A stretch of DNA of 64,000 nucleotides, taken from positions 12,232 to 76,231 of the forward strand of contig JANYCN010000077.1 of NCBI GenBank assembly GCA_025360225.1, given 5' to 3'. The position numbers and the translations under genes were made by a program. Below, piece by piece: positions 1 through 64,000 of this stretch. The notes under the pieces were generated by a model. It searched no databases and was not told the DNA's origin. It saw only the letters and a list, made by a program, of their open reading frames with translations. Source of the DNA: Actinomycetes bacterium. Lineage in GTDB: Bacteria > Actinomycetota > Thermoleophilia > Gaiellales > F1-60-MAGs149. Numbering within the stretch: position 1 is the first letter of the stretch; each line of letters opens with the position of its first letter.

Positions 1-1065
1 CTCGAGCGGCTCCACCTGCCGGGACGGATCGGCGGGCGGCTCCCACCGGTTGAGGTGGTCGACCTGCGGCGTGACGGCCTCTACCCGCTCTCGCGGCGCC
101 TCGAGGACGCGCTCGGATCGATCGAGCGAGACGGCGGCCGGTCGATCCTCCTGCTCAACCGGCGCGGCGAGGCGCCGGCGCTGCACTGCCGCACCTGCGG
201 CGTCAGCATCCGCTGCCTTCACTGCGACGTGTCGCTCACGCTCCACGCGCGCCCGCGCGGTCTGCGCTGTCACCACTGTGGCTACGCCGAGCCTGAGCCT
301 GACGCCTGCCCGGCGTGTGGCGCCGTCGATCTCGCGCGCATCGGCGCGGGAACCGAACGCCTCGAGACGTTGGTCGAGGAGCGCTTCCGCGGCCTCACGG
401 TGATCCGCCTCGATGCAGACTCGACGGCGCGCAGAGGCGCGCTCGAGGCCGCGCTCGAGCGGTTCGCAACGACCGACAGGGCCGTGCTCGTCGGCACGCA
501 GCTGGTCGCCAAGGGACACCACTTCGCCGACGTGCGGCTCGCAGCGGTGATCGATGCCGACGCCGGCCTGTTGCAGCCCGACTTTCGCGCCGAGGAGCGC
601 ACCTTTGCGCTGCTCGTGCAGCTCGCGGGGCGGGCAGGACGCGAGGGAAGCGGCGGGCGCGTCCTCGTGCAGTCATGGGAGCCGGAGAGCCGGGTGATCC
701 GGCTCGTCGCGCGTCACGCCGTCGCAGAGTTCCTCGACGGCGAGGTCGCTCGCCGCGACGCGCTCGGCTACCCGCCTTCATCCCGCCTCGTGCGCGTCCT
801 CGTCACGGCCGCGACGCTGCCGGTCGCTGAACGGTGCCTACGCGACGTCGTCGACGCGGCCCGTGCTGGGCTGGGCGACGATCAGATCCTCGGCCCGGCG
901 CCCTTGTTTCGCCTGCGCGGACGCGAGCGCGCGCACGTCCTCGTGAAGACGTCGAGGGCGCGCCGCGCCGCGAGCGTGCTCGGCGAGGTTGCTGCCGCAC
1001 GCTCACGCGAGCTGCGTCGCGTCGGTGCGACGATCGTCGTCGACGTCGACCCGCAATCGCTGTAG
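1..1065 (+). CDS. priA: primosomal protein N' (PriA), C-terminal part; 5' end lies outside the window
   Basis: Frame 1 is open from base 1. Translation has the PriA Cys cluster (CRTCG..CLHCD..CHHCGY..CPACG) and the helicase C-terminal region (LVGTQLVAKGHHF). It precedes def-fmt. Confidence 0.85.
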   Translation, partial: LERLHLPGRIGGRLPPVEVVDLRRDGLYPLSRRLEDALGSIERDGGRSILLLNRRGEAPALHCRTCGVSIRCLHCDVSLTLHARPRGLRCHHCGYAEPEPDACPACGAVDLARIGAGTERLETLVEERFRGLTVIRLDADSTARRGALEAALERFATTDRAVLVGTQLVAKGHHFADVRLAAVIDADAGLLQPDFRAEERTFALLVQLAGRAGREGSGGRVLVQSWEPESRVIRLVARHAVAEFLDGEVARRDALGYPPSSRLVRVLVTAATLPVAERCLRDVVDAARAGLGDDQILGPAPLFRLRGRERAHVLVKTSRARRAASVLGEVAAARSRELRRVGATIVVDVDPQSL

Positions 1066-1096
1066 CTTCCCCGTCCGCCAGCTACCCTTCGCTCTC

Positions 1097-1666
1097 GTGG
1101 CGTCTACCAGCAAGCGTGAGCGCCGGGACGCCGAGCGAGAAGAGGAGCTTCGCGTCGCGGCGCAGCGGCAGATCCGGCAGTTCCCCGATCCCGTGTTGAA
1201 GCAGCGGTCCCGTGAGGTCGAGCTGTTCGATGACGATCTTGTCGCGCTGACCGAGCGGATGGAGCAGCTGATGGACGACGCGCATGGCGCCGGCCTCGCC
1301 GCGCCGCAGATCGGGCTGCTGCGTCGCCTGTTCGTCTACCACGGCGGTGAGGAGCGCGGGACGGTCGTCGTCGTCAACCCCGAGATCGTTGCCGTTGGCG
1401 AGGAGCGCGCGACGGATGGCGAGGGGTGCCTCTCGCTCGCCCTGCTGATCGACGACGGACACACGGTGCCCGTCTCCCGTCACGTCACCGTCACGCTGCG
1501 CGCGGCAGACGAGTTCGGGGTCGTGACGGAGCGTGAGGTGAGCGGCCACGAAGCGCGGGTCGTGCAGCACGAGCTTGATCATCTCGACGGCGTGTTGATC
1601 CTCGAGCGCACGACGGTTGACGGCCGCCGCGACGCGATGCGCCTCTTGCGCGGCGCGCTCACGTGA
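1097..1666 (+). CDS. def: peptide deformylase
   Basis: All three PDF motifs are present: GAGLAAPQIG, EGCLS, QHELDHLDG. I chose the GTG at 1097 (after the priA stop); the track ORF from 989 overlaps priA. Confidence 0.9.
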   Translation: MASTSKRERRDAEREEELRVAAQRQIRQFPDPVLKQRSREVELFDDDLVALTERMEQLMDDAHGAGLAAPQIGLLRRLFVYHGGEERGTVVVVNPEIVAVGEERATDGEGCLSLALLIDDGHTVPVSRHVTVTLRAADEFGVVTEREVSGHEARVVQHELDHLDGVLILERTTVDGRRDAMRLLRGALT

Positions 1667-2553
1667 CGTATGGCTTTGCAGGCACGTCCGCCTACGCAGC
1701 GGACTGCCTGGCGCGGCTCCTCGCCCTCGACGTCGAGATCAGCCTCGTCCTGAGCCAGCCCGACCGTCCGGCTGGTCGCAGCCGGCGTCTGACGTCGCCT
1801 CCCGTCGTCGACCTCGCTCGCGAACGCGGGCTCGCTGTGATCCAACCGGATCGTGCCGCAGAAGCGGCGCCGGCGATCGTCGCCGCTGGCGTCGGGGCGA
1901 TGGCGATCTGCGCCTACGGTCAGCTGCTTGACCAGCCGCTGCTCGACCTCCTGCCATGGCTGAACGTGCACCCGTCGCTCCTGCCGCGTTGGCGTGGGGC
2001 TGCGCCGATCGAACGGGCGATCCTCGCCGGCGACCGCGAGACGGGCGCGGCGGTGATGCTGGTCGTTCGCGAGCTCGATGCCGGCCCGCTCGTTCACGTC
2101 GACCGCTTCGCGATCTCCGCGAACGATGACGCGCGCAGCGTGATGACGCGATCGCTCGAGCTGGCGGTGCCGGTCCTCGCGAGCGCGCTGCCGGCGGCCG
2201 CGGCAGGCGCGCTCGACGTCACACCGCAGACCGGAGAGGCCTCCTATGCGGCGAAGCTCACGCCGCTCGACCGTCAGCTCGACCCTGCGGAGCCGGTCGT
2301 CCTCGCCGACCGGCGTGTTCGCGCGCTCGCTCCGGAGATCGGCGCGACGATCACGCTCGGTGGCGAGCGGTTCGTCGTCTGGCAAGCGACGATCGCCGAG
2401 CCGTCTCGTCCGGACGGGCCGCTCGTCGTTCCGTTCGCCGATGGCCGCCTCTCGCTCGACCTGCTCCAGCCAGCAGGGCGCAACGTGATGGGCGCGGGCG
2501 AGCTCCTGCGCGGCTGGCGCCGGCCGCTTGCCCCTGTCTCGAGGGGAACCTGA
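1663..2553 (+). CDS. fmt: methionyl-tRNA formyltransferase
   Basis: HPSLLPRWRGAAPIERAI signature. GTGA start/stop overlap with def. Confidence 0.9.
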   Translation: MTYGFAGTSAYAADCLARLLALDVEISLVLSQPDRPAGRSRRLTSPPVVDLARERGLAVIQPDRAAEAAPAIVAAGVGAMAICAYGQLLDQPLLDLLPWLNVHPSLLPRWRGAAPIERAILAGDRETGAAVMLVVRELDAGPLVHVDRFAISANDDARSVMTRSLELAVPVLASALPAAAAGALDVTPQTGEASYAAKLTPLDRQLDPAEPVVLADRRVRALAPEIGATITLGGERFVVWQATIAEPSRPDGPLVVPFADGRLSLDLLQPAGRNVMGAGELLRGWRRPLAPVSRGT

Positions 2554-3815
2554 TGGGACGCGAGCGTGACGTCGCGCTGCGGGTGCTCGGACGCGTCGAG
2601 GAGGGGGGAGCCTACGCGGACCGCGCGCTCTCCGCCGAGGCCGACACCGCGGGGCTTGAGCCCCGCGACCGCGCCCTTGCCGGCCGCCTTGTTGCGGGTG
2701 CGGTGACGCGTCGGCGGACGCTTGACCACGTCCTGACCGTGCTCGGTGGCCGCGCCCCGGCCTCCCTCGACCCGGCGGTGCGCGACACGCTGCGTCTCGG
2801 CGCCTACCAGCTGCTGTTCGCCGATCGGATCCCCGTGCACGCCGCTGTCTCGACCTCCGTCGACCTTGTCCGGCGCGGCGGCCGGACGAGCGCCGCCGGG
2901 CTCGTCAACGCGGTCCTACGGAAGGTCGCTGCGGACGGGCCAGCCCTCCTCGCCAGCCTCCCTGACGCCACGCCGCAACAGGCAGCACTGCGTCGTTCCT
3001 ACCCGGACTGGGTCGCCGAGCTGTGGTGGGACGCCTACGGCGCGCGCGCCGCGCGTAGCTTGATGGACGCCGGCAACGCGCCGGCGGAGACGACGCTGCG
3101 CATCAACACGCTTCGCGACGACGCGGAGGAGCGCCTCCTCTACGAGCTCGCCGCCGCTGGCGTCGGCTACGAGACGGACGACGAGGTGCCGACGGCGGTG
3201 ACGCTGCAGGACCCGTTCGACGTCGGGCGTTCGACGGCGTTCTTGGCTGGTGATGCCGTGCCGATGAGCCGCGCCTCCCAGCAGATCGCGCCGTTGACCG
3301 GCGCGGCGGCGGGGATGCGCGTCCTCGATGCGTGTGCCGCGCCTGGCGGCAAGGCTGGTCACCTCGCAGCCTTGCTCGGCGACGCCGGGCGTGGGCTGAC
3401 CTGTCTCGAGCGCGACCCACGCCGTTGCTCGCAGCTCTCCGAGTCGCTCGTGCGGCAGGGTGCGACGGCCGCGGAGGTGCGCTGTGCCGACGCCAGCGAG
3501 CCCGACGCCGACCTCATCGGGTTCGACGCCATCCTCGTCGACGCGCCCTGCTCGGGGCTCGGCGTCCTCGCCGGGCGTCCTGACCTGCGTTGGCGGCGGA
3601 CGCCAGCCGACGTCGAGACGCTCGCCGTCATCCAACGCTCGCTCGTCGAGGCGCTTCTGCCGCGGCTGGCACCGGGTGGGGTGCTGGTGTACGCCGTCTG
3701 CACGCTCGTGCCGCGCGAGAACGAGGGGGTGGTCGCGGGCCTCGTGATCGAGCGCGAGCTCCGCACCGCGCCGCTGCGCGACGGTGACGGCTTCTATGCC
3801 GCCGCCGTCCGGTGA
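2553..3815 (+). CDS. rsmB: 16S rRNA (cytosine967-C5)-methyltransferase, RsmB/Sun family
   Basis: NusB-like N-terminus plus SAM methyltransferase core (VLDACAAPGGK, DAILVDAPCSGLG, YAVCT). TGATG overlap with fmt. Confidence 0.85.
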   Translation: MGRERDVALRVLGRVEEGGAYADRALSAEADTAGLEPRDRALAGRLVAGAVTRRRTLDHVLTVLGGRAPASLDPAVRDTLRLGAYQLLFADRIPVHAAVSTSVDLVRRGGRTSAAGLVNAVLRKVAADGPALLASLPDATPQQAALRRSYPDWVAELWWDAYGARAARSLMDAGNAPAETTLRINTLRDDAEERLLYELAAAGVGYETDDEVPTAVTLQDPFDVGRSTAFLAGDAVPMSRASQQIAPLTGAAAGMRVLDACAAPGGKAGHLAALLGDAGRGLTCLERDPRRCSQLSESLVRQGATAAEVRCADASEPDADLIGFDAILVDAPCSGLGVLAGRPDLRWRRTPADVETLAVIQRSLVEALLPRLAPGGVLVYAVCTLVPRENEGVVAGLVIERELRTAPLRDGDGFYAAAVR

Positions 3816-3930
3816 CGGTCCTGGGGGAAGACCGTCACCGTTCAGCAGGATGAGAGGGGGAACGTCGTACGAATCACTCAGATTTCATGAGATTCGAACT
3901 GGTTCTAATCTAGCGAGTCTTCAAGGCCTC

Positions 3931-4578
3931 GTGCTCCCCAATTTGGGGGAGTTGTCGGCGATCATCGCGCCCGATGACACGTCTGTGAGCGTCATCGCCC
4001 CAGCGCGGCCGTTCCTGGCGATCGGCGAGCACATCGCCATGCACGGGAACGCGGGTTTGGAGAGCATCGCCACCGTGGCCGAGGTCGCCGGGGACGTCGT
4101 GCGGATCCTCGGTTCGCCGCTCGGCGGCGAGGGCACCGCGCTCGATGCTGCGTGGGTGGCCGGCGGTCGGCTCCTGCACGCTCCGGCCGTCGTCCTCGAC
4201 GCGCACGCAGGCGGGGCCTGGGTCGGCATCGGTTCGTGCACGGTCGTCGCGGGTCGCTGGCTCCGGCGCGCCGTCCCCGCGGGTGTCACCGCGACGTTGC
4301 ACCTTGCCGGGTTGCTCGCGCCACCGCGAGCCCTGCGCTCCGCCACGGTGCGCGACATCGGCATCGGTGGCGTCGGGATCGTCGTCCACGACCTGGTTGA
4401 GCCGGGGGAGAGCGGCGTCATTGAACTGATCGACGTGGTCGGTCGGCCGCTTGGCGAGCTCGCGCTCGTCGTCGTGCACGTCATCCCGAGCGCGCGCGGC
4501 ACCCAGGCTGGCTGTCGGTTCCTCTCGCTGCTCGACGGCGCACGCATCGTCGCCGCGGTCGAGTCTTCCGGCGCCTGA
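3931..4578 (+). CDS. hypothetical protein with PilZ-like C-terminal motifs
   Basis: RWLRR (RxxxR) followed by RDIGIGGVG (a DxSxxG-like box with Gly at the Ser position). Start set at GTG 3931 because 3816-3930 is AT-richer and not coding-like. Confidence 0.45.
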   Translation: MLPNLGELSAIIAPDDTSVSVIAPARPFLAIGEHIAMHGNAGLESIATVAEVAGDVVRILGSPLGGEGTALDAAWVAGGRLLHAPAVVLDAHAGGAWVGIGSCTVVAGRWLRRAVPAGVTATLHLAGLLAPPRALRSATVRDIGIGGVGIVVHDLVEPGESGVIELIDVVGRPLGELALVVVHVIPSARGTQAGCRFLSLLDGARIVAAVESSGA

Positions 4579-4629
4579 AGCGCGAGGCTGAGCGGCACGG
4601 CGCCCGCACGGATCTCCGATACTGCGAGC

Positions 4630-5334
4630 GTGTCTACCGAACCATCCTGGCTGACCGAGACCCAGGTCTGCCCGTCGATCCTGTCCTGTGACTTCGGCGC
4701 GTTCCGCGACGGTGTGCGGGAGCTGCTCGACGCCGGCGCACGTACGTTCCACGTCGACGTGATGGATGGTCACTTCGTGCCCGTCATCACCTTCGGCACC
4801 GGCGTCGTCGCCGCGATCGCCGACGAGGTGCATGCCGCGGGTGGTGCGCTTGCCGTGCACATGATGGTCGAGCGACCGGAGCGCTTCATTGCCGATTACG
4901 CGAAGGCGGGTGCGGACTCCTTCACGGTGCACGTCGAGGCGACCTCGCACCTGCACTACCACCTGCAGGCAATTCGTGAGGCCGGGATGGCGCCCGGCGT
5001 GACGCTCAACCCGGGCACGCCGGTCGCGGCGATCGCCGAGGTCGCTCCCTACTGCGACAACCTTCTGTGCATGAGCGTGAACCCGGGCTGGGGCGGGCAG
5101 TCGTTCATCCCGGCGTCGCTTGGCCGGCTGGCACAGCTCCGAGCGCTCGCGGCGCCGGGAGCGGGCGTGGAGATCGACGGCGGCGTTGGCCCGGCGACGG
5201 CGGCAGGCTGCTTCCGCGCTGGCGCGAACCGGCTCACCGCTGGCTCCGCCGTGTTCTCCGCACCCGACCCAGCCGCCGCCTATCACGCGCTCGTGGAGCA
5301 GGTCCGGGCGGTCGGAACGCCGTCGTGGGCCTGA
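4630..5334 (+). CDS. rpe: ribulose-phosphate 3-epimerase
   Basis: Typical Rpe sequence (CPSILSCDF, HVDVMDGHFVP, MSVNPGWGGQSF). Confidence 0.9.
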   Translation: MSTEPSWLTETQVCPSILSCDFGAFRDGVRELLDAGARTFHVDVMDGHFVPVITFGTGVVAAIADEVHAAGGALAVHMMVERPERFIADYAKAGADSFTVHVEATSHLHYHLQAIREAGMAPGVTLNPGTPVAAIAEVAPYCDNLLCMSVNPGWGGQSFIPASLGRLAQLRALAAPGAGVEIDGGVGPATAAGCFRAGANRLTAGSAVFSAPDPAAAYHALVEQVRAVGTPSWA

Positions 5335-6437
5335 CCGACGCCGACCTCGTCCACCTCGCACGAGCGCTCACGCTCGCGCGCTCCGTCCGCGGGATGACGA
5401 CGCCGAACCCGAACGTCGGCTGCGTCCTCGTGCGCGATGGACGTGTCCTTGCCGAAGGGGCAACGCGACCTGAAGGCGGGCCTCACGCCGAGGCCGTCGC
5501 GCTCGCTGCCTGCGCTGACCCGGCGGGAGCGACGGCGTACGTCACCCTCGAACCGTGTGCGCACCACGGCCGTACACCGCCATGCGCCGACGCGCTCGTC
5601 GCCGCCGGCGTCCGGCGTGTCGTCGTCGCGTCCGGCGACCCCGCGCCGTGGGTCAATGGCGGCGGGCTCGAACGGCTCCGGCTTGCCGGCATCGTCGTTG
5701 ACGTGCTTGCGCTCGAGCACCCGCTCGCGATCGCCGCGCGCCAGGGAAACGCTCCGTTCCGCACGTCGATCCTGCTCGGTCGACCCCACGTCACATACAA
5801 GGCAGCGATGTCGCTCGATGGGCGCACGGCGACGGCCTCGGGCGACTCGCAGTGGATCTCCTCACCGGCGAGCCGACAGCTCGTGCATCGCTGGCGGGCG
5901 GAGATGGGAGCGGTCCTCGTCGGCGTTGGCACCGCAATCGCCGACGACGTCACGCTGACCGCGCGCGACCGTGACCAGCCGCTGGCCCGGCAGCCTCTTC
6001 GGGCCGTCGTCGATCGCGATGCTCGGGTGCCGCTGGACGGCCGGCTCGTTCGCAGCGTTGCGCAGGGGCCGGTGCTGCTCCTCGTCGGTGAGCGGGCGGA
6101 CGTGGCGCGTCGTGGCCTGCTCGAGCGGGCCGGTGTGGAGACGGCGGTAGCGGTCTCGCCGCAGGAGGTGCTGGTCGCGCTCGCTGCCCGCGGTGTCCAG
6201 GACGTGCTGTTCGAGGGTGGTGCGCGCCTTGCCGGCATGATGCTTGCCGCAGCGGTGATCGATCGGCTCGCGCTGTTCATCGCTCCGCTGATCGTTGGCG
6301 ACCCCAGCGCGCCTGGCATCTTTGGCGGTGGTGTGACGCCCGCACGGGTCGCCGACGCGATCGCTGCTGCGGGCCTGGAAGCCACCAGCTCTGGTCCGGA
6401 TATCCTGCTTGACGCCTGGATCACCATCCCGGCCTGA
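5325..6437 (+). CDS. ribD: bifunctional riboflavin biosynthesis deaminase/reductase RibD
   Basis: CDA zinc motifs HAEAVAL and [12 protein letters not shown], then a reductase domain. GTG 5325 overlaps the rpe stop; the track ORF from 5067 is an upstream artefact. Confidence 0.9.
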
Positions 6438-6440
6438 GCT

Positions 6441-7067
6441 GTGTTCACCGGAATCATCCAGGAGATAGGGACGATCGAGGCCGTCGAGCACGCGCCGGGC
6501 GGATCGTCCCTGCGTATCGCCGCCCGTCACGCGTTGCAGCCGCTGCGGCTTGGCGACTCCGTCGCCGTCGATGGTGCCTGCCTGACGGCGACGGTCATCA
6601 CCGGTGATCGCGCGACCTTCGAGGCGATGCACGAGACCCTCGATCGCACGACGATCGGCGAGCTCGCCGCGGGCTCCAAGGTGAACCTCGAGGCGGCATT
6701 GCGCGCTGGCGAGCCGCTCGGCGGACACAACGTTCAGGGCCACGTCGACGGCGTTGGCGGGATCGTCGCGGAACGTCGAGAGGGCTTCGCGCGCGTGCTT
6801 GAGATCGTTCCGCCCGCACACCTGATGCGCTACGTCGTCGAGAAGGGCTCCGTCTGCGTCGCGGGCGTGTCGCTGACCGTGTCCACCCTCACCCGCGACG
6901 GGTTCGAGGTGTGTCTGATCCCCCACACCTTGCAGGCGACGACGCTCGGTAGCCTTGCCGTTGGCACCCGCGTGAACGTCGAGACCGACATCTTCGCCAA
7001 GTACGTCGAGCGCATGCTCGTCCACCAGCAACAACGCAACGACCAACCGGTAGGTACCCATGAGTGA
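6441..7067 (+). CDS. ribE: riboflavin synthase (alpha chain)
   Basis: [11 protein letters not shown]-terminus and the duplicated lumazine-binding repeat ([12 protein letters not shown] / [12 protein letters not shown]). Confidence 0.9.
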
Positions 7068-8367
7068 CGCTGTCTCGCCCTTCGCCTCGATCGAGTCTGC
7101 GATCGAGGACATCCGCGCCGGCAAGATGGTGATCGTCGTCGACTCGCCCGACCGCGAGAACGAGGGCGACCTGTGTATGGCCGCTGAGTTCGTCACCGCG
7201 GCGGACGTCAACTTCATGGCGACCCACGGCCGCGGGCTGATCTGCTTGACGATGACCCCGGAGCGGTGCGACGAGCTCGACCTGCGCCTGATGGAGCCAC
7301 ACAACGAGACGCCGTACGGCACCGCGTTCACCGTCTCGATCGAGGCACGAGAGGGCATCGCGACCGGCATCTCGGCAGCGGATCGAGCACACACCATCCG
7401 CGTCGCCGTCGATCCGTCGAAGGGGGCGCGCGACCTGATCAAGCCGGGCCACGTCTTCCCGCTGCGCGCACGCGCCGGCGGCGTCCTCGAGCGCACCGGC
7501 CAGACCGAGGCATCCGTCGACCTCGCGCGCCTCGCCGGCTGCACGCCTGCGGGTGTGATCTGCGAGGTGATGAAGGACGACGGCACGATGGCACGCGTCC
7601 CCGACCTCGACGTGTTCTGCCGCGCGCACGACATCAAGCTGGTGACCGTCGCCGACCTGATCGCCTACCGCCGCCAGAACGAGAAGCTCGTCGAGCGGAT
7701 GGCCGCGGCGAACCTCCCCACGGTGCACGGTGACTTCCAGGCCGTCGGCTACGTCTCGAAGCTCGATGGCAAGCATCACCTCGCCCTCGTCCACGGCGAC
7801 GTCGACGGGGCGGAGAACGTCCTCGTACGCGTCCACTCGGAGTGCGTCACCGGTGACGTCTTCCACTCGCTGCGCTGCGACTGTGGTGAGCAGCTCGAGC
7901 AGGCGCTCCAGCACATCTCTCAGGCTGGTTCTGGCGTCCTGCTGTACCTCGCACAGGAGGGCCGCGGCATCGGCCTTCTGAACAAGCTGCGAGCGTACGA
8001 GCTGCAGGAGCAGGGCCGCGACACCGTCGAGGCGAACGCCGAGCTCGGCTTCGCCTCCGACCTCCGCGAGTACGGCATCGGCTCGCAGATCCTCGCCGAC
8101 CTTGGCCTGACGACGATCCGTATCCTGACGAACAACCCGCGCAAGATCGAGGGACTCGAGGGCTTCGGGCTCACCGTGACGGAGCAGGTGCCGATCGAGA
8201 CGACGCCGAACGATCACAACCTCGCGTACCTGCGCACGAAGCGCGAGAAGCTCGGGCACCGGCTGCACCACCAGCACCTGAAGCTGCAGGAGGGCATGCT
8301 CCCGTCAGATCCGCCGCACGTTGCCGACCCGGACGCGCCAACGCCGAGCCCGACGGACGCTCGGTGA
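7060..8367 (+). CDS. ribBA: bifunctional 3,4-dihydroxy-2-butanone-4-phosphate synthase / GTP cyclohydrolase II
   Basis: DRENEGDL (DHBP synthase half) and [18 protein letters not shown] (GCH II zinc site). Confidence 0.92.
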
Positions 8368-8876
8368 AGCCCGCCGAGTCCGGCGACATCGCCGGTCGCG
8401 ACGGCTGTCACGTGATCGAGCACGCCGAGCTCGACAGCGCCGTTCGGGTCGCGATCGTCGCCTCGCGCTACCACGCGAACATCGTCCAGAAGCTCGTGGA
8501 CGGCGCGTTCGACGAGCTCGTCGCCGCTGGCATCGAGGTCGATCGGATCACGCTCTGTGTCGTCCCTGGCGCGTACGAGCTGCCGATGGCGGCGAAGAGG
8601 TTTGCCACCCAGCATCGCTACGCCGCCGTGATCTGCCTCGGCTGCGTGATCCGCGGCGAGACGCCCCACTTCGACTACGTCTGTTCTGAGGCCGCCCGTG
8701 GCTGCACCCTCGTCGCGCTCGAGACGGGCGTGCCGGTGGCGTTTGGCGTGATCACCGCAGAGACGATGGACCAGGCGAACGCGCGCGCGGGCGGCGCTGC
8801 CGGCAACAAGGGCGCCGAGTCTGCCGCCGCGGCGCTCGAGCTCGCCGGCATGCTGCGAGGCATCCGCACGCTGTGA
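8364..8876 (+). CDS. ribH: 6,7-dimethyl-8-ribityllumazine synthase
   Basis: Lumazine synthase core ([24 protein letters not shown]). GTGA overlap with ribBA. Confidence 0.9.
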
Positions 8877-9811
8877 ACGAGGGTGCCCTGCCGTGCCGGC
8901 TCCCGGTGATGCAGGCGCCGATCGGCGGTGCAGGTGGGGTCGACCTCGTCGCCGCGATCTGTGAGGCTGGCGGGCTCGGTACGGTCGCCGGCTCGTGGCG
9001 ATCGCTCGACGGGCTCCGATCGACGGTAGCCGCGGTACGGGAGCGGACGGCCGAGCCGTTTGCCGTCAACCTCGTGCTCGACTTCGCGCAGGAGGCGCGC
9101 GTCGCGTTGCTCGCGGAGCTCCGCGTGCCCGTCATCACCTTCTCCTGGGGCGTGCGCCGCGACCTCGTTGAGCTGGCGCGCAGCGCCGGGAGCCGCGTGC
9201 TCGTTCAGGTCGCGAGCCGCGAAGCTGCCGTCGCGGCGGTCGCCGCCGGGGCGGACGGGGTGATCGCCCAGGGGATCGAGGCTGGCGGTCACGTCCAGTC
9301 GACGACGGGGCTCCTCGTCCTCGTCCGTACGCTCGCCCGCGAGCTGCGGGTGCCGCTGATCGCCGCGGGCGGGATCGCCGACGCCGCAGGGGCACGGGCG
9401 GCACACGCTGCCGGCGCTGCCGCCGTGGCCTGCGGCACCGTGTTCGTCGCGACGGACGAGGCGCTGGCCGCGCCGGTCTGGAAGGCAGCGATCGTCGCAG
9501 CCGACGCGGACGACACCGTGCTCACCGGCCTGTTCGACGTGGGCTGGCGCGACGCTCCACATCGCGTCCTGCGTAACAGCACCTACCGGCGGTGGGAGGA
9601 GGCCGGCTGCCCGCCGGTCGGCGCGCGCCCGGGGGAGGGCGAGGTGCTCGCCCGCGTCGACGGTGCGGACGTCGTGCGCTACAGCGACACGCCGCCACTC
9701 GCAGGTCAGGACGGGGATCTCGAGGCCCTCTGTCTCTACGCTGGGCAGAGCGCCGCGCTCATCGACCATGTCCGCCCGGCAGCTGCTGTCGTCCGAGCGC
9801 TCCTCGGCTGA
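8873..9811 (+). CDS. nitronate monooxygenase / NPD-family flavin oxidoreductase
   Basis: PVMQAPIGG start, GVIAQGIEAGGH and IAAGGIAD motifs typical of the 2-nitropropane dioxygenase (FabK-like) family. Confidence 0.7.
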   Translation: MNEGALPCRLPVMQAPIGGAGGVDLVAAICEAGGLGTVAGSWRSLDGLRSTVAAVRERTAEPFAVNLVLDFAQEARVALLAELRVPVITFSWGVRRDLVELARSAGSRVLVQVASREAAVAAVAAGADGVIAQGIEAGGHVQSTTGLLVLVRTLARELRVPLIAAGGIADAAGARAAHAAGAAAVACGTVFVATDEALAAPVWKAAIVAADADDTVLTGLFDVGWRDAPHRVLRNSTYRRWEEAGCPPVGARPGEGEVLARVDGADVVRYSDTPPLAGQDGDLEALCLYAGQSAALIDHVRPAAAVVRALLG

Positions 9812-9830
9812 GGTTGCATGCGGACTACTA

Positions 9831-9907
9831 CTAGTGGTGTGATTGTTGGCATGGTCATTGGGTGTCAGACACCCAATGACCATGCCATTTGAGAATCAGA
9901 CCACTAG
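9831..9907. repeat. 77-nt extended palindrome/hairpin directly after the oxidoreductase stop; possible terminator or protein-binding element
   Basis: Perfect 17-bp arms GGCATGGTCATTGGGTG (9848-9864) / CACCCAATGACCATGCC (9870-9886) with a 5-nt loop. Extended by GATT/AATC and CTAGTGGT (9831-9838) / ACCACTAG (9900-9907). Only a weak T tract follows. Confidence 0.55.
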
Positions 9908-9956
9908 CAAGCCCTGCGCGAAGCGCCACGCTCCCGCTCGCTCCAGACGCCCTGTA

Positions 9957-9984
9957 ACCATGCCATTTCGCAATCGCACACTAG
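9957..9984. promoter_or_regulatory. second copy of the right-arm motif, overlapping the putative promoter of the response-regulator gene
   Basis: ACCATGCCATTT occurs at 9879-9890 and 9957-9968, and both copies continue into ..AATC..ACTAG. The second copy ends inside TAGACT (9982-9987), a TANNNT -10-like hexamer 6 nt upstream of ATG 9994. No SD is seen, which suggests a leaderless mRNA. Confidence 0.35.
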
Positions 9985-9993
9985 ACTGCGCCC

Positions 9994-10626
9994 ATGGACA
10001 GTTGCCGCGTTGTCGTGGCCGACGATCACCCGTTGTTTCGCGATGCCATGGTCGCGCTGCTCCGGGAGGTGCCCGGCGTGGAGGTAGTCGCCGAGGTGTC
10101 GTCGGGGCGCGCGGCGATCGCAGAGATTCGCGCGCGCGATCCGGACGTGGCCGTCGTTGATCTTCGGATGGCGGATGGGGACGGCGTTCACGTGTGTCGT
10201 GCTGTGACGCGTGAGGGGTTGCGCGCGCGCGTGCTCATCGTGTCGGGTTACGATGACCCAGAACTAGTCCACGCTGCGCTCGCCGCTGGGGCGCGTGGGT
10301 ACGTCGCGAAGGACAGCCCGCGCCTCGAGCTCGCGCGTGCGTTCCGCGCGGTTGCCGCCGGTGGCACGGCAGTTGGAGCTGCGCTCCTCGCCGAGGCTAC
10401 CGGCAGGCTGCGCCACGTCGAGTCCGGCCGGCCTCTCCTGTCCGGTCGCGAACGCGCCGTGCTGGCGCTTCTCGCCGAGGGCGAGAGCGCACCGGAGATC
10501 GCCCAGCGGCTTGGGCTTGCGACCAGCACGGTGAAGTCGCACCTCGCGAACATGTACGAGAAGCTCGGCGTTTCCGATCGAGCGGCGGCGGTGGCCGAGG
10601 CGATGCGTCGCGGGTTGCTCCGGTAG
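9994..10626 (+). CDS. two-component response regulator, NarL/LuxR family
   Basis: Receiver domain (VVVADDHPLFR, phospho-acceptor context VAVVDLRMADGDG) plus a LuxR HTH (ESAPEIAQRLGLATSTVKSHLANMYEKLGV). Confidence 0.88.
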   Translation: MDSCRVVVADDHPLFRDAMVALLREVPGVEVVAEVSSGRAAIAEIRARDPDVAVVDLRMADGDGVHVCRAVTREGLRARVLIVSGYDDPELVHAALAAGARGYVAKDSPRLELARAFRAVAAGGTAVGAALLAEATGRLRHVESGRPLLSGRERAVLALLAEGESAPEIAQRLGLATSTVKSHLANMYEKLGVSDRAAAVAEAMRRGLLR

Positions 10627-10631
10627 ACCGG

Positions 10632-11825
10632 ATGGCCAGCGTTCCGACGACCGACGCCGACCGCATGACGGCGACGCTCCGCCTGGTGATCGGTCCGATC
10701 GTCCTCGTAGGCGAGACGGTCGCATCGGCAGCCCCTGACCCCGGTGAGATCGTCGACGAGGACGTCGTCCTGCTCGCCGTTGGCCTCATCGTCTACGCGC
10801 TGGCCGTGCGCGTGCTCGTCCGAGGGAGAACGCGGCCGCGGGTGCTCGATCGCGTGACGCCACTTCTCGACATCGCGTTCGCCGTCGCGCTTGGCTTCGC
10901 CTCCGGCGGCCCCTTCAGCTTCCTCTCCCTCGTCTTCCTGTTCGCGCCGGCTGCAACGGCGTTCCAGCTTCGTCCCCGTCTAACGGCGCTGACCTCCGCC
11001 ATCAGCATCGCCGCCTTCTTCCTCCACGGGGCTGCGCATCCCAGCTCTGGTCGTCCGGGCGCCCTTGCCGAGCTCGTCGCCCGGACGATTTACATCTCCT
11101 GGGGTGGCGGGGTTCTCGTTGCGCTCTCCGCGCTCCTTGCACGCCGGGAAGCGCGGCTGCAGCAGGTTCTCGCGGAGCGGCGGTTGCTCGTGCGGGAGCG
11201 CCTTGGGGCAGATGACCGGGCGCGGACGAAGATCGCCCGCGACCTCCACGACGGCGTCCTTCAAAGCATCCTTGCGGTGCGCCTGACGCTGACCGCGGGT
11301 GCGGGAGACGATCGGTCGCGCGATCACCTCGTCGACGTGCTGGGCCAGGTGGTGGCCGACATGCGCGGGCTGATCGGCGAGCTACATCCGAGGGTTCTTG
11401 AGCAGGTGGGACTTCAGGCCGCGTTGACGTCGTTGCTGCGCGGTGCGGGTGAGCGGTCTCCGGGTATCGACATCGCCTCCACGCTGATCGACGACCTACC
11501 GGGTGGCCCGCACGACGAGGTGCTCTACCGAGCAGCGGTCGAGCTCGTGTCGAACGTCGCATCGCACGCTCGCGCGACGCGGATGGCGCTGTCGCTGCGC
11601 GCAGATGATGGTTGGCGCGTGCTCGTTGTCGAGGACGACGGGGTCGGGCTGGACCGCGCGACGCTTCCGGCCCGTCTCGAGGAGGGGCACATCGGGCTGC
11701 TGTCGCTTGACGAGCGCGTCCAGGCAGTGGGCGGCAACGTCGTGATGACCGCCGCCGTCGGAGGCGGACTCGTCGTGACGGTCAGCGTTCCGGTTGAACG
11801 CTCTCACAACATGTCAACTACATGA
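10632..11825 (+). CDS. membrane sensor histidine kinase, HisKA_3 type
   Basis: Several N-terminal hydrophobic segments, H-box ARDLHDGVLQS, ATPase boxes (VSNVASHA, VEDDGVGL). Starts 5 nt after the regulator gene. Confidence 0.82.
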   Translation: MASVPTTDADRMTATLRLVIGPIVLVGETVASAAPDPGEIVDEDVVLLAVGLIVYALAVRVLVRGRTRPRVLDRVTPLLDIAFAVALGFASGGPFSFLSLVFLFAPAATAFQLRPRLTALTSAISIAAFFLHGAAHPSSGRPGALAELVARTIYISWGGGVLVALSALLARREARLQQVLAERRLLVRERLGADDRARTKIARDLHDGVLQSILAVRLTLTAGAGDDRSRDHLVDVLGQVVADMRGLIGELHPRVLEQVGLQAALTSLLRGAGERSPGIDIASTLIDDLPGGPHDEVLYRAAVELVSNVASHARATRMALSLRADDGWRVLVVEDDGVGLDRATLPARLEEGHIGLLSLDERVQAVGGNVVMTAAVGGGLVVTVSVPVERSHNMSTT

Positions 11826-12312
11826 CAGGTTTGTCATAAACATGAGACGGGAATGAGCCTGGATGGCGCCCGATCCGGCCACGGTATCGCTCTTCCTCCA
11901 CTACATCCGAACGTCCTAGCAGTCGATCACCTATCGGGATCCCTCATCGTACGCTGTGAATCTGGAGGCGAAACTCATCCGAATGAAGGAGACGCGTTCC
12001 CTCATCCGGAGAGGTTCGACGCACGTTGCTGGGTGCGCGGTCACCGCGGGAGCTCGTTCGCCTCTGGTGGTCTCCCGGCGAGCTGGCGGCTCGCGGTGCA
12101 GCCGTCCCGAAACGTGGGAGGAAAATGACAGCTTGTCAGAACCTGTGGAAATCTTTCTGACAGGGATGTAGGGTGGTCTCGCTCCCTCCTCTCTCCAGAC
12201 GGGGGAAGCAAGAGACGGACATGCGGGTCGTCGGCACCACGGTGCTTGGGCGGCCTGACGGCCCCTGCGCGCCAGATCAAGGAGCAAGGCGAATGCGTAC
12301 CGGAGACCTCAC
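11822..12312 (+). promoter_or_regulatory. 487-bp AT-richer leader/promoter region of the giant-protein operon, with TGACA/TGTCA palindromes
   Basis: ATGACAGGTTTGTCAT (11822-11837); TGACAGCTTGTCA (12126-12138); TGTCAGAA (12134-12141) / TTCTGACA (12155-12162). CTCATC(C/G) occurs three times between 11943 and 12007. A run of short GC hairpins lies at 12018-12110. Confidence 0.5.
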
Positions 12313-15300
12313 ATGAGCGCGCTTGGAACGGCGAGGCGCTCGCTCCTCCTCTCGGTCGTCCTCGGCCTTCTGCTCGCCGTTCCCGTGTGGGCTGACCAGG
12401 TCAAGATCGACATGCGCGAGGGCCGAACCGTCTGGGATCCCGCGCAGCAGTCCGTTCTCGTGCATGACTTCGACACGCTCGCGGAAGGCATCGGCAACAC
12501 CCGTTGGGACGGCACCTACTACTGGACGATCCTCCACGACGTCACCTCTGACCCGTACGACTCGACCCGCCACTGCAGCCCGGCCGCTGCGTTGCTCGCG
12601 AGTCAGGGCATCAACGTCGACCACATGACGCCGGCGCAGGCGCAGGGGACCGGCGTGACCGACGCTCAGCGTGGCGCGCTGGCCGAGGCGTACGCCGCCT
12701 ACCCGGGATCGTGCAACTGGCCCTCGATTCACACGATCGCGCCGGGCGCGACGCCGTTTGCCGCGATTCTCGACCCGACGCAGCTCGATCCGACCTCCAC
12801 AGCGCAGTACGTGACGAACTCCGGGACGCAGGATGACCTGAACGCGACGAAGAGCGTCGCGAACCTCCCGGACGGGAAGTACATGATCGCCTCCTGGGCG
12901 ACGAACAAGTCCGGGAACGCGAGCTACGAGGTCGGCGGCGGCTACTTCTGGATCGCCTGCGACCCCGCGACCGCCGTCGCGACGGGGTGTGACACCACGG
13001 CGCCGGCGCCGGTCGACGTCGCCCCGCCGCGTGTCACGTACGCCGGCAACGGCGACACGTCTGGGGGAACGACCCTCGCCTTCACCGACCCGGCCTTCCC
13101 GGATCCGTCGGTTCCCGGGAAGTCGCCCGTCGGGATGGTCGTGCTCGTGACCGGCGACCCGAAGTACGCCGACTCGATGTACCTCGTCGTCGGCGCGACG
13201 AAGGTCGCCACGGGGCGCGTCGTGATCACCCTCGGTGGCACCACGACGGGTACCCCGTACGCGACGAGGTTCCCGAGCGACCTCGCGGTGCCGACGAACG
13301 TCAGCTTCGAACTGCGCAGCGCGCCCGCCAATTACAAAGACATGATGAACGTCCAGGTCTTCCAGGAGCTGAACCCGCTGCCGACTGCGACCTACCGCGT
13401 CGACGTCTTCAACGACACCTCGAAGGTGAACGGCGAGTACGACCGGCAGACGGAGATCGGCTTGAACGGCTTCAAGGCGATCCTCACGGACATCACCGGC
13501 AACGCCGTCACGATCAACTACTACGGCGACCAGATCTGCACGGAGTACGAGCCGATCTACGTGCTCGCCCACCCGACGCGCGCCTGGGACGCCGTGACGA
13601 ACCCGGTCGTCGTGCAGATGGACGCGAACCACCAGTCGGTATACCAGCTCTACGACGCTGCCAAGAACCGGCTCTACCGCACCTTCAGCGTCGCGGAGGA
13701 CTCGACCAACCGGTTCGTCGCCGACGCGCTTGGCAACCCGAAGCCCGACCTCGACACCACCGGTCAACCGTTCTTCCTCCCGGCCCAGGTGTCGGTCGGG
13801 GCCTGGCAGGACTCGGGCACGAAACCACGGCCGATCACTGGCTCGGGGGGGCTCTGCCTCTCTCACGATGTTCCCGTGAACAGCGAGACCGGCGCGCCGC
13901 TGCCGGAGATCGAGACGCGCGGGCACATCGTCATTCGCGACCTCGAACCGGGGCGCTACTCGACCCTCGTGACCCCGACGACGCAGGTCGACGGCGTGAA
14001 CGGCTCGCTCCCGTTCCATCCGACCTGGTCGCAGACGACGACGCTCGAGGGTGCCCACGACTGGGACCAGTGGCTGGTGGCAGGCGACACCGGGTACGAC
14101 CACGAGTTCGTCAATGGCACGGAGAAGGTCACGCCCGTCACCTCGGGCTGGGTCGAGCAGACCGGTGACCTTCCCGGGCTCGACCACCAGTTCACCGCGA
14201 GCAGCGCTGCGGGTGCCACGCCGTTCCCAGGCGTCGACGCGATCGGCCAGCCGATCGCGGTGAACGGCAGCACCACGACGGTGAAGAACGTCGTTGGCGC
14301 GAACGTCTCTCTCGCCGATGGAGTCGGGAGGAGCTCGGGCAGCTGGACCGTCAGCTGGCCCGTGAACTACTCCACGTCGGGGACGGTGGCGATTGCGACG
14401 ACGGCGGGGAACCCCGGCCTCGTCGCGCTCGATGGCATCCCGGCCTACGCCGTTGGTGCGAAGCTCCACCTCGGCTCCCAGACGTTCACGATCGCGACGG
14501 TGTCGGGAGACGCGCTGACGATCGTGCCCCCGCTCCCGCTGCCGCCGCCTCCGCCGCCTCCCGGCGCGACCGGCTTTCCCGCCACGATTCCCGCCGGCAC
14601 GCCGTTCACGATCGACGGGTACCTGCCGACGAGCGGACAGATCGTCCCGACGCCCGCCCTCGGCGAGATCCACGGCACCGTCAGCGACAACTTCTCCTAC
14701 ACGCAGGACCCCGTGAACGCCAACTACCTCGGCTTCGGCGACGGCGCCCAAACCGCCGTGCGGTCAGAGTCGAAGCTCGAGGTGTCGCTCGTCGATCTGA
14801 ACAACGGCGACACGATGGTCTACCAGAGGTCGTTCTTCGTCGAGGACCCGGCGAACGCCCTGAAGGCGGGGGAGTACGACATCCCGAACGTGCCCGCTGG
14901 GGACTACGAGATCTCGTTCTGGGACTTCGCCCAGAACGAGCTGCTCTTCTCGCGCAACGTTACCGTCTCGCCCGGTGAGACGGGGTCAACGAAGCGCGTT
15001 GAGCTCGACAACACGCCGCTCGTCGGGTGGTGGACGGAGATCTCCGGCTACGTCTTCGATGACCGGAACGGTAACGGCAAGCAGGACTACACCGACACGA
15101 ACCACAACGGGCACTGGGACGTCGGTGAACCGGGCGAGCCGGGGATCTCGAACTTCTTCCTCTCCGTCCGTGCCCGCGAGAACACGCTCTTCGAGCAGGG
15201 CGCGAACACTGCGACGACCGACCAGAACGGCCACTACGTGCTGCGCGCCGCCTATCCGGTTGGCCAGTGGGTCGTGCTCGAGGCCTACATGGACGGGTAC

Positions 15301-18300
15301 AAGACGACCGGGATCACGGAGCAGGCGCCGAACGAGCCACACGCGACGACGATGCTCGGCGGCGCGGTCGACGTGAACGTCCTGCCCTTCTTCTCGCAGG
15401 GCCTGACCGTCGACTGGGGCAAGCAGTCCTACGCGACTGGCGAGAACGGCGGCATCGTCGGCACCGTCAGCTACGGCACGACCCGCAACGAGACCGACCC
15501 GGCGCTCGCCGTCTTCGAGGACTGGCAGCCGGGGATCCCGAACATCTGGACGCACCTGTTCCGGCCACAGCTCGATCCGACGACAGGCAAGCCTGTGTTG
15601 GACAACAGCGCGACGCAGACAGGTTGCGACGTCTGCAGGGGCGACGGATCGGTCCTCGTCGTCGACACGGGCGGCAAGGTTGTCAACCAGCATGACGTGG
15701 TTTCCACCGTCGCCCTTGATGACGGCAACACCTACGACGTCGACAGCCTCGGCTACATCATCGATGCCGGACCCTCCTACCGCTCCGAGACGTGGCAGCG
15801 ACCGGTGGCCTGCGGTCCCGTGAACGCGGCCGATCCCGCTGGCAAGCCCCTCGCCATAGGCTCGACCTACTCTGCGGACGGGAAGAAGATCAGCTACCCG
15901 TGGATGCCGGACTTCGCGCAGTACCTTCTCGGTACCGGGGCGAACGCGACGCTCGACAACCAGAAGGGCTGCGTCGAAGGGCCTGCGGCGGCGACGAAGA
16001 TCGGGCTCGTCGATCCGACCGCGACCGACAGCCCGTGGGGCGCAACGGTGAACGGCAACTACGCGCTCGGCGACGTCTGGGATCCACTGCGCCTACCCGG
16101 AATAAACCCTGCTGCGGCCTCGGCAACGCCCGCCACGCTCGGTCGCCTCCCCCAGGGCACCTACCTCGTCAAGGTCGACCTGCCGCGCGATCGAAGCGGC
16201 AAGCCGATCCTTGAGGTCACGAAGGAAGAGGACGTCAACGTCTACACGGGGGACCACTTCACGACGCCGAGCGCGATCCACTACGACTGCGGCGGCGAGA
16301 AGCACATCGTCGACGTCGCTGGCGGCGGCGGCCCGTACACCGGCGACGCTCGGATCGGGCGCGGCGCGACCTACAACGGCGCGGTTGACAACCCCGGCCT
16401 GCTGAGCTTGCACGGCAGCCCCTACCAGGGGATGGCGAAGCCGGTCTGCGATTCCCGCATCGTCAAGGTCACGGACGGGCGCTCCGTCGCGCCGGGCTTC
16501 GAGCTCTTCACGAAAGTGCCCCTGCCGGGCGTGCACTTCGGCGTGATGATGGACGATCTCAACGTCAACGTCGACCCGGTGCACAGCTTCTACGGCGACC
16601 AGTCGACGATCCCGCACCTGCCCGTCTCCTGGTACGACTTCGCGGGCCGGCTCGTGCGACAGACGGTCACCGACCCGAACGGGTTCTACGAGGTGATGCT
16701 GCCGTCCACGAACCGGATCTCGAACCCGAGCCCGTCCGGCGTCTCCGCGCAGGCGTACACGATCGCGGCGAACGACCCGGGCTCCGTGAACGCGGCCGTC
16801 GGTCCAACGATTGCCAACCCGCGACCCACCAAGCCGAACCCTGACTTCAACCGCGCGTACCGCACGATCACGGGCGCCTTCCAGCTGTACCCGGGCGTGT
16901 CGTACGTGACCGATCTCGCCCTGTGGGGCGCCAACGTCGCGATCGACGCCCCGGGCACGCAGACGATCAAGCCGGCGCAGTGCATGCTCGACCTCGCCAC
17001 GCCGCAGCTGTTTGCGACTGACCGGGTCTGGGCGAACGCCTCAACCGGCGGCACCTTCACGCTCAGCGGCGAGGGCTTCGGGAACACCCCCGGGTCGCTG
17101 CGCCTCGTCAACGAGGACGCCGTGAGCGCTGGCCGTACCGGTAGTGTCACCTCCTACGGCTCCCGCGGAACGGTCAACTCGACCAGCGGGGGGAACCTCG
17201 ACTCGAACGTCGCCTACGCGCTTGGCGGCACGATCGTGCAGTCGGGGCTCGCAGGGACCAGTCGTGCCGGGACGATCGGAACGACCACCTCGATCCCCGT
17301 CACGGCCACCGTCTTGTCGGGCGCGGCTGACTCGATCGGCGTCGCCGCAGCTGGCCTCACAGGTCGTACCTCGGTGGGCGCAATCGTTGGCGCGGGTGTG
17401 ACAAGGACGGTAACCGTCTCCGGCGCTTCTCTCACTGCGAGCGGCCTGATCGGCGGGCGGATCGTGATCGGCGCGGTGACCGGCAACGTCACCGCGAACA
17501 CGACGACGACGATCAACTTCAACGGCGCGACCGGGACGAACCCGGCGGCGGGAACGGCGATCACCGTCTCGGCCTACAACGCGAACAACGGCGTGGTCCT
17601 GCTCTACGGCAGCCCGACGCCGACGGCCATCGTCTCAGGCATGTACCTCGCCGGCGGTGGCGTCACGGGCGTGGTTGCCTCCACGTCCAGCATCTCCGCC
17701 ACCACCGCCAGCTCGATCACGCTGCGTGCGGCGAACCCGCCCCGAACCACCGGCGAGGTTGACATCCCCTTCAGCGCCCTCGTCGGCGGATACAACGCCA
17801 ACACGACGGGCGGCGGCGGGGGCGCCACGGTCCGCACCATCTACTGGACGAATGGTCTCGCCGCCAACAGCCTCGCCGGCACGCGCGTCGCCGGTGGCGG
17901 CATTGCCGGCACAGTGTCGGCGAACACGACGAGCACCATCACCCTCGCCGCTGGCGCGACCGGCGTGAGTAACGCCACGGCCTTCTCGTTCTCGCTCGGT
18001 GGCTACAACGCAAGCACCCGCACGCTCTACACCACCAACAGCGTCGCGGGCGTGGCCCCAGGAATGTACCTGGACGGGGGCACCGTGACGGGTGCCGTTG
18101 TAAGCACCACCACCGGCGGCACGTTCAACAGCGTCACCCTCGGCACGACGAACCCGGCGCCGACCGGGGCGAGCACCGACCCGGGCCTCGCGGCCACCGT
18201 CGGCGGCTACAACGCCAGCACACGGACGCTGTTCACCACCGGGCTCACCGCCGGCGCGCTCACGGGGCTGGCGCTGAGCGCCAACGGCGGCGCGATCAAC

Positions 18301-21300
18301 GGCACCGTCTCCGCGAACACGCCGACGACGATCACGCTGACGGCCCCCACGACGGGATTCTCGACCGCCGCCGCTGTTGGCTTCTCCGCCTCGAGCTTCA
18401 ACGGACAGGTCGTCGCGGTTCCTGCCAACACGCTCGTTGCCGGCTCCCTTGTCGGCGCGACGCTCGTCATCAACTCGACGTCTGGCATCATCGCGTCGAA
18501 CACCGCCTCGTCGATCACGCTCACAGCGAACGTTGGCGCCGCCACCACGAACGCCGTTTCCTTCTCGGTGGCGAACGTCCTCGTCGCGGCCATCAACACC
18601 AACGGGCTCGCCGGACAGTGGGTGATCACCGGGACAACGCCGACCGCGTTCGAGGGGCGCATCCTCAACGCGAACGCGACTGCAGGACCACAACGATGGA
18701 TGGTCATCGACCCGACCAGCGTCATCGGCACCCTCCCGACCGCTGGGACGGTGTTCGGCCTGTTCAACCCCGTTCTCCCGGCCTTCACTCCGGCGGGGCT
18801 CGCGGGACGCACGCTGGCCAACGGCGCCGTCACGGTCGACCTATCGACCTTCACCGCGACCGTGCTGACCAACACGAGCACCACGGTGAACCTGGCCTCG
18901 GTTGGCACCCAGGTGCCGCCGATGCCTGGCCTCGCCCTCCACGTGCGCGGCGACCTGACCGTGGCGATGAACAACAGTCCCTTCGCCGCCGGCACCCTCG
19001 CGGGACTCGTGCTCCGGCGGACAGACAACAGCACGATCGGGACGATCCTCAGCAACACCGCAAGCAGCGTCGTCCTTGCGTCGGCGAGCCTCATAGGAGC
19101 GATCCCGGGCACCGGCAGCACGGTCTACGCCGACAACGGCGTGATCACCGTCGCAGGTCCACCGCTTGTCGCAGGGACGCTCGTCGGATCGCTCACCATC
19201 ACGAGCGGCGCCGACACCGGCTTCACAGCGACGATCCTCGGGAACACCACCTCGACGATCACGATCGACCTCGCCACGGCTTCGCCTACAACCCTGCCGA
19301 CGTTGCGACCATCGGTGGGTGACACCTTCTCGGTGACGGGTGGCCAGACGATCAGTGCCACCGCAACGAACGTGGTCTGGTCGGACACCTCGATCAGCTT
19401 CACCATCGCCGCTGGCGTTCGCCCAGGCCCGTACCAGCTCTACGTCGTCAGCGCGAACGGCCAGCAGACGGTGAACGGCGTGACGCTGCACCTGATCGGT
19501 GGCGTCGGATCTGGCTACTTCATAGCGCCGAACCGGATCCTCGAGGTCGGACCGGGCCGGCAGTTTGATCCAACGCTTGCACAAGTGACCGGAACGCTTG
19601 CCGGTCCGCCCGGTGCGCCCTCGGCGAACGGCGACGTGACCGTTCCGCTCGCCGAGAGCGTTGTCGGCGACCTGACCGGTCTCACGTTCCGGGTCACGGA
19701 CGGCGCTGCGCTCGACTACACGGGCACGATCCGCTCGAACACGGCGACCAGCGTCACGCTCCGCGGCGACGCGCTTGTCAGCGCGAACCCAGACATCGTG
19801 CCTGCGAGCGTCCCTGCGCCTGGCGACACGTACTCGATCCGCCGTGGTCGGGGGATCCAGGACGCTATCAACACCGCCGCGGGCATACCGTCCGTAACGC
19901 CGGAGGGCAACCTTGGCGCCCTCGACAACTCGCCGGCGCTCGTCGTGGTCTATCCGGGACAGCCGGACATGGTCTACGACCCCGCCGGGCAGAGCCAGAG
20001 CAACGTCAACCCGCGAGGGGTGTACTTCGAGAACGTCGTTGTGCCGACCGACATCAAGATCCAGGGCGTAGGGCCCGGCGGCGTTCGCGCCGCGGGCGAT
20101 GCCGTCCCGGGCACCGTCGTCGATGGCTCCCAGTTCGTGATCAAGGACGGTGGCCGTTACGCCGTTGACTGGTACAACCTCGCCCTGTACGCTCAGGCCT
20201 CCAACGGCAATTCGAGCCCGATCGCCGACGGCTCGACGATCTACGAGCTGCCGGGGCATACCGACCTCTCGCCCGTGAACGGCGCGGCGGCCAGCGCGCT
20301 TGGCTGGCCTCGGACGCGCACAGCGGGCGGCGGATTCGCCACCGACGTCTACACCAACGCCACCAACGCCCCCGGGGTCGTGCAGGTCTCTGGAGGCACC
20401 GCGACGACAGCTGGGCTCGGGACGGCGCCACTCGCCCTCGTCACCGACCCACTCACCGTGCCGGCGAGCGGAACGATCACCGTGCGCTACCGCACGGGCG
20501 GCGGCGTGTTCGGACGGGCGAGCCTGTTCGTCCACCAGTTTGGCGCCAGCTTCAAGGCGGGCGTCGACGGCCTCTCGATCGAGGGCGGCGACATGCTCGA
20601 GTTCCCGACGAACCTGAACGGGAACGGCGGCGGCCCGCTGCCGCGGCGGGTGCTCTCCGTCGGACAGCCCGTCACGCAAGGCGGCGGGATCTTCGCCGAC
20701 ATGTACGCGAGCTTCCTGCAGCTAAAGAACAACATGATCACCGGTAACTCCGGCAGCTACGGCGGAGCGATCCGCCTCGGCACGCCGAACGTGCAGAACC
20801 CGAGCCACGCTGTCGGAGGCGCGTTCACCGATGACCTGTCAAACGAGAACAACGACGTCCGGATCGCGAACAACCAGGTCAACGCCAATGGCGGCGGCCG
20901 GCTCGCCGGCGCGATCGGCATCTTCAACGGCGCCGACCGCTTCGAGCTGGCCCGCAACGAGATCTGCGGTAACTACTCCGCGGAGTACGGCGCCGGCATC
21001 GGCGTCTTCGGACACTCGCCGTCCGGGGTGATCCACTACAACCGCGTCTACTTCAACCAGAGCCTCGACGAGGGCGCTGGCATCTTCATCGCTGGCCAGC
21101 TTGCGACACCGCGCCCGCTCTCGAACCAGCCGGTCAACGGGCAGCTCGCGACCGTCCCCGGCTGGAGCCAGGGCACCGGGCCCGAGACGATCGACGCCAA
21201 CGTCGTCCAGTCCAACCTCGCGAACGACGACGGGGGCGGCATCCGCTTCCTGATGGCCGGCAGTGACCCGCAGACGGTCACGAACAACATCATCGCCAAC

Positions 21301-22407
21301 AACGTCTCGACGCACGAGGGCGGAGGCATCGCGATCGACGACACGACGAACGTCGCGATCACCGGAAACACGATCGTCAAGAACATCACGACGGCGACCG
21401 CGATGACCTCCGACGGCGCTGCGGCTCCCGCAGGCGTCTCGGAGGGAGCGAACTCGAACCAGCTGCAGGACTGGTACGCGGCAAACCACCCGGGAACGAC
21501 GCTGCCGAAGTGGACGCCGGCGATCCTGACCAATAACGTCCTCTGGGACAACCGCGCCGGGACATACCGGAACGGCAACATCCTTGGCATCGGCGGGGCC
21601 GATGACCAGATGCCGATCAGCCACTGGGACGTCGGCTCCACCGATCCGCTCGCGACGCTCGCCGGTGGGTTCCTGTCCGGCAGCAGCTCGCTCGTTGCCA
21701 ACCTCCTCCAGGACGTCACCGGGCACGGCGACCTGAGCTACGGCGCATCGTCGGTCGACGTCTCCGGTCTCGACAACAACGGCGCGCTCGCGGGTGTCGG
21801 GAAGCTGTTCTCCGCCACCTACGACACCAGCGTCCTAACGACGCCGATGCGGGCCAACGCCCACTTCGTCTCGAACACGATCGTCGCGCTTGACTTCCCG
21901 CCGACCCGGATGGGCAACTACAAGCAGCCTGCGGGCGGCGGTCTCGAGCGGCTCGCTGGCGCGCTCCTCGGCTCGAGCCAGGCACCGGCGAGCGCCTGGG
22001 ACATCGACCACGACCCACGCTACAGCGACGTCGGCTACGACGTCGGCGCCGACCAGTACCTGGCTTCCACCGCGCCACGTATCGCTCCGCTCATGCGGCG
22101 AAGCGTGCTCTCGGTTCGGGCGACGATCACGCCGTCGGCCGTGGCGACACCCGGCACGAGCCTGGTCGGCGGGCTTGCCGCCGACCGGATCGTCGGATCC
22201 TGCGCCGGTTGCACCGCGGTCCTGCAGATCCGGCACGGGACGACGCTGCGCGCCATCCGTCTCCGCACCGTTCCCGGCGGCTTCGCCGGGTCCGTCCGGC
22301 TCGCCGCGGGCACGTACCGCTACCGCGTCGTCATCCACAACAGCAGGGCCCACCGGACGCACGTGTCCGCGTGGATCCAGATCACGAACCCGAAGGGGGC
22401 GCGATGA
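12313..22407 (+). CDS. giant (3364 aa) secreted multidomain surface protein
   Basis: Uninterrupted ORF with a Sec signal (MSALGTARRSLLLSVVLGLLLAVPVWA). Contains CnaB/SdrD-B-like segments, a PPLPLPPPPPPP linker, about 11 Thr/Gly/Ala-rich modules, an IPT/TIG-like domain and parallel beta-helix repeats. No LPXTG motif or C-terminal TM segment seen. Confidence 0.9.
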   Translation: MSALGTARRSLLLSVVLGLLLAVPVWADQVKIDMREGRTVWDPAQQSVLVHDFDTLAEGIGNTRWDGTYYWTILHDVTSDPYDSTRHCSPAAALLASQGINVDHMTPAQAQGTGVTDAQRGALAEAYAAYPGSCNWPSIHTIAPGATPFAAILDPTQLDPTSTAQYVTNSGTQDDLNATKSVANLPDGKYMIASWATNKSGNASYEVGGGYFWIACDPATAVATGCDTTAPAPVDVAPPRVTYAGNGDTSGGTTLAFTDPAFPDPSVPGKSPVGMVVLVTGDPKYADSMYLVVGATKVATGRVVITLGGTTTGTPYATRFPSDLAVPTNVSFELRSAPANYKDMMNVQVFQELNPLPTATYRVDVFNDTSKVNGEYDRQTEIGLNGFKAILTDITGNAVTINYYGDQICTEYEPIYVLAHPTRAWDAVTNPVVVQMDANHQSVYQLYDAAKNRLYRTFSVAEDSTNRFVADALGNPKPDLDTTGQPFFLPAQVSVGAWQDSGTKPRPITGSGGLCLSHDVPVNSETGAPLPEIETRGHIVIRDLEPGRYSTLVTPTTQVDGVNGSLPFHPTWSQTTTLEGAHDWDQWLVAGDTGYDHEFVNGTEKVTPVTSGWVEQTGDLPGLDHQFTASSAAGATPFPGVDAIGQPIAVNGSTTTVKNVVGANVSLADGVGRSSGSWTVSWPVNYSTSGTVAIATTAGNPGLVALDGIPAYAVGAKLHLGSQTFTIATVSGDALTIVPPLPLPPPPPPPGATGFPATIPAGTPFTIDGYLPTSGQIVPTPALGEIHGTVSDNFSYTQDPVNANYLGFGDGAQTAVRSESKLEVSLVDLNNGDTMVYQRSFFVEDPANALKAGEYDIPNVPAGDYEISFWDFAQNELLFSRNVTVSPGETGSTKRVELDNTPLVGWWTEISGYVFDDRNGNGKQDYTDTNHNGHWDVGEPGEPGISNFFLSVRARENTLFEQGANTATTDQNGHYVLRAAYPVGQWVVLEAYMDGYKTTGITEQAPNEPHATTMLGGAVDVNVLPFFSQGLTVDWGKQSYATGENGGIVGTVSYGTTRNETDPALAVFEDWQPGIPNIWTHLFRPQLDPTTGKPVLDNSATQTGCDVCRGDGSVLVVDTGGKVVNQHDVVSTVALDDGNTYDVDSLGYIIDAGPSYRSETWQRPVACGPVNAADPAGKPLAIGSTYSADGKKISYPWMPDFAQYLLGTGANATLDNQKGCVEGPAAATKIGLVDPTATDSPWGATVNGNYALGDVWDPLRLPGINPAAASATPATLGRLPQGTYLVKVDLPRDRSGKPILEVTKEEDVNVYTGDHFTTPSAIHYDCGGEKHIVDVAGGGGPYTGDARIGRGATYNGAVDNPGLLSLHGSPYQGMAKPVCDSRIVKVTDGRSVAPGFELFTKVPLPGVHFGVMMDDLNVNVDPVHSFYGDQSTIPHLPVSWYDFAGRLVRQTVTDPNGFYEVMLPSTNRISNPSPSGVSAQAYTIAANDPGSVNAAVGPTIANPRPTKPNPDFNRAYRTITGAFQLYPGVSYVTDLALWGANVAIDAPGTQTIKPAQCMLDLATPQLFATDRVWANASTGGTFTLSGEGFGNTPGSLRLVNEDAVSAGRTGSVTSYGSRGTVNSTSGGNLDSNVAYALGGTIVQSGLAGTSRAGTIGTTTSIPVTATVLSGAADSIGVAAAGLTGRTSVGAIVGAGVTRTVTVSGASLTASGLIGGRIVIGAVTGNVTANTTTTINFNGATGTNPAAGTAITVSAYNANNGVVLLYGSPTPTAIVSGMYLAGGGVTGVVASTSSISATTASSITLRAANPPRTTGEVDIPFSALVGGYNANTTGGGGGATVRTIYWTNGLAANSLAGTRVAGGGIAGTVSANTTSTITLAAGATGVSNATAFSFSLGGYNASTRTLYTTNSVAGVAPGMYLDGGTVTGAVVSTTTGGTFNSVTLGTTNPAPTGASTDPGLAATVGGYNASTRTLFTTGLTAGALTGLALSANGGAINGTVSANTPTTITLTAPTTGFSTAAAVGFSASSFNGQVVAVPANTLVAGSLVGATLVINSTSGIIASNTASSITLTANVGAATTNAVSFSVANVLVAAINTNGLAGQWVITGTTPTAFEGRILNANATAGPQRWMVIDPTSVIGTLPTAGTVFGLFNPVLPAFTPAGLAGRTLANGAVTVDLSTFTATVLTNTSTTVNLASVGTQVPPMPGLALHVRGDLTVAMNNSPFAAGTLAGLVLRRTDNSTIGTILSNTASSVVLASASLIGAIPGTGSTVYADNGVITVAGPPLVAGTLVGSLTITSGADTGFTATILGNTTSTITIDLATASPTTLPTLRPSVGDTFSVTGGQTISATATNVVWSDTSISFTIAAGVRPGPYQLYVVSANGQQTVNGVTLHLIGGVGSGYFIAPNRILEVGPGRQFDPTLAQVTGTLAGPPGAPSANGDVTVPLAESVVGDLTGLTFRVTDGAALDYTGTIRSNTATSVTLRGDALVSANPDIVPASVPAPGDTYSIRRGRGIQDAINTAAGIPSVTPEGNLGALDNSPALVVVYPGQPDMVYDPAGQSQSNVNPRGVYFENVVVPTDIKIQGVGPGGVRAAGDAVPGTVVDGSQFVIKDGGRYAVDWYNLALYAQASNGNSSPIADGSTIYELPGHTDLSPVNGAAASALGWPRTRTAGGGFATDVYTNATNAPGVVQVSGGTATTAGLGTAPLALVTDPLTVPASGTITVRYRTGGGVFGRASLFVHQFGASFKAGVDGLSIEGGDMLEFPTNLNGNGGGPLPRRVLSVGQPVTQGGGIFADMYASFLQLKNNMITGNSGSYGGAIRLGTPNVQNPSHAVGGAFTDDLSNENNDVRIANNQVNANGGGRLAGAIGIFNGADRFELARNEICGNYSAEYGAGIGVFGHSPSGVIHYNRVYFNQSLDEGAGIFIAGQLATPRPLSNQPVNGQLATVPGWSQGTGPETIDANVVQSNLANDDGGGIRFLMAGSDPQTVTNNIIANNVSTHEGGGIAIDDTTNVAITGNTIVKNITTATAMTSDGAAAPAGVSEGANSNQLQDWYAANHPGTTLPKWTPAILTNNVLWDNRAGTYRNGNILGIGGADDQMPISHWDVGSTDPLATLAGGFLSGSSSLVANLLQDVTGHGDLSYGASSVDVSGLDNNGALAGVGKLFSATYDTSVLTTPMRANAHFVSNTIVALDFPPTRMGNYKQPAGGGLERLAGALLGSSQAPASAWDIDHDPRYSDVGYDVGADQYLASTAPRIAPLMRRSVLSVRATITPSAVATPGTSLVGGLAADRIVGSCAGCTAVLQIRHGTTLRAIRLRTVPGGFAGSVRLAAGTYRYRVVIHNSRAHRTHVSAWIQITNPKGAR
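15040..15300 (+). other. SdrD-B/CnaB-like calcium-binding fold inside the giant protein
   Basis: ISGYVFDDRNGNGKQDYTDTNHNGHWDVGEPGEPGISNFFLSV...TTDQNGHYVL matches the familiar 'G.V..D.N.NG..D..E.G' SdrD B-repeat pattern. Confidence 0.6.
17446..19773 (+). repeat. protein-level array of about 11 degenerate modules within the giant protein
   Basis: Recurrent pattern L-x-G-x-x-[LVF]...G-x-[IV]-x-[SAG]-N-T-x-[ST]-[ST]-[IV]-[TV]-[LI], e.g. GTVSANTTSTITL, GTVSANTPTTITL, GIIASNTASSITL, GTILSNTASSVVL, ATILGNTTSTITI, GTIRSNTATSVTL. GGYNA(S/N)T sub-repeats are interleaved. Confidence 0.7.
19318..19503 (+). other. IPT/TIG-like Ig fold inside the giant protein
   Basis: GDTFSVTGGQTISATATNVVWSDTSISFTIAAGVRPGPYQLYVVSANGQQTVNGVTLHLIGG has the IPT/TIG beta-sandwich pattern. 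Confidence 0.5.
20681..21560 (+). other. right-handed parallel beta-helix (pectate-lyase-like) repeat region of the giant protein
   Basis: Successive turns: NNMITGNSGSYGGAIRL, NNQVNANGGGRLAGAIGIF, NEICGNYSAEYGAGIGVF, NVVQSNLANDDGGGIRF, NNIIANNVSTHEGGGIAID, TGNTIVKN, TNNVLWDN. Confidence 0.7.
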
Positions 22408-24104
22408 CCGATGCCTCGCACGTGCGGCTCAGCCGCCGGCGCCTACTCGAGCTCGGCGGTGGAGCGACCGCCGGCGCGCTCGGCGCTGGAGTCCTCGCCG
22501 AGCTCCTCCGATCGCCCGGGACGGCTCGGGCGGGCGGGCTCGGCGGCGCCTCCGGCCCGGTCCTGTCGGTCGACCAGAGGACGATCGTCCGACGCTCGCT
22601 CGCCGGCACCGATGGCTGGATCTACCTCGGCGGACCGCCCCAGCAGACGGAAGCTGGTAAGGCGTTCTTCCCGGACGACATGGCGCCGGCGCCGCAGAAC
22701 GTCTACGTCTACGGCTTTCGCGACGTCACGTCAGCCCACCTCCAGTGGAACAACCTGCAGAGCGACGGCATGCCGGCCGGGATGGACGACGCCCACAGGA
22801 CGGCCGGCCACGACGCCCTCTACGGGTTGAAGGGTCAGACGCAGAACTCGTCGGTGATCCTCTTCTTCGACGAGGGCGACCAGGTCGAGATCACGCTCTA
22901 CAACCTTGGCTGGCAGCAGCGACCGGACATCCCCGACGGCCACACGATCCACTGGCACGGTTTCCGGGACGCGATCCCCTGGTACGACGGTGTCCCGGAG
23001 ATGTCCGGCGCGGCCCCGATCAACAAGACCTTCACCTACTTCTACGACTGCCAGATCCCCGGAACCTACATGTACCACTGCCACTGGGAGGACGTCGAGC
23101 ACATCCAGATGGGCATGACCGGCGCGATCTGGATCCGCCCGAAGCAGAACCTCGGCGTCGGCTCGATCCCGCCAGGCAAGTACGTCTACAACGACGGCAA
23201 CGGGTCGACAGCCTACGACCGCGAGTACGCCTGGATGCTGATGGACTACGACCTCGAGAAGCACCAGATGATCTCGCACATCCAGCAGCCGGACTGGCAC
23301 CTCTACCAGGCCAGCGGATGGATGATCAACGGCCGTTCCTACCCTGACACGATCGAGCCGCAGGGCGTCGCCGGCATCGGCACACCGAGCGGGGACGCCA
23401 TCGCGACGGGCGTCGTCATCGACTTGCCGACCGTGACGGATGGCGCGTTCTCGATCGCCACGAGCAGCAGCGACTCCACGACGGACGTCAGCGGGCAGCT
23501 TGCCTGGGTCACGAAGGGCACGGGCGCCGGCCAGGTGATGTCGATCACGTCGGGCACGCCGAGCTCGTTCATCGTCGACAAGCTCCCCTACCAGACGCTC
23601 GTGACGGCGAAACAGACGCGCCCCGACGACGTCGCGAAGGACGCGCCGATCCTTAAGGTGGGCGACACGATCGAGTTCCACCGGCCCGGCGCGAACCTCG
23701 TCTACCAACCAAACAGCGCGCTCGTGGCGGGTAATGCCGGGGACCGGGTGCTCGTTCGCATCGCGTGTCTTGGCTACCAGGACCACTCGATGACGATCGA
23801 TGGGTTGCCGTTCCGGGTCGTCGGCCGCGACGGCGACTGGCTCGCCGACAACGAGTACCGCACCGACGTGATCGACTGTGCCCCGGGCGAGAGCTACGAC
23901 GCGATCATCACGTTGCCGGCGCACAGCGGCGGCACGGGTCCGGACGTGTACATGTTCTACGACCGCGACCTGCCGTACTACAACAACGACGACGGCACGA
24001 GCGCCAACGGGTTCAATGGCATGGCGACCGAGGTACGCGTCTTCGCGGCGGGGTCGCTGCCCTCCCAACACATCGACCTCGCCAACAGCTGGGTGAAGGG
24101 GTAA
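22404..24104 (+). CDS. Tat-exported multicopper oxidase (MCO-A) with type-1 site and two HxH pairs in the first cupredoxin domain
   Basis: ATG 22404 forms an ATGA overlap with the giant-gene stop; SD GAAGGGGG lies upstream. Twin-arginine signal SRRRLLELGGGATAGALGAG. HTIHWHG (22941-22961) and YHCHWEDVEHIQMGM (23073-23117). The C-terminal cupredoxin-like domain (VRIACLGYQDHSMTIDG...) has no HxH. Confidence 0.85.
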   Translation: MTDASHVRLSRRRLLELGGGATAGALGAGVLAELLRSPGTARAGGLGGASGPVLSVDQRTIVRRSLAGTDGWIYLGGPPQQTEAGKAFFPDDMAPAPQNVYVYGFRDVTSAHLQWNNLQSDGMPAGMDDAHRTAGHDALYGLKGQTQNSSVILFFDEGDQVEITLYNLGWQQRPDIPDGHTIHWHGFRDAIPWYDGVPEMSGAAPINKTFTYFYDCQIPGTYMYHCHWEDVEHIQMGMTGAIWIRPKQNLGVGSIPPGKYVYNDGNGSTAYDREYAWMLMDYDLEKHQMISHIQQPDWHLYQASGWMINGRSYPDTIEPQGVAGIGTPSGDAIATGVVIDLPTVTDGAFSIATSSSDSTTDVSGQLAWVTKGTGAGQVMSITSGTPSSFIVDKLPYQTLVTAKQTRPDDVAKDAPILKVGDTIEFHRPGANLVYQPNSALVAGNAGDRVLVRIACLGYQDHSMTIDGLPFRVVGRDGDWLADNEYRTDVIDCAPGESYDAIITLPAHSGGTGPDVYMFYDRDLPYYNNDDGTSANGFNGMATEVRVFAAGSLPSQHIDLANSWVKG

Positions 24105-24108
24105 CGAC

Positions 24109-25605
24109 GTGGACGCAACCACCTCTACCACCGCGCTGCGACTCCGGCTCGCCGCCCGCCCGATCCTCGCTGTCCCTGCAGCTGCCGTGCTTGTCGCCGG
24201 GGCGCTCGGCATGATGACGACCACGGCCCGTTCGATCACCCCGGTTGTCGCCCGCGACGGCATCATTGACATGTGCGACAACGGCACGCCGGCGACCGGC
24301 AACCAGCGTGTGTTCGTGCTCACGGCTCGGGATGGCGCCATCCACACCGCGGACGGCAACTCCGTGCCGATGTGGGGATTCGCCCCTGACAACGGCGCAT
24401 ACCAGTATCCGTCACCGTTCCTCTGCGCCAAGCTCGGCGAGCGGGTCAGCGTGATCTTGCACAACGCAATCACCCCGGTTCCCGTCGCGGGCACCGCGAC
24501 CGTGACGCCCGTACGAACCTCGATCATGTTCCCGGGACAGACCGGTGTCCTCGCGAGGGGCGTGTCTGCGCAGCCTGAGCTGGACGGTTCCGGGAACCTC
24601 CGGTCGCTCGTCCCGTCGATCACGAGCGGCGACTCGATCACCTACTCGTTCGTTGCGGAAAGGGCCGGATCGTTCCTCTACCAGAGCGGCACCAACGCCG
24701 CCGTCCAGGAGCAGATGGGCCTCTTCGGTGGCCTCATCGTCCGTCCAACCGGCGGACAGACCACGGCGAGCGCGACCCTCTACGACGACGCGTTGGTCAA
24801 CAGTACGGCGAACCCGAACGCGACCGATCGCTACGACCCGCAGCGAGAGTTCGTGCAGATGCTCTCCGACGTCGACGTGACGGTGCACAACAACGTCGTC
24901 GACGGCATCACCATTGACATGGCGACCCTCCGGCCTGAGTACTTCTTCATCAACGGTCGGTCGATGCCCGACACGGTCGCCCCGAACCATGCGTCGTGGT
25001 TGCCGGCACAGCCCTACAGCGCGCTCGTCCACGTGTTGCCATACGTGGCGAACGGGCCGGCGGACGGTGCGCAGATCACCGTCGGCGGCTCGACCTTCAC
25101 CTGCAAGGGGCGCTGCTATGACCCGTTGCCCGCGGCGATTCGCTACTTCAACGCCCGGGAGAAGACCTCGCCGTTCCACCCGCACGCGGCGGACACGCTG
25201 GTGCAGGGCTTCGATGGCAACCAGCTCGTCTCGCCGTCGGGCACGAACCTCTCGATCAACCACTACGTCGTCAACCTCGCGGCAGGACAGACTGCCGACG
25301 CGACGTGGCTCTGGCGTGACCAGCACGCATGGAGCCCGATCGCAACCCACCAGGGTCCGGTGCCGGTGCATGACTTCCGCGACACGCGCTACACGGGCGG
25401 CGGGAGCTGGTACGGCGGCACGCCGTATCTTGGCTACACCGATGACCTGCAGGACGGCGTCACGTCGTTCAACGAGTGCGGCGAGTACTACCACGTGGCG
25501 CACAGCCATTCGGTGAACGAGGCGACGACCTACGGCGCGGCGATGGGCGGCATGCTCACCCTTTACCGTATCGATCCCCCCGGCATGTGGAACTGCGGGC
25601 ACTGA
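24109..25605 (+). CDS. multicopper-oxidase-like protein (MCO-B); N-domain ligands lost, C-domain HxH pairs kept, type-1 Cys replaced by Ser
   Basis: GTG 24109 lies 4 nt after the MCO-A stop, with SD GAAGGGG. Hydrophobic N-terminal anchor. SIMFPG and FLYQSG sit where HxHG and YHSH are expected. FHPH (25174-25185) and HVAHSH (25492-25509) are retained. Confidence 0.8.
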   Translation: MDATTSTTALRLRLAARPILAVPAAAVLVAGALGMMTTTARSITPVVARDGIIDMCDNGTPATGNQRVFVLTARDGAIHTADGNSVPMWGFAPDNGAYQYPSPFLCAKLGERVSVILHNAITPVPVAGTATVTPVRTSIMFPGQTGVLARGVSAQPELDGSGNLRSLVPSITSGDSITYSFVAERAGSFLYQSGTNAAVQEQMGLFGGLIVRPTGGQTTASATLYDDALVNSTANPNATDRYDPQREFVQMLSDVDVTVHNNVVDGITIDMATLRPEYFFINGRSMPDTVAPNHASWLPAQPYSALVHVLPYVANGPADGAQITVGGSTFTCKGRCYDPLPAAIRYFNAREKTSPFHPHAADTLVQGFDGNQLVSPSGTNLSINHYVVNLAAGQTADATWLWRDQHAWSPIATHQGPVPVHDFRDTRYTGGGSWYGGTPYLGYTDDLQDGVTSFNECGEYYHVAHSHSVNEATTYGAAMGGMLTLYRIDPPGMWNCGH

Positions 25606-25606
25606 G

Positions 25607-28600
25607 ATGCCTCATCACCGGACACCAGGAGAACGTGCCGTGATCATCCGCCGTCGTGCGTGCACGCTTGCCCTCTCACTGCTCGCCGTGACGACGCCGG
25701 GAGCCTTGGCTGCGGGCATCGGGAAGCTCGACCCTACCGGCAGCGGCTGCGTCCGCTCAGGGACGCACCTGACCTGTGACCTCTGGGTCGAGCCGGCAAC
25801 CATGGTGGTTCCCGCCGGGTTCCGTGCCAGCATTCCGGGCTCCGCGACCGACTCGTCGACCACGCTCGGGAGGCTCGCCGCCCTCGGCTACAATCTGCCG
25901 ACCTGGGTCTACGCCGCCGGCGCAAGCGAGCCGACGGGGCCCTTCACGGGCACGGGCGGCCCCACGATCGTCGCCAGCGAAGGTGACGCGGTGACGGTGA
26001 ACCTTCACAACACCCACCTGCTAGTTCCCCTGTCGCTGACCTTCCCACAGATCGTCGGCGTGCGTCATGACGGTCGTGCAGGCTCCGATCGCCTGGGCGT
26101 CGCGGGCGCGACAGTCACGACCTACACCTTCACTGCCTCGAGCCCCGGAACCTTCCTGTACCAGGCGGGGCCGACCGTGGCCGGCAAGCGCGCGATCGCG
26201 ATGGGGCTCTCAGGGGCGCTCGTCGTGGAGGGGAACACGGGCGCATATGACCTGCCTTCCGGGGCGTTCACGGACGAGGCCGTCGTCCTCCTCCAGGAGC
26301 TCGACCCGGCGCTGAACCTTTCGACCACGCCCTGGACGTTCGATCTGAGCCACTTCCAGGCGCACCTCTGGCTGCCGAACAACGCGCTCAGCGGCCGCTC
26401 GGGTGGCTCGAACACCGTGTCGGTCTCGGCGAACGCACCAACGCTCGTGCGCTACGTCAACGCGGGTCTGCAGGATCACTGGGTCTCGCTGCTCGGTTTG
26501 CCACAGCTTCGGATCGCCCAGGACGCGCAACCCCAGGTGAACCTAGGCCACGGGGTGGGTAACGCCAACTCAGACCAGTCGCTCAACGTGACGGTCGCCG
26601 CGCTCCCGGCCGGCACGACCGAGGACACGATCATCGCGATCCCCGGCACGACGCCGGACGGGTCGGCGTTCCCGCTCTACGACGACGGCAACGACGGCGG
26701 CACCTACGTAGCCACCGACGCCGCCGCCGTACGTGGGCCAGGGGTGTTCCAGAACCTCGTGGTCGCGACCGGAACCGGCACCGGTTCGATCGCGGCGTGC
26801 GGGATCACCGGCAGCGCCCCGCTCGCGACCGTGACTGGCCTCACTCCGCTCACACAGACGGTCGGTGGCGCGTCGCTCGCTGACGCATCGATCGCCGGCA
26901 CGGCCGTGGTCTGCGGTTCCGGGAGCCCCGCCTCGGCCGTCGAGTACTTCCTGGACGACATGGGAGCTCCCGGTACCGGCACGCCAGTGACGATGACTGG
27001 TGGTACGTTCACGACGACGATCTCGACCGCGACGCTCCTCGCGATCGACTCGAGTACCACCCCGGCGAGACGCGCCCTGCCCCACCGGGTGTGGTTCAGG
27101 GCGAACAACGGCAGCGCGTGGGGTGAGCTAAGCTCCGCGGAGATCGTCCTTGACACGGTCGGGCCTGACGTGAAACGCATCTCTACCGACCCGACGATCT
27201 CGAACGGCACGACGAGCGTGCACGTCTGGGTCTCCGGCGATGAGACGACGACCGGCAACACCGTCGTGACAGGCTTCGCCTGGTCGATCGCCGGTGCCAC
27301 GGATGCGGCGTGCGCGAGCACGGTGGGGATCCCGACGATCAATCAGGCCCCCGAGGTTGACCTCCAATTCGACATCCCGGTGGCGTGCACGTCGACGCTC
27401 GGCGAGGGGAACCACCTCCTCTCGATCGTCGCCACCGATCACTACGGCAACGCCACGGCGGCGGGTGGCATGAATGACCCGAACACCTACACGGTCGCGA
27501 TCGACACGACACCGCCTGCGCTCGTCCGGACCGCCGGCCTCGTTCGCGTCCCGGCCGGGCCGGACACGCCCGGCTCGCCCTACCCGGGCGACACGACCGC
27601 CGTTGCCGTCCAGGTCCTGCAGCGTCTCCCGTACGACGCCCAGAATCCGACCGGCGTGTTCGGAGGTCCGTTCACGAACTGGAACAACGGCACGCTCCCG
27701 TGGGAGCTGAACACCCACGAGCTCGGCGTGCGCGCCTCCGCGAGCGATCCCACCACGACCGGCGTGCGCTCGGGCGTCGCCGCGATGTACGGCTCGTTCG
27801 ACCCGGCGTTCTGCTCGACCGCCGATCCCGCCGGGGTTGGGGCACGCCTCGACGCGCAGGGCGGTCGCTTCCACGAGCCTGCGATCGGGTTCCAGTACAT
27901 CCCGCTCGCGCAGCTCGCGCAGTACACCAAGCTGTCCGCCGCCAGCAGCACGGACGCGACCTACCCGGGCGTCCGCGTCGCCTACTACGTGCGTGTCGTC
28001 GACACGGCCGGCAACTGGTCGGCGTGCCCGCATACCTACGACGTCGCGCTCGATGCTTCGGCGGGAACGCAACGTGACGAGATGGCAGCCGACCCCCTGA
28101 CCGGATCGCTGATCGTCGCCATCGGCGGCGACTTCGCAGTCGGCTCCCTGCAGCTGCCGAAGATCACAGCAGGTAACCGCGCAGTGTTCGCGAGCAGCCC
28201 GCGCCACACGACGATCAACGTCACGCTGCGTCTCGATGCCGCAACTCGCGGGGAGGGGAACGGCGTGACCGGTGCCGAGTGGTTCGACGGTCACGATCCG
28301 GGAGTCGGGAACGGTGTCCAGTTCTCTCTCGTCTCCGGGCAGTGGGGCGCCGTCACGGCCAACCTCGTCTCGACCGTCTCGACCGTTCGCTGGACACCTG
28401 GCGTGCACGTCATCGCGGCGCGCGTCCGCGACCGTGCAGGCAACTGGTCGGCGCTCACGACGGCCCGCTTCTCCGTCAGCCCGAGGGCGGTCTTCGCGGA
28501 CGGGTTCGAGTCGCGGCTCCGTCGTTGGGCCCACCGACAGGGAGTCGCGGTAACGTCCGCGGCAGCGCTCGTCGGGCGCCTCGGCCTGGCAGTGACGACC

Positions 28601-29038
28601 GGACACGGCGACGCCTACGTCGAGGCGCCCGCCCTGAGCACCGATACCTACCGCGCATCGTTCGTGGTCGACACCAACGGCTCACGTGTCGAGGGCGCGG
28701 TGCAGGACCTTCTTCTTGGCTCGAGCGGACGCGTCCGCCTGTTCGCCATCCAACGCACGACGCGCGGACAGCTCCAGTACATCCGCCTCGTCGCTCTCGA
28801 CGGAACACGGACGAAGGTCGGCGGGTGGACGGCGACGGGCGACGACCGCCACGCCGTCAGCGTCTCCTGGTTCGCCGGCTCGTCCGGCCTGGCCGAGCTG
28901 CGGCTCGACGGCCAACTCGTCTCCCGGCTTGCGGTGCTGCGCGCCGACGCGGCCCGTCTCACGACCGTCCGGCTCGGTGCGCTCGGTGGTGCTGGTACAG
29001 GATCGATCCGCTACGACGCGTACGTCTCAACACGCTAA
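25607..29038 (+). CDS. 1143-aa secreted protein: two ligand-less cupredoxin (MCO-like) domains, Ig-like modules, C-terminal LamG/jelly-roll-like domain
   Basis: ATG lies 1 nt after the MCO-B stop. Signal-like ACTLALSLLAVTTPGALAAG. TVNLHNTHLLVPLSLTFPQ and GTFLYQAGP..MGLSGALVVEG align to MCO domain 1 without His ligands. LDTVGPDV / IDTTPPAL Ig-module starts. C-terminus is AVFADGFESRLRRW...RLDGQLV... Confidence 0.75.
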   Translation: MPHHRTPGERAVIIRRRACTLALSLLAVTTPGALAAGIGKLDPTGSGCVRSGTHLTCDLWVEPATMVVPAGFRASIPGSATDSSTTLGRLAALGYNLPTWVYAAGASEPTGPFTGTGGPTIVASEGDAVTVNLHNTHLLVPLSLTFPQIVGVRHDGRAGSDRLGVAGATVTTYTFTASSPGTFLYQAGPTVAGKRAIAMGLSGALVVEGNTGAYDLPSGAFTDEAVVLLQELDPALNLSTTPWTFDLSHFQAHLWLPNNALSGRSGGSNTVSVSANAPTLVRYVNAGLQDHWVSLLGLPQLRIAQDAQPQVNLGHGVGNANSDQSLNVTVAALPAGTTEDTIIAIPGTTPDGSAFPLYDDGNDGGTYVATDAAAVRGPGVFQNLVVATGTGTGSIAACGITGSAPLATVTGLTPLTQTVGGASLADASIAGTAVVCGSGSPASAVEYFLDDMGAPGTGTPVTMTGGTFTTTISTATLLAIDSSTTPARRALPHRVWFRANNGSAWGELSSAEIVLDTVGPDVKRISTDPTISNGTTSVHVWVSGDETTTGNTVVTGFAWSIAGATDAACASTVGIPTINQAPEVDLQFDIPVACTSTLGEGNHLLSIVATDHYGNATAAGGMNDPNTYTVAIDTTPPALVRTAGLVRVPAGPDTPGSPYPGDTTAVAVQVLQRLPYDAQNPTGVFGGPFTNWNNGTLPWELNTHELGVRASASDPTTTGVRSGVAAMYGSFDPAFCSTADPAGVGARLDAQGGRFHEPAIGFQYIPLAQLAQYTKLSAASSTDATYPGVRVAYYVRVVDTAGNWSACPHTYDVALDASAGTQRDEMAADPLTGSLIVAIGGDFAVGSLQLPKITAGNRAVFASSPRHTTINVTLRLDAATRGEGNGVTGAEWFDGHDPGVGNGVQFSLVSGQWGAVTANLVSTVSTVRWTPGVHVIAARVRDRAGNWSALTTARFSVSPRAVFADGFESRLRRWAHRQGVAVTSAAALVGRLGLAVTTGHGDAYVEAPALSTDTYRASFVVDTNGSRVEGAVQDLLLGSSGRVRLFAIQRTTRGQLQYIRLVALDGTRTKVGGWTATGDDRHAVSVSWFAGSSGLAELRLDGQLVSRLAVLRADAARLTTVRLGALGGAGTGSIRYDAYVSTR

Positions 29039-29045
29039 TCACCCA

Positions 29046-29657
29046 ATGCGACGGGCCGACTGCATGGGGAAGGGGCTCCGTTTCCGGGTCACACCGGAGC
29101 GGGGCCCCGGTCGGCCGCTCATCACGACGAACCCGAGCCGGAAGGCCGCCGTGTCTCACATCGGAGCTCCGTCGTTCCCGAGTGGTTCGCGGCAGGTTCT
29201 CGCGGCCCTTGCGCTTGCGCTTCTCGGCTCCGTCGCGGTCTTCACCGGCGCGCAGCGGCTCGTCCAGCCGGTCATGGGCCCGCGGACGTTCGGTCCGGGC
29301 GCGACTCATGGCGGCACCATGCCGCATTCGCAGGCCATCGAGGCAACCTATGGCGTCGAGTTCTACCAGGTCGGACTGTCGGGGGACGGTGGGCTCGTCG
29401 ACGTGCGCTTTCGCGTGCTCGACGCGTCACGTGCCGCTCCGGTTCTGGGCCATCAGGCGACGATCAAGATGGTGGTCGGAAACGAGCGCACCCGTTCGCT
29501 GTTCGACACCCGAGCGATGACGCCGGGTGAGTCGAACCTCGTTGCCGGGCAATCCTACTGGGTGCTGTTCCGCAATGCCGGCGGCGACATCACGCGCGGC
29601 GACCGCGTCGACATCTTCGTCGGCGCCTTACATCTCGATGGTGTTCTTGTTCAGTAG
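29046..29657 (+). CDS. small membrane-anchored protein with a His/Met motif (THGGTMPH); last gene of the operon
   Basis: Same strand, 7 nt after the preceding stop. One hydrophobic segment (VLAALALALLGSVAVF) then a domain of about 130 aa. Alternative starts: ATG 29064, or GTG 29151 (preceded by GGAAGG). GC3 is coding-like from 29046. Confidence 0.55.
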   Translation: MRRADCMGKGLRFRVTPERGPGRPLITTNPSRKAAVSHIGAPSFPSGSRQVLAALALALLGSVAVFTGAQRLVQPVMGPRTFGPGATHGGTMPHSQAIEATYGVEFYQVGLSGDGGLVDVRFRVLDASRAAPVLGHQATIKMVVGNERTRSLFDTRAMTPGESNLVAGQSYWVLFRNAGGDITRGDRVDIFVGALHLDGVLVQ

Positions 29658-30220
29658 TCGCCGTCAGGAGCGCAGCGCAGCGCCGCGTTCGGGCGCAGCG
29701 CGCCGAACGCGTCTGGATCGTCCCGACGCAGGTGCTCGGCCAGCCGGGCGTACTGCTCAGCGATCGGACCGTCGGCCGCGACCGGGTACTCGAGCTCGTA
29801 GACGATCCGGCGCACGCCGGCCTGGATCGCCTCCTTGAGGCACCCGAAGCAGGGGCTGAGCGTCGAGTACAGCGTCGCGCCGTCGGCGCGCATCCCGAAG
29901 CGTGCCGCGGCGAGCAGCGCGTTCTGCTCGGCGTGGACGCAGATGCAACGATCGAGGCCTCGGCCGGGGATGTGTTCCGGGTCTGCCATCTCCTCGCCGC
30001 GCCCCTCCGCGAGCAGGCGCCGATCACGGCAGCGCAGGCAGCCGCCGTCGAGGCAGTTCGTGAAGCCGCTCGGCGTGCCGTTGTAACCGGTCGAGACGAT
30101 GTGGTCGTCAACGACGAGGACCGCGCCAACCTGCGAGCCGAGGCAGTTCGCCGCCTCGCGCACCGCGCGGGCGATCGACATGAAGTAGTGGTCGCGCCGG
30201 ACGAGACGTTCGTCAGACAA
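29651..30220 (-). CDS. dCMP/deoxycytidylate deaminase (ComEB-like)
   Basis: Zinc motifs CVHAEQNA and SPCFGCLKEAIQAG. Converges on, and overlaps by 7 nt, the preceding + strand gene. Confidence 0.85.
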   Translation of the reverse strand: MSDERLVRRDHYFMSIARAVREAANCLGSQVGAVLVVDDHIVSTGYNGTPSGFTNCLDGGCLRCRDRRLLAEGRGEEMADPEHIPGRGLDRCICVHAEQNALLAAARFGMRADGATLYSTLSPCFGCLKEAIQAGVRRIVYELEYPVAADGPIAEQYARLAEHLRRDDPDAFGALRPNAALRCAPDGDY

Positions 30221-30230
30221 CCGCTACGGG

Positions 30231-30422
30231 CTACAGGGCCTTCTGGACCTTGCCGCCCTTGAGGCAGCGGGCGCAGACGTACGCGCGCTTCTGCACGCCG
30301 TCGACGATGATGCGGACACGCTGCAGGTTCGGATCGAACCGGCGCTTCGTGGCGACCATCGAGTGGCTCCGGTTGTTACCGAAGGAAGGCTTGCGATCAC
30401 AGACGGAGCAGACGCGGGACAT
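30231..30422 (-). CDS. rpmB: 50S ribosomal protein L28
   Basis: [38 protein letters not shown] is a typical L28. Confidence 0.92.
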
Positions 30423-30449
30423 TGATCACAGTATGCTGCACCCTTCCTG

Positions 30450-32060
30450 ATGAGGCAAACGGCAACCGTCCAGATCCGCTCGGCCATCGCTGGCGCCTCG
30501 GCCGCCCTCGAGGCTGCCCGCGATCGCATCAACGACATGAACGTCTACCCGGTGCCGGACGGCGACACGGGAACGAACCTGTCCCTCTCCGTGCAGGCGA
30601 TCGTCGGTGCCGTCGGCGACGGCGAGGCCGTCGACACCTCCGCTGAAGGCGTCGCTGCGACGGTGAAGCGTGCAGCGTTGCTCGGTGCGCGAGGGAACTC
30701 GGGGATCATCCTCTCGCAGATCGTCCGCGGGATCTGCGAGTCAGTGACCTCGTCATCGAGGCTCGATCCAGCTGCCGTCGCCGCCGCACTTCGGGGCGCC
30801 GCGGACGCCGCCTACCGGGCGGTGCGCGAGCCGGTCGAGGGGACGATCCTGACCGTTGTGCGGGAGATGGCGGAGGAGGCCGAGCAACACCTCCATGACC
30901 TGCCCGCCCAGCTCGACCGCGTCCTCGCGCGCGGCGAGGCCGCCCTTGCGCGGACACCGGCGATGCTCGCGCAGCTACGGGACGCCGGCGTCGTCGATGC
31001 GGGCGGCGCGGGCCTCGTCGAGCTCGTCCGCGGTGCGATCGCTGGTCTGCGCGGTGAGCACGTCGGCTCGCTCGCCGCCGTCGCCCACGTCTCGCGGGTC
31101 AGGGCGGTGCACGCCGAGCGATCGCTCTACCGCTACTGCACGAACTACCTGGTCGCTGGTGCAGACGTCGATCCGGAGGCGCTTGAGCGGGCGTTGCGCG
31201 ACCTTGGCGACTGCCTGATCGTCGTCGGCGACGCCGACGGGACGAGGGTGCACCTGCACAGCGACGATCCCGGCCGGGCGCTCTCGCTCGCGACCGCGAT
31301 GGGCGCGATCGCCGGCGTCGACGTTGCCGACATGCACGAGCAGATCGCCGGGCGGGCAGCTCGGCTCAGCGCGAGCGTCGATGCGGTCGACGAGAAAGGC
31401 CAGGCGACGGACGTGGTGTTCGTCGTCGCCGGTGCCGGCAACGCGGCGATCGCCCGCAGCCTCGGCGCCCGCCGGATCGTCGAGGGCGGGCAGTCGCTGA
31501 ACCCGGCGACCAGCGAGATCCTTGCCGCGATCGAGTCCGCGCGAGCCGACGCGGTCGTCGTGCTGCCGAACAACCGCAACGTGCTCCTCGCGGCGCGCGC
31601 GGCGGCGGCGGCGGCGACCCGTCCGGCCATCGTCGTGGAGACCGCCTCGATCCCGGCGGGGCTTGCCGCGCTCGTCGCCTTCGACGCGGAGGCGCCGGTC
31701 GCCGAGAACGTGGCGGCAATGGCGCGTGCGCTGCGCGACGTCACCACCGGGGAGGTGACCAGGGCGGTCCGGACGGCGCGGGTCGACGGGGTCGCAGTCG
31801 CCGACGGTGACTGGCTGGCGCTCGTCGGCGGGCAGGTCGCCTCGGCGCACGGGACGCTCTGCGATGCCGTCACTGACGCAGTGGCCCGCCTGCTCGCAGA
31901 CGGGCAGGAGCTCGTGACCGTGATCACGGGCGACGACGAGGCGGCGGCAGCGATCGTTCGGCGCACCGTCGCCGCGCTTGCTGCCGCGCACGACGGGGTC
32001 TCCTTCGATGTCCACGACGGCGGTCAGCCGCACTACGCAGCGCTGCTGGCGTCCGAGTGA
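30450..32060 (+). CDS. DAK2 domain-containing protein (YloV-like)
   Basis: NVYPVPDGDTGTNL and ARGNSG motifs. Divergent from rpmB as in Firmicutes and Actinomycetota. Confidence 0.85.
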   Translation: MRQTATVQIRSAIAGASAALEAARDRINDMNVYPVPDGDTGTNLSLSVQAIVGAVGDGEAVDTSAEGVAATVKRAALLGARGNSGIILSQIVRGICESVTSSSRLDPAAVAAALRGAADAAYRAVREPVEGTILTVVREMAEEAEQHLHDLPAQLDRVLARGEAALARTPAMLAQLRDAGVVDAGGAGLVELVRGAIAGLRGEHVGSLAAVAHVSRVRAVHAERSLYRYCTNYLVAGADVDPEALERALRDLGDCLIVVGDADGTRVHLHSDDPGRALSLATAMGAIAGVDVADMHEQIAGRAARLSASVDAVDEKGQATDVVFVVAGAGNAAIARSLGARRIVEGGQSLNPATSEILAAIESARADAVVVLPNNRNVLLAARAAAAAATRPAIVVETASIPAGLAALVAFDAEAPVAENVAAMARALRDVTTGEVTRAVRTARVDGVAVADGDWLALVGGQVASAHGTLCDAVTDAVARLLADGQELVTVITGDDEAAAAIVRRTVAALAAAHDGVSFDVHDGGQPHYAALLASE

Positions 32061-32917
32061 TGGAACGCGCCGCACGGAACACCGCGCTCGTCTACGACTC
32101 CACCGCCGATCTTCCCGGAGGGGTCGAAGGCGTTGCCTCGCGCATGGTGTCGTTGCTCGTCCAGTTCGGCGCCGACACCTACCGCGATCACGTCGACCAG
32201 ACGAGCGACGAGCTCTACGCTCGGCTCGTTGCGTCACCCGTTGCGCCGACCACATCTCAGGCTTCGCCGGCCGCGTTCGCCGAGGCGTACGAGCAGCTGC
32301 TCGCCACGCACGACCACGTCGTCTCGCTGCACCTCTCCGGCAAGCTCTCGGGAACCGTCCAGAGCGCGCGGCTCGGAGCCGAGGCCTTCGGCGAACGCGT
32401 CACCGTGATCGACACCGGCACGGTGTCGGTGCTGCTCGGCCTCGCCGTGATCGGAGTGGGCGAGCTGCTCCTGCGGGGTACGGACGACGCTGAGGTTGCC
32501 GCCTTCATCGCGCGCCACGAGACGGAGGGTCGCCTCTACGTCGGGCTCGAGACGCTCGAGCACCTGCAGCGTGGGGGCCGGATCGGCAAGGCCCAGGCGC
32601 TGGTCGGTCAGCTGCTCTCGGTCCGACCGATCCTCACCGTCGAGGCCGGCGAGATCCTCCCGCTGACCCGGGTTCGGGGCACCGGCAAGGTCGTCGGGGC
32701 GCTCGTCGACCAGCTTCAGATCGGGTTCGCTGGACGGACTGACGTGCGCTTGATGGTCGGTCATGGCGCCGCGCCCGAGGCGGCCGAACGGCTGGTCGCG
32801 GCGATTCGAAACGTCCGGCCCGACCTTGAAGCGCCGCTGGTCGTGTCGATCGGCGCGGCCGTCGGAGCACACGCCGGACCGGGTGCGATCGGCATCGCGG
32901 TCGGACCACGACCGTAA
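32057..32917 (+). CDS. DegV family fatty-acid-binding protein
   Basis: DegV-like sequence (LVYDSTADLP, TSQASPAAFAEAY, HLSGKLSGT, HAGPGAIGIAV). GTGA overlap with the previous gene. Confidence 0.85.
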   Translation: MMERAARNTALVYDSTADLPGGVEGVASRMVSLLVQFGADTYRDHVDQTSDELYARLVASPVAPTTSQASPAAFAEAYEQLLATHDHVVSLHLSGKLSGTVQSARLGAEAFGERVTVIDTGTVSVLLGLAVIGVGELLLRGTDDAEVAAFIARHETEGRLYVGLETLEHLQRGGRIGKAQALVGQLLSVRPILTVEAGEILPLTRVRGTGKVVGALVDQLQIGFAGRTDVRLMVGHGAAPEAAERLVAAIRNVRPDLEAPLVVSIGAAVGAHAGPGAIGIAVGPRP

Positions 32918-32990
32918 CCTGTGTAATCCGGCTGGTTCCAGCGACGCGATCTGCGTGCACGCGTCTCGGGGTGCGCGTACAACGAGAGAG

Positions 32991-33584
32991 ATGGGGGGGC
33001 TCATCGATCTTCGGCGGTTCGTCCGGGCGGGTGACGCGGGCACGCTTCGCCGTGGCGACGGCGCTGACCTGCGGACGATCTTCGGGCACGTCTCGACCCT
33101 CTGGGCGACCATCCAGTGCGCGCGCGGGGCGATCTGTCCGGGTGATGCGATGCAGTCGATCCTGGTGGCAGACGGCATCCGTGTCCTCGTCACGTTCGAG
33201 GCGATCGAGGTCGTCGCTGGCGTCACCGACGATCGCTGCGAGCTAACGGTCGCGGGCACCGTCGTCCTCGCCGACCGTCGTGAGGTCTGCCGGACAGCGT
33301 CGTCGCTTGGTCTCGTCGCGATCCACGTCCGCAGTGACGGTTTCGTCGTCCGCGCGCACGCGGTCGCGACGGACGTGAGCAGTGCTGGCGTGCAGTTCGA
33401 CTCCGACGATCGCTTCGCTCCCGGCGACGAGGTGACGCTCGCACAGGAGGGTGGTGACGGGTTCCGCGTTCGCGTCCGCATCGTCCGCCGGACGGCCACG
33501 GCGACCGGCGCGCGCTACGGCTGCCGTGTCGTCGCCGCGACGGCTGCCGACGAGGAGCGACTGCTCGCCGCGACGCGCGGGTGA
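32991..33584 (+). CDS. PilZ domain protein
   Basis: RREVCR (RRxxxR) and TDVSSAGVQF (DxSxxG) with typical spacing. ATG 32991 is preceded by GAGAGAG; the track ORF from 32763 overlaps degV. Confidence 0.55.
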   Translation: MGGLIDLRRFVRAGDAGTLRRGDGADLRTIFGHVSTLWATIQCARGAICPGDAMQSILVADGIRVLVTFEAIEVVAGVTDDRCELTVAGTVVLADRREVCRTASSLGLVAIHVRSDGFVVRAHAVATDVSSAGVQFDSDDRFAPGDEVTLAQEGGDGFRVRVRIVRRTATATGARYGCRVVAATAADEERLLAATRG

Positions 33585-33601
33585 CGGCGTAGTATCCACC
33601 G

Positions 33602-35710
33602 GTGCACCCGTTCGGCGATCTGGAGGCTGGCCGGTTCCCGCGCCCCAGAACGGCACCGGATCCGGCGGCTCTCGCGACCCCGATCGAGGCACGCGCGGCG
33701 ATCGTCGAGGCGCTCGCGGAGATGGACGTCCACACCGCTTCTGACCTTCTCGAGGCCTTGCCGTTTCGCTTCGACGACTTCTCGCGGGTCGTCTCCCTGT
33801 CGTCGTTGCGCGGTGGGGAGGAAGCGACGGTCCTCGTCACCATCGAGGGCGTCGGCGAGCGACGCACGAGCCGCCGGAACCTTCGGATCATCTACGCGGC
33901 GGTTCACGATGGTCAGGGTGCGCGCGGGCGGGTGACCTGGTTCAACCAGCGCTACCTTCTCCGCACGCTCGAGCCGGGAATGCTGCTGCTCGTCCGCGGC
34001 GAGGCGCGATCGGCGGGAGGTGGCCTGGAGATCTCGGCACGGACGCATGAGATCGTTGCGACGGCCGAGGAGGCGCAGCGTGGGGAGGCGGTCGCGCTCG
34101 GGCTGGCACCGGTCTACCGAGCGTCGAGCAAGGTGTCCTCGCGCGTCCTGCGCGACCTCACAGGCGACGCGCTGACCCGTGTCTCTCGCGTCGCGGACCC
34201 CGTGCCGGCGCGGATCCGGGCGGTTCGTCGTCTACCGCTGCGTCGTGATGCGATCGTCGCCGGCCACCGCCCACGCACGCTTGGCGAGGCGGAGGTGGCC
34301 CGTCGACGCCTCGCGTACGAGGAGCTGCTCCTCCTGCAGCTTGCGCTGCTTCGTCACCGTCGCTCGGTCGACGCCGCGGGCACCGCCGTCGCGTTGCCGC
34401 CGGCCGGCGAGCTTGTCACACGCTACGTCGCCAACCTGCCGTTTACGCTGACGGGTGCACAGGAGCGGGCGATCGCCACGATCGGGGCCGACCTCGAGCT
34501 GGCGACGCCGATGCAGCGGCTCCTGCAGGGCGACGTCGGTAGCGGTAAGACGGCCGTCGCGCTCGCCATCGCGTTGCGGGCGATCGAGGGCAACGCCCAG
34601 GCCGCGTTGATGGCGCCGACCGAGGTGCTCGCGGTGCAGCACCTCGCGAGCGCTGAGCGGCTCCTCGCCGGCCTCGGCGTGGAGGTGTGCTTGCTCACGG
34701 GGGACGTCCCGAAGCGTGAGGCTGATGCCCGTCGACAGCGGATCGAGGCGGGCGAGCCGCTCCTCGCAATCGGCACCCACGCGCTCCTGCACGTGCCGTT
34801 TGCACGCCTCGCGGTGGCCATCGTCGACGAGCAGCACCGGTTCGGCGTCGACCAGCGAGGCGGACTTCAGGGCGGTGATATCTCGGCGCACGTGCTGCAC
34901 ATGACGGCCACGCCGATCCCGCGTTCGCTCGCTCTCACCCTGTACGGCGACCTCGACGTGACGGTGCTCGACGAGCTGCCAGCCGGGCGTCTGCCGGTGA
35001 AGACACGCATCGTTGGCGAGCCGAAGCGTGACGGCTGCTACGCGTGGATCGTCGAACAGGCGGCGCACGGTCGACAGGCATACGTCGTCTGTGCGCTGGT
35101 CGAGGGCTCCGAGCAGATCGAGGCGCGCGCCGCGGAGGAGGAAGTCGAACGGCTCGCCGCCGGACCGCTCGCCACCCTCACGATCGGCTGCGTCCACGGC
35201 CAGATGCGACCGGCCGACAAGGCCGACGTGATGCGACGGTTCGTCACCGGCGACGTCGACGTGCTCGTGGCGACGACGGTGATCGAGGTGGGCGTCGACG
35301 TCCCGAACGCCTCGATCATGGTGATCGAGGACGCTGACCGCTTCGGGCTCTCCCAGCTGCACCAGCTCCGCGGTCGCGTCGGCCGTGGTAGCGAGCAGTC
35401 CTACTGCTTCCTGTTCGAGTCGCTCGAGCCAACGGAGGACGGTGAGAAGCGCCTGCGCGCGCTCGTCGACCACACGAGCGGCTTCGACCTTGCGGAGATC
35501 GACCTTGACATGCGCGGCGAGGGGCACCTGCTCGGGCAGATCCAGAGCGGACGATCGGCGTTCCGTCATGCCAGGCTATCACGCGACCGCGTCCTGCTCG
35601 AGCAGGCGCGCGAGGACGCGCGGACGCTGCTCGACGCGGAGGATGGCGTGATCGAGGTCGAGGCGGACGAGCGATTTGGTGCGCTCATCGCCGGGATGCG
35701 ACGCGGGTGA
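33602..35710 (+). CDS. recG: ATP-dependent DNA helicase RecG
   Basis: Wedge-domain N-terminus, Walker A GDVGSGKT, DEQHRFG, QLHQLRGRVGRG. Confidence 0.92.
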   Translation: MHPFGDLEAGRFPRPRTAPDPAALATPIEARAAIVEALAEMDVHTASDLLEALPFRFDDFSRVVSLSSLRGGEEATVLVTIEGVGERRTSRRNLRIIYAAVHDGQGARGRVTWFNQRYLLRTLEPGMLLLVRGEARSAGGGLEISARTHEIVATAEEAQRGEAVALGLAPVYRASSKVSSRVLRDLTGDALTRVSRVADPVPARIRAVRRLPLRRDAIVAGHRPRTLGEAEVARRRLAYEELLLLQLALLRHRRSVDAAGTAVALPPAGELVTRYVANLPFTLTGAQERAIATIGADLELATPMQRLLQGDVGSGKTAVALAIALRAIEGNAQAALMAPTEVLAVQHLASAERLLAGLGVEVCLLTGDVPKREADARRQRIEAGEPLLAIGTHALLHVPFARLAVAIVDEQHRFGVDQRGGLQGGDISAHVLHMTATPIPRSLALTLYGDLDVTVLDELPAGRLPVKTRIVGEPKRDGCYAWIVEQAAHGRQAYVVCALVEGSEQIEARAAEEEVERLAAGPLATLTIGCVHGQMRPADKADVMRRFVTGDVDVLVATTVIEVGVDVPNASIMVIEDADRFGLSQLHQLRGRVGRGSEQSYCFLFESLEPTEDGEKRLRALVDHTSGFDLAEIDLDMRGEGHLLGQIQSGRSAFRHARLSRDRVLLEQAREDARTLLDAEDGVIEVEADERFGALIAGMRRG

Positions 35711-36261
35711 GGGTGGTCGCCGGCGCGGTGCGCGGACGTCGCCTGGTTGCCCCGGCGGGCAGGGAGACGCGCCCGTCCTCAGACCGCCTGCGCGAGGCGC
35801 TCTTCGCGGCGCTCGCAGAGGTTCACGGCGACACCGTGCTCGACCTGTTTGCGGGGTCGGGTGCGCTCGGCATCGAGGCGCTCTCGCGCGGCGCAGCCTC
35901 CTGCACCTTCTGTGATGGGGGTGCACCGGCGGTCGCGGCGATCCGAGAGAACCTTGCGACGCTCGGGCTCGCTGGAGCGGCTCGGGTCGTTCGCGGTGAC
36001 GCGACACGGCTTCTCGCGGACGAGCACGCGCGCGGCGCGCGGTACGATCTCGTGCTGGTTGACCCGCCGTACGCCATCCTCCAGTCGCTCGTCCCAACCC
36101 TCGACCGGCTCCTGCCGGCGATCGTCCCTGTCGGCGGTCGTCTCGTGATCGAGTCGGCGGCAGGAACGTTGCCCTGCTGCGTCGGGTTCGACGTTTGCTC
36201 GCGGCGGCGCATCGGCGCGGCGACCCTGACGATTCTCACCCGCTCGGAGGTCGCCGCATGA
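35707..36261 (+). CDS. rsmD: 16S rRNA (guanine966-N2)-methyltransferase RsmD
   Basis: VLDLFAGSGALGIEALSRGA and LVLVDPPYA motifs. GTGA overlap with recG. Confidence 0.88.
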   Translation: MRVVAGAVRGRRLVAPAGRETRPSSDRLREALFAALAEVHGDTVLDLFAGSGALGIEALSRGAASCTFCDGGAPAVAAIRENLATLGLAGAARVVRGDATRLLADEHARGARYDLVLVDPPYAILQSLVPTLDRLLPAIVPVGGRLVIESAAGTLPCCVGFDVCSRRRIGAATLTILTRSEVAA

Positions 36262-36746
36262 CACGGATTGCAATCTGTCCCGGCACCTACGACCCGGTCA
36301 CCTACGGCCACCTCGACGTGATCGAGCGCACCGCGGAGCTGTTCGACCGCGTCGTCGTCGGCGTCGTACGCGCGCCGCGCCACAAGCAGACCCTGTTCAC
36401 CATCGAGGAGCGCGTCGCGTTCTTGGAGGAGTCGGTCGCGCCGCTCGCGAACGTCACGGTGCGGACGTTCGCGAACCTCGTCGTCGAGTTCGCGCGCGAC
36501 GAGGGCGCCACCGCACTCGTGAAGGGCCTACGCGCCGTCTCCGACTTCGAGTGGGAGTTCCAGATGTGTCACCTCAACAAGCGCCTCGCCCCAGAGATCG
36601 AGACCGTCTACCTGATGAGCTCGCCACGCTACTCGTTCGTGTCGTCCAGCGGCGTCAGGGAGATCGCCGCGTTCGGCGGCTCCGTCGCCGACCTCGTCCC
36701 CCCACCGGTCGCTCGCGCGTTCGCAGACCGCTACGCTGCACGGTAA
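36258..36746 (+). CDS. coaD: phosphopantetheine adenylyltransferase
   Basis: MTRIAICPGTYDPVTYGHLDVIER. ATGA overlap with rsmD; the track ORF from 36195 is an extension. Confidence 0.92.
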   Translation: MTRIAICPGTYDPVTYGHLDVIERTAELFDRVVVGVVRAPRHKQTLFTIEERVAFLEESVAPLANVTVRTFANLVVEFARDEGATALVKGLRAVSDFEWEFQMCHLNKRLAPEIETVYLMSSPRYSFVSSSGVREIAAFGGSVADLVPPPVARAFADRYAAR

Positions 36747-36758
36747 GGAGCCTTTGCC

Positions 36759-37256
36759 GTGGATGTCCTCGTTCTCATTGACAAGCTCGACTCCCTGGTT
36801 GACCAGGCGAAGGCCGTTCCGCTCACCGACCAGGTGCGGATCGATCGCGAGGAGATCTACGAGATCCTCGACCAGATGCGCCACTCGATCCCAGACGAGA
36901 TCAAGCAGGCGCGGTGGATCGTCAAGGAACGCCAGGAGATGCTCGGCGAGGCGAAGCGTGAGGCTGAACGCATCGTCCAGGAGGCGCGCGACATCGCCCA
37001 ACGCGAGGCGTCGCAGCAGGAGATCGTGCGGCTCGCTGAACGGCAGGCAACGCAGATCCTCGACGCGGCGAAGCAGCGCGAGCGCGAGGTCAGGCTCGGC
37101 GCCGAGGACTACGCCGACCAGATTCTCGCGACGCTTGAGACGAACCTCGGCAAGTTCCTCTCGGCTGTCCAGCGCGGGCGTGAGCAGCTCGCGCAGGGTC
37201 GCCACGACCTCGGGCCGACCGGCACCACCGGCGGCTTCGACATCCCGACCAGGTAG
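36759..37256 (+). CDS. coiled-coil protein (ATP synthase b-like / DivIVA-like), function unknown
   Basis: Charged heptad-like sequence (EAKREAERIVQEARDIAQREASQQEIVRLAERQATQILDAAKQRE). Conserved position between coaD and yceD. Confidence 0.6.
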   Translation: MDVLVLIDKLDSLVDQAKAVPLTDQVRIDREEIYEILDQMRHSIPDEIKQARWIVKERQEMLGEAKREAERIVQEARDIAQREASQQEIVRLAERQATQILDAAKQREREVRLGAEDYADQILATLETNLGKFLSAVQRGREQLAQGRHDLGPTGTTGGFDIPTR

Positions 37257-37260
37257 CCAC

Positions 37261-37767
37261 GTGTTCGATCTGCGCTCCGTCACGATCGGGGCTGGCGAGC
37301 AACACCACGAGGCGCTCCCGGTCGCGATCGCACCGTTCACGATCGGCCTTGAGCCGTACGCCGCCGAGCCGGCGAACGTCGTCGCTGACTTCGCCTTCAC
37401 GCGACTACGGAACGGCTGGGTGTTCGACGCCGCGTTCGCGGTCTCGATCCACGGCTCGTGTCACCGCTGTCTCGGGCCGGCGGTGACCGACATCGCGCTT
37501 GAGACGAGCGAGTTTCACGCTTTCCGGCCGGATCCCGGCGCCGAGGCGGAGATGACGTGCGAGTTCCTGCATGACGAGGCGCTTGACACGGATGCTCTTG
37601 CGAGCGCCGCCGTCGTGCTGGCGATGCCAGTACGTGTTCTCTGCCGCGAGAGCTGCGCGGGACTGTGCTCGGGCTGCGGCGCCGACCTGAACATCGGACA
37701 GTGCTCGTGCCCGCCGCCTGAGCCCGATCCGCGCTGGGCTGGCCTCGCGGAGCTCGACACCGGGTAG
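37261..37767 (+). CDS. yceD: YceD/DUF177 family protein (large-subunit rRNA accumulation protein)
   Basis: C-terminal CRESCAGLCSGCGADLNIGQCSC. Immediately upstream of rpmF. GTG 37261; the track ORF from 36754 is an out-of-context extension. Confidence 0.8.
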   Translation: MFDLRSVTIGAGEQHHEALPVAIAPFTIGLEPYAAEPANVVADFAFTRLRNGWVFDAAFAVSIHGSCHRCLGPAVTDIALETSEFHAFRPDPGAEAEMTCEFLHDEALDTDALASAAVVLAMPVRVLCRESCAGLCSGCGADLNIGQCSCPPPEPDPRWAGLAELDTG

Positions 37768-37872
37768 CACGCGCTACCGTGGCCCTCCTTCGTTGGCGTG
37801 CGTTATGCTCTGACGGCACGCGGGCGCTCGCCCGCTTCTCGTGCGTAACGACTCCGAACGAGGATCGACCCG

Positions 37873-38058
37873 ATGGCCGTCCCGAAGCGTAAGACATCAA
37901 AGTCCCGGCGTGATCGTCGCCGCCAGCAGCACGGCATCACGATCGTCGGCTCGGTGGCCTGCACGCGTTGCCATGCGCCGAAGCTCGCGCATCGCATCTG
38001 CCTGACCTGCGGCACGTACCGTGACCGCACGTACGAGGCTGCGACCCCCGCAGGCTGA
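37873..38058 (+). CDS. rpmF: 50S ribosomal protein L32
   Basis: MAVPKRKTSKSRRDRRR..CTRCHAPKLAHRICLTCG. Confidence 0.92.
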   Translation: MAVPKRKTSKSRRDRRRQQHGITIVGSVACTRCHAPKLAHRICLTCGTYRDRTYEAATPAG

Positions 38059-38074
38059 GCGAGCCTCCTCCGGC

Positions 38075-39067
38075 ATGACAGCAGTCACTGTCGCGCTCGA
38101 CGCGATGGGCGGCGACCGCGCCCCTGCCGAGATCTGCGCTGGCGCGGCGGCAGCCGTCGAGCCGGGCGTCCTTGAGGTGCTCCTGTTCGGCGACGAGCAA
38201 GCGATCCGCTCTGCGTTCGGCGGCCGCGTCCCGACGGGGGTGACGGTCGAGCACACGAGCGAGGTGATCGACTTCGAGGAGGATCCAGCGGTCGCCGTTC
38301 GGGCGAAGCCTGACTCCTCGCTCGTTGCGACCTGCCGCGCGGTGCGTGACGGGCGGGCTGCCGCTGCCGTCTCCGCCGGCTCGACCGGTGCGATGGTGAC
38401 GGCGTCCACCGTGACGATCCGCCGTCTGCCTGGCGTGGTGCGGCCCGCGCTCGCGAGCGTGTTCCCGTCGGCCGGCGGCCCGCTGACGGTGCTTGACTGC
38501 GGTGCCAACGCTGACTGCACCGCCGAGATGCTCGTCCAGTTCGCCCACATGGGATCGTGCTTCGCTGCTGACGTTCTCGGCGTTGACGACCCGACGGTCG
38601 GGCTCCTGACGATCGGCGAGGAGCCGGGGAAGGGCAACCAGCTCGCCCGCGACGCCTACGGTCTGCTGGCAGCGACGCCGGGTCTCCGGTTCGTCGGCAA
38701 CGTCGAGGGCCGCGACCTTCTGGGCGACAAGGTGAACGTGATCGTCACGGATGGGTTCACGGGAAACGTCGCCCTGAAGACCGCGGAAGGCACGGCGCGT
38801 GAGATGGCAAAACAGATCCGAGCGGCGGCGATGGGAAGCCCGGTGTCGATGGTTGGTGGGTTGCTCATGCGGGGCGCGACACGAAAGGTGAAGCGACGCT
38901 TCGACCCGGAGACCTACGGCGGTGCATTCCTGCTCGGGCTGTCGGGGATCTCCGTCGTCGGTCACGGCTCATCGTCGCGCGTCGCCGTCGCGAACGCCTG
39001 CCGCCTCGCGGCGGAGGGCGTGCGGCACGACATCTGCGGGCACGTCGCGGCGCGGCTCGCGCGCTGA
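38075..39067 (+). CDS. plsX: phosphate acyltransferase PlsX
   Basis: VALDAMGGDRAP, SAGSTGA, DGFTGNVALK motifs. ATG 38075 chosen to avoid overlap with rpmF. Confidence 0.9.
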   Translation: MTAVTVALDAMGGDRAPAEICAGAAAAVEPGVLEVLLFGDEQAIRSAFGGRVPTGVTVEHTSEVIDFEEDPAVAVRAKPDSSLVATCRAVRDGRAAAAVSAGSTGAMVTASTVTIRRLPGVVRPALASVFPSAGGPLTVLDCGANADCTAEMLVQFAHMGSCFAADVLGVDDPTVGLLTIGEEPGKGNQLARDAYGLLAATPGLRFVGNVEGRDLLGDKVNVIVTDGFTGNVALKTAEGTAREMAKQIRAAAMGSPVSMVGGLLMRGATRKVKRRFDPETYGGAFLLGLSGISVVGHGSSSRVAVANACRLAAEGVRHDICGHVAARLAR

Positions 39068-39115
39068 CCGGGGAGCGCTCTGCTACATTCGGCCGCCAGA
39101 CAGTTCATCGAACGC

Positions 39116-39373
39116 ATGGAGGGTGCATTGGCCAGTCGCGAAGAGGTCTACGAGCAGATCAAGGAGATTCTCGTCGAGCGTCTCGACGTCGACGAGGCGG
39201 ACGTCAGCATGGAGGCGTCGCTGCGCGACGATCTCAAGGCCGACTCGCTCGACCTGGTCGAGCTGATCATGGACCTTGAGGAGCGCTTCGGCGTGAAGAT
39301 CTCCGACGAGGAAGCGCAGGCGATCGGCACCGTCGGCGATGCCGTCAACCACATCGCCGAGCGCGCTGCCTGA
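39116..39373 (+). CDS. acpP: acyl carrier protein
   Basis: [21 protein letters not shown] (phosphopantetheine Ser in DSL). Confidence 0.92.
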
Positions 39374-40049
39374 CCTGCTGTCGCTGATCGACGCGCTCTC
39401 GCCCGCGCGGCGTGAGCGCGTCTTTCGGCACAGCTCGTGGCCCGGGCCTCGGGTCGACTCGTACGAGCGCCTCGAGTTCCTCGGGGACGCCGTCCTCGGC
39501 CTGGCGATCGCCGACGAGCTGTGCCGCCGCTTCCCGGATGCAGCCGAGGGCGTGCTCGCGCGCCAGCGTGCTCAGGTCGTCTCGCGGGCTAGCTGCGCGC
39601 GCGTGGCCGGCGAGCTGCGTCTCGGGCAGCGTCTCGTGGCGCTCGGCGACGAGCTCGGCCGCGACGACGCGGGCCTCCTGGCGGCCCAGGGGAGCGTGCT
39701 GGCGGCGCTCGTCGAGTCGGCGATCGGCGCGATCTTCCTGACCGTCGGCTTCGCGAGCACCGCCATCGCGGTCGTCGCGGCCTTCACCTCGCCGCTCGCC
39801 GAGGCCGCCTCGGGCACCGTCGACCACAAGACGACGTTGCAGGAGATCGTGCAACGTCAGGGCCGTTCCGTACGATACGCAGTCGTGAGCGACATCGGCC
39901 CTCCGCACGCACGACAGTTCACCTCCGCCGCCCTCGTCGGTGACCGCGAGCTCGGCCGTGGCGTCGGCGTGTCGAAGAAGGCGTCAGAGCAGTCTGCTGC
40001 GCGTGCCGCGCTCGACACGGTGAACACGGGGGACACGTCATGCACTTGA
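39339..40049 (+). CDS. rnc: ribonuclease III
   Basis: Signature [19 protein letters not shown] plus a C-terminal dsRBD (KTTLQEIVQ...[14 protein letters not shown]). The start overlaps acpP by 35 nt and is uncertain. Confidence 0.88.
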
Positions 40050-43000
40050 GGTCGCTTCGTCTGCGGGGGTTCAAGAGCTTCGCCGAGCCCGTCGAGCTGC
40101 TGTTCGAGCCGGGCGTGTCCGTGATCGTCGGCCCGAACGGGTCAGGCAAGTCGAACGTCGCCGAGGCGCTGCAGTGGGCGATGGCGAGCCAGCCGCCGAG
40201 CGAGCTGCGCCTCGACGTTGCTGTCGACGTGCTGTTCAACGGGTCGACACGCCGCCAGCCGTCGGGGCTGTGCGAGGTCGAGCTGGTCCTCGACAACGAG
40301 GACGACACGGTCGCCGGTGGTCGGCCGGAGGTCTCGGTGATGCGCCGCCTGCGACGGGACGGCGAGTCGACCTACCTCCTCAACCGCGTGCCGGTGCGTC
40401 GACTGGACGTGCAGGAGACGCTCGCCGACGCCGGCCTTGGTCGTGAGCTGCACGCGATCGTCTCCCAGGGGCGCGTGGAGGCGATCCTCCTCTCGCGCCC
40501 CGAGGACCGGCGCGGGTTCATCGAGGAGGCTGCCGGGCTCGGCAAGTACAAGCGCCGACGCCATCGCGCGCTCGGCAAGCTCGCGCGTGTCGAGGCGAAC
40601 CTCGGGCGTGCCCGCGACCTCGAGAGCGAGCTGAAGGCGCGGCTTCGTCCGCTCGCGTTGCAGGCCTCAGCCGCCGAGCGCGCTGCCGCGCTCGTGGGCG
40701 AGATCGACGCCGCGCGGGTCGAGCTGTTCACCTCCCAGATCGCGACGAGCCGGCGGGTGCGGGCGCGCATCGCCGGTGACCTCGAAGGTGCTTCCGCCGA
40801 GCGCGCGCGGGTCGATCGCCTCCTGGGCGAGGTCGCGGCGCTGAGGGAGCGAACGGAGGGCGAGCTGACGGGGTTGGTCGGCGAGCAGGAGCGCGCATCT
40901 GAGCGCTACTGGGCGCTCGCGTCGGGGCTTGATCGCCTGACCGGGCGTCGTGGCGCGATTGCCGAACGGCTTGAGGGACTGCATGACGACGCTGGTCGGC
41001 TCGCCGGGCGGGCGTCGCGTCTGGCCGCGGAGGCGGCGGCAACGGCGGAAGGCGTCAGCCGTGCCGAGTCTGAGCTCGAAGCGCTCGCCGCGCAGGCCTC
41101 GACGATCGCCGATCCGGCGGAAGATGCGGAGCTTGCCCGGTTGCAGGCCGGCGTGCGTGACGCGCTCGATGCCGCGCTCGCCGCACGCCGCGAGCTTGCC
41201 GAGACCGACGGTCGATCTGCCCGGGCACGCCACGAGGTCGAGGACGCAGGCACGCGTGCGACCGCCGCGGCCGCGCGTGCGACGGCGATCGAAGGCGAGG
41301 TTCAGGGGCGCCGGGTCGCGCGCGCCGGGCTGGATGCTGCGCTGAAGGCCGCCGATGACGCTGCGGAGACGGCGACCGCGCGGCTCGCCGCTGCCCACGA
41401 GTCGCTCGCTGTCGCCCGAGCTGGCGCGGATGCTGCGCGCGAGGTCGAGCGTGCTTCCCGCGGTGCCCGCAGCGAGACGGCTGCCGCGCTTCAGGCAGCT
41501 CGCGTCCGGTCGGCCGCTGCCGAGCGGTCGCTGTCTCGAGCCGACGGGCTTGGGCCGGCGGTTAGACGCCTCCGCGAGCGAGGGGTGACGGCCGCGCTCG
41601 ATCTCGTCGCCGTTCCGGTGGGACTGGAAGCGGCGGTCGCCGCCGCGCTCGGCTGGCGCGCTGGCGAGGCGGTTGCGGCGGTGGCGGGCGAGGCAGTCGA
41701 GCTGCTTGCGGATGACGAGCTGTCGGGGGCAGCCCTGCTCTGCCTCGATCGTCTTCCCGCGCGTCGCTCACCCGCCGCAGGCGTGCCGTTGAGCGACCTC
41801 GTGTCGCTTGCGGATGGCGCACCGGACGGGCTTCTCGATGGGATCCACGTCGTGGACGACGCGCTCGAGCTCGCGACGATCGAGCACGGCATCGCCGTGA
41901 CGCGGGACGGCCGTGGCTTCGACGCTGACCGCGGCCAAGCGTTCCGTGTTGGCGCGGCCGGTGCCAACCTCCTGTCGCTCCGGCGCGAACGGGACGATGC
42001 CAGCGAGGCGGTCACCGTCACGTCCGGCGTCGCCACGAGCGCGGAGCTGGCGTTCGCCGGCGCCGCTCAAGCGTTGACGGCTGCTGAGGAGGGTGAGCGG
42101 GCGACGCGCGTTGGCGTGCAGGAGTGCTCGCGGGCGGTCGACGAGGCAGCCCGGCGATCGCGCGAGGCTGCGCGGCTGGCGGACGGTGCGGCACGGGACG
42201 ACGAGCGTAGCGCTGAGCGCCTCGCTGCGGCGCGTGAGGAGGAGGAGCGGTTGCGGCGGCGCGCAGGCGCGGCGACGGAGGAGCTGGCGGCGCTCGTCGA
42301 ACGCCGCGGCGACCTCGAACGTCTCGCGGTCGAACGCAGCTCGGCGCACGGCTCGCTCGACGCCGAGCGTGGCCTCCTTGCGGAGCGGGTCGCGGCCCGG
42401 CGCGCCGACCTCGCGATGGCGAACGAGCGGATCGACCGTGCGCGTGCCGACCGGAGCCGGCTTGCTGCCAGCAACGAGCGGCTCGTTGCGCAGGCGGCCT
42501 CGGCGGCTTCGCGCCGGGCGCTGCTCGCCTCGCTCGTCGAGCTGCTGCCCTCCACGCTGGCCGCCCTCGACGCTGCTGCGACCCGGGTCGACGAGCTTCG
42601 TGCGCCGGAGAAGGCCCGGCTCGACTCGCTTGAGCAACGCGCTGCGGCGCTTGCGTCGGCGCTCGGCACGGGAGCGGAGCGCGAGCAGGCCCTCCAGCGC
42701 ACCGCGCGCGAGGTCGCGGCGTCTGCCACGACGCTCGAGGTTGAGGGGGCGCACGCCGAGGAGCGCCTCGCTGACCTCGTCCGTCGACGTCGCGAGGTCA
42801 CCGAGCGCAGCGGCATCGAGCCGCTTGACCGGGTCGAGCCCCTGCCGGATGACGAGGAGTCAGCGCTCGGCGGACGCATCGAGCGGCTCGAGCGCCGGCG
42901 CGAGCAGCTCGGTGCCGTGAACCCGCTTGCAAAGCAGGAGTACGACGAGGCGCGCGAGCGCCACCAGGAGACGGCGGTGCAGATTGCCGACCTCGAGGGC

Positions 43001-43558
43001 GCCGTCCGCGAGCTGCGCAAGCTGATCCGCGAGCTCTCGGCGACGATTGCAGAGCGTTTCGCGGAGACCTACGCACAGGTCGAGGCAAACTTCGGCGAGA
43101 TCGTCGACGCGTTGTTCCCCGGTGGGCGCGGTCGGCTGACGCTGGTCGAGCCTGATCCCGACCCCGAGGCGTCCGGGCCTCGGGAGCCGGGTGTGGAGCT
43201 CGAGATCTCCCCTGCTGGCAAGCAGATCTCGCGGTTGGCGATCCTCTCCGGCGGTGAGAAGGCGCTCGCCGCGATCGCCTTCCTGTTCGCGATCATGCTG
43301 GCGAAGCCGTCGCCGTTCTACGTCCTCGACGAGGTCGATGCGGCACTTGACGACGCGAACGTCGAGCGCTTCCTCGCCGTGCTCGAGCGGTTCCGCCACC
43401 ACGCACAGTTCATCGTGATCACGCACCAGAAGCGCACCATGGAGGCAGCTGACGTGCTCTACGGCGTGACGATGGCGAACGATGGGATCTCCAAGGTCGT
43501 CTCGCGGCGGCTCCCGCGCGAGGCGGGCGAGCGCACCCTCCTGCTCGATCGCGGCTAG
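40040..43558 (+). CDS. smc: chromosome segregation protein SMC
   Basis: Walker A GPNGSGKSN, long Ala/Glu/Arg coiled coils, signature LSGGEKALAAIAFLFA, Walker B FYVLDEVDAALD. Confidence 0.93.
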   Translation: MHLRSLRLRGFKSFAEPVELLFEPGVSVIVGPNGSGKSNVAEALQWAMASQPPSELRLDVAVDVLFNGSTRRQPSGLCEVELVLDNEDDTVAGGRPEVSVMRRLRRDGESTYLLNRVPVRRLDVQETLADAGLGRELHAIVSQGRVEAILLSRPEDRRGFIEEAAGLGKYKRRRHRALGKLARVEANLGRARDLESELKARLRPLALQASAAERAAALVGEIDAARVELFTSQIATSRRVRARIAGDLEGASAERARVDRLLGEVAALRERTEGELTGLVGEQERASERYWALASGLDRLTGRRGAIAERLEGLHDDAGRLAGRASRLAAEAAATAEGVSRAESELEALAAQASTIADPAEDAELARLQAGVRDALDAALAARRELAETDGRSARARHEVEDAGTRATAAAARATAIEGEVQGRRVARAGLDAALKAADDAAETATARLAAAHESLAVARAGADAAREVERASRGARSETAAALQAARVRSAAAERSLSRADGLGPAVRRLRERGVTAALDLVAVPVGLEAAVAAALGWRAGEAVAAVAGEAVELLADDELSGAALLCLDRLPARRSPAAGVPLSDLVSLADGAPDGLLDGIHVVDDALELATIEHGIAVTRDGRGFDADRGQAFRVGAAGANLLSLRRERDDASEAVTVTSGVATSAELAFAGAAQALTAAEEGERATRVGVQECSRAVDEAARRSREAARLADGAARDDERSAERLAAAREEEERLRRRAGAATEELAALVERRGDLERLAVERSSAHGSLDAERGLLAERVAARRADLAMANERIDRARADRSRLAASNERLVAQAASAASRRALLASLVELLPSTLAALDAAATRVDELRAPEKARLDSLEQRAAALASALGTGAEREQALQRTAREVAASATTLEVEGAHAEERLADLVRRRREVTERSGIEPLDRVEPLPDDEESALGGRIERLERRREQLGAVNPLAKQEYDEARERHQETAVQIADLEGAVRELRKLIRELSATIAERFAETYAQVEANFGEIVDALFPGGRGRLTLVEPDPDPEASGPREPGVELEISPAGKQISRLAILSGGEKALAAIAFLFAIMLAKPSPFYVLDEVDAALDDANVERFLAVLERFRHHAQFIVITHQKRTMEAADVLYGVTMANDGISKVVSRRLPREAGERTLLLDRG

Positions 43559-43564
43559 CGCGCC

Positions 43565-44545
43565 GTGGACTACTCGACGATGTTCCTCGGCCTTGAGCCG
43601 GGCGCGGCGGTGCCCGAGGCGGACGAGCCCGAGCGCCGGCCGGGCCTGTTTCGACGCCTCGCGGAGAACCTGTCGCGCAGCCGCAAGGCGATGGCCGCTC
43701 AGATCCAGGCGATCGCGTTCGACCCCGCGGACGACAGCGTGTGGGAGGAGCTTGAGGAGGCGTTGCTCCTCGCCGATTGCGGCGTTCCCGCCACCGTCGA
43801 GATCATCGGCCGGCTCGAACGAGAGGCGACTGCCGGTGGCCTGCGGACGTCGCAGGAGCTGCTCGCGGCGATCGAGCGGATCGTCGCCTCGCTGCTCGCC
43901 GGGAGCGAGTCACGCATCGACCTCGCTGCGCGCCCGACGATCGTGTTGATGGTAGGCGTGAACGGCGCCGGCAAGACGACGACGGTGGGCAAACTGGCAG
44001 AACACGCCCGACGCGCTGGCGTCTCCGTCGTCGTCGGCGCCGCCGACACGTTCCGCGCCGCGGCGGGCGAGCAGCTTGAGACGTGGGCCGAGCGGGCTGG
44101 CGCGGACTTCGTCGGCTCAACGCGTGGACAGGATCCGGCGGCGGTTGCCTACGACGCCGTCTCGGCGGCCGTCGCGCGCGGCAAGGGCGTCGCGATCATC
44201 GACACGGCCGGTCGCCTCCACACCCAAGGCGGGTTGATGGACGAGCTGACGAAGGTGCGACGCGTCATCGCCACGCGCCTTGCTGGCGCGCCCCACGAGA
44301 CGCTGCTCGTCGTCGACGCGACGACGGGTCAGAACGGCCTCCAACAGGCGCGTCTGTTCGGCGCCGCGGTGCCGCTCACCGGCATCGTCCTGACCAAGCT
44401 CGACGGCACCGCGAAAGGCGGGATCGCGATCGCGATCGCCCACGAGCTCGGGCTCCCGATCAAGCTGATCGGCGTCGGCGAGACGTTGGACGACCTCCGC
44501 CCGTTCGCTGCCGCCGAGTTCGCCGCTGCGCTGTTTGGCCGGTAG
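43565..44545 (+). CDS. ftsY: signal recognition particle receptor FtsY
   Basis: GVNGAGKTTT, DTAGRLH, TKLDGTAKGG. Confidence 0.92.
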   Translation: MDYSTMFLGLEPGAAVPEADEPERRPGLFRRLAENLSRSRKAMAAQIQAIAFDPADDSVWEELEEALLLADCGVPATVEIIGRLEREATAGGLRTSQELLAAIERIVASLLAGSESRIDLAARPTIVLMVGVNGAGKTTTVGKLAEHARRAGVSVVVGAADTFRAAAGEQLETWAERAGADFVGSTRGQDPAAVAYDAVSAAVARGKGVAIIDTAGRLHTQGGLMDELTKVRRVIATRLAGAPHETLLVVDATTGQNGLQQARLFGAAVPLTGIVLTKLDGTAKGGIAIAIAHELGLPIKLIGVGETLDDLRPFAAAEFAAALFGR

Positions 44546-44563
44546 CGTCGGCGGCGGGCTGAC

Positions 44564-45211
44564 CTACCGGAACATGTCCGGGTACAGGCGAAGGCACAGC
44601 TCCTTCGCCTTGCCGTGCGGCGCCGGCACGAGCTTGCCGGGGTAGAGCGTGCGGAGCTCCGTGTCGACGTCGGAGAGGAACCGTGCGGCCGCCTGGCGCT
44701 TTGCCTCGACCTCGAGTCGAGGTTCAGGCTTACCAACCGGGAACGTGACGCGGTCCCATGCTAGCTCGAGGCGGTGCAGGCCCTGCACGTAGAGGTGCGA
44801 GCTGCGGCGGTTCTTCAGCTCGCCGATGATCTCAAGCTCGGCGTCCTCGCCGATACCACCGGCCGGACCGACGAGATCCCACAGGTGGTAGCGCCGGAGG
44901 GTCGCGATGATCTCGCTCGGGTCGTCCGGGACGTGGTCGATCGGCACCTCGACCTCCTGGCGCTGGCGCGCACCGTCCTCGCGTCGCTCGCTCGGGCCCT
45001 TCCAGGTGAGGATCGGGTGGGGGAGGTTTGACTGGCGGCGCACCCTGAGGGACGAGCCTGCCCGCCGCAGCGTCAGGTCGTGGGTGTCCCAGAACGCGTC
45101 GACGATCTCGAACGTCAGCGACTCGGCGAGGGCGAAGCCGGCGAGCTCGGCCGGCACCATCATCGCGTCGTTTGAGCGGTACAGGTACTGAAGCTCGATC
45201 TCCACGCCCAC
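44564..45211 (-). CDS. CYTH domain protein (CyaB/ThTPase-like)
   Basis: N-terminal VGVEIELQYL (an ExExK-like box with Gln in place of Lys), later EVEVP and RLEVEAK beta-strand acidic pattern. Start set at GTG 45211 (or 45205); the longer track ORF overlaps ffh. Confidence 0.6.
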   Translation of the reverse strand: MGVEIELQYLYRSNDAMMVPAELAGFALAESLTFEIVDAFWDTHDLTLRRAGSSLRVRRQSNLPHPILTWKGPSERREDGARQRQEVEVPIDHVPDDPSEIIATLRRYHLWDLVGPAGGIGEDAELEIIGELKNRRSSHLYVQGLHRLELAWDRVTFPVGKPEPRLEVEAKRQAAARFLSDVDTELRTLYPGKLVPAPHGKAKELCLRLYPDMFR

Positions 45212-45245
45212 ATTGGAGCACGTCGGGTACCCTTCACGCTCCGCG

Positions 45246-46607
<1,362 letters not shown>

Positions 46608-46612
46608 CGCAC

Positions 46613-46852
46613 GTGGTGAAGTTGCGACTGGCCCGGTTCGGGTCGAAGAAGAACCCGATCTACCGCATCGCGGTGGCCGACTCGCGCTCGCCGCGTGACG
46701 GCAGCGTGATCGAGTACATCGGCCGCTACAACCCGCAGACGACGCCGTCGGTGATGGAGATCGACGCGGAGCGTGCGAAGCACTGGCTCGCCAACGGCGC
46801 GCAGCCGTCCGCGCCTGTTCGTCGCATGCTGCAGAAGAAGGGCGTCATCTGA
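46613..46852 (+). CDS. rpsP: 30S ribosomal protein S16
   Basis: [29 protein letters not shown]. Confidence 0.92.
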
Positions 46853-46854
46853 CC

Positions 46855-47115
46855 GTGTCCGACGCCGTCGTGTTGCCGAACGACCCGCGCTCGCTCTGCG
46901 AGTTCCTCGTCCGACGCCTCGTCGACGAACCGGACGCGGTGTCGGTGACGCAGGAGGCTGGCGACGGCGGGCCGGTGCTACGGATCGCCGTCGCGGCAGA
47001 CGACCGCGGCAAGGTGATCGGTCGCCAGGGGCGCGTCGTTCGCGCCCTGCGTACCGTCGTGCGCGCGGGAGGGGCACGCTCGAACGAGCGCGTCACCCTC
47101 GAGATCGTCGAGTAG
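46855..47115 (+). CDS. KH domain RNA-binding protein (YlqC/UPF0109)
   Basis: DDRGKVIGRQGRVVRALRTV (GxxG KH loop). Conserved rpsP-KH-rimM order. Confidence 0.85.
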   Translation: MSDAVVLPNDPRSLCEFLVRRLVDEPDAVSVTQEAGDGGPVLRIAVAADDRGKVIGRQGRVVRALRTVVRAGGARSNERVTLEIVE

Positions 47116-47119
47116 CGCC

Positions 47120-47635
47120 GTGGGCGAGGTCGCACCCTGGCGTCCGGCGCGGGTGCGGGTCGGCACCGTTGGCAAGGCGCACGGGCTGGATGGAACGTTC
47201 CTCGTCTCCTCGCCCTGCGGCTGGTACTCGTTCCGGACCGGCTCGACGGTGCTCGTCGACGGCCTCCCGCGGCGGGTCAGACGGCGCGCCGGAACCGATG
47301 AGCGCCCCCTCGTGGCGTTCGACGGTGACGATGCTCGCGAGGCAGCAGACGCGATCCGCGGACAGGCGCTCGAGGTGTCGCGCGAGGCGCTACCAGCGCC
47401 GGAGCCTGACAGCTACTTCCGCTTCGACCTCGTTGGCTGCACCGCACGTCAGGGCGCGGTGCCCGTTGGTGTGGTGGTCAACGTCGAGGATGGCGTCGCG
47501 CACGACGTGCTCGTGCTCGACACCGGGGTGAGGCTCCCGTTCGTGTGCGCCGTCGTTCCCGCCGTCGACGTCGCGGGCCGGACGATCGAGATCGATCGCG
47601 AACTGGTGCTCGGCGAGCGCGATGCTGCCGATTGA
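47120..47635 (+). CDS. rimM: 16S rRNA processing protein RimM
   Basis: [15 protein letters not shown]-terminus and PRC-barrel C-terminus; conserved position. Confidence 0.85.
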
Positions 47636-48362
47636 CGTGTTCACGCTGTTCCCGAGCTGGTTCGCGTGGCTCACGGAGGAGCGGCACGTGGCAAACGTGC
47701 TCGGGTCGCAGCTGACGCTGTCCCTGCATGCCCTTCGTGACAGCTCGCCGGTGCGTCACCGCGCCGTCGATGACACGCCGTACGGCGGCGGTGCGGGGAT
47801 GCTGCTGCGGGTCGACGTGATCGTTGCTGCGCTGGAGGCCGCGTTCGGTGCCCCGGTCGAGCAGGTCCGCGCGCAGCGCCGGGTGATCGCCCTCGACCCG
47901 GGCGGACGGCGGTTCGACGACGGGTACGCGCGCGAGCTCGCGGCATCGGAGGGCTTCGCGCTCCTCTGCGGGCGCTACGAGGGCTTCGACGGTCGCGTCC
48001 TCGAGCACGTCGCGACCGAGGCGCTCTCGCTCGGACCCTACGTCCTCTCCGGCGGAGAGCCGGCGGCGATGGTCGTGATCGACGCGGTCGTGCGGCACCT
48101 GCCGGGTGCGCTCGGCGCCGAGCAGTCGGCCCACCTCGACTCGTTCTCGCCCGGCCTCGACGGTCGACTCGAGCACCCTCACTACACCCGACCGGAGACC
48201 TTCCGTGGCTGGTCAGTGCCCCCGGTCCTGCTCTCAGGCGACCATGGGGCGATCGCTCGCTGGCGCGAGGCGCAATCGGTCCTGCGCACAGAAGCGGCGA
48301 GCGACCCGCAACGAGCCGCTAGCATGCGAAGTCCAGACGTTCGAACGATTGGTTCGCCATGA
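47622..48362 (+). CDS. trmD: tRNA (guanine37-N1)-methyltransferase
   Basis: [36 protein letters not shown]. Confidence 0.92.
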
Positions 48363-48703
48363 GCACCATCATCCGTGACATCGAGCAGATGCAGCTCCGT
48401 GAGATCCCCGCGTTCAAGGCGGGCGACACGGTTCAGGTTCACTTCCGCGTGATCGAGGGCAGTCGCCAGCGCGTGCAGGTGTTCGAGGGTATCGTCATCA
48501 AGCGCCAGGGTCACGGCGTACGTGAGACGTTCACGGTGCGCAAGCAGTCGTTCGGCGTTGGCGTCGAGCGCACGTTCCCCGTCCACTCGCCGAAGATCGA
48601 CAAGATCGTCGTCGGCGCGATCGGCGACGTGAGCCGCGCGAAGCTGTACTACCTGCGTGACAAGGTGGGCAAGAAGGCGCGCGTCCGCGAGAAGCAGCGC
48701 TGA
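48359..48703 (+). CDS. rplS: 50S ribosomal protein L19
   Basis: [35 protein letters not shown] overlap with trmD. Confidence 0.93.
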
Positions 48704-48736
48704 CCGATCGCGGCGCTGGTCGGGTAGGCTGAGGTC

Positions 48737-49432
48737 GTGACCTCAGGGCCCGACGAGTGGGTGGGCGTCCTCGTTGAGCCTGCTCAGCAGGGCCCTGCAG
48801 CTGACGTGACCGCGCCCGCCGCGCCGGTACCGCGGCGTCGCCGGCTGCTCGGTGCGCTCGGTCCGTGGGCCGAGCTGGTGGTCGTCATCGCGGTCGCCTT
48901 TGCCCTCGCGATCGGGCTCCAAGCGTTCCTCTTCAAGCCGTACCTGATTCCCTCCGGGTCGATGGAGACCACGCTGGTCAGTGGCGACCGCGTGATCGTC
49001 GTTCGCTTCTGGTACCGCTTCAACGAGGTCGCCCGCGGCGACATCGTCGTGTTCCACCCGCCCGGCAAGGGCGACGAGAAGATCGACCGCGCTCCCGGGC
49101 CCGCGAACGACCTGACGTACATCAAGCGCGTCATCGGGCTACCGGGGGAGTGGATCGGCGGCGCGCAGCAGAAGGTCTGGATCTGTCGTTCCGTGCCCCA
49201 CGATGAGCGGCATCCCGGGTCAGGCTGCCGCGCGTTGAACGAGCCGTACGTCTCCTCCCTGCAGGAGAGCTTCCCGTTCCGCCAGGTCGCCGCTGACCAC
49301 TACTTCATGATGGGCGACAACCGAGACAACTCCGAGGACTCGCGCTTCATCGGCCAGATTCCCGCCGGCTGGATGCTCGGGCGCGCTTTCGTGCGCTACT
49401 GGCCGATCACGCGCGTTGGCTGGGTAGGCTGA
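48737..49432 (+). CDS. lepB: signal peptidase I, paralogue 1 (catalytic residues intact)
   Basis: Box B IPSGSMETTL, box D YIKRVIGLPGE, box E GDNRDNSEDSRF. Confidence 0.88.
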   Translation: MTSGPDEWVGVLVEPAQQGPAADVTAPAAPVPRRRRLLGALGPWAELVVVIAVAFALAIGLQAFLFKPYLIPSGSMETTLVSGDRVIVVRFWYRFNEVARGDIVVFHPPGKGDEKIDRAPGPANDLTYIKRVIGLPGEWIGGAQQKVWICRSVPHDERHPGSGCRALNEPYVSSLQESFPFRQVAADHYFMMGDNRDNSEDSRFIGQIPAGWMLGRAFVRYWPITRVGWVG

Positions 49433-49438
49433 GATCCG

Positions 49439-50074
49439 GTGCTGAAGGCCATCCTGAAGAACCCCGCCGTCGACCTGCTCGTGACGCTCGTCATGGCCGC
49501 GGGCATCGCCTACGTCGTGCAGCTGCTCGTCGTCAAGCCATTCGTCGTGCCGTCTGAGTCGATGGTGCCAACGCTCGCCATCGGCGATCGAATTCTCGGC
49601 GTGCGCTTTCTCTACCACCTGACGAGCCCACAGCGTGGCGACATCATCGTGTTCCACCCAAACGGTCAGGGCGAGGACTCGGCGCCGCCGATTCAGGGGC
49701 AGCCGCGGACGATGGCGGAGCCGTACTACGTGAAGCGCCTGATCGGCCTGCCGGGTGAGGAGGTAGGGTCGCACGGGGGTACGGTCTGGGTCTGCGCACC
49801 GGGTGCCAGGGCGGCTGATCTGGAACATCCAGAGAACACGCGTGGGTGTGCGTACCTGAAGGAGCCGTACACGCATGGACAGAAGACCTGGCAGTACGGC
49901 GAGACGGGGCAGGACCTGTCGCCGATCAACGTGCCGAAGGGCGAGTACCTGATGCTCGGCGACAACCGCGAGCTCTCACGGGATGGCCGGTTCTTCGGCA
50001 CCGTGCTGGAGTCGCAGTTCCGCGCGCGCGCCTTCATGACGTACTGGCCGCTCACCCGGATCTCGTTCTACTAA
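49439..50074 (+). CDS. signal peptidase I, paralogue 2 (catalytic residues intact)
   Basis: VPSESMVPTL, YVKRLIGLPGE, GDNRELSRDGRF. Confidence 0.88.
   Translation: MLKAILKNPAVDLLVTLVMAAGIAYVVQLLVVKPFVVPSESMVPTLAIGDRILGVRFLYHLTSPQRGDIIVFHPNGQGEDSAPPIQGQPRTMAEPYYVKRLIGLPGEEVGSHGGTVWVCAPGARAADLEHPENTRGCAYLKEPYTHGQKTWQYGETGQDLSPINVPKGEYLMLGDNRELSRDGRFFGTVLESQFRARAFMTYWPLTRISFY
49741..50006 (+). repeat. near-identical tract shared by paralogues 2 and 3 (copy 1)
   Basis: Aligned by eye to 50369-50634 (offset 628 nt): 6 mismatches in 266 nt, and only 2 in the central ~207 nt. The 5' halves of the two genes are strongly diverged. Confidence 0.85.
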
Positions 50075-50087
50075 CGATGACGTCCTG

Positions 50088-50702
50088 ATGCTTCGCCGGC
50101 TCCTCGGCCGTCCGTACCTCCTCGTCGTCGTTCCGGGCGCCGCGGTCCTTGTTGCCCTGGTCTGTGGCGTGAGACCGTTCACGGTGCCGTCGACGGCGAT
50201 GCAGCCCGCACACGTGGCCGGTGAGAACCTCGTCGGTGTGCCGATCCTGACGAGCCCGCAGCGTGCTGACATCGTCGTCTTCCACGCCAACGGCCGGGGT
50301 GCCGACTCGTTCCCGCCGACCAAGGGGCAGCCGCGGACGATGGCCGAAACGTCGATGGTGAAACGCCTGATCGGGCTGCCGGGTGAGGAGGTAGCGGCGC
50401 ACGGGGGTACGGTCTGGGTCTGCGTACCGGGTGCCAGGGCGGCTGATCTGGAACATCCAGAGAACACGCGTGGGTGTGCGTACCTGAAGGAGCCGTACAC
50501 GCATGGACAGAAGACCTGGCAGTACGGCGAGACGGGGCAGGCCCTGTCGCCGATCAACGTGCCGAAGGGCGAGTACCTGATGCTCGGCGACAACCGCGAG
50601 CTGTCACGGGATGGCCGGTTCTTCGGCACCGTGCGCGAGTCGCAGCTCCAAGCTCGCGCGTTCATGACCTTCTGGCCGCTCACGCGGATCTCGTTCCTCT
50701 AA
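50088..50702 (+). CDS. signal-peptidase-I-like protein, paralogue 3 (nucleophile Ser replaced by Ala)
   Basis: VPSTAMQPAH where paralogues 1, 2 and 4 have PS(G/E/P)SM. Lys box MVKRLIGLPGE and GDNRELSRDGRF are retained. The 3' half is near-identical to paralogue 2. Confidence 0.8.
   Translation: MLRRLLGRPYLLVVVPGAAVLVALVCGVRPFTVPSTAMQPAHVAGENLVGVPILTSPQRADIVVFHANGRGADSFPPTKGQPRTMAETSMVKRLIGLPGEEVAAHGGTVWVCVPGARAADLEHPENTRGCAYLKEPYTHGQKTWQYGETGQALSPINVPKGEYLMLGDNRELSRDGRFFGTVRESQLQARAFMTFWPLTRISFL
50369..50634 (+). repeat. near-identical tract shared by paralogues 2 and 3 (copy 2)
   Basis: See copy 1. The antisense track ORFs 49220..49876 and 50052..50504 open with the same peptide, which independently confirms the repeat. 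Confidence 0.85.
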
Positions 50703-50709
50703 GGCGAGC

Positions 50710-51333
50710 GTGCTGCTCCGTCGTCTTCTCCGGCACCCGGTCGTGGACATCGTCCGCGTGATCGCGATCGTGATCGCCCTGATCCTCGCGTGCTTCACCT
50801 GGGTCGTGCGCCCGTACTCGATCCCGACCCCGTCGATGGTGCCAACGATCGAGCAGGGCGACTACGTGCTCGCCGCGCGATTCCTCTACCACCTGCGCGA
50901 CCCGGAGCGTGGCGACATCGTCGTCTTCTACCCGAACGGGTCGGGCGGGAACGCCTTCCGTTCGAACACCGCCGCGAGCGAGGCGTACATCAAACGGCTG
51001 ATCGGGCTTCCCGGCGAGGTCGTCGGCTCGCGTGCGGGCCGTGTCTGGGTCTGTGCGGACGATCGCGAGCCAGCCGACCAGAACCACCCGGAGGTGACCC
51101 CTGGCTGTCGGTTTCTCGTCGAGCCGTACGTCCATGGGAAGGCGACGGGCGAGTGTCCGCCGTCTGGCGGTGACCTCACGCCAATCCATATCCCGCCCCG
51201 CCGCTACCTGATGCTCGGTGATAACCGGACCGACTCGAACGATGGCCGCTGCTGGGGGCTGATCCGCGAGAGCCAGATCATCGGCCCCGCCGTCTTCCGC
51301 TACTGGCCGCTCGACCGGATCGGGCCGTTCTAG
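50710..51333 (+). CDS. signal peptidase I, paralogue 4 (catalytic residues intact)
   Basis: IPTPSMVPTI, YIKRLIGLPGE, GDNRTDSNDGRCWG. Confidence 0.86.
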   Translation: MLLRRLLRHPVVDIVRVIAIVIALILACFTWVVRPYSIPTPSMVPTIEQGDYVLAARFLYHLRDPERGDIVVFYPNGSGGNAFRSNTAASEAYIKRLIGLPGEVVGSRAGRVWVCADDREPADQNHPEVTPGCRFLVEPYVHGKATGECPPSGGDLTPIHIPPRRYLMLGDNRTDSNDGRCWGLIRESQIIGPAVFRYWPLDRIGPF

Positions 51334-51349
51334 TGTCGCGCGTCCGCAG

Positions 51350-51558
51350 TTCGTTGACAGCTGCCGGCGAGAAGCGAGTATGGCCAGTGACGGCGACCGA
51401 TCTTGCTGATCGCGGGCGTGCTGGATCGCCCGCCCGCTCGCACGCGTGTCAAGGCGTTCGCCTTGACACGCTACGTGACCGAGCCGGGACGCAGCCTGCC
51501 AGACCGCGCTCGGGCGGGGTTTCAGACGGCGCCTCGCAGCGCCGCGACTGTCAACGAA
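51350..51558. repeat. nested inverted-repeat structure in the 275-bp spacer between paralogues 4 and 5
   Basis: Central perfect palindrome GCGTGTCAAGGCG-TT-CGCCTTGACACGC (51444-51471). Outer 11-bp inverted repeat TTCGTTGACAG (51350-51360) / CTGTCAACGAA (51548-51558), roughly concentric with it. Every arm contains TTGACA. Confidence 0.7.
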
Positions 51559-51608
51559 TCTCGGACGCGCGACACTAGTGCCTCCTCGGACGGCAGGGGC
51601 ATAGCGCG

Positions 51609-52502
51609 GTGGCCGCGCGCCGTCCACGGGCCAGCCGCGTCACCGCGTGGAGCTTCCGGCTCGCGCGCCTCGCACGCTGGCCACGTCCGCTGTTCATCGT
51701 GCTGCTCGTGGCGGGAATCGGAGTGCTTGCGGCCGGCTGGCGCCCGCTCGTCATCGTCGCGGCGGCGACATGGGGTCTCGTCGCTGCCGCGACGATCCTC
51801 GACGCTCGCCTCCGCGGTCGTCACGGCTACATCGCCGGCCTGCTCGCGCTCGCCGGCGGGCCGCTCGTCGCCGCCGCGATCGCGCTCGCGGTGCGCCGGC
51901 ACGTGCGCAAGGTATCCCCCCGGTTTCGCGCCGCGCCGCCGCTCGCTCTCGCCACCTTCCTCGCCGCCCTTGTCGGGCTCACCGCGGCGGGTTTCTGGGT
52001 CGAGAATCGCGTTGGCTTCACCGACGTCGTGCCGTCGGCGGCGATGGAACCGCGCATCCGTCTCGGTGATCGCGTCGTGATCGCGCCGATCATGAAGAAG
52101 GCCCCTCGGCGTGGTGACATCGTTGCGATCGGCCCGTTCCCCGGTGCGGTTGCGGTCACGGGCATCCGGCGGGTCGTCGCGATCGCCCGCGTGCTTGGAT
52201 TACCGGGTGACTGGATCGGCGCGACCGCCGACCGAGGGCTCTACGTCTGCTCGAGCGCGCCCCGCATCACCCGGCAGATCGTGCCGGACGACGTTTGCCG
52301 GTTCCCCGACGAGACGTCGTACATCTCCCGGCAGACCGCGGTCTTCGGCCCGGTCGAGGTGCCGACTGGCACGGTCTTCGTTCTCGGTGACAACCGCCAG
52401 TCGCTCGACGACTCGCGCACGTACGGCCCCGTGCCACGGTCGGCGCTGATCGGGCCGGTCGTGATGACGGTCTGGCCGCTCTCCCGGCTGGCCGTGCGGT
52501 AG
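51609..52502 (+). CDS. signal-peptidase-I-like protein, paralogue 5 (both Ser and Lys of the dyad replaced; extended multi-TM N-terminus)
   Basis: VPSAAMEPRI (Ala at the nucleophile position) and VAIARVLGLPGD (Ala-Arg where KR is expected). GDNRQSLDDSRTYG is retained. About 4 hydrophobic segments precede the domain. The GTG start is uncertain. Confidence 0.7.
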   Translation: MAARRPRASRVTAWSFRLARLARWPRPLFIVLLVAGIGVLAAGWRPLVIVAAATWGLVAAATILDARLRGRHGYIAGLLALAGGPLVAAAIALAVRRHVRKVSPRFRAAPPLALATFLAALVGLTAAGFWVENRVGFTDVVPSAAMEPRIRLGDRVVIAPIMKKAPRRGDIVAIGPFPGAVAVTGIRRVVAIARVLGLPGDWIGATADRGLYVCSSAPRITRQIVPDDVCRFPDETSYISRQTAVFGPVEVPTGTVFVLGDNRQSLDDSRTYGPVPRSALIGPVVMTVWPLSRLAVR

Positions 52503-52520
52503 CGGCCACTCTATGCTGCC

Positions 52521-53183
52521 GTGATGGCCGTCGCTCCGACCCGCCTTCGCCGAGGACGCCAGCCCTTGCGCCGGCTCCTCCGGCACGACCTCGCGCTCGG
52601 CGGGCGACTGGTGGGCGGCGCTGACGAGGCCGGGCGCGGAGCGCTTGCCGGACCGCTCGTCGCTGCCGCCGTTCTCCTCGAACCAGCAGCGCTCACCGTC
52701 GGCGAGCGGCGATCCCTTGCGCGGCTCGACGACTCGAAACGGTGCACGGCGCACGTGCGGGCGGCGCTCCTGCCGGCGGTGCTCGCCGCCGCGCGCGGCG
52801 TTGCAGTCGTCGTCGTGTCACCGGCGACGATCGATCGGTGGAACATCCATGTCGCGAACCTTCAGGCGCTTGCGGACGCGCTTGACGGTCTCGCCGCGCC
52901 GGCCGACGCCGTCCTCGTCTCCGATGGGTTCCGGTTGCCGCTCACCCGTCCCCACGTGGCGGTGATCGATGGTGATGAGAAGTCGGCGAGCGTCGCTGCG
53001 GCGTCGATCGTCGCGAAGGTCACGCGTGATCGCCTGATGACCCGGCTCGATGCGGCGTTTCCTGCCTACGGATTCCTGCGTCACGTCGGCTACGGGACGC
53101 CGGAGCACCTCGAAGCGATCCGTCAGCACGGGCCCTCCGTGCACCATCGGCGCAGCTTCTCGCCGTTCGCACAGAGGACGTAG
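52521..53183 (+). CDS. rnhB: ribonuclease HII
   Basis: GADEAGRGALAGPLVAAAV and DSKRC motifs; conserved position after lepB. Confidence 0.9.
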   Translation: MMAVAPTRLRRGRQPLRRLLRHDLALGGRLVGGADEAGRGALAGPLVAAAVLLEPAALTVGERRSLARLDDSKRCTAHVRAALLPAVLAAARGVAVVVVSPATIDRWNIHVANLQALADALDGLAAPADAVLVSDGFRLPLTRPHVAVIDGDEKSASVAAASIVAKVTRDRLMTRLDAAFPAYGFLRHVGYGTPEHLEAIRQHGPSVHHRRSFSPFAQRT

Positions 53184-53529
53184 CGCAGTCGCCGCCGCGA
53201 ACGATCGACGCTCGGCGTATGGTGCCCGGGGCGAGAAGCTGGCAGCCTGGGCGTACCGGCTGCGGGGCTACCGCATCCTCGGGCGCCGCGTCCGCACGCC
53301 CGAGGGCGAGGTGGACCTGGTGTGCCGCCGCGGTCGAACGCTGGTCGTCGTCGAGGTGAAGCGTCGCCGCGTTGCTGACCACGAGGAGCGGTGGGTGCGG
53401 CGCGGTCAGTTGAACCGTGTGCGTGCGGCGACCGCCTGGCTCGTTCGCGAGCACCGCTGGGCGCGTTCCTCACGCGTCGACCTCGTCACCATTGAGGGCT
53501 GGCGCGTGCGCATCGTCCGCGGCGCCTGA
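53050..53529 (+). CDS. yraN: YraN family (UPF0102) endonuclease-like protein; true start uncertain
   Basis: GARGEKLAAWAYRLRGYRILGRRVRTPEGEVDLVCRRGRTLVVVEVKRR is the YraN core and begins near 53210. The only canonical in-frame start is ATG 53050, which overlaps rnhB by 134 nt. Confidence 0.65.
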   Translation: MRRFLPTDSCVTSATGRRSTSKRSVSTGPPCTIGAASRRSHRGRSAVAAANDRRSAYGARGEKLAAWAYRLRGYRILGRRVRTPEGEVDLVCRRGRTLVVVEVKRRRVADHEERWVRRGQLNRVRAATAWLVREHRWARSSRVDLVTIEGWRVRIVRGA

Positions 53530-53596
53530 CGCTTCCCGCGGACCCTGGTCGATTCCACGCGTCCCGCGTGAGCACGGCCGACTCGATGATCCGTGC

Positions 53597-55099
53597 ATGC
53601 CCATTGCCGTTGCGAACACCGTTGCGATTGAGGGGATTGACGCCGTCCCTGTAGAGGTCGAGGCGCACTTTGACCGGGCCACGGAGTCGAGCTTTCGGCT
53701 CGTCGGGCTACCGGACACCGCGGTGCGCGAGGCCCGAGACCGCGTCCGGTCGGGTATCCGCTCGGCGACGCCGTTCTATCCGACTGGCCACGCGGTGGTC
53801 AACCTCGCACCGAACACGGTGCGCAAGGTTGGACCGTCGTTCGATCTCGCGATCGCCCTCGCGCTGATCGCTGCCGCCGGGCACGTGCCCCCCGGCCCGT
53901 TGCGACGGGTCGCCGTGTACGGTGAGCTCGGCCTCGACGGTCGCGTGCGTCCGGTTCGCGGTGCGATCGTCGCGGCCGAGTCGGCGCGTCGCCTCGAGCT
54001 GGCGGCGTTCCTCTGCGCACCAGAGAGCGCAGGCGAGGCAGCGCTGGTCGGCGGTCTCGCCGTCATCCCATGTGCAACCCTCGCAGACGCGCTCGCCTAC
54101 CTCGACGGGTCTCGGACGATCGAGCCGGCCGCCCCTGCGAGCGCCGCGCTGCTCAACACGGCGCGCACGAGCGACCTGGCGGACGTTCGCGGCCAGCCGC
54201 TCGCGCGCCGCGCGTTGGAGATCGCCGCTGCGGGTGGCCATCACATGCTGATGGTCGGGCCGCCTGGTGTCGGCAAGACGATGCTCGCCCGCCGCCTGCC
54301 GGGGATCCTGCCGCCGCTGGCGGCCGGCGAGGCGCTCGAGGTGACGCGGTTGCACTCCGTCGTCGGCCTGATCGATGCCGGGCACGGGCTCGTCACGTCG
54401 CGGCCCTTCAGGGCCCCTCATCACGGTGCCTCGGCGGCGGCCCTGATTGGCGGAGGACCTGCCCTCCGTCCGGGCGAGCTCTCGCTCGCCACGCACGGGG
54501 TGCTGTTTCTCGATGAGCTTCCCGAGTTTCGTCGCGACGCGCTTGAGGCCTTGCGCGCGCCGCTGGAGGACGGCGTTCTCCGGATCGCCCGGGCGCGCGG
54601 CTCGGTCACCTACCCCTGCACGGCGGCGATCATTGCGGCGACGAACCCGTGCCCATGTGGCGCGCCCGACCTGAGCGGATGCTCGTGCACCCCCGAGCGC
54701 GTCGCTGCCTATCGTCGGCGCATCTCCGGCCCGTTGCTCGACCGCATGGACGTCGGCGTCCGGCTCGCGCGGCCGGCTGCAGAGGTCTTGCGCGGCGATC
54801 GCCCTGAGGGCAGCGCGGTCGTTGCTGATCGGGTGGCGGCGGCCGTCGAGCGCCAGACCGCGCGTGGCGTGGTGCGTAACGCGCGTCTTGACCCGTCGGC
54901 AATCCGCCACGTCGCGCGCCTCGACGACGCGGGGGAGGGAGTCTTGCGACGAGCGATCGAGGGGATGCGGCTTTCGCCACGCGGTGTCGACCGCTCGTTG
55001 CGCGTCGCGCGGACGATCGCTGACCTGGCCGGCGACGAGCGCGTCACCGTCGACCACATCGGCGAGGCGCTCTCGTTTCGGCTCGGCAGCGTCGCGTGA
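53597..55099 (+). CDS. comM: Mg-chelatase-like ATPase YifB/ComM
   Basis: Lon-like N-terminal domain, Walker A GPPGVGKTM, LFLDELPEF, zinc-ribbon-like NPCPCG. ATG 53597; the track ORF from 53417 is an extension. Confidence 0.9.
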   Translation: MPIAVANTVAIEGIDAVPVEVEAHFDRATESSFRLVGLPDTAVREARDRVRSGIRSATPFYPTGHAVVNLAPNTVRKVGPSFDLAIALALIAAAGHVPPGPLRRVAVYGELGLDGRVRPVRGAIVAAESARRLELAAFLCAPESAGEAALVGGLAVIPCATLADALAYLDGSRTIEPAAPASAALLNTARTSDLADVRGQPLARRALEIAAAGGHHMLMVGPPGVGKTMLARRLPGILPPLAAGEALEVTRLHSVVGLIDAGHGLVTSRPFRAPHHGASAAALIGGGPALRPGELSLATHGVLFLDELPEFRRDALEALRAPLEDGVLRIARARGSVTYPCTAAIIAATNPCPCGAPDLSGCSCTPERVAAYRRRISGPLLDRMDVGVRLARPAAEVLRGDRPEGSAVVADRVAAAVERQTARGVVRNARLDPSAIRHVARLDDAGEGVLRRAIEGMRLSPRGVDRSLRVARTIADLAGDERVTVDHIGEALSFRLGSVA

Positions 55100-55965
55100 C
55101 GACACGCATCCTGCGTGGCGGACCCGGCTATCCGCCGCGGCTTGAGGAGCTTCCCGAGCCACCGCCTGAGCTGTACCTGCGCGGAGCCGCAGCCAGCGAG
55201 CGCCTCTTGCGGCTGACCGACTCGCCGTGTGTCGCGATCGTCGGCGCGCGCATGGCCTCTGCGGCTGGCGCCGCGTTCGCCAGTCGGATGGCGCAGGGAC
55301 TGGCGCGCGCCGGCGTCGCGGTGCTGTCCGGGCTCGCGGCCGGCATCGACGGCGCAGCCCACTCCGGCGCGCTCGAGGCCGGTGGCCGGACGGTCGCCGT
55401 GCTCGGCTGCGGCATCGATCGTGACTATCCGCGCTCGAACGCGACGCTCGCGGCACGCATCGCGACCGCAGGGGTGGTGCTGAGCGAGTATCCACCCGGC
55501 GTCGCGCCGGCGCCCTGGCGGTTCCCTGCCCGTAACCGCATCGTCGCCGCGCTCGCCGACGCCACGATCGTGGTGGAGGCCTCGAGGCGTAGCGGCGCGC
55601 TGATCACGGCCGGGTTTGCCCTCGAGCTCGGACGCGAGGTGCTCGCTGTGCCGTCGTCTCCGTGGGTCGATGCCGCCGCCGGCGCGAACGCCCTGCTCCG
55701 GGACGGCGCGACGCCCGTGACCTGTGTCGAGGACGTGCTCGTCGCGCTCGGCATCGACCCGTCGGCGGCAAGCGGGCCGGTCGCCGCGACGATGCCCGGT
55801 GATCCTGGAAAGCTGCTCGCCGCGATCCGCCGCAGCCCCGCCAGCCCGGAGGCCCTCGGCGTTCGCCTGGGCTTCGACGCGCCGCGGCTGGGACGCGCGA
55901 TCGCAACGCTCGAGCTCGCCGGGGCGATCGTCCGCGAACGTGATGGATCTCTCGTAGGCACCTGA
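55096..55965 (+). CDS. dprA: DNA-processing protein DprA
   Basis: VAIVGARMASAAG, LSGLAAGIDGAAH, FPARNRIVAAL. GTGA overlap with comM. Confidence 0.9.
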   Translation: MTTRILRGGPGYPPRLEELPEPPPELYLRGAAASERLLRLTDSPCVAIVGARMASAAGAAFASRMAQGLARAGVAVLSGLAAGIDGAAHSGALEAGGRTVAVLGCGIDRDYPRSNATLAARIATAGVVLSEYPPGVAPAPWRFPARNRIVAALADATIVVEASRRSGALITAGFALELGREVLAVPSSPWVDAAAGANALLRDGATPVTCVEDVLVALGIDPSAASGPVAATMPGDPGKLLAAIRRSPASPEALGVRLGFDAPRLGRAIATLELAGAIVRERDGSLVGT

Positions 55966-56025
55966 TCTCGCAGGTGGCCGGGCTACCATGCCCTGGTTCG
56001 ACCTCCACCACCGCCAGGAGCACCC

Positions 56026-56631
56026 ATGGCCTTCGCGCTGCCGGCCCTCTCGTACGCCTACGACGCCCTCGAGCCGCACATCGATGCGCGCACGATGGAG
56101 ATCCATCACTCCAAGCACCACCAGGCATACATCACCAACGCGAACAACGCGCTCGCCGGAACCGAGTGGGAGTCGAGCTCGGTTGAGGACGTCTTGCGCA
56201 GCCTCGCATCGCTGCCGGCAGACAAGCAGGGGCCTGTCCGTAACAACGCGGGCGGGCACGCGAACCACTCGCTGTTCTGGGAGATCCTCGGCCCGAACGG
56301 CGGCGGCGAGCCGTCCGGCGCCCTCGGCGACGCGATCTCGTCGACGTTCGGCGACGTCGCGACCTTCAAGGCGACCTTCGGCCAGAACGGCGTCGCGAGG
56401 TTCGGGTCGGGCTGGTCCTGGCTCGTCCACGACGGCTCGGGCTTGAAGCTGTACTCGACTGCGAACCAGGACTCCCCGATCAGCGACGGCCACACGCCGC
56501 TTCTCGGCCTCGACGTCTGGGAGCACGCCTACTACCTGAACTACCAGAACCGGCGACCGGACTACATCGCGGCGTTCTGGAACGTCGTCAACTGGGATGC
56601 CGTCGCGGCCCGGTTCTCCGCCGTCGCCTGA
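56026..56631 (+). CDS. sodA: Fe/Mn superoxide dismutase
   Basis: [28 protein letters not shown] and the signature DVWEHAYYL. Confidence 0.93.
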
Positions 56632-56662
56632 TCCGCGCGCGGAAGCTATCCTGTAGAGACCG

Positions 56663-56735
56663 AGGGGCGTAGCTCAGCTGGTAGAGCATCGGTCTCCAAA
56701 ACCGAGGGTCGCAGGTTCGAGCCCTGTCGCCCCTG
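56663..56735 (+). tRNA. trnW: tRNA-Trp (anticodon CCA)
   Basis: Folded by hand. Acceptor AGGGGCG/CGCCCCT, D arm GCTC-AGCTGGTA-GAGC, anticodon arm TCGGT-CTCCAAA-ACCGA, T arm GCAGG-TTCGAGC-CCTGT, discriminator G. 73 nt; CCA is not encoded. Confidence 0.93.
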
Positions 56736-56747
56736 CCTCGTGGAACA

Positions 56748-56791
56748 CGGGAATCCCCTGCATTCGCAACGAATCCGGGGGGTTCCCGTTT
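56748..56791 (+). terminator. intrinsic terminator-like hairpin after tRNA-Trp
   Basis: CGGGAATCCCC (56748-56758) pairs with GGGGGTTCCCG (56778-56788) with one G-U. There is an inner ATTCG-CAA-CGAAT hairpin, and TTT follows. Confidence 0.6.
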
Positions 56792-57039
56792 CACGTCCGG
56801 GACGCTTGGCGACGCCTGGATAGCCCCTTCTGGCTGTAGCGCTACACCATTTACTACACCAAATCGGCCTCTCGGCCGTCTCGACGACGGCACCGGGACG
56901 CCGCTCGAGCGTCTGACGATTCGCCGATCGTCCGTCGTCGTTCTCGAGCTCGAGACGCCGCGACGAGCGCCAGGATCGCTGGGCGTGCCTGCGGGCGTCC
57001 GTTGACGTGTTCTGCCGGGGCGCGGCGCCGTGTTGAGCG

Positions 57040-57234
57040 GTGCCCTTGACGCCGGATCGCGGGGCGTACCTCGAGGAGTCGGTCGCCTCGAGCCGTGATG
57101 AGTACTACGCCGGGCGGGTTCGGCCACAGGACGGACGGACGTTCTCACCTGGTTGGACGATCGTGAGCCGCGGCTGGAATACGGAACCCGGGATCACCTC
57201 GAAAGCGGACTCCGAGAGTGGGTGTGGTCAGTAA
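57040..57234 (+). pseudogene. possible relic of a MobF/TrwC-type relaxase N-terminus
   Basis: The 64-aa ORF reads ..GAYLEESVASSRDEYYAGR....SPGW... This resembles, from memory, the relaxase start 'YY.RSVA....DYYAGRGE.PG.W.G'. It stops after 64 aa with no catalytic domain. Confidence 0.3.
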
Positions 57235-57382
57235 CGCTTGAAGAAGCGCCAGCACCTGTTCGGTCGACCGTTCAGTCATTGACCCACGTGTTCAGTGACC
57301 GGCGGATCTATCTGAGGTACTCGCCTAGGTAGTCCGCGGCTGTCCTTTCAGTACCTGGCGGGGCAACGTATGCTGCGACGGC

Positions 57383-57865
57383 ATGGGCGTTCGCCAGGGT
57401 CGACTCGTGATCGTGTGTGGGCCGCCCGGCGGTGGGAAGACGACGACGGCGCGACGGCTCGAACGCGCCCACGCCTGCCTGCGCCTGAGTCCGGACGAGT
57501 GGCTTCTGGCGCTGGGCCTCGATCTTGTCGACGCTGAGGCCAGGGCGCGCGTAGAAGGCCTCCAGTGGAACGTCGCGGGCCAGCTTATCGCGATCGGTCA
57601 GACGGTGATCATCGAGTGGGGGACGTCGCGCGGTGAACGCGACGCGCTGTGCGAGGGTGCTCGCCTCGTCGGCGCGGCAGCGGAGATCCACGTGGCGACC
57701 GCTCCGCTCGACGTGCTCTGGCAGCGCGTGCAGCTACGTCACAGCGAGCCGTTCCTTGCGGCAGAGCGGGCGCTGACACACGAGCAACTGGAGGAGGCAT
57801 CTGTGGCGTTCGAGCCCCCCGATTCCGCTGAGCTTGCCCGCTACGACGTACCGCTGGTCGGCTAG
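57383..57865 (+). CDS. small P-loop ATPase/kinase (AAA_33-like)
   Basis: Walker A VIVCGPPGGGKTTTARRL. Size of about 160 aa is typical of stand-alone P-loop kinases. Confidence 0.7.
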   Translation: MGVRQGRLVIVCGPPGGGKTTTARRLERAHACLRLSPDEWLLALGLDLVDAEARARVEGLQWNVAGQLIAIGQTVIIEWGTSRGERDALCEGARLVGAAAEIHVATAPLDVLWQRVQLRHSEPFLAAERALTHEQLEEASVAFEPPDSAELARYDVPLVG

Positions 57866-57936
57866 CTAGCTTAGCTAGGCGCGCTCCCCCGATCTGGGGA
57901 TCGACACCAGGGCGATGCTGGTCGTAGCCTGGCGCC

Positions 57937-58215
57937 GTGACCAGCATCGTCGTAACGATCACCGGGCTCCTCGTCGCGTTCCTGATCGACCGGAGCGCCG
58001 CGCATCGTCGCCCGCTCTCGGGCGCTCCGCTTGCGGTGGCGCTCGGAGCGGCGCTCATCGCACCCATGGGGATCGCGGGCATCGCGGCGGTCGCCGGCCC
58101 TGGTGGCGTGCAACGGTTCGTCGCCTTCGCCGTCGCGCAGACGCTGCTCGGCTACGCGTTCGTCGCCGCCTCGTGGGGCGTGCGCGCCGTCGTTGGCGCG
58201 CTGCCCCCGGCGTAG
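57937..58215 (+). CDS. hypothetical small membrane protein
   Basis: The 92-aa ORF has three hydrophobic stretches (IVVTITGLLVAFLI, LAVALGAALIAPMGIAGIAAVAG, FAFAVAQTLLGYAFVAA). It competes with the spurious 5' part of track ORF 57915..58721. Confidence 0.45.
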   Translation: MTSIVVTITGLLVAFLIDRSAAHRRPLSGAPLAVALGAALIAPMGIAGIAAVAGPGGVQRFVAFAVAQTLLGYAFVAASWGVRAVVGALPPA

Positions 58216-58256
58216 CGGTCCGTGACATTCGTGCGTCTTCGGTGTACCTTACGTGC

Positions 58257-58721
58257 GTGGTACGTCGCTTCGCGATCGCGCTCGCCGTGGCGCTCAGCGC
58301 CCTCGCTGGAGCGGCGATCGCCGAGGCCGTCGTCGCCGGCCCGATCCGTCCTGACCACCGGCTCACCCCGGGCGCTACCTTTGCCGGCGTGACCGCCGCG
58401 GACGTGTGCGTTTCCGGCTGGTCGGCCGCCCACCGCAACGTGACGGCCAGCAAGAAGCGCTCGGTGTTCGCGCGCTACCACCTGACAAACGTGCCGCGAG
58501 CGTACGAGGTCGACCACCTGATCTCACTCGAGCTCGGCGGCTCGAACGACGTGACGAACCTCTGGCCGGAGAAGTACGCCGGCACCTGGGGAGCTCGCGC
58601 GAAGGACAAGCTCGAGAACCGCCTCCACGCCCTGGTTTGCGCCGGCACGATCACGCTCGCGACAGCCCAGCACGAGATCACGACCGACTGGATCGCGAGC
58701 TACAAGCGCCGGATCGGCTAG
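58257..58721 (+). CDS. secreted HNH-family nuclease-like protein
   Basis: Signal-like VVRRFAIALAVALSALAGAAIAEA, then YEVDHLISLELGGSNDVTNLWPE (HNH core). Start set at GTG 58257 within track ORF 57915..58721. Confidence 0.7.
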   Translation: MVRRFAIALAVALSALAGAAIAEAVVAGPIRPDHRLTPGATFAGVTAADVCVSGWSAAHRNVTASKKRSVFARYHLTNVPRAYEVDHLISLELGGSNDVTNLWPEKYAGTWGARAKDKLENRLHALVCAGTITLATAQHEITTDWIASYKRRIG

Positions 58722-58730
58722 CGTCACCTC

Positions 58731-59012
58731 ATGCGCCGCGCCGTGATGGCCGTGATCGTGCTCGCGCTCCTTGCAGGAGCGACGGGGAACGTCGTCCAGC
58801 GGATGAGCCACGGACCGTCGCCGCAGGAGCGAGCGTTCCAGGTACAGCTTGATGCCGCGCGCGCCGCCGGGAACCAGCCCGAGTACGAGCGGGTCGCAGG
58901 GGAGCTCGCGGTGACGATCGGGCCGCGCGAGATGCTGTGGACGATGGGGCCGCCGCTCCTGGTGCTGGGCTCGTTTAGCGCGTTCGTGCTCGTGCGTCGC
59001 CGCCGCGCGTGA
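58731..59012 (+). CDS. hypothetical membrane protein
   Basis: 93-aa ORF with N- and C-terminal hydrophobic segments. Its stop overlaps the next small ORF. Confidence 0.45.
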   Translation: MRRAVMAVIVLALLAGATGNVVQRMSHGPSPQERAFQVQLDAARAAGNQPEYERVAGELAVTIGPREMLWTMGPPLLVLGSFSAFVLVRRRRA

Positions 59013-59173
59013 TGGCGATGGCGCTCCTCTTCACCGTCCTTGCGGTCGGGCTTGGCGCGATCGCCGTCGCGGCGATGTTCGGGTCAGCATGGGTTGTCGC
59101 CGTCGGAGCAGGGGCGATTGCCGCGTGGCTCGTGTCGCTCGCCTTCGGGGCGGTTCGGCGCTCATCGCGGTAA
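59012..59173 (+). CDS. hypothetical 53-aa two-TM peptide (below the ORF-track size cut-off)
   Basis: Hand translation: MAMALLFTVLAVGLGAIAVAAMFGSAWVVAVGAGAIAAWLVSLAFGAVRRSSR. The ATG overlaps the preceding TGA (GTGATG). Confidence 0.35.
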   Translation: MAMALLFTVLAVGLGAIAVAAMFGSAWVVAVGAGAIAAWLVSLAFGAVRRSSR

Positions 59174-59398
59174 CGCCGATTGCACCTCAGGCGACCGTGC
59201 GCGGGAGCCGATGAACTCGGTCACCGGTCGCACGGCGATCGTGAGGTCGCCGTGCGTCATCGCATCGAGCCCTCTACCGAGGTTCGTCAGGCAGTTCCCG
59301 TCGAGGCTCCGGAGCCGATCGAGAAGCTCGTCGATGACCGGGTCAACCGCCGGCGATGCGGCGACGGAACGTCTGGTCAGCATTTCCACTCCATTCAC
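59162..59398 (-). pseudogene. possible N-terminal fragment of a soluble methyl-accepting chemotaxis-type protein
   Basis: LRSLDGNCLTNLGRGLDAMTHGDLTIAVRPVTEFI resembles, from memory, the '..CL..L..GL.A...GDLT..V.PVT..I' start of actinobacterial MCPs. The ORF stops after 78 aa with no signalling domain. Confidence 0.3.
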
Positions 59399-59655
59399 GC
59401 ATGAAGCGCCACCATCGGCTGACCTCCAGGAGGTGGTGCAGCCCGAACACGCGATGCCCTAGCCGTTGGCGGCCATCAGACGTCGGGTCGATCGAGGTGC
59501 GCGTCGGCGGACGCCCGGCACTACCTGAGTGCGCGTGCACAGAGCGCGGCGCCGCGCTGCTTGCCGGGCCGGACTCGCTTACCTTCGGCGTGGCATGACG
59601 AGATCCGCGTTGCCCTTCAGCATGACTTCTGGCAGCGGGGTCGAACGGTGGGAGG

Positions 59656-60528
59656 GTGACGACGGACGTGGAGTGGTTCCTTCTCGGCGTGCACGCGCGC
59701 GGTGGCTCGCCGGCGACGGTGCGGGCGTATCGCGCCGACCTCACGGCCTACGTCGCGTGGCTCGCCACGCGCGGCACGAGCCCTCAATCAGCAACGCGCG
59801 CCGACGTGCGCGCCTACGCCGCGTCGCTCGGCGCGCGTGGTCTCGCCGCGACGTCCCGCGCTCGGATGCTGTCATCCCTTCGCTCCTTCCACGGCCGACT
59901 GCACGCCGCAGGGCGAGCGGCGTCGGACGTCGCGGCGGAGCTTCCGGGGCCGCGTCGGCCACGCCGGCTGCCCGATCCGCCGCGCCCGACCGACATGGCG
60001 CGGCTCCTCGACCGTCCGCGGACCGAGACGCCGGCAAGCCTGCGTGACCAGGCCGTCCTCGAGCTGCTCTACGGGTGCGGGTTGCGTGTCTCCGAGGCCT
60101 GCAACCTCGACGTCGACGACGTGACGCGTCGCGACGTGCGCGTCCAGGGCAAGGGTGGTCGCCTGCGGGTGATCCCGATCGGCCAGCCGGCGTCGGCTGC
60201 GGTGGCTGCGTGGCGCGAGCGCGGCCGGCCGTTCCTTGCGGTGCCGACGTCCGCGGAGGCGTTGCTCCTCGGTGCGCGAGGCGGTCGCATCGAGCCAACA
60301 GCGATCCGTCGCGCGCTCCGGCGTCGGCTCGGTGAGGCCGGGCTTCCGCACCGCGGCCCGCACGCTCTCCGCCACGCCTATGCTACCCATCTTCTCGAAG
60401 GCGGAGGAGACCTGCGAGCAATTCAGGAGCTTCTCGGGCATGCTTCGTTAGCGAGCACCGAGATCTACACGCGCGTCAGCGTGTCGCACCTCCGTCAAGC
60501 CCACCAGATCGCGCACCCACGAAGTTGA
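59656..60528 (+). CDS. xerC: tyrosine recombinase XerC/XerD family
   Basis: TVRAYRADLTAYVAWL, GLRVSEACNLDV, HALRHAYATHLLEGGGDLRAIQELLGHASLASTEIYTRV (R..HxxR..Y). Lies downstream of dprA as in other Actinomycetota. Confidence 0.88.
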   Translation: MTTDVEWFLLGVHARGGSPATVRAYRADLTAYVAWLATRGTSPQSATRADVRAYAASLGARGLAATSRARMLSSLRSFHGRLHAAGRAASDVAAELPGPRRPRRLPDPPRPTDMARLLDRPRTETPASLRDQAVLELLYGCGLRVSEACNLDVDDVTRRDVRVQGKGGRLRVIPIGQPASAAVAAWRERGRPFLAVPTSAEALLLGARGGRIEPTAIRRALRRRLGEAGLPHRGPHALRHAYATHLLEGGGDLRAIQELLGHASLASTEIYTRVSVSHLRQAHQIAHPRS

Positions 60529-61304
60529 TGGCAACGAGCAAGTCACCCCTTGAGGACGTCTGGAAGCGCTATCGCGAGACCCGCGATAAGGCGCTGCGTG
60601 ACCGGCTGATCCTCAACTACGCGCCGCTCGTCCGGTTCGTTGCCGGCCGCCTCGGCACGAGCCTTCCCGCCCACGTCGACGAGGGCGACCTCGTCTCCTA
60701 CGGCCTCCTTGGGTTGATCGGCGCGATCGAGCGCTTCGACCCATCGCGGGAGATCAAGTTTGAGACCTACGCGATGTCGCGCATCAAGGGCTCGATCATC
60801 GACGAGTTGCGGTCGCTCGACTGGGTCCCGCGATCGGTCCGCAGCCGGGCGCGCGAGATCGAGCGCGCGATGGCTGAGCTCGAGAACCGGCTGAAGCGCG
60901 CGCCGAGCGATGAGGAGGTGGCGGCCGAGATCGGCATCACCGTTGATGAGTTCCAGGACGCGTTGACGGCGATCTCCCGCTCGTCGGTCGCGGCGCTCGA
61001 CGAGCTCTGGTCGATCAACACCTCCGGCGGCGACACCGTCAGCCTGATCGACACGATCGAGGATCCCAACGCGGACGATCCGACGCGGGCGATGAACCAG
61101 ACGGAGACGAAGGAGGCGCTCGCTGACGCGATCGGTCGCCTGCCGGAGCGCGAGCGTCTCGTGATCACGCTCTACTACTACGAGGAGCTCACCCTACGCG
61201 AGATCGGTGAGGTGCTGAGCGTCACCGAGTCGCGAGTCTCCCAGCTCCACACGAAGGCGATCCTCCGTCTGAAGGTTCGCCTGCAAGGCAGCCTGCGCAC
61301 CTGA
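60528..61304 (+). CDS. RNA polymerase sigma factor, FliA/WhiG (sigma-28) family
   Basis: RDRLILNYAPLVRFVAGRL (region 2), RERLVITLYYYEELTLREIGEVLSVTESRVSQLHTKAILRL (region 4). The ATG overlaps the xerC stop (TGATG). Confidence 0.85.
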   Translation: MATSKSPLEDVWKRYRETRDKALRDRLILNYAPLVRFVAGRLGTSLPAHVDEGDLVSYGLLGLIGAIERFDPSREIKFETYAMSRIKGSIIDELRSLDWVPRSVRSRAREIERAMAELENRLKRAPSDEEVAAEIGITVDEFQDALTAISRSSVAALDELWSINTSGGDTVSLIDTIEDPNADDPTRAMNQTETKEALADAIGRLPERERLVITLYYYEELTLREIGEVLSVTESRVSQLHTKAILRLKVRLQGSLRT

Positions 61305-61357
61305 TCGGTACAATCGCGACCTGATCGTCGTCGTGTCGTCCGGTCGAAGGGAGCGTC

Positions 61358-63427
61358 ATGCAGCACGTGCCCGGGAAGATCCGCAACGTCGCCGTCCTCG
61401 GCCACCGTGGGTCGGGGAAGACCTCGCTGGTCGAGTCGCTGCTCTACGAGGCCGGAGCGATCTCCCGGCTCGGAACGGTCATCGACGGGACGACGGTCTC
61501 CGACCACGAGGAGGACGAGAAGCGTCGCTCGATGTCGATCGCTGCCACGGTCTGTCACGCGGAGTGGGAGGGTCGCCGGATCAACCTGATCGACACGCCG
61601 GGCGATCCGTCGTTCCAGGGCGACGCCCTCAGCGTGCTGCGCGTCGTGGAGGGCGCGATCTTCGAGGTCTCCGGCGTCGCCGGGGTCGAGGTCTCCACCG
61701 ACCGGCTATGGCGCCGAGCGGACGAGCTGTCACTGCCGCGCCTGATCCACGTGAACCTGCTCGACCGCGAGCGTGCGAGCTTTGCGACCGCCCTCGAGAG
61801 CCTGAAGCGCCTCTCCGACAAGGTGATCGCCGTGTCGATGCCGATGGGTGAGGAGCACGCCTTCGCCGGCGTCATCGACGTCGTGCACATGCTCGCCTAC
61901 CCCGACACGAAGGGGAAGCGCGAGGGCAACGGCCAGCCGATCCCCGAGCAGTACCTCGCCGAGGCGCAGCGCCTGCACGATGAGCTGATCGAGCACGTCG
62001 CCGAGGCCGCCGACGAGCTGATCGTGAAGTTCCTCGAAGGCGAGGAGATCAGCGCCGCCGAGATGGCCTCGGCGCTGAAAGCGATGGTGTCACGCGGCGA
62101 CCTGTTCCCGGTTACCTGTGGCGCCGCGGCGCGCAACTCCGGCACGCACGCGTTGCTTGACCTGATCATCGAGGCGCTTCCATCGCCCCGTCGGGCGGGA
62201 TCTGTGAAGGCGCACACCGCGTCGGGCGAACGGCTCGAGATCGGCCCCGAGGAGGACGCGGTCGTCCTGTACGTCTTCAAGACGCTTGCCGACCCGTTCG
62301 CCGGAAAGCTGTCACTGTTCCGCGTCTTCAGCGGCACCGTGACCGGCGACTCGACGCTCGTCAACCATCGCACCAAGGGGAAGGAGCGGATGGCCGGGCT
62401 GTTTGACCTGCAGGGCAAGGAGCACGCGCCGCTGCCGTCGTTCGGACCGGGGAACATCGGCGCCGTCTCAAAGCTGCGCGACGTGACGACAGGTGACCTG
62501 CTCTTCGACCACGAGCGTGACCTCGAGATCGACCCGATTCCGCTGCCGACCCCTGTCGTCTCAGTCGCGGTCGAACCGGCGAAGAAGGGCGAGGACGAGA
62601 AGATGGGCATCGCCCTGCGGCGCCTGCAGGAGGAGGACCCGACGCTCGGCGTCCATCGCGACGAGCGTACCAGCGAGATGCTCCTCGAGGGGCTGTCCCA
62701 GATGCACATCGAGGTGACGGTCGACCGGCTCAAGCGCCGGTTCGGCGTCGACGTGATCAGCCACCCGCCCCGGGTTCCCTACCTCGAGGCGATCCGCAGG
62801 CCAGCCCGCGGCCACGGACGACACAGGAAGCAGACCGGCGGGCGTGGCCAGTTCGGCGATTGTCACGTGCAGATCGAGCCGCTCGCGGGACACGACGGGT
62901 ACGAGTTCGTCGACCGCATCGTCGGCGGCGTGATCCCGCAGAGCTTCCGCTCGGCGGTCGACAAGGGGATCCAGGAGTCGATGCTCCGTGGCAGCCTCGC
63001 CGGCTTCCCCGTCGTTGGCGTGCGCGTCAGCCTCGTTGACGGCTCGTACCACGCGGTCGACTCGTCGGAGATGGCGTTCAAGATCGCTGGGTCGCTCGCG
63101 TTCCGCGCAGCCAGCGAGCAGGCCGACCCCGTGCTGCTCGAGCCTGTGATGGGCGTCGAGATCAGCGTCCCTGACGTGCACGTCGGCGACGTGACGGGCG
63201 ATCTGTCAGCGCGCCGCGGGCGGCTTCTCGGCATCGATGCGCGCGGCGGCACCACGGTCGTCCGAGCTGAGGCGCCGATGGGTGAGATGCTCACCTACTC
63301 GCAGACGCTAACGTCCCTTACCGGTGGACGCGGTGACTACTCGATGAGCTTCCTGCGCTACGAGGAGGTGCCTCAGCACATCGCGACGAAGGTCGTGGGC
63401 GAGGCGCGGAAGAAGGCCGAGCACTGA
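61358..63427 (+). CDS. elongation factor G-like GTPase (EF-G paralogue)
   Basis: G1 GHRGSGKTS, G3 DTPGDPSF, then EF-G domains II-V (LEPVMGVEISVPDVHVGDVTGDLSARRGRLLG). Confidence 0.88.
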   Translation: MQHVPGKIRNVAVLGHRGSGKTSLVESLLYEAGAISRLGTVIDGTTVSDHEEDEKRRSMSIAATVCHAEWEGRRINLIDTPGDPSFQGDALSVLRVVEGAIFEVSGVAGVEVSTDRLWRRADELSLPRLIHVNLLDRERASFATALESLKRLSDKVIAVSMPMGEEHAFAGVIDVVHMLAYPDTKGKREGNGQPIPEQYLAEAQRLHDELIEHVAEAADELIVKFLEGEEISAAEMASALKAMVSRGDLFPVTCGAAARNSGTHALLDLIIEALPSPRRAGSVKAHTASGERLEIGPEEDAVVLYVFKTLADPFAGKLSLFRVFSGTVTGDSTLVNHRTKGKERMAGLFDLQGKEHAPLPSFGPGNIGAVSKLRDVTTGDLLFDHERDLEIDPIPLPTPVVSVAVEPAKKGEDEKMGIALRRLQEEDPTLGVHRDERTSEMLLEGLSQMHIEVTVDRLKRRFGVDVISHPPRVPYLEAIRRPARGHGRHRKQTGGRGQFGDCHVQIEPLAGHDGYEFVDRIVGGVIPQSFRSAVDKGIQESMLRGSLAGFPVVGVRVSLVDGSYHAVDSSEMAFKIAGSLAFRAASEQADPVLLEPVMGVEISVPDVHVGDVTGDLSARRGRLLGIDARGGTTVVRAEAPMGEMLTYSQTLTSLTGGRGDYSMSFLRYEEVPQHIATKVVGEARKKAEH

Positions 63428-63468
63428 CCGGCTCGGTGCCGCCGCGCCGTTCGTCGGCGAGCCGGTCA
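63425..63468. other. 11-bp perfect inverted repeat overlapping the EF-G-like stop codon
   Basis: TGACCGGCTCG (63425-63435) / CGAGCCGGTCA (63458-63468), 22-nt spacer, no T tract. Confidence 0.4.
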
Positions 63469-63474
63469 GCTCCG

Positions 63475-64000
63475 GTGCGTTGTGACTCCTGCGAGCGCAC
63501 GCTGCTCCTTGGCGAGTTCGCGTCAGTCTTTCACGATCGCCACGTTCGGCGCACCGTCTGTGCCCTCTGCGAGACGGACGCCCTCGCGCACGGGTGGATC
63601 CGCGACGGCGCCGTCGTGCCGCCGCCGCCGTTGCGCCCGGAGCGGCCGGGGCTGATCGCGCGCATCCGTCAGCGCGAACGGGCGCCAGCGGTCGCCAGCG
63701 CGCCGGTGAGCCCGGAGGCCGGGCGCTCGAACGTCGTGCGCATCACGCCGACGGAGAACCCTCAGCGTGAGCGTGCGAAGGCGTTGGAGGCCGAGCGCGC
63801 CGCCGTCGCGCTGCAGGCCGTCGCGGCCGGAGTCGACGCGTTCAATGCGAGCCCGTACCGCCGTACGATCGTCGGCATCGCGCGCACCCTCGGGCGACCG
63901 CGCGTCTCCGTGATCCCGCTCGCAGGCGTCCACCCCGACGTCGTGATCACGTTCGCGTGGGACATCTCCTGGTACCGGTACCGCGTCGACCCGCGGCTTG
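63475..64000 (+). CDS. hypothetical protein with N-terminal CxxC..CxxC zinc-ribbon-like motif; 3' end outside the window
   Basis: Hand translation from GTG 63475: VRCDSCERTLLLGEFASVFHDRHVRRTVCALCETDALAHGWIRDG... It stays open to the window end with GC3-rich codons. The competing antisense ORF 63523..63933 is Arg/Asp-rich and junk-like. Confidence 0.5.
   Translation, partial: MRCDSCERTLLLGEFASVFHDRHVRRTVCALCETDALAHGWIRDGAVVPPPPLRPERPGLIARIRQRERAPAVASAPVSPEAGRSNVVRITPTENPQRERAKALEAERAAVALQAVAAGVDAFNASPYRRTIVGIARTLGRPRVSVIPLAGVHPDVVITFAWDISWYRYRVDPRL

Follow-up and report, generated by a model that had tools for sequence, protein, structure and literature searches.

The block at positions 9994-29657 of the window (the whole stretch of 64,000 nucleotides that was analysed) comprises a two-component regulator pair followed by an operon of five genes, which probably encodes at its core an extracytoplasmic multicopper oxidase (MCO) made of three different two-domain subunits. 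The metal ligands of two of these paralogues, MCO-A and MCO-B, form a strict complementary split of one MCO active site. Since each keeps only part of the metal site, the proteins would most likely have to assemble into a complex to act as one oxidase. As a copy of a six-gene cassette the block is a variant, with neither the CopCD gene nor the OmpR-type regulator pair that are usual elsewhere. No published description of this oxidase and giant protein system was found in the literature and the public names of the cassette proteins are generic, in agreement with an earlier note on this DNA that had taken the system to be undescribed.

Organization and distribution of the cassette

A two-component pair at 9994-11825 is followed by five closely packed genes on the plus strand at 12313-29657, encoding in this order a secreted protein of 3364 aa, the three MCO paralogues and a small membrane protein (Table 1). 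The stop codon of the giant gene and the ATG of MCO-A overlap as ATGA (22404-22407), 4 nt separate the TAA of MCO-A from the GTG of MCO-B (24109), 1 nt lies between the TGA of MCO-B and the ATG of MCO-C (25607), and the ATG of the small gene follows the TAA of MCO-C after 7 nt (29046) or 25 nt (29064). In a public gene call the start of MCO-C is placed 33 nt downstream of 25607, and the public protein P0171 (small protein) uses the 29064 start. The reading frames and junctions given in the earlier note were confirmed, and its proposal that the exported proteins are encoded by a single operon with tight coupling is supported. The motif SRRRLLE corresponds to residues 10-16 of MCO-A, with R11 and R12 invariant in the family, and hydrophobic N-termini are found on the giant protein, MCO-B, MCO-C and the small protein.

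The block had also been described as an accessory region interrupting a housekeeping backbone. Housekeeping genes are present on the left (ribBA, ribH and a FabK-like gene) and on the right (rpmB at 30231-30422 on the minus strand, and yloV), but a ComEB-like gene intervenes before rpmB. An accessory nature has only partial support, from the slightly lower GC of the block (0.66-0.69 against 0.70-0.72) and the different genomic contexts of the cassette in other genomes; searches for boundary repeats, mobility genes and plasmid copies found none.

The cassette is colinear (giant-A-B-C-small) in Actinomycetota, Chloroflexota and a few other groups, and this order is kept in every locus with sufficient flank. 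MCO-A relatives are encoded by 566 species genomes. Co-occurrence of the giant gene with the MCO trio held wherever upstream DNA was available, so that the refuting condition named in the earlier note, MCO-like genes that usually occur without the giant gene, did not apply. The gap from MCO-A to MCO-B lies between -20 and +40 nt in 66 of 73 loci and that from MCO-B to MCO-C in the same range in 70 of 73, a 4-nt overlap being the commonest junction. At the giant gene, the stop codon overlaps the start of MCO-A by 4 nt in about a quarter of the loci (19/76).

Table 1. Features of the block and its borders, with positions in the window
Feature	Position	Strand	Description
Perfect palindrome	9847..9887	.	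20+20 nt, 1-nt spacer; upstream of regulator gene
NarL/LuxR-type response regulator	9994..10626	+	Pfam Response_reg 8.7e-23, GerE 2.1e-17 (receiver and helix-turn-helix)
HisKA_3 histidine kinase	10632..11825	+	Pfam HisKA_3, HATPase_c
Palindrome TGACAGGTTTGTCA	11823..11836	.	11/12 positions match E. coli CusR box core (TGACAAnnTTGTCA)
Second palindrome TGACAGCTTGTCA	12126..12138	.	~175 nt upstream of giant-gene ATG
Extra TGACAG half-site	12158	.	Giant-gene leader
Giant secreted protein, 3364 aa	12313..22407	+	Sec-type signal, N-terminal hydrophobic segment
Most conserved giant core, aa 780-1620	14650..17172	+	Many invariant residues and cysteines
Lineage-specific insert, aa ~1620-2400	17173..19512	+	Thr/Gly/Ala/Ser-rich, almost uncharged, degenerate repeats (families D1-D5)
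Conserved β-helix region, aa 2740-3250	20530..22062	+	Beta_helix 28.4 bits vs 25.9 cut-off (segment scanned alone)
MCO-A, 566 aa	22404..24104	+	Two cupredoxin domains; Pfam Cu-oxidase_3/_2/Cu-oxidase; Tat signal
MCO-A ligand motifs HTIHWHG (aa 180-186) and HCHWEDVEHIQMGM (aa 225-238)	22941..23117	+	Invariant in 79/79 members
MCO-B, 498 aa	24109..25605	+	Two-cupredoxin fold; N-terminal hydrophobic signal or anchor
MCO-B FHPH (H357, H359)	25174..25185	+	Kept in 74/74; aligns to AMHSHG of 2zwn
MCO-B HVAHSH (H465, H467)	25492..25509	+	Kept in 73/74; aligns to IFHDH of 2zwn
MCO-C, 1143 aa	25607..29038	+	Two-cupredoxin core aa ~40-350 without ligands; N-terminal hydrophobic segment
Small protein, 203 aa (197 aa from 29064)	29046..29657	+	One membrane helix and Ig-like β-sandwich
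dCMP-deaminase/ComEB-like gene	29651-30220	-	Between small gene and rpmB; 7-nt overlap with small-gene end

Copper ligands of the MCO paralogues

All three MCO-like proteins matched Pfam Cu-oxidase_3. Among solved structures, the two-domain MCOs 3g5w and 2zwn come closest to MCO-A, whose ligand motifs align to their domain 1. The profile of MCO-B matched the same two structures in a search of the PDB, with its HxH motifs aligned to their domain-2 HSH and HDH; ceruloplasmin was also among the matches. Comparison of MCO-A with MCO-B by hhalign gave a probability of 99.9. For the N-terminal ~300 aa of MCO-C, the profile matched NirK and two-domain MCOs with E-values of 1e-17 to 1e-20; after the core of this protein come Big_13-type Ig repeats and then, at the C-terminus, a domain without family match. 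In NirK the type-2 copper is bound by two His of domain 1 and one His from domain 2 of the neighbour, and HxH pairs are lacking. Assignment of MCO-A itself as NirK was rejected on the basis of its MCO-type HxH and HCH motifs and of a score of 27 bits against the cut-off of 296 for NCBIfam Cu_nitrite_red. A Met-rich segment as in cuprous oxidases is absent from MCO-A.

The ligands were surveyed in about 80 related loci, which provided 79 MCO-A, 74 MCO-B and 59 MCO-C sequences. All eight domain-1 ligands, namely those of the type-1 copper and four trinuclear-cluster histidines, are present in every MCO-A sequence and essentially absent in MCO-B and MCO-C; the type-1 ligands H180, C226, H233 and M238 in particular occur in 79/79 MCO-A sequences and in neither of the other two proteins. 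In domain 2 of MCO-A the four histidine positions are occupied by T, D, Y and R. MCO-B shows the reverse, with both domain-2 HxH motifs present and the domain-1 ligands missing. Its four domain-2 histidines are conserved in 74/74, 74/74, 73/74 and 73/74 sequences, against 0/79 for MCO-A and 0/59 for MCO-C. The full set of eight cluster histidines is therefore found in no single chain and only in MCO-A and MCO-B jointly. Metal sites eroded to different degrees had been proposed for these paralogues; the ligands do differ among them, but the supposed erosion is a complementary partition between MCO-A and MCO-B.

It is established for trimers of two-domain MCOs that adjacent chains form the trinuclear cluster at their interface, one contributing domain 1 and the other domain 2 (evolutionary scheme in PMC3600357; also PMC11761707). 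From this interface location and the ligand partition we infer that A, B and C form a heterotrimer with a single active site, analogous to the six-domain oxidases but unfused. Two natural in-frame fusions (P0307 and P0321), in which a B-type unit with both HxH motifs is joined to a C-type unit, support such a heterotrimer. Division of one site between MCO-A and MCO-B points to a heteromeric enzyme and not to three decaying oxidases, and it argues against a functional MCO homotrimer.

It is very unlikely, in our estimation, that no joint enzyme exists and that MCO-A serves in electron transfer through its type-1 copper, its half-site being vestigial, alongside decayed MCO-B and MCO-C with a structural or copper-binding role. 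Such a situation would fit the lack of a complete ligand set in any chain and MCO-C, which judged by its sequence appears clearly non-catalytic; ligand-less paralogues are also known in other MCO lineages, such as Factor V, in which the copper ligands are not conserved (PMC3600357). Under decay, however, retention of the cluster histidines in 79/79 MCO-A and in 73-74 of 74 MCO-B sequences across two phyla would not be expected, and this retention implies purifying selection on a shared site. The existence of the B-C fusions and the tight junctions also speak against decay.

In the proposed heterotrimer, domain 1 of the Tat-exported MCO-A would hold the type-1 copper, where electrons enter from the substrate, together with four of the eight cluster histidines, and domain 2 of MCO-B would provide the remaining four histidines of the O2-reducing trinuclear cluster. 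The ligand-less MCO-C would complete the three-membered ring and bear the long tail of Ig domains. With its six cupredoxin domains, such a ring would bind one type-1 copper and form a single trinuclear cluster where MCO-A domain 1 meets MCO-B domain 2. A point against the heterotrimer is that MCO-A has a Tat signal and MCO-B and MCO-C have hydrophobic N-termini of their own, so that assembly and copper loading would have to take place after export, or by some other route.

The last gene of the operon had been noted for a small His/Met protein. This His/Met character has no support from conservation for the present copy, and the product is predicted to be a membrane-anchored, extracytoplasmic Ig-like β-sandwich (predicted structure with pLDDT 81). 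None of the Pfam and NCBIfam models matched its family. It probably serves as a membrane tether or assembly factor.

Regulatory elements and a probable link to copper

For the response regulator, no NCBIfam equivalog scored above its cut-off. The kinase has about five N-terminal membrane segments and, by hydropathy, no extracytoplasmic sensor domain. The perfect palindrome that precedes the regulator gene extends into the first copy of a 32-nt direct repeat, ACCATGCCATTT, which has exact matches at only two places in the window (9866-9897 and 9944-9975). This palindrome and repeat may act as an operator for the two-component pair.

Sites resembling the CusR box occur only twice in the 64 kb, both in the leader, where 0.03 would be expected. 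In core and spacing the cassette palindrome agrees with the E. coli CusR/pcoE box (PMC11195947). In other taxa, too, a related palindrome precedes the giant gene: TGACRG-NN-CYGTCA, a degenerate consensus refined on the same loci that were used for its count, adjoins the giant-gene start in 25 of 64 loci (at least 11/12 positions) against 3.5 in shuffles. A CopC-CopD fusion, a copper transporter, is encoded directly downstream of the cassette in 47 of 55 eligible loci, and an OmpR-type regulator is present in 49 loci, scoring 161 bits and thus below the cut-off of 279 for the NCBIfam heavy-metal subfamily.

In most genomes a divergent OmpR-type pair precedes the cassette; with a CusR-box-like palindrome located between the two, expression of the cassette is probably copper-responsive. 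This link to copper is weakest for the copy studied here, because a NarL-type pair replaces the OmpR-type pair and CopCD is missing (CopC/CopD are absent across the whole 64-kb window). A second, divergent cassette in the same assembly carries CopCD. The system would probably function in copper homeostasis, either by supplying cofactor or by oxidizing Cu(I), or a different metal ion, at the cell surface.

The giant secreted protein

The giant protein is composed of tandem SdrD-B/CnaB/prealbumin-type β-sandwiches, a TIG domain and a right-handed β-helix. In the window copy the SdrD_B and Beta_helix matches to Pfam are weak; in the family SdrD_B was found in 23/23 members, CarboxypepD_reg in 19, TIG in 17 and Beta_helix in 17, in addition to SpaA domains. 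No C-terminal LPXTG, terminal membrane segment or heme motif was found in the protein. For the conserved core, a low-confidence AF2 model (pLDDT 62) gave Foldseek matches to SdrD, Gram-positive pilins and TIE proteins. The insert that follows is missing in homologues of ~1800 aa, TRF found no exact tandem array in it, and it is probably a spacer or stalk.

The conserved gene order and the frequent start/stop overlap suggest an association of the giant protein with the oxidase, with which it is probably co-translated and which it probably positions or retains in the cell envelope, unless it binds the target of the oxidase. Along the lines of the earlier note, the oxidase might instead be displayed on the giant protein as a scaffold, or use this protein as its substrate, e.g. 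in Tyr-Tyr cross-linking, resulting in a hardened or catalytic surface layer. The giant gene always stands immediately upstream of MCO-A, with the 4-nt overlap mentioned above, its product bears β-sandwiches of pilin and adhesin type, and every product of the operon appears to be exported. We nevertheless find this quite unlikely: the giant protein has no sortase signal, a conserved target region rich in Tyr or Lys was not found in it, its junction with MCO-A was classed as tight by a heuristic in only 37 of 76 loci, and CopCD and the CusR-box-like operator would be left unexplained.

The matches of the giant family to β-helix, fn3_3 (a domain of polysaccharide lyase family 4) and TIG are typical of carbohydrate-active proteins. 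Together with the mainly soil-dwelling Actinomycetota and Chloroflexota hosts and the fact that laccases are found among the two-domain MCOs (e.g. 2zwn), they would fit a laccase-like oxidase of organic compounds (phenolics, humics or plant-wall polymers), with the giant protein as a polymer-binding docking module. This is an unlikely explanation, as no carbohydrate-active catalytic family was detected, conserved neighbouring catabolic genes are absent, and linkage to CopCD and the CusR-like box favour copper over carbon metabolism, even if CopCD could simply supply the cofactor.

Comparison with known systems

The giant protein shares its tandem SdrD-B/CnaB/prealbumin-type β-sandwiches with SdrD, SpaA, Spy0128 and the TIE proteins. 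In contrast to MSCRAMM proteins and pilins, it has neither LPXTG nor a recognisable ligand-binding A-domain, and it carries a C-terminal β-helix and is genetically coupled to an oxidase.

Like most cassettes, the copABCD/pcoABCD operons with copRS/pcoRS, and cusRS, combine an MCO, CopC/CopD and a divergent OmpR-type pair, and the palindromic core of their operator, TGACAx-NN-xTGTCA, is matched by the candidate operator of the cassette. PcoA/CopA is a three-domain single-chain MCO, unlike the split oxidase of the cassette. A CopB/PcoB outer-membrane protein is not part of the cassette, as the giant protein is not part of the proteobacterial operons. CopC and CopD are fused in the relatives of the cassette, unlike in copABCD/pcoABCD, and the window copy is without CopCD and the OmpR-type pair.

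The blue copper oxidase of Nitrosomonas europaea (3g5w) and the metagenomic laccase mgLAC (2zwn) have two cupredoxin domains per chain, as do the MCO paralogues described here. Their domain 1 aligns with the HxxHxH and HCH...H...M motifs of MCO-A and their domain 2 with the HxH pair of MCO-B, and both these homotrimers and, by inference, A/B/C should have the cluster where two chains meet. In 3g5w and 2zwn all twelve ligands are located on one chain, so that three identical chains form three active sites, whereas in the cassette the ligands are distributed over two paralogues, the third having none, and at most one site per ring could be formed. MCO-C also differs in its ~800 additional residues of Ig-like domains. 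Six-domain MCOs have one trinuclear cluster at one of three equivalent interfaces, the others being degenerate (PMC3600357). A pseudo-threefold six-domain ring with a single cluster, as would be formed by A/B/C, is found in ceruloplasmin (1kcw/2j5w) and in MnxG of the Bacillus Mnx complex. Ceruloplasmin has three type-1 sites and the cassette one. In both ceruloplasmin and MnxG, triplication and fusion gave rise to a single polypeptide, while the cassette has three genes with stop codons between them, and only four-domain B-C fusions were seen in its relatives, compared with the six-domain chains of these two proteins.

Organization of the gene block

All genes of the block at 9994-29657 are located on the forward strand, and the G+C content is about 70% across the window. 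The block encodes a two-component pair and, behind a leader, a giant secreted protein (the giant), three multicopper oxidase (MCO) paralogues (MCO-A, MCO-B and MCO-C) and a small protein. The gene junctions described in the earlier note were found again: the giant and MCO-A genes overlap by ATGA, the three intergenic distances after it are +4, +1 and +7 or +25 nt, and GGAGG-like purine runs precede the starts of MCO-A and MCO-B. Pfam analysis revealed Cu-oxidase_3 in all three paralogues, exclusively weak matches (SdrD_B, Beta_helix and NosD) for the whole giant protein and zero matches for the small protein. No NCBIfam equivalog was obtained for any of the five operon products. A heme or cytochrome partner was ruled out, as the CxxCH motif is present in none of them.

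Both flanks consist of housekeeping genes. On the right, rpmB and yloV are preceded by a dCMP-deaminase/ComEB-like gene that the earlier note had missed; it is transcribed towards the operon, shares 7 nt with the end of the small gene and may be part either of the backbone or of the inserted block. The gene list of the note implied a riboflavin gene directly left of the block, where a FabK/NPD-like gene was found instead (TIGR03151 at 160 bits, under the cut-off of the model). Neither direct repeats flanking the block nor plasmid homologues were found, and an Rfam scan of the leader gave no riboswitch or other RNA at gathering thresholds.

Features of the block and its flanks, with positions in the window
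Feature	Position (nt)	Strand	Remark
ribBA, ribH			left flank, housekeeping
FabK-like gene	8873-9811		left flank, housekeeping
Perfect palindrome	9847-9887		20+20 nt
Direct repeat	9866-9897/9944-9975		32 nt, spacing 78 nt
Regulator gene	9994-10626	+	Response_reg+GerE
Kinase gene	10632-11825	+	HisKA_3
Leader			487-nt gap between kinase and giant genes
TGACAG-N(1-2)-TTGTCA palindromes	11823-11836, 12126-12138		in leader
Giant gene	12313-22407	+	3364 aa
Repeat units in Thr-rich insert of giant gene	17469-19261		six units of ~47 nt
MCO-A gene	22404-24104	+	566 aa
Insert of MCO-A	23361-23693		aa ~320-430
MCO-B gene	24109-25605	+	498 aa
MCO-C gene	25607-29038	+	1143 aa
Small protein gene	29046 or 29064 to 29657	+	two possible starts
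Family Met/His positions of small protein	29460-29642		T159, S163, G199, T139
dCMP-deaminase/ComEB-like gene	29651-30220	-	right flank, housekeeping
rpmB	30231-30422		right flank, housekeeping
yloV			right flank, housekeeping

Conservation of the cassette

More than 1400 homologues of MCO-A were present in the protein collection, and relatives are encoded by at least 566 species genomes, mainly of Actinomycetota and Chloroflexota and rarely in Ideonella and Anaeromyxobacteraceae bins. Phycicoccus duodecadis, Terrabacter, Kribbella and Micromonospora are among the carriers that can be cultivated. The proteins of the window were mapped onto 80 fetched genomic loci and three others, many of them metagenome bins, with the start codons in related loci picked heuristically. 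Wherever the contig extends far enough, the order giant-A-B-C-small is identical and confined to a single strand. Regular occurrence of the MCO genes apart from the giant gene would, according to the earlier note, have refuted its idea; this was not the pattern across the mapped loci, and the idea is not refuted. The A-to-B junction falls between -20 and +40 nt in 66 of 73 loci and the B-to-C junction likewise in 70 of 73, a 4-nt overlap being the commonest arrangement. Public annotations carry generic names ("multicopper oxidase domain-containing", "SdrD B-like domain-containing", "hypothetical"), and a full-text literature search found no paper describing the cassette or its oxidase system.

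Assembly GCA_043763365.1 contains the loci L001 (JAYULQ010000136.1) and L084 (JAYULQ010000098.1). One contig encodes an MCO-B identical to that of the window, and the assembly also holds a divergent second cassette with a 51% identical MCO-A and a CopC-CopD fusion (CopCD) next downstream, so that two paralogous cassettes seem to coexist in this organism or bin. An apparent fusion of giant and MCO-A in locus L022 (4844-11221, a single ORF from a long-read metagenome bin) was distrusted; since the giant gene of this locus is frameshifted elsewhere, the joined ORF has probably arisen from an erroneous indel where the two genes overlap at ATGA.

Copper ligands of MCO-A, MCO-B and MCO-C

Among solved structures, MCO-A is closest to the two-domain MCOs 3g5w and 2zwn, and its HTIHWHG and HCHWEDVEHIQMGM motifs align with domain 1 of these structures. 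The alignment assigns H180, C226, H233 and M238 as type-1 copper ligands and H183, H185, H225 and H227 as trinuclear-cluster histidines, while domain 2 of MCO-A is without both HxH pairs. The profile of MCO-B matches the same two structures, with its FHPH and HVAHSH motifs aligned to the domain-2 HSH and HDH. When the A and B families were compared by hhalign (probability 99.9), T-I-D of MCO-A was placed opposite H-P-H of MCO-B. The N-terminal ~300 residues of MCO-C form a two-cupredoxin unit of the NirK/two-domain-MCO type (profile E 1e-17 to 1e-20).

All family members (79 MCO-A, 74 MCO-B and 59 MCO-C) were aligned together and their ligands counted. All eight domain-1 ligands are present in 79/79 MCO-A, practically none of the 74 MCO-B and 0/59 MCO-C sequences. 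The four domain-2 histidines show the reverse distribution, being found in 74/74, 74/74, 73/74 and 73/74 MCO-B sequences, 0/79 MCO-A and 0/59 MCO-C; in MCO-A they are replaced by T, D, Y and R (R in 78/79). To our knowledge, the trinuclear cluster in all solved two-domain MCO trimers is built where domain 1 of one chain meets domain 2 of its neighbour. This picture agrees with PMC11761707 and with the evolutionary scheme of PMC3600357. It follows from the partition that neither MCO-A nor MCO-B alone could form the cluster, the full set being available at the interface of MCO-A domain 1 and MCO-B domain 2. Decay of the metal sites could be considered as an explanation for the missing ligands; the absolute conservation of both half-sites in two phyla argues against it and for selection on a shared site. 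The simplest closed assembly would be a ring of A, B and C whose six cupredoxin domains contain a single type-1 copper and a single trinuclear cluster.

Between its two cupredoxin domains MCO-A carries an insert of ~110 residues, common only to its closest relatives (P0002, P0004, P0006, P0010 and P0012) and absent from the ~420-aa majority form.

B-C fusion proteins

A search with MCO-B against 1.8 billion representative proteins yielded 94 matches at E ≤ 1e-30. In two of the protein sequences, P0307 (884 aa) and P0321 (1156 aa), a full B-type unit is followed in frame by a two-domain unit of the C type, in the same order as the genes of the cassette. The B-type part has both HxH motifs and 37% identity over the whole length of MCO-B, and the C-type part is 33% identical to MCO-C residues 94-358. 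Judged from these sequences, the fusions may be taken as independent support for a split-site A/B/C oxidase.

The joint of P0307 and P0321 is a small basic β-rich linker domain, similar to the last ~90 residues of the giant encoded in the window. Three other apparent fusions (P0299, P0347 and P0443) were discarded as frameshift read-throughs, the MCO-B C-terminus being out of frame.

The giant and small proteins

The giant has a Sec-type signal, many invariant residues and a conserved core at residues ~350-620, ~780-1620 and ~2740-3250. In most genomes its counterpart has ~1750-2300 aa; the window's protein is twice the usual size because of an insert at residues ~1620-2400, which consists of degenerate, lineage-specific, nearly uncharged repeats rich in Thr, Gly, Ala and Ser. 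The repeat units in the Thr-rich insert are diverged and irregularly spaced (183-744 nt), and code for G-x-[IV]-x-G-[TN]-V-[ST]-A-N-T-T-[ST]-T-I. Across the giant family, Pfam matches include SdrD_B (23/23), fn3_3, CarboxypepD_reg, TIG, Beta_helix and SpaA, and the β-helix segment scanned alone is above the Pfam cut-off. An AF2 model of residues 780-1620 was poor; its confident parts resemble SdrD, Gram-positive pilins and TIE proteins, matches which are indicative only because pLDDT is merely 62. LPXTG, a C-terminal anchor and a heme motif were all absent in a sequence scan. The protein looks like an adhesin or stalk and is tied to the oxidase at the genetic level only.

For the small protein, 101 family members were detected, all annotated as "hypothetical" and none with a Pfam domain. 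Its AF2 model (pLDDT 81) shows a single membrane helix together with a small β-sandwich of the Ig-like type, for which no match at E<0.001 was found in the PDB. Gly, Asp, Tyr and Asn residues are conserved in the family; one Met and two His are common to about three quarters of the members and a further His to 56%. In the family, this Met/His set in the β-sandwich could form a copper site. At these positions the window's copy has T159, S163, G199 and T139, so the name "His/Met protein" used in the earlier note does not describe this copy. A role as His/Met copper chaperone was likewise rejected, as none of its own His, Met or Cys residues is conserved and the Ig-like model is generic. All residues of the Met/His set have been lost in the clade of the window, L001 and L004.

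Copper context and regulation

Neighbouring genes were identified by clustering flanking ORFs across the related loci. A divergent OmpR-type regulator was present in 49 loci, a HisKA kinase in 44-47, and CopCD directly 3' of the cassette in 47 of the 55 loci that were eligible. In 13-20 loci (L005, L006, L023, L028, L037 and others) the cassette has on its 3' side a gene for a secreted S8 subtilase that carries an I9 propeptide and could be a maturation protease. None of these four genes was found anywhere in the 64-kb window, which has a NarL-type pair instead, as do several Chloroflexia loci. Two additional upstream genes and one downstream (35, 29 and 35 loci) that appeared conserved are Pfam-negative antisense shadow ORFs of regulator, kinase and CopCD.

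The window's only two TGACAG-N(1-2)-TTGTCA palindromes are both in the leader, against a chance expectation of 0.03. Between -350 and +150 nt of the giant ORF, the degenerate consensus TGACRG-NN-CYGTCA, refined on the same loci as those counted, is perfect in 8 of 64 loci and agrees in at least 11 of its 12 positions in 25 of 64; dinucleotide-constrained shuffles gave 0.42 and 3.5, respectively, with a maximum of 7. The same core and spacing occur in the CusR box of E. coli, AAAATGACAAnnTTGTCATTTT, and in the pcoE box, TGACAAnnTTGTCAT, both of which likewise lie between a divergent OmpR-type pair and the target operon (PMC11195947). The OmpR-type regulators of the related loci score below the NCBIfam heavy-metal subfamily cut-off. 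From the enrichment of the palindrome and its likeness to these boxes, we infer that expression of the cassette is probably copper-responsive.

The 182-nt gap 5' of the NarL-type regulator gene contains a perfect palindrome and a direct repeat, the shared ACCATGCCATTT having exact copies within the window only at the two repeat positions. Together they are a candidate autoregulatory operator.

Proposed function and comparison with known systems

We rate the system as a putative split-site heteromeric MCO inside an uncharacterised conserved cassette. The oxidase would be an extracytoplasmic A/B/C enzyme in which electrons enter at the type-1 copper of MCO-A and pass over the Cys-His bridge to a cluster common to MCO-A and MCO-B, where O2 would be reduced to water. 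MCO-C would be a third, structural subunit whose arm consists of Ig domains. Retention or positioning of the enzyme in the envelope would fall to the giant and the small membrane protein, and handling of the copper cofactor to CopCD in those loci that have it. Expression of the operon would respond to copper. As substrate, a metal ion (Cu(I), Fe(II) or Mn(II)) is quite possible, phenolic or polymeric organics are a somewhat weaker candidate, and the giant protein itself is improbable.

Multicopper oxidases are textbook enzymes, including laccases, ceruloplasmin, CueO and Mn oxidases, and arguments on how two-domain trimers evolved into six-domain single chains have relied on hypothetical intermediates. 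On balance, we lean slightly towards regarding this system as the first natural MCO with a trinuclear cluster split over two gene products: an obligate one-site A/B/C heterotrimer of two-domain paralogues. It would represent, in living organisms and still unfused, the intermediate postulated between two-domain trimers and six-domain enzymes such as ceruloplasmin. Over 500 species of Actinomycetota and Chloroflexota encode it, in each case together with a surface protein of ~1800-3400 aa, and it is probably controlled by copper. If true, it would document an actual case of subfunctionalisation at the stage between duplication and fusion, with three paralogues dividing the ligands of one site, and the MCO family would gain a new quaternary design. 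Annotators would also be warned that the label "multicopper oxidase domain-containing protein" can mask non-autonomous subunits. The analysis also puts on the map a function-unknown cassette common in soil Actinomycetota and Chloroflexota, with its giant surface protein, new small membrane protein family and CopCD.

The proposed enzyme would work like a two-domain MCO trimer, but no single chain here has the defining ligand set of that class. It would also work like a six-domain MCO, although it is not one six-domain polypeptide. The content resembles that of cop/pco operons (MCO, CopC/D, two-component pair and CusR-like box), from which the system differs in enzyme architecture and in its giant partner, and the window's copy differs further in being without CopCD and the OmpR-type pair.

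Follow-up and report, generated by a model that had tools for sequence, protein, structure and literature searches.

Gene content and organization of the locus

The window, a stretch of 64,000 nucleotides of an actinobacterial contig, harbors three consecutive forward-strand genes, here termed MCO-A, MCO-B and MCO-C, each of which carries the automated annotation 'multicopper oxidase domain-containing protein' and encodes a protein with its own signal peptide. Translation, family models and orthologue alignment defined MCO-A (positions 22404..24104) as a protein of 566 aa with two cupredoxin domains and a Tat signal (SRRRLL), and MCO-B (24109..25605) as a protein of 498 aa that likewise has two cupredoxin domains, preceded by a signal peptide rich in Arg. 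They correspond to the NCBI-derived gene calls P0001 (566 aa) and P0121 (498 aa), respectively, at 100% identity and coverage. MCO-C (25607..29038) comprises 1143 aa, with a signal peptide, two degenerate cupredoxin domains (~45-390) and ~750 aa of Ig-like domains. All three proteins gave Pfam matches above the cut-off, i.e., Cu-oxidase_3, Cu-oxidase_2 and Cu-oxidase for MCO-A, and Cu-oxidase_3 for both MCO-B and MCO-C. While MCO-A carries a Tat signal, which was also present in 109 of 120 homologues, MCO-B and MCO-C look Sec-exported and possess conserved disulfide-type cysteine pairs; those of MCO-B, C56/C106 and C457/C496, are invariant.

The three genes are preceded by a gene for a giant secreted protein of 3364 aa (12313..22407, forward strand) with SdrD-B-like, fn3_3 and beta-helix/NosD-like segments, of which the SdrD_B, beta-helix and NosD matches were weak and fell below the cut-off. 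Its stop codon overlaps the start codon of MCO-A by 4 nt (ATGA), and the A/B and B/C junctions consist of gaps of 4 nt and 1 nt, respectively, in agreement with the distance between the A and B genes given in an earlier note on this DNA. We propose that the giant protein acts as a partner or tether of the putative oxidase; in a sister clade, its homologues form the N-terminal part of a fusion with the A module. Downstream of MCO-C, a small membrane-anchored protein, D, is encoded on the same strand (29064..29657, with an uncertain start for which 29046 and 29151 are alternatives). Protein D was found behind C in 61 other loci, and no known domain or informative family match was detected for it.

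Further upstream on the forward strand, genes for a NarL-type response regulator (9994..10626) and a HisKA_3-type sensor kinase (10632..11825) were read from the sequence, and these could possibly regulate the operon; the same kind of pair adjoins proteobacterial clusters. A copper-specific role was considered for the two-component system found beside relatives and was rejected, as this is a generic pair of the OmpR family with no specific link to copper. No SCO1 or CopCD homologue was present within the 64-kb window, and a scan of the operon for promoter, terminator and tandem repeats yielded no useful result.

Distribution of copper ligands among the three paralogues

The first cupredoxin domain of MCO-A contains the motifs HTIHWHG (22941..22961, forward strand, residues 180-186) and YHCHWEDVEHIQMGM (23073..23117, forward strand, residues 224-238), which the earlier note had placed there and which the translation reproduced exactly. 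Together they provide a full blue-copper (T1) site, composed of H180, C226, H233 and M238, as well as two HxH pairs, whose histidines H183, H185, H225 and H227 are predicted to be ligands of the trinuclear cluster. These eight residues were retained at 98-99% in the 81 A orthologues of our conservation matrix, which also comprised 73 B and 64 C orthologues from ~80 genomes of Actinomycetota and Chloroflexota. HTIHWHG itself was 99% conserved and aligned with the HTIHWHG motif of 3G5W and 2ZWN. As the earlier note had also stated, the C-terminal domain is devoid of such pairs, with no HxH found past residue 227 in the whole translated sequence. A search for additional histidines with which a homo-oligomer of A could complete a cluster showed that the corresponding positions of domain 2 read T464, D466, Y519 and R521, and that non-histidine residues are conserved there in the 81 orthologues. 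Other histidines of MCO-A are conserved as well, namely H287 and H292 (both at 99%) and H461 (84%). Residues ~320-430 of this protein constitute a lineage-specific insertion.

MCO-B showed the complementary arrangement. Its second domain carries FHPH (25174..25185, forward strand, residues 356-359) and HVAHSH (25492..25509, forward strand, residues 462-467), both exactly as previously noted, and the four predicted cluster histidines within them, H357, H359, H465 and H467, were conserved in 100% of the 73 B orthologues, with H462 being conserved in 75%. The first domain lacks any copper ligand: at the respective positions it reads M140, P142, Q192 and G194, which are conserved non-histidine residues, and hhalign placed SIMFPG and LYQSG opposite HTIHWHG and YHCH of MCO-A, which bears out the replacement of the N-domain motifs proposed earlier. 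With regard to solved structures, FHPH aligned with the domain-2 motifs HSHG/HTHG of 2ZWN/3G5W, and HVAHSH was in register with the domain-2 HDH of 2ZWN in a weak alignment; taken by itself, the match of this second domain-2 motif (HSH in B, Y519/R521 in A) to solved structures is weak. In MCO-C, neither a copper ligand nor an HxH pair was found, either in the window sequence or in the 64 C orthologues. Thus, the T1 set (His, Cys, His, Met) is present in MCO-A, where it is 99% conserved, and absent from MCO-B and MCO-C. Judging from the alignments, the ligand pattern of A and B is not due to chance, because both the retained ligands and the 'missing', non-histidine positions are conserved in orthologues.

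The three proteins were homologous to one another across both domains (hhalign probabilities of 99.7-100%, with E values of 5e-39, 2e-52 and 6e-27), MCO-C being the most divergent. AlphaFold monomer models of MCO-A (pLDDT 77, pTM 0.77) and MCO-B (pLDDT 81, pTM 0.83) had 2ZWN, 3G5W and 3GDC as best matches over both domains, with TM scores of 0.70-0.77. Among solved structures, A domain 1 was closest to two two-domain MCOs, 3G5W and 2ZWN, whose domain 1 likewise carries the HCH/T1 motif in the alignment. An assignment to the CopA/CueO type, which has three domains in a single chain, was discarded on the motif pattern and on the scores with the copper_res_A model TIGR01480, which gave 34 bits for A and 29 bits for B where the cut-off is 479; the best structural matches, too, are two-domain MCOs. 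These data are best read as showing three paralogues derived from a type-C two-domain MCO, A, B and C, among which the copper sites have been divided.

Conservation of gene order and distribution of the family

The gene order A-B-C is essentially universal in the Actinomycetota and Chloroflexota set. An intact B followed A in 73 out of 75 loci, the other two having a frameshifted B, and C followed B in 64 out of 66; overall, the exceptions to A-B-C synteny were frameshifted or divergent copies. Four loci of a distant clade showed this split as well: exactly two HxH pairs were counted in domain 1 of A, exactly two in domain 2 of B and none in C. The sister clade with this split is very large and mostly proteobacterial, with at least 8000 candidates. 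A-type genes matching two search motifs were present in at least 556 species genomes, and the A-type family formed 416 representative clusters at E ≤ 1e-30, so that the family is not rare, extending over hundreds of bacterial species. Gene clusters of relatives also include the copper-handling genes CopCD and SCO1, with related genomes carrying CopC-CopD where proteobacterial relatives carry SCO1.

No genuine A-B fusion was found among the homologues. Two candidates for natural A-B or B-C fusions were dismissed: in P0137 (820 aa), a frameshift lets the reading of B run on into C, and P0123 is a B protein with an insertion of ~250 aa.

A composite copper cluster as the favored reading

In two-domain MCOs, the trinuclear cluster is built where two adjacent chains meet, one of them contributing its domain 1 and the other its domain 2 (PMC3527528, PMC13151041). 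When this rule is combined with the division of ligands between A domain 1 and B domain 2, it follows that a full T1+T2/T3 oxidase could only be assembled at an A/B interface, which is the one interface where the ligand matrix derived from the sequence alignment allows a cluster to be bound. Moreover, as no chain has both halves and the third paralogue has none, a trimer would contain at most one cluster. The eight predicted cluster histidines are divided between A and B, so that the putative enzyme would probably function solely as a mixed complex. The split-MCO proposal of the earlier note thus gained support at the sequence level, since the histidine sets are complementary and jointly conserved, A and B are adjacent in nearly all loci, and the pattern recurs in a distant clade.

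The reading that we favor, with a probability of about 0.7, is that of an A-B-C heterotrimer with a T1 site, a cluster shared by A domain 1 and B domain 2, and C as a ligand-free member of the ring. Here, A domain 1 would supply the T1 site and four histidines to the trinuclear cluster, and B domain 2 would supply the other four. Copper-free C would probably close the heterotrimeric ring, which would then have one active cluster and two copper-free interfaces, i.e., a ceruloplasmin layout built from three polypeptides. The substrate would be oxidized at T1 in A, electrons would pass from T1 via C226 and H225/H227 to the cluster, and O2 would be reduced there to water. Given the Tat signal of A as opposed to the apparent Sec export of B and C, the subunits would have to meet after export. 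The complex would be extracytoplasmic, would be associated with the giant protein encoded upstream as well as with the small protein D, and would possibly act on a metal or mineral. We infer the physical A:B contact, the position of C in the ring, catalysis and the substrate alike. If the split reading is true, A or B expressed alone would probably be inactive.

The two grounds for placing C in the ring are its paralogy and its co-occurrence with A and B. Counted against the A-B-C ring were the different export routes (Tat versus Sec), the extra histidines H287, H292 and H461 of A, the lack of A-B fusions and the weak alignment of the second domain-2 motif.

More tentatively, and with somewhat less than even confidence, we envisage an obligate A-B-C oxidase with one T1 site and one cluster that would represent a living intermediate between two-domain MCO homotrimers and six-domain, single-chain MCOs of the ceruloplasmin kind. 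Mounted on the giant, adhesin-like beta-helix protein, to which A is fused in some bacteria, it would be a widespread machine of the cell surface that oxidizes metals or solids, for instance Fe(II) or Mn(II) in minerals.

Alternative explanations

The ~750 extra residues of Ig-like domains in MCO-C, its position as the most divergent paralogue and the confinement of ligands to A and B could also be explained if A and B shared the cluster as a pair, or in another A/B stoichiometry, with C remaining outside the ring as an anchor or adhesin. We consider this arrangement unlikely, as both cupredoxin domains of C are homologous end to end with A and B, and C lies behind B in essentially all loci, including those of the distant clade; furthermore, known two-domain MCOs close as three-chain rings (PMC13151041), whereas an A-B pair would leave the ring open. 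More improbable is that there is no composite cluster at all, and that A, by itself or in a homotrimer, is a copper enzyme of the NirK or some other reduced type that uses the four histidines of its domain 1, perhaps along with H287, H292 and H461, B being a separate copper binder, e.g., a chaperone or store. NirK structures were among the fold matches of the A and B models, and both the conserved histidines H287, H292 and H461 in A domain 2 and the presence of CopCD and SCO1 in the gene clusters are compatible with this view. However, the HxH pairs and HCH of A follow the MCO pattern and not that of NirK, and the NirK model TIGR02376, whose cut-off is 296, gave 27.4 bits for A and 16.6 bits for B, which led us to reject a NirK assignment. 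In addition, the positions of A domain 2 that a homotrimer cluster would use are conserved T/D/Y/R, and the four histidines of B coincide exactly with the positions that hold the cluster in domain 2 of two-domain MCOs; their 100% conservation alongside the A ligands would be left unexplained. The alternative of the earlier note, a NirK-like A with a non-catalytic B, hence fits the data poorly.

It is, finally, highly improbable that these are copper-poor structural or adhesive surface proteins with motifs persisting as decaying relics, as in degenerate MCOs of the FtsP/SufI type. Such a scenario could draw on the complete loss of ligands in four of six domains across the three proteins and on the adhesin-like giant proteins as partners. 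Nevertheless, conservation of the twelve ligand residues that are retained amounts to 98-100% across phyla, the opposite of decay, and accessory copper-delivery genes are conserved alongside.

Comparison with known systems

To our knowledge, all known MCOs carry the eight cluster histidines within one kind of polypeptide. This arrangement, eight histidines in one protein being a feature of the MCO superfamily, was not found here: A has two pairs, B has two and C has none, and the set is complete only in A and B together. We found no description of a hetero-oligomeric or split MCO in the literature; Nmar_1354 (PDB 9CCK), a candidate described as a heterotrimer, derives from one chain through proteolysis. 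If true, our reading would thus describe the first hetero-oligomeric MCO with cluster ligands split between paralogues and with a copper-free third paralogue.

The type-C two-domain MCOs, represented by the blue copper oxidase of Nitrosomonas europaea (3G5W) and the metagenomic laccase mgLAC (2ZWN), have the same two-cupredoxin fold as A and B, and share with A the T1 site in domain 1 and nearly identical HxxHxH and HCH...H...M motifs. They are homotrimers, however, with both halves on every chain and three clusters per trimer, whereas here the halves lie on different paralogues; the T1 site in the N-terminal domain that defines type C (PMC13151041) is found only in A. NirK, too, forms trimers of two-cupredoxin chains, in which T1 lies in domain 1 and the catalytic copper at an inter-chain interface, but it uses three histidines, two from domain 1 and one from domain 2, for a single T2 copper between identical chains, while A and B offer eight in four HxH pairs.

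With respect to gene order, a probable counterpart has already been noted in Sideroxydans lithotrophicus ES-1, where Slit_1812-1818 were described as a 'three cupredoxin-containing cluster'. Its tandem genes Slit_1816-1818 encode extracellular MCO-like proteins, of which two have MCO motifs and the third, which is larger, has none; SCO1/SenC, a cytochrome and small hypothetical proteins are encoded alongside (PMC5566968, PMC11429942). In gene order, our proteobacterial relatives (L086-L089) match this cluster, and the version in the window differs in being actinobacterial and in having a Tat signal on A. The ligand split is not described there: neither paper (PMC5566968, PMC11429942) reports a division of ligands between two proteins or proposes a hetero-oligomer. 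The ES-1 cluster was upregulated on magnetite (PMC11429942), and therefore, this being a probable relative, the complex may bear on bacterial mineral oxidation. Other multi-subunit or very large extracellular MCO systems that have been linked to metal oxidation are the Mnx complex (MnxG with MnxE/MnxF) and MofA/OmpB, in whose vicinity genes for SCO1 and cytochromes occur (PMC5566968).

Beyond these gene clusters, the proposed complex can be set against multidomain copper proteins and complexes. As far as is known, the MCO ligands of the Mnx complex are confined to MnxG, whose partner subunits are no MCO paralogues. Activated factor VIII, an A1/A2/A3-C1-C2 heterotrimer that is made by proteolysis and is not catalytic, offers a looser parallel to the proposed A-B-C heterotrimer. 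Ceruloplasmin (1KCW, 2J5W), which was among the profile matches, forms a ring of pseudo-threefold symmetry from six cupredoxin domains, and only one of the three equivalent interfaces in this ring holds a trinuclear cluster. It is one polypeptide with three T1 sites, whereas the six domains considered here are spread over three genes and, in the proposed ring, over three chains with one T1 site. A long-standing proposal traces the six-domain enzymes that have a single cluster back to trimeric two-domain ancestors, and the A-B-C family would offer a natural test of this trimer origin.

The oxidase genes and their fold

Translation of the window placed MCO-A (hereafter A) at 22404–24104 (+ strand, 566 aa) and MCO-B (B) at 24109–25605 (+, 498 aa), followed by the paralogue MCO-C (C) at 25607–29038 (+, 1143 aa). 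Upstream of A lies the gene for a secreted protein of 3364 aa, here called the giant (12313–22407, +), and after C that for D, a small membrane-anchored protein (about 29064–29657, +). The stop codon of the giant overlaps the start of A (ATGA), A and B are separated by 4 nt, as the earlier note had stated, and the gap between B and C is 1 nt. Both genes and their four motifs were found where the note had placed them: HTIHWHG and YHCHWEDVEHIQMGM occupy residues 180–186 and 224–238 of A, FHPH and HVAHSH residues 356–359 and 462–467 of B, and these numbers map exactly onto the nucleotide ranges quoted there. Identical proteins with the same starts are present in an NCBI-derived collection (P0001 for A, P0121 for B). 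The region is chromosomal (G+C 67–74%), with housekeeping genes on both sides (rpe, rib genes, RsmB, FakA/DegV, RecG). Genes for riboflavin synthase, RibBA and lumazine synthase lie at 6441–8876; no FMN riboswitch was detected in the whole window at the Rfam gathering threshold, and the sole Rfam match was a tRNA (56663–56735).

Pfam MCO domains were detected past the cut-off in A, B and C, and the laccase, ascorbate oxidase, CopA and NirK family models scored far under their respective cut-offs. The three proteins are paralogous over both cupredoxin domains (profile–profile E values of 5e-39 for A–B, 2e-52 for B–C and 6e-27 for A–C). Nearest in sequence to A domain 1 were two two-domain MCOs, the Nitrosomonas europaea blue copper oxidase (3G5W) and the metagenomic laccase mgLAC (2ZWN), which share with it HTIHWHG and HCH...H...M in that domain. 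The best fold matches of the AlphaFold models of A (pLDDT 77, pTM 0.77) and B (pLDDT 81, pTM 0.83) were 2ZWN, 3G5W, 3GDC, 4KNS and 7RAB, spanning both domains with target-normalised TM-scores of 0.70–0.77. Compared with the usual 420-aa A proteins, window A carries two insertions (residues about 108–135 and 320–430), the larger being beta-rich, located between the cupredoxin domains and mostly modelled at pLDDT 34–74; a separate domain-1 insertion of about 250 aa occurs in the B homologue P0123.

The ligand set is divided between A and B

A genome scan with the A alignment found a relative in at least 556 species genomes, and 80 loci were retained, spanning many orders of Actinomycetota as well as Chloroflexota; from these, aligned orthologues of A (81), B (73) and C (64) were obtained. 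In A domain 1, the T1 ligands H180, C226, H233 and M238 (99%) and the cluster ligands H183, H185, H225 and H227 (98–99%) are conserved. The corresponding T1 positions of B read T, S, Q and L, and C is devoid of copper ligands there; the cluster positions read V/M, P, E/Q and G in B and A/T, P, E/Q and G in C. Likewise, SIMFPG and LYQSG of B align in profile with the two motifs of A. For domain 2, B contributes H357, H359, H465 and H467 (100%), A has T464, D466, Y519 and R521 (78–98%), and C has S, L, Y and a variable residue; no HxH occurs in A past residue 227. FHPH of B aligned with the domain-2 HSHG/HTHG of 2ZWN/3G5W, and its HSH is in register with the domain-2 HDH of 2ZWN, albeit in a weak alignment. 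Hence A and B together supply exactly the canonical ligands, those of one T1 site plus eight histidines for the cluster, a set that is complete in no single chain.

Invariant histidines were also observed at the start of domain 2, namely H287 and H292 in A (about 23262–23279) and, at the homologous position, H260 in B (about 24886–24888). None of these residues is a canonical copper ligand, and the corresponding residue of C is Asn.

Gene order, accessory genes and the sister clade

Among loci with enough downstream DNA, an intact B follows A in 73 of 75, the other two holding frameshifted B fragments, and a clear C follows B in 64 of 66, the remainder being divergent hits. A giant homologue lies upstream in 63 of 72 loci; the window giant is about twice as long as its homologues elsewhere (1650–2000 aa). 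In 61 further loci, and also in the proteobacterial clusters, C is directly followed by D, a protein lacking any known domain and any conserved His, Cys or Met. In related actinobacterial loci, D is in turn followed by a gene for a CopC-CopD fusion in 53 cases out of 55. In the window D is present and CopC-CopD was not found, its place being taken by a minus-strand dCMP/cytidine deaminase gene (29651–30220) that abuts D. The genes just upstream of the giant, on the same strand as it, encode a response regulator of the NarL type and a kinase of the HisKA_3 type (9994–11825); the same type of pair flanks two proteobacterial loci (L088, L089), and two actinobacterial loci (L001, L004) have a divergently transcribed OmpR-type pair instead.

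An exhaustive profile search returned 416 cluster representatives at E <= 1e-30, many of them from a sister clade with the T1 loop HCHVEATEHMQMGM. This clade is very large, with at least 7891 candidates at E <= 1e-10 (8000 scored). Some members encode a protein of 900–2800 aa that ends in the A module and whose N-terminal part is collinearly homologous to the window giant. In some bacteria, giant and A are thus a single polypeptide, an argument that the two function together. Four sister-clade loci (L086–L089; Steroidobacteraceae-, Methylocaldum- and Desulfuromonas-like) keep the order giant (or giant–A fusion), A, B, C, D, and in all four the HxH counts were exactly two in A domain 1, two in B domain 2 and none in C. 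Three of them encode a subtilisin-like (S8) protease after D (L086 13945–15669, L088 12985–15216, L089 13001–14677), bearing a MopE-type copper-binding domain in two cases, and three of the four have SCO1/SenC and a large cytochrome c nearby; none of these genes occurs in the window. Accessory copper genes are not the same in all lineages, Actinobacteria having CopCD and Proteobacteria SCO1, a pattern more in keeping with supply of the cofactor than with resistance to copper.

A Tat signal was found on A in 109 of 120 homologues, and the signal peptides of B and C are Arg-rich. B and C contain paired conserved cysteines (B C56/C106 and C457/C496, 99–100%; C C48/C57, about 88%), whereas the T1 ligand is the only conserved Cys of A, which suggests that A and B/C, as proposed subunits of one enzyme, follow different export and folding routes.

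A proposed A–B–C assembly and its alternatives

In two-domain MCOs the cluster sits where domain 1 of one molecule meets domain 2 of a neighbour, and this intermolecular position requires oligomerisation (PMC3527528); by this rule, a complete cluster could form only at the interface of A domain 1 with B domain 2. Classes of these enzymes are set by T1 location, type C having T1 in the N-terminal domain (PMC13151041). Because a ring of three two-domain chains would require a third member, and C is a full two-domain paralogue constantly accompanying A and B, we propose an A–B–C heterotrimer with a single T1 site, a single cluster and two interfaces that lack copper; there, conserved Arg, Asp and Tyr of A domain 2 would occupy the positions where B holds cluster histidines. 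Electrons in MCOs pass from T1 through the Cys and its flanking His to the cluster. Here a substrate would deliver them to T1, and C226 with its neighbours H225 and H227 would carry them on to the cluster for the reduction of O2. Trimer, cluster placement and electron path are all proposed from knowledge of the family.

The split-oxidase reading of the earlier note was supported by every comparative test, i.e., ligands, conservation, paralogy, synteny and the sister clade, and its extension to the heterotrimer is probable. Against this reading stand the weak alignment of the B HSH motif, the apparently different export routes of A and B/C, and the invariant H287/H292 of A and H260 of B outside canonical ligand roles. 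An active A–B unit with C outside the ring is less likely. That A is instead a stand-alone NirK-like or reduced-site enzyme, with B a separate copper binder, is unlikely: the NirK model scored far too low for the alternative raised in the earlier note, and neither the perfect ligand complementarity nor the canonical positions of the B histidines would be accounted for. Decaying relics are excluded in practice, as 98–100% conservation across phyla contradicts them.

Comparison with known systems

Our literature search yielded no description of a hetero-oligomeric MCO whose cluster ligands are divided between subunits. He et al. (2017) described 'three tandem MCO-coding genes' in Sideroxydans lithotrophicus ES-1, accompanied by a MofC-like cytochrome and a copper chaperone (PMC5566968), and Keffer et al. 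(2025) reported Slit_1812-1818 as more abundant on magnetite, with MCO motifs in two proteins of the cluster and a larger third without them (PMC11429942). Neither paper mentions a ligand split between proteins. Compared by description and gene order, the ES-1 cluster matches our proteobacterial relatives. A gene cluster of this layout had already been noticed in ES-1, and what is new is the ligand split, which would make for a widespread and directly testable split MCO within a known kind of enzyme.

Follow-up and report, generated by a model that had tools for sequence, protein, structure and literature searches.

We read the interval between rplS and rnhB in the 64,000-nucleotide stretch of DNA analysed here (the window), from an actinobacterium that is probably of the class Thermoleophilia, as an expanded lepB locus that carries a non-enzymatic partner, P5, and a drifting duplicate, P3, and we consider this explanation of the whole reasonably likely. 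It is very probable that P5 is a member of a conserved non-catalytic family of S26 (type I signal peptidase) homologues paired with lepB. The defects of P3 and P5 are not of the same kind. Non-catalytic S26 homologues (SipA, SpsA) and tandem clusters of signal peptidase genes (Streptomyces sipWXYZ) are already known; the P5-type family was previously undescribed, and its members, which come from a group of soil actinobacteria, are membrane proteins with several helices that appear to be catalytically dead.

The signal peptidase array between rplS and rnhB

Five head-to-tail S26 homologues, P1 to P5, occupy the rplS–rnhB interval, all on the + strand, as the original prediction had proposed. 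The array is bounded upstream by rplS (ribosomal protein L19; 48359..48703, +), an ORF whose same-position counterpart in relatives matches PF01245, and downstream by rnhB (RNase HII; 52521..53183, +). The five ORFs lie at the predicted positions, and their products all score above the cutoffs of Pfam PF10502 (72-145 bits vs 22.9) and NCBIfam TIGR02227 (82-133 bits vs 47). P1 (48737..49432, +; 231 aa, with one N-terminal TM segment), P2 (49439..50074, +; 211 aa) and P4 (50710..51333, +; 207 aa) are canonical type I signal peptidases, and P3 (50088..50702, +; 204 aa) is an extra copy of P2. The ORF of P5 (51609..52502, +; 297 aa) comprises an N-terminal module of residues 1-134 (51609..52010, +) and an S26-like domain without catalytic residues (52011..52502, +).

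Residue equivalence was established by a multiple alignment that included E. coli LepB and a sequence that we take to be B. subtilis SipS, by pairwise alignments to SpsB 4wvg and to 4me8, and by a larger family alignment; the LepB query was identical to PDB chains across residues 75-323. The Ser and Lys boxes are as originally read: PSGSM, PSESM, PSTAM, PTPSM and PSAAM in P1 to P5, respectively, with KR[VL]IGLPGE common to P1-P4 (KRVIGLPGE in P1, KRLIGLPGE in P2 and P4) and IARVLGLPGD in P5. P1 (GDNRDNSEDSR), P2 (GDNRELSRDGR) and P4 (GDNRTDSNDGR) each have a Ser nucleophile, a Lys as general base and the equivalent of E. coli Ser278, and these three copies look like working enzymes by their sequences. 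The suggestion that two paralogues lack the catalytic dyad holds for P5, in which Ala occupies both the nucleophile and the Lys positions, but not for P3, in which the nucleophile alone is replaced by Ala (codon GCG) and Lys and the Ser278 equivalent are intact. Similarly, the GDNR..S.D box that was thought to persist in both is kept in P3 but, strictly, not in P5, where the box, GDNRQSLDDSR, places a Leu at the Ser278 position, so that a third residue of the catalytic centre is gone.

Loss of catalytic residues and conservation in the P5-type family

Clustering at 90% identity divides the P5-type family into 36 clusters or more; 1.84 billion representatives were searched exhaustively with a profile, and scores dropped steeply beyond about 12 members of the family. 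The few named members have three source names, two from Gaiellales and one from Thermoleophilia, all of them MAGs. Residues were counted in 44 members, 43 or 42 of which are informative depending on the position. Lys occurs in 0/43 (G34, L5, A2, Y1, F1) and the Ser278 equivalent in 0/42, while the nucleophile position holds Ala in 37/42, Gly in one and Asp, Thr or Ser in the other four, with Ser in two (P0002 and P0131); the canonical neighbours of P5-type genes are S/K/S in 10/10 cases. Since Lys and Ser278 are always and Ser almost always replaced, and judging from characterised mutants and homologues, the P5 type has probably lost the capacity for Ser/Lys catalysis. Across 39 members, S88, S90, K145, G272, N274 and S278 are all replaced, and the cleft positions P87, M91, I86, L95, I101 and I144 are conserved or hydrophobic. 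The G272 position is Ser in 31/39, a residue that appears to fill the space of the Lys side chain, as in SipA. The structural Asp-Ser-Arg of box E, Glu235 and Tyr212 are invariant in the S26-like domain, and P5 itself retains the Cys214/Cys230 pair together with the hydrophobic cleft residues.

Could the P5 type still be a protease by way of a non-canonical catalytic arrangement? The nucleophile Ser of P0002 and P0131 and the invariant Asp-Ser-Arg, Glu235 and Tyr212 would be the residues to draw on, but the predominance of Ala at the nucleophile, the variability of the S88 position (R, S, Q, G, N), the Ser that occupies the Lys space and the lack of activity in SipA and SpsA, which carry comparable substitutions, make this hardly credible. 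No conserved Lys or His occurs in the S26-like domain of the family, and at the sequence level P5-type proteins have no neighbouring conserved Ser, Lys or His that could take over, the kind of substitution that the original prediction had named as speaking against it.

Pairs of P5 orthologues have a dN/dS of 0.28-0.57, as against 0.36-0.44 for pairs of P1 (0.41, with the 241-aa orthologue in L008/L009), P2 (0.36, with P0012 in L008) and P4 (0.44, with P0014 in L001); these estimates are rough (Nei-Gojobori, GC3 ~0.86, dS 0.4-1) and suggest that purifying selection maintains the P5 type. An AF2 model of P5 (pLDDT 79.8) matches the structures of LepB, SpsB and SipA. The earlier proposal of pseudo-peptidases is thus upheld for P5, in whose family catalytic residues are never or almost never kept while fold, cleft and purifying selection are, and less so for P3, which looks more like a drifting duplicate. 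The loss of its catalytic residues might also mark P5 as a decaying pseudogene, but its conservation over at least 36 clusters, its dN/dS and its many invariant residues speak against decay; this reading, taken together with the assembly artefact discussed below, is very improbable.

Pairing with lepB and possible roles of the P5 type

In five related loci (L015, L016, L017, L018 and L020), rplS is followed by one 199-aa canonical S26 gene, a P5-type gene, rnhB and yraN; an Mg-chelatase-like gene, dprA and sodA come after yraN in L015, L017, L018 and L020, and the contig of L016 ends. The ancestral unit is an active LepB with a dead LepB-like partner, because canonical lepB, the P5-type gene and rnhB follow each other in 5/5 complete loci. 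Four of the five complete single-lepB loci have only 3-4 nt separating their two S26 genes. The earlier reading overlooked this pair as the conserved basic unit. It had also suggested that the array may matter for the export of proteins of 1143-3364 aa, a link for which we found no support: one of the three large ORFs encodes SMC (1172 aa, cytoplasmic), the other two are at a distance of over 20 kb, and expansion is not needed for the pairing, since relatives with a single lepB also carry the P5-type gene.

We propose a conserved core in which the gene of a catalytic type I signal peptidase is directly followed by that of a P5-type LepB-like membrane protein. The latter keeps the S26 beta-fold, the hydrophobic residues lining the S1/S3 cleft and the structural Asp-Ser-Arg, is presumably anchored in the membrane by its N-terminal four-helix module, and might be co-expressed with the adjacent peptidase as a non-enzymatic partner that binds either the peptidase or segments resembling signal peptides, as is thought for SipA and SpsA. 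We put forward this partner or peptide-binder role tentatively, by analogy and from synteny; the adjacency of P5-type genes to lepB could simply reflect their origin by tandem duplication.

The unusually long N-terminus of P5 that had been pointed out in the original prediction is conserved in orthologues, and is modelled as an Arg-rich tail and an amphipathic helix followed by four hydrophobic helices. Its motifs ARWPRP, LDARLRG, GP and RRxVRK are conserved in the P5-type family, its invariant charged residues are D65, R69, R96, R97, R100 and K101, and no match to it was found in Pfam, NCBIfam or the PDB. If the four helices are full spans and the Arg-rich N-terminus lies inside, the predicted topology would leave the S26-like domain in the cytoplasm, a poor fit with signal-peptide binding. 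It is conceivable that the function of the P5 type resides mainly in the helical module (as a scaffold, sensor or transporter-like element), with the dead S26 domain as a structural ectodomain and the adjacency to lepB inherited from duplication. The many invariant residues of a module with no homologue in these databases and the thoroughly remodelled catalytic centre favour such a function; we nevertheless judge it unlikely, since the S26-like domain is strongly conserved too, with invariant positions and retained cleft hydrophobics, and since gene order and the short lepB spacing are kept in divergent members beyond what duplication ancestry needs.

SipA and SpsA are precedents for a non-enzymatic S26 homologue. 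Streptococcus pyogenes SipA (LepA; PDB 4n31, 4k8w), a signal-peptidase-like pilus assembly factor, is built on the S26 fold; other residues occupy its dyad positions (Asp48/Gly85) and that of Ser278, the constraint at Gly272 is relaxed, and the hydrophobic cleft that binds peptides is retained (PMC4049620). The P5 type shows the same substitution pattern, with Gly at the Lys position in 34/43, Ser at G272 in 31/39 and the cleft kept, and the P5 model superposes on 4n31 at a TM-score, normalised to SipA, of 0.67-0.69. The two sequences resemble each other no more than S26 members do in general (E 2e-4 to 4e-4), so catalysis was lost independently. SipA, with its single TM helix, belongs to a sortase/pilin (FCT) cluster, whereas the P5 type has four hydrophobic helices and a housekeeping rplS-lepB-rnhB locus; among six large upstream ORFs scanned, none matched a sortase or pilin.

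Staphylococcus aureus SpsA lacks both dyad residues, no peptidase activity has been detected for it, and its deletion mutant has a phenotype (PMC12414704). Like P5, it is a dyad-less tandem paralogue beside an active signal peptidase, the essential spsB. The spsA gene lies upstream of spsB, whereas the P5-type gene is downstream of lepB; SpsA is moreover a short Firmicute protein with one TM segment, in contrast to the distinct N-terminal module of the P5 type, and we found no evidence of orthology. The eukaryotic signal peptidase complex (SEC11; PDB 7p2q), in which a catalytic S26 subunit works with non-catalytic membrane partners, offers a functional analogy only for a putative complex of LepB and the P5 type; no homology was found between the N-terminal module and its subunits, and 7p2q matched weakly (E 0.36).

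Expansion of the array and the fate of P3

Clustered, partly redundant type I signal peptidases are described for Streptomyces lividans (sipW-sipX-sipY-sipZ; Parro et al. 1999 and Escutia et al. 2006, as cited in PMC8724576). This four-gene cluster resembles the present array in that several type I signal peptidase genes are grouped in an actinomycete. None of the four Streptomyces enzymes is known to have lost the dyad or its activity, whereas here one copy has lost its Ser and the terminal gene comes from a dyad-less family. The close relatives of our locus carry only one to three canonical copies, which argues that the tandem P1-P4 expansion is independent of the Streptomyces cluster. In L008/L009 the order is P1-like, P2-like, P4-like and P5-type, with no equivalent of P3. 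Only the catalytic gene was amplified in this array; tandem duplication would have given rise to P1, P2 and P4, plus P3, which would have been copied from P2 afterwards, have lost its nucleophile, have come to evolve almost neutrally in its catalytic half and have been made partly uniform with P2 through gene conversion.

A tract of P3 (50364..50645, +) matches P2 at 49736-50017 over 282 nt with 97.2% identity, including an exact run of 116 nt (50426-50541 in P3, 49798-49913 in P2). Synonymous divergence between the two genes is correspondingly uneven (dS 0.07 over alignment columns 96-180, roughly the tract, vs 0.98 in the first 50 codons), and gene conversion from P2 is overwriting the C-terminal half of P3. 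In Tajima relative-rate comparisons with nine clade outgroups, P3 accumulated 14-22 changes vs 2-7 (chi-squared up to 16.7), and branch omega in the catalytic half, estimated with orthologous outgroups, was 0.8-1.1 for P3 vs 0.2-0.4 for P2; the acceleration vanishes with P4 as outgroup. Five substitutions and one deletion in P3 fall at sites invariant in 10 relatives, among them PTL -> PAH, a 3-aa deletion and R63P, in or beside the cleft strands. Because it is known from this genome alone, has an omega of ~1 in its catalytic half and shares a conversion tract with P2, P3 is probably an inactive, drifting duplicate.

Alternatively, P3 might be maintained as a functional pseudo-peptidase, with its natural Ser-to-Ala change making it a substrate trap: it would bind pre-proteins and modulate how P1, P2 and P4 process them. 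Engineered Ser-to-Ala signal peptidases still bind substrate, and the SpsB constructs of the 4wvg series, which includes complexes with substrate peptide and inhibitor, carry Ala at this position; the ORF of P3 is intact with in-frame indels, and the protein retains the TM anchor, the Lys and boxes D and E. Yet an intact ORF is weak evidence at ~67% GC, no clear Shine-Dalgarno sequence precedes P3, and the near-neutral omega and the changes at invariant cleft-strand sites sit poorly with maintenance. The survey of relatives also failed to extend the Ala of P3 beyond this genome: no other sequence retrieved from a 5.8-billion-protein collection has it, and the closest non-self relatives keep Ser. 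We therefore consider a substrate trap distinctly improbable, and drift the better account of P3.

The source is a metagenome-type assembly, and P2 and P3, including the N-terminal half of P3, are each found on one contig only, so that an assembly artefact behind the duplication has to be weighed. A second assembly, GCA_043763365.1, independently matches window positions 50443-53500 at 100% identity; its contig begins at 50443, within the 116-nt exact run, a kind of break that true repeats are expected to produce. Further against an artefact, the N-terminal half of P3 is unique (sharing ~55% identity with P2), its junctions on either side are unique too, and the 3' end of P3, with P3-specific variants, is also present in the second assembly.

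Between P4 and P5 lies a 249-bp inverted-repeat element (51330..51578, unstranded) with 31-nt terminal inverted repeats, the left arm of which contains the P4 stop codon. It is single copy within the window, folds with a dG of -153 kcal/mol (z -7.6) and has no Rfam match; it is a candidate MITE-like element or structured RNA. The relative L001 has just 51 nt at this junction; here the element separates P4 from P5, so that tight co-translation of the two genes does not hold in this window.

Catalytic residues along the array

The five S26 homologues P1-P5 lie head-to-tail on the plus strand at 48737-52502, where the original prediction had placed them, flanked by rplS (48359-48703) upstream and rnhB (52521-53183) downstream. 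P1 occupies 48737-49432 (231 aa), P2 49439-50074 (211 aa), P3 50088-50702 (204 aa), P4 50710-51333 (207 aa) and P5 51609-52502 (297 aa). The local gene order of ffh, a KH-domain gene, rimM, trmD, rplS, P1-P5, rnhB, yraN, a Mg-chelatase-like gene and dprA follows the usual actinobacterial arrangement from ffh to dprA. All five proteins exceed the cutoffs of PF10502 in Pfam (72-145 bits vs 22.9) and TIGR02227 in NCBIfam (82-133 bits vs 47).

Residue equivalence was established by aligning P1-P5 with E. coli LepB and B. subtilis SipS. Residues 75-323 of the LepB sequence used are identical to the PDB chains, which makes the classical numbering valid. The predicted Ser-box and Lys-box readings hold in this alignment. 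At the Ser90 position, P1 (PSGSM), P2 (PSESM) and P4 (PTPSM) keep the nucleophile, and P3 (PSTAM) and P5 (PSAAM) have Ala; Lys145 is kept in P1-P4 (KR[VL]IGLPGE) and replaced by Ala in P5 (IARVLGLPGD). In pairwise alignments, the Ala of P3 falls opposite the position changed from Ser36 to Ala in 4wvg, a crystal construct of SpsB, and the AAM and IAR of P5 opposite the SSM and AKR of 4me8. Box E with the Ser278 equivalent is present in P1-P4. The proposal that P3 and P5 both keep the GDNR..S.D box thus stood for P3, which has the Ser278 equivalent as well as the Lys, and fell for P5, whose GDNRQSLDDSR retains Asp280, Ser281 and Arg282 and carries Leu at Ser278, so that a third residue of the catalytic centre is lost as well. 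Given the Ala at the nucleophile, the alignment argues that neither P3 nor P5 should be filed as an active signal peptidase (SPase).

P1, P2 and P4 are, by this alignment, three tandem SPase I genes with intact catalytic residues, and the window thereby resembles the multi-SPase clusters of Streptomyces, with at least three such genes side by side. Clusters of this kind are established in actinomycetes, as in S. lividans sipWXYZ (cited in PMC8724576), and they were known already, as were the non-catalytic S26 homologues SipA and SpsA.

A dyad-less family next to the catalytic gene

Single-query, word-indexed searches with P5 and P3 yielded few relatives, and the family of P5 became visible through exhaustive profile searches and searches with an 11-sequence alignment. 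With P5 alone, two orthologues were recovered, P0002 (77% identity) and P0003 (59%), both encoded directly upstream of rnhB. A profile search of 1.84 billion representative proteins returned about 12 full-length matches that included the N-terminal region (E 1e-161 to 1e-27), followed by a sharp cliff, with generic S26 proteins next at about 1e-22. The 11-sequence family alignment extended this set to at least 36 clusters at 90% identity. Three matches have a named source, 'Gaiellales bacterium' for two and 'Thermoleophilia bacterium' for the third, and the taxonomy of the family is that of these three names. Genome and metagenome contig scans with a three-sequence P5 alignment, which uses narrow back-translated patterns, returned only distant generic S26 loci (24-30% identity), one source being Hydrogenedentota and the other a pair of contigs from peat or soil.

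We tabulated the three catalytic positions across 44 members of this P5 type, counting informative sequences. Lys occurs in 0 of 43 (Gly 34, Leu 5, Ala 2, Tyr 1, Phe 1) and Ser278 in 0 of 42 (Leu 35, Pro 2, Ile 2, Gly 1, Asp 1, Phe 1); the nucleophile position is Ala in 37, Ser in 2, and Gly, Asp and Thr in 1 each. The canonical neighbours encoded upstream kept all three residues in 10 of 10 examined cases. The idea that a neighbouring Ser or Lys substitutes structurally finds no counterpart at the sequence level, since no conserved alternative Ser, Lys or His was found among the invariant positions of the P5-type S26-like domain. In contrast to the catalytic centre, the cleft is largely retained in the 39 members scored with fragments excluded: the positions that form the S1 and S3 pockets in E. 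coli SPase are conserved or keep a hydrophobic residue, with Pro at P87 in 38 of 39, Met at M91 in 37 of 39, and Val, Ile or Leu at I86, L95, I101 and I144. Remodelled sites are S88 together with G272, N274 and T94, which have become Ser, Asp and Arg in 31, 33 and 35 of the 39 members, respectively. Nei-Gojobori dN/dS was 0.28, 0.44 and 0.57 for P5 orthologue pairs, a range like that of the intact-enzyme pairs (P4 0.44, P1 0.41, P2 0.36), all of these values being approximate given a GC3 near 0.86 and a dS of 0.6-0.95. These comparisons place P5 in a conserved dyad-less S26 family. Scores of 82.1 and 63.6 bits put P5-type proteins above the TIGR02227 equivalog cutoff of 47, and all named matches are annotated signal peptidase I, so that counts of active SPase paralogues in these genomes are inflated.

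The loci of relatives point to how this gene came to stand at the end of the array. In five of them (L015, L016, L017, L018 and L020; three with NCBI assembly accessions, L016 in both ENA and NCBI), rplS is followed by one canonical 199-aa S26 gene, the P5-type gene, rnhB and yraN. A gap of 3-4 nt separates the canonical from the P5-type gene in four loci. The Mg-chelatase-like gene, dprA and sodA come next in four, the L016 contig ending earlier. The P5 type is the last S26 gene, directly upstream of rnhB, in the window and in L001, L004, L013-L018 and L020. Among closer relatives, L011/L012 have two canonical copies ahead of it, L002 has at least two and L008/L009 have three, so that paralogue number in the relatives surveyed runs from one to three canonical copies. 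The order in L008/L009 is P1-like, P2-like, P4-like and then a P5-type N-terminus, which in L008 is the fourth ORF (2380-2703; MAFRPHGS...ARWPRP...LDARLRG...RRHVRK). The more distant L010 has a single lepB and lacks the P5 type. From the single-lepB loci with a P5 type and the multi-copy closer relatives, we infer that LepB plus P5 type is the ancestral arrangement, of which the window lineage multiplied only the catalytic member.

The third S26 gene of L008 (1548-2306) contains a run of N marking a scaffold gap, and only its C-terminal 114 aa are called (P0019); the L009 counterpart starts normally, with PTPSM, so the truncation is an assembly gap and not real. In L015 (3677-5095) and L016 (3103-4521), a gene for a 472-aa pentapeptide-repeat protein lies between rimM and trmD and interrupts the otherwise conserved ffh-rpsP-rimM-trmD-rplS block of these two Gaiellales-type relatives.

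It had also been suggested that the array may matter for the export of proteins of 1143-3364 aa. We found no such link: all of them are encoded outside the array, a large ORF of 1172 aa is the cytoplasmic SMC, and the LepB plus P5-type pairing also occurs in relatives without the expansion. The region 12313-29038 holds a 3364-aa ORF weakly similar to SdrD-B and beta-helix families and, after it, three ORFs of multicopper-oxidase type (631, 498 and 1143 aa); together they may form a large surface-protein and oxidase cluster. We also considered sortase-dependent pili and rejected a link to them, as sortase and pilin genes are absent from the ORFs scanned: Pfam matched no sortase or pilin family among six large upstream ORFs of the window, nor were such domains present among the called genes of related loci.

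Copying, conversion and insertion within the array

P3 has a different history. Its closest non-self relatives (43-46% identity) all have the nucleophile Ser and the L008/L009 array contains no counterpart, which marks P3 as an extra copy known from this genome alone. A five-residue insertion in the PPxxGQPRTMAE segment is common to P2 and P3 and points to P2 as its source. The pair is a mosaic. The first 50 codons share only about 55% nucleotide identity (dS 0.98), whereas identity reaches 97.2% in a 282-nt tract (P2 49736-50017, P3 50364-50645) that includes a stretch of 116 nt without mismatch; dS is 0.07 over alignment columns 96-180, roughly matching the tract. Synonymous sites are too alike here for protein-level purifying selection alone, and the tract is a product of recent gene conversion.

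We considered whether P3 might be a P2 strain variant placed in tandem by misassembly, and rejected this because identity in the N-terminal half is no more than about 55% and the junctions are unique. In addition, a contig of a second assembly (JAYULQ010000078.1 of GCA_043763365.1) is 100% identical to window positions 50443-53500 and confirms the 3' end of P3 with its specific variants, P4, the gap and P5. This contig ends at 50443, inside the 116-nt repeat, as expected when an assembler meets a true repeat; the 5' half of P3 is known from one contig only.

In the N-terminal part with box B, P3 carries 14-22 specific amino-acid changes vs 2-7 for P2 (chi-squared up to 16.7; nine clade outgroups). 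Changes at sites invariant in ten relatives comprise the nucleophile, the Thr of PTL, R63P, P81A and one deletion. Three-taxon branch omega with orthologous outgroups was 0.8-1.1 for P3 vs 0.2-0.4 for P2. Residues 1-30 of P3 (50088-50177) show MLRRLL.RP and VRP as in P4 (50710-50800), and not as in P2. The rate asymmetry is gone with P4 as outgroup, possibly because the N-terminus of P3 was converted from P4, which would make P4 a possible second conversion donor to this extreme end. No obvious Shine-Dalgarno sequence was found ahead of P3. P3 is probably an inactive, drifting duplicate. It might instead be pictured as a natural Ser-to-Ala substrate trap, a reading to which the comparative data lend no support. 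The original prediction that both proteins may be pseudo-peptidases, acting as signal-peptide binders, regulators or chaperones, fares differently for each: the conserved dyad-less family favors a pseudo-peptidase in the case of P5, and an Ala known only from this genome together with an omega of 0.8-1.1 speaks against a maintained one in the case of P3. What P3 does offer is a snapshot of how a pseudo-enzyme could originate, through duplication, nucleophile loss, relaxed constraint and gene conversion.

The sequence just 5' of the P1 start (48707-48736, …ggtcgggtaggctgaggtcGTG) resembles the P1 3' end and the region upstream of P2 (49415-49438, …ggctgggtaggctgagatccgGTG), and this likeness may be the trace of a duplication-unit boundary left by unequal crossing-over. 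Between the P4 stop and the P5 start lies a 249-bp element (51330-51578), single-copy within the window, with CTAG at both ends, 31-nt terminal inverted repeats (CTAGTGTCGCGCGTCCGCAGTTCGTTGACAG and its complement, 90% complementary) and a perfect internal 13-nt palindrome at 51444-51471. Folded as RNA it reaches -153 kcal/mol (z -7.6). An Rfam scan of 48300-53300, which includes the element, gave no credible match, and a promoter and terminator scan nothing exceeding shuffle expectation. As the corresponding junction in L001 measures only 51 nt, this spacer between P4 and P5 has the look of a MITE-like insertion or of a structured RNA specific to the lineage.

Fold, membrane module and possible role of the P5 type

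The long N-terminus of P5, predicted to hold about four TM segments, is shared in length by P0003 and appears as four hydrophobic helices in an AlphaFold2 model built from 27 family sequences (mean pLDDT 79.8, pTM 0.69). The model has an amphipathic helix at 10-20, hydrophobic helices at 26-41, 47-68, 73-94 and 104-134, and then a beta-rich domain; the sole stretch with pLDDT below 50 (265-269) is the degenerate box E loop. Foldseek top matches in the PDB were E. coli LepB, SpsB and SipA, the last with a TM-score of 0.67-0.69 normalised to SipA. The N-terminal module itself matched nothing in the PDB by Foldseek and had no meaningful match in Pfam or NCBIfam at E up to 10. Its motifs ARWPRP, LDARLRG, GP and RRxVRK recur in P5 and its full-length relatives, with D65, R69, G73, G84, P85, R96, R97, R100 and K101 invariant.

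Hydropathy and AlphaFold2 secondary structure are compatible with two placements of the S26-like domain. With four full spans and the Arg-rich N-terminus on the inner side, the domain would be cytoplasmic and the +6 loop outside. If helix 73-94, with its invariant mid-helix Gly-Pro, were re-entrant, the positive-inside rule would be met and the domain would lie outside. Cys214 and Cys230, invariant in the P5 type and also found in P1-P4, suggest a disulfide and an extracytoplasmic domain.

Two characterized proteins invite comparison. In S. pyogenes SipA, the dyad is replaced by Asp48/Gly85, Ser278 by Arg and Gly272 by Asn; the cleft is kept, activity is absent, and the protein is essential for pilus polymerisation (PMC4049620). 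SpsA adjoins spsB and shows no activity, and its deletion lowers phagosomal escape (PMC12414704). P5 shares with SipA an S26 fold without the Ser/Lys dyad, a retained peptide cleft and the same substitution pattern; like SpsA, it lacks both dyad residues and adjoins an active-type SPase gene. However, sipA lies in a pilus island and the P5 type in the housekeeping lepB locus flanked by rplS and rnhB; SipA and SpsA each have one TM helix in place of the four-helix module, an architecture that argues against orthology with SpsA; and similarity of P5 to SipA is only at the generic S26 level (E 2e-4 to 4e-4 over about 40 residues, box E only). The P5 type is thus like both as a dead S26 fold with a cleft, yet on these grounds it belongs to neither family. 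It would be a third independent case of the S26 fold in a non-enzymatic role, here tied to a housekeeping secretion locus and equipped with an uncharacterised membrane module. Our literature search returned no paper joining signal peptidase and Thermoleophilia, or type I signal peptidase and pseudoenzyme.

With regard to function, it is feasible that LepB and the P5 type are expressed together and that the conserved N-terminal module anchors the P5 type in the membrane. The hydrophobic groove of the inert domain could then bind signal-peptide-like segments, or the protein could dock onto LepB, and in either case it might act as a holder, presenter or scaffold in pre-protein processing. We consider it rather unlikely that the partnership goes as far as a bacterial signal peptidase of two subunits, in which LepB is joined by the P5 type, its LepB-like multi-helix membrane partner, as an obligate subunit without catalysis; if true, this would parallel in bacteria the multi-subunit signal peptidase complex of eukaryotes. 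To our knowledge, bacterial type I signal peptidases, which are antibiotic targets, are regarded as single-subunit enzymes. The clade of soil actinobacteria that conserves a dead LepB-like membrane protein directly downstream of the enzyme is probably that of the Thermoleophilia and Gaiellales.

A further atypical protein, P0008 (210 aa), came from a MAG labeled Acidimicrobiia bacterium. It has a PSSSM Ser box and ends in a TM-like tail, and its Lys position appears by eye to be Arg (VIRRVVATGGD); it may stand for a further, independent line of atypical S26 homologues within the Actinomycetota.
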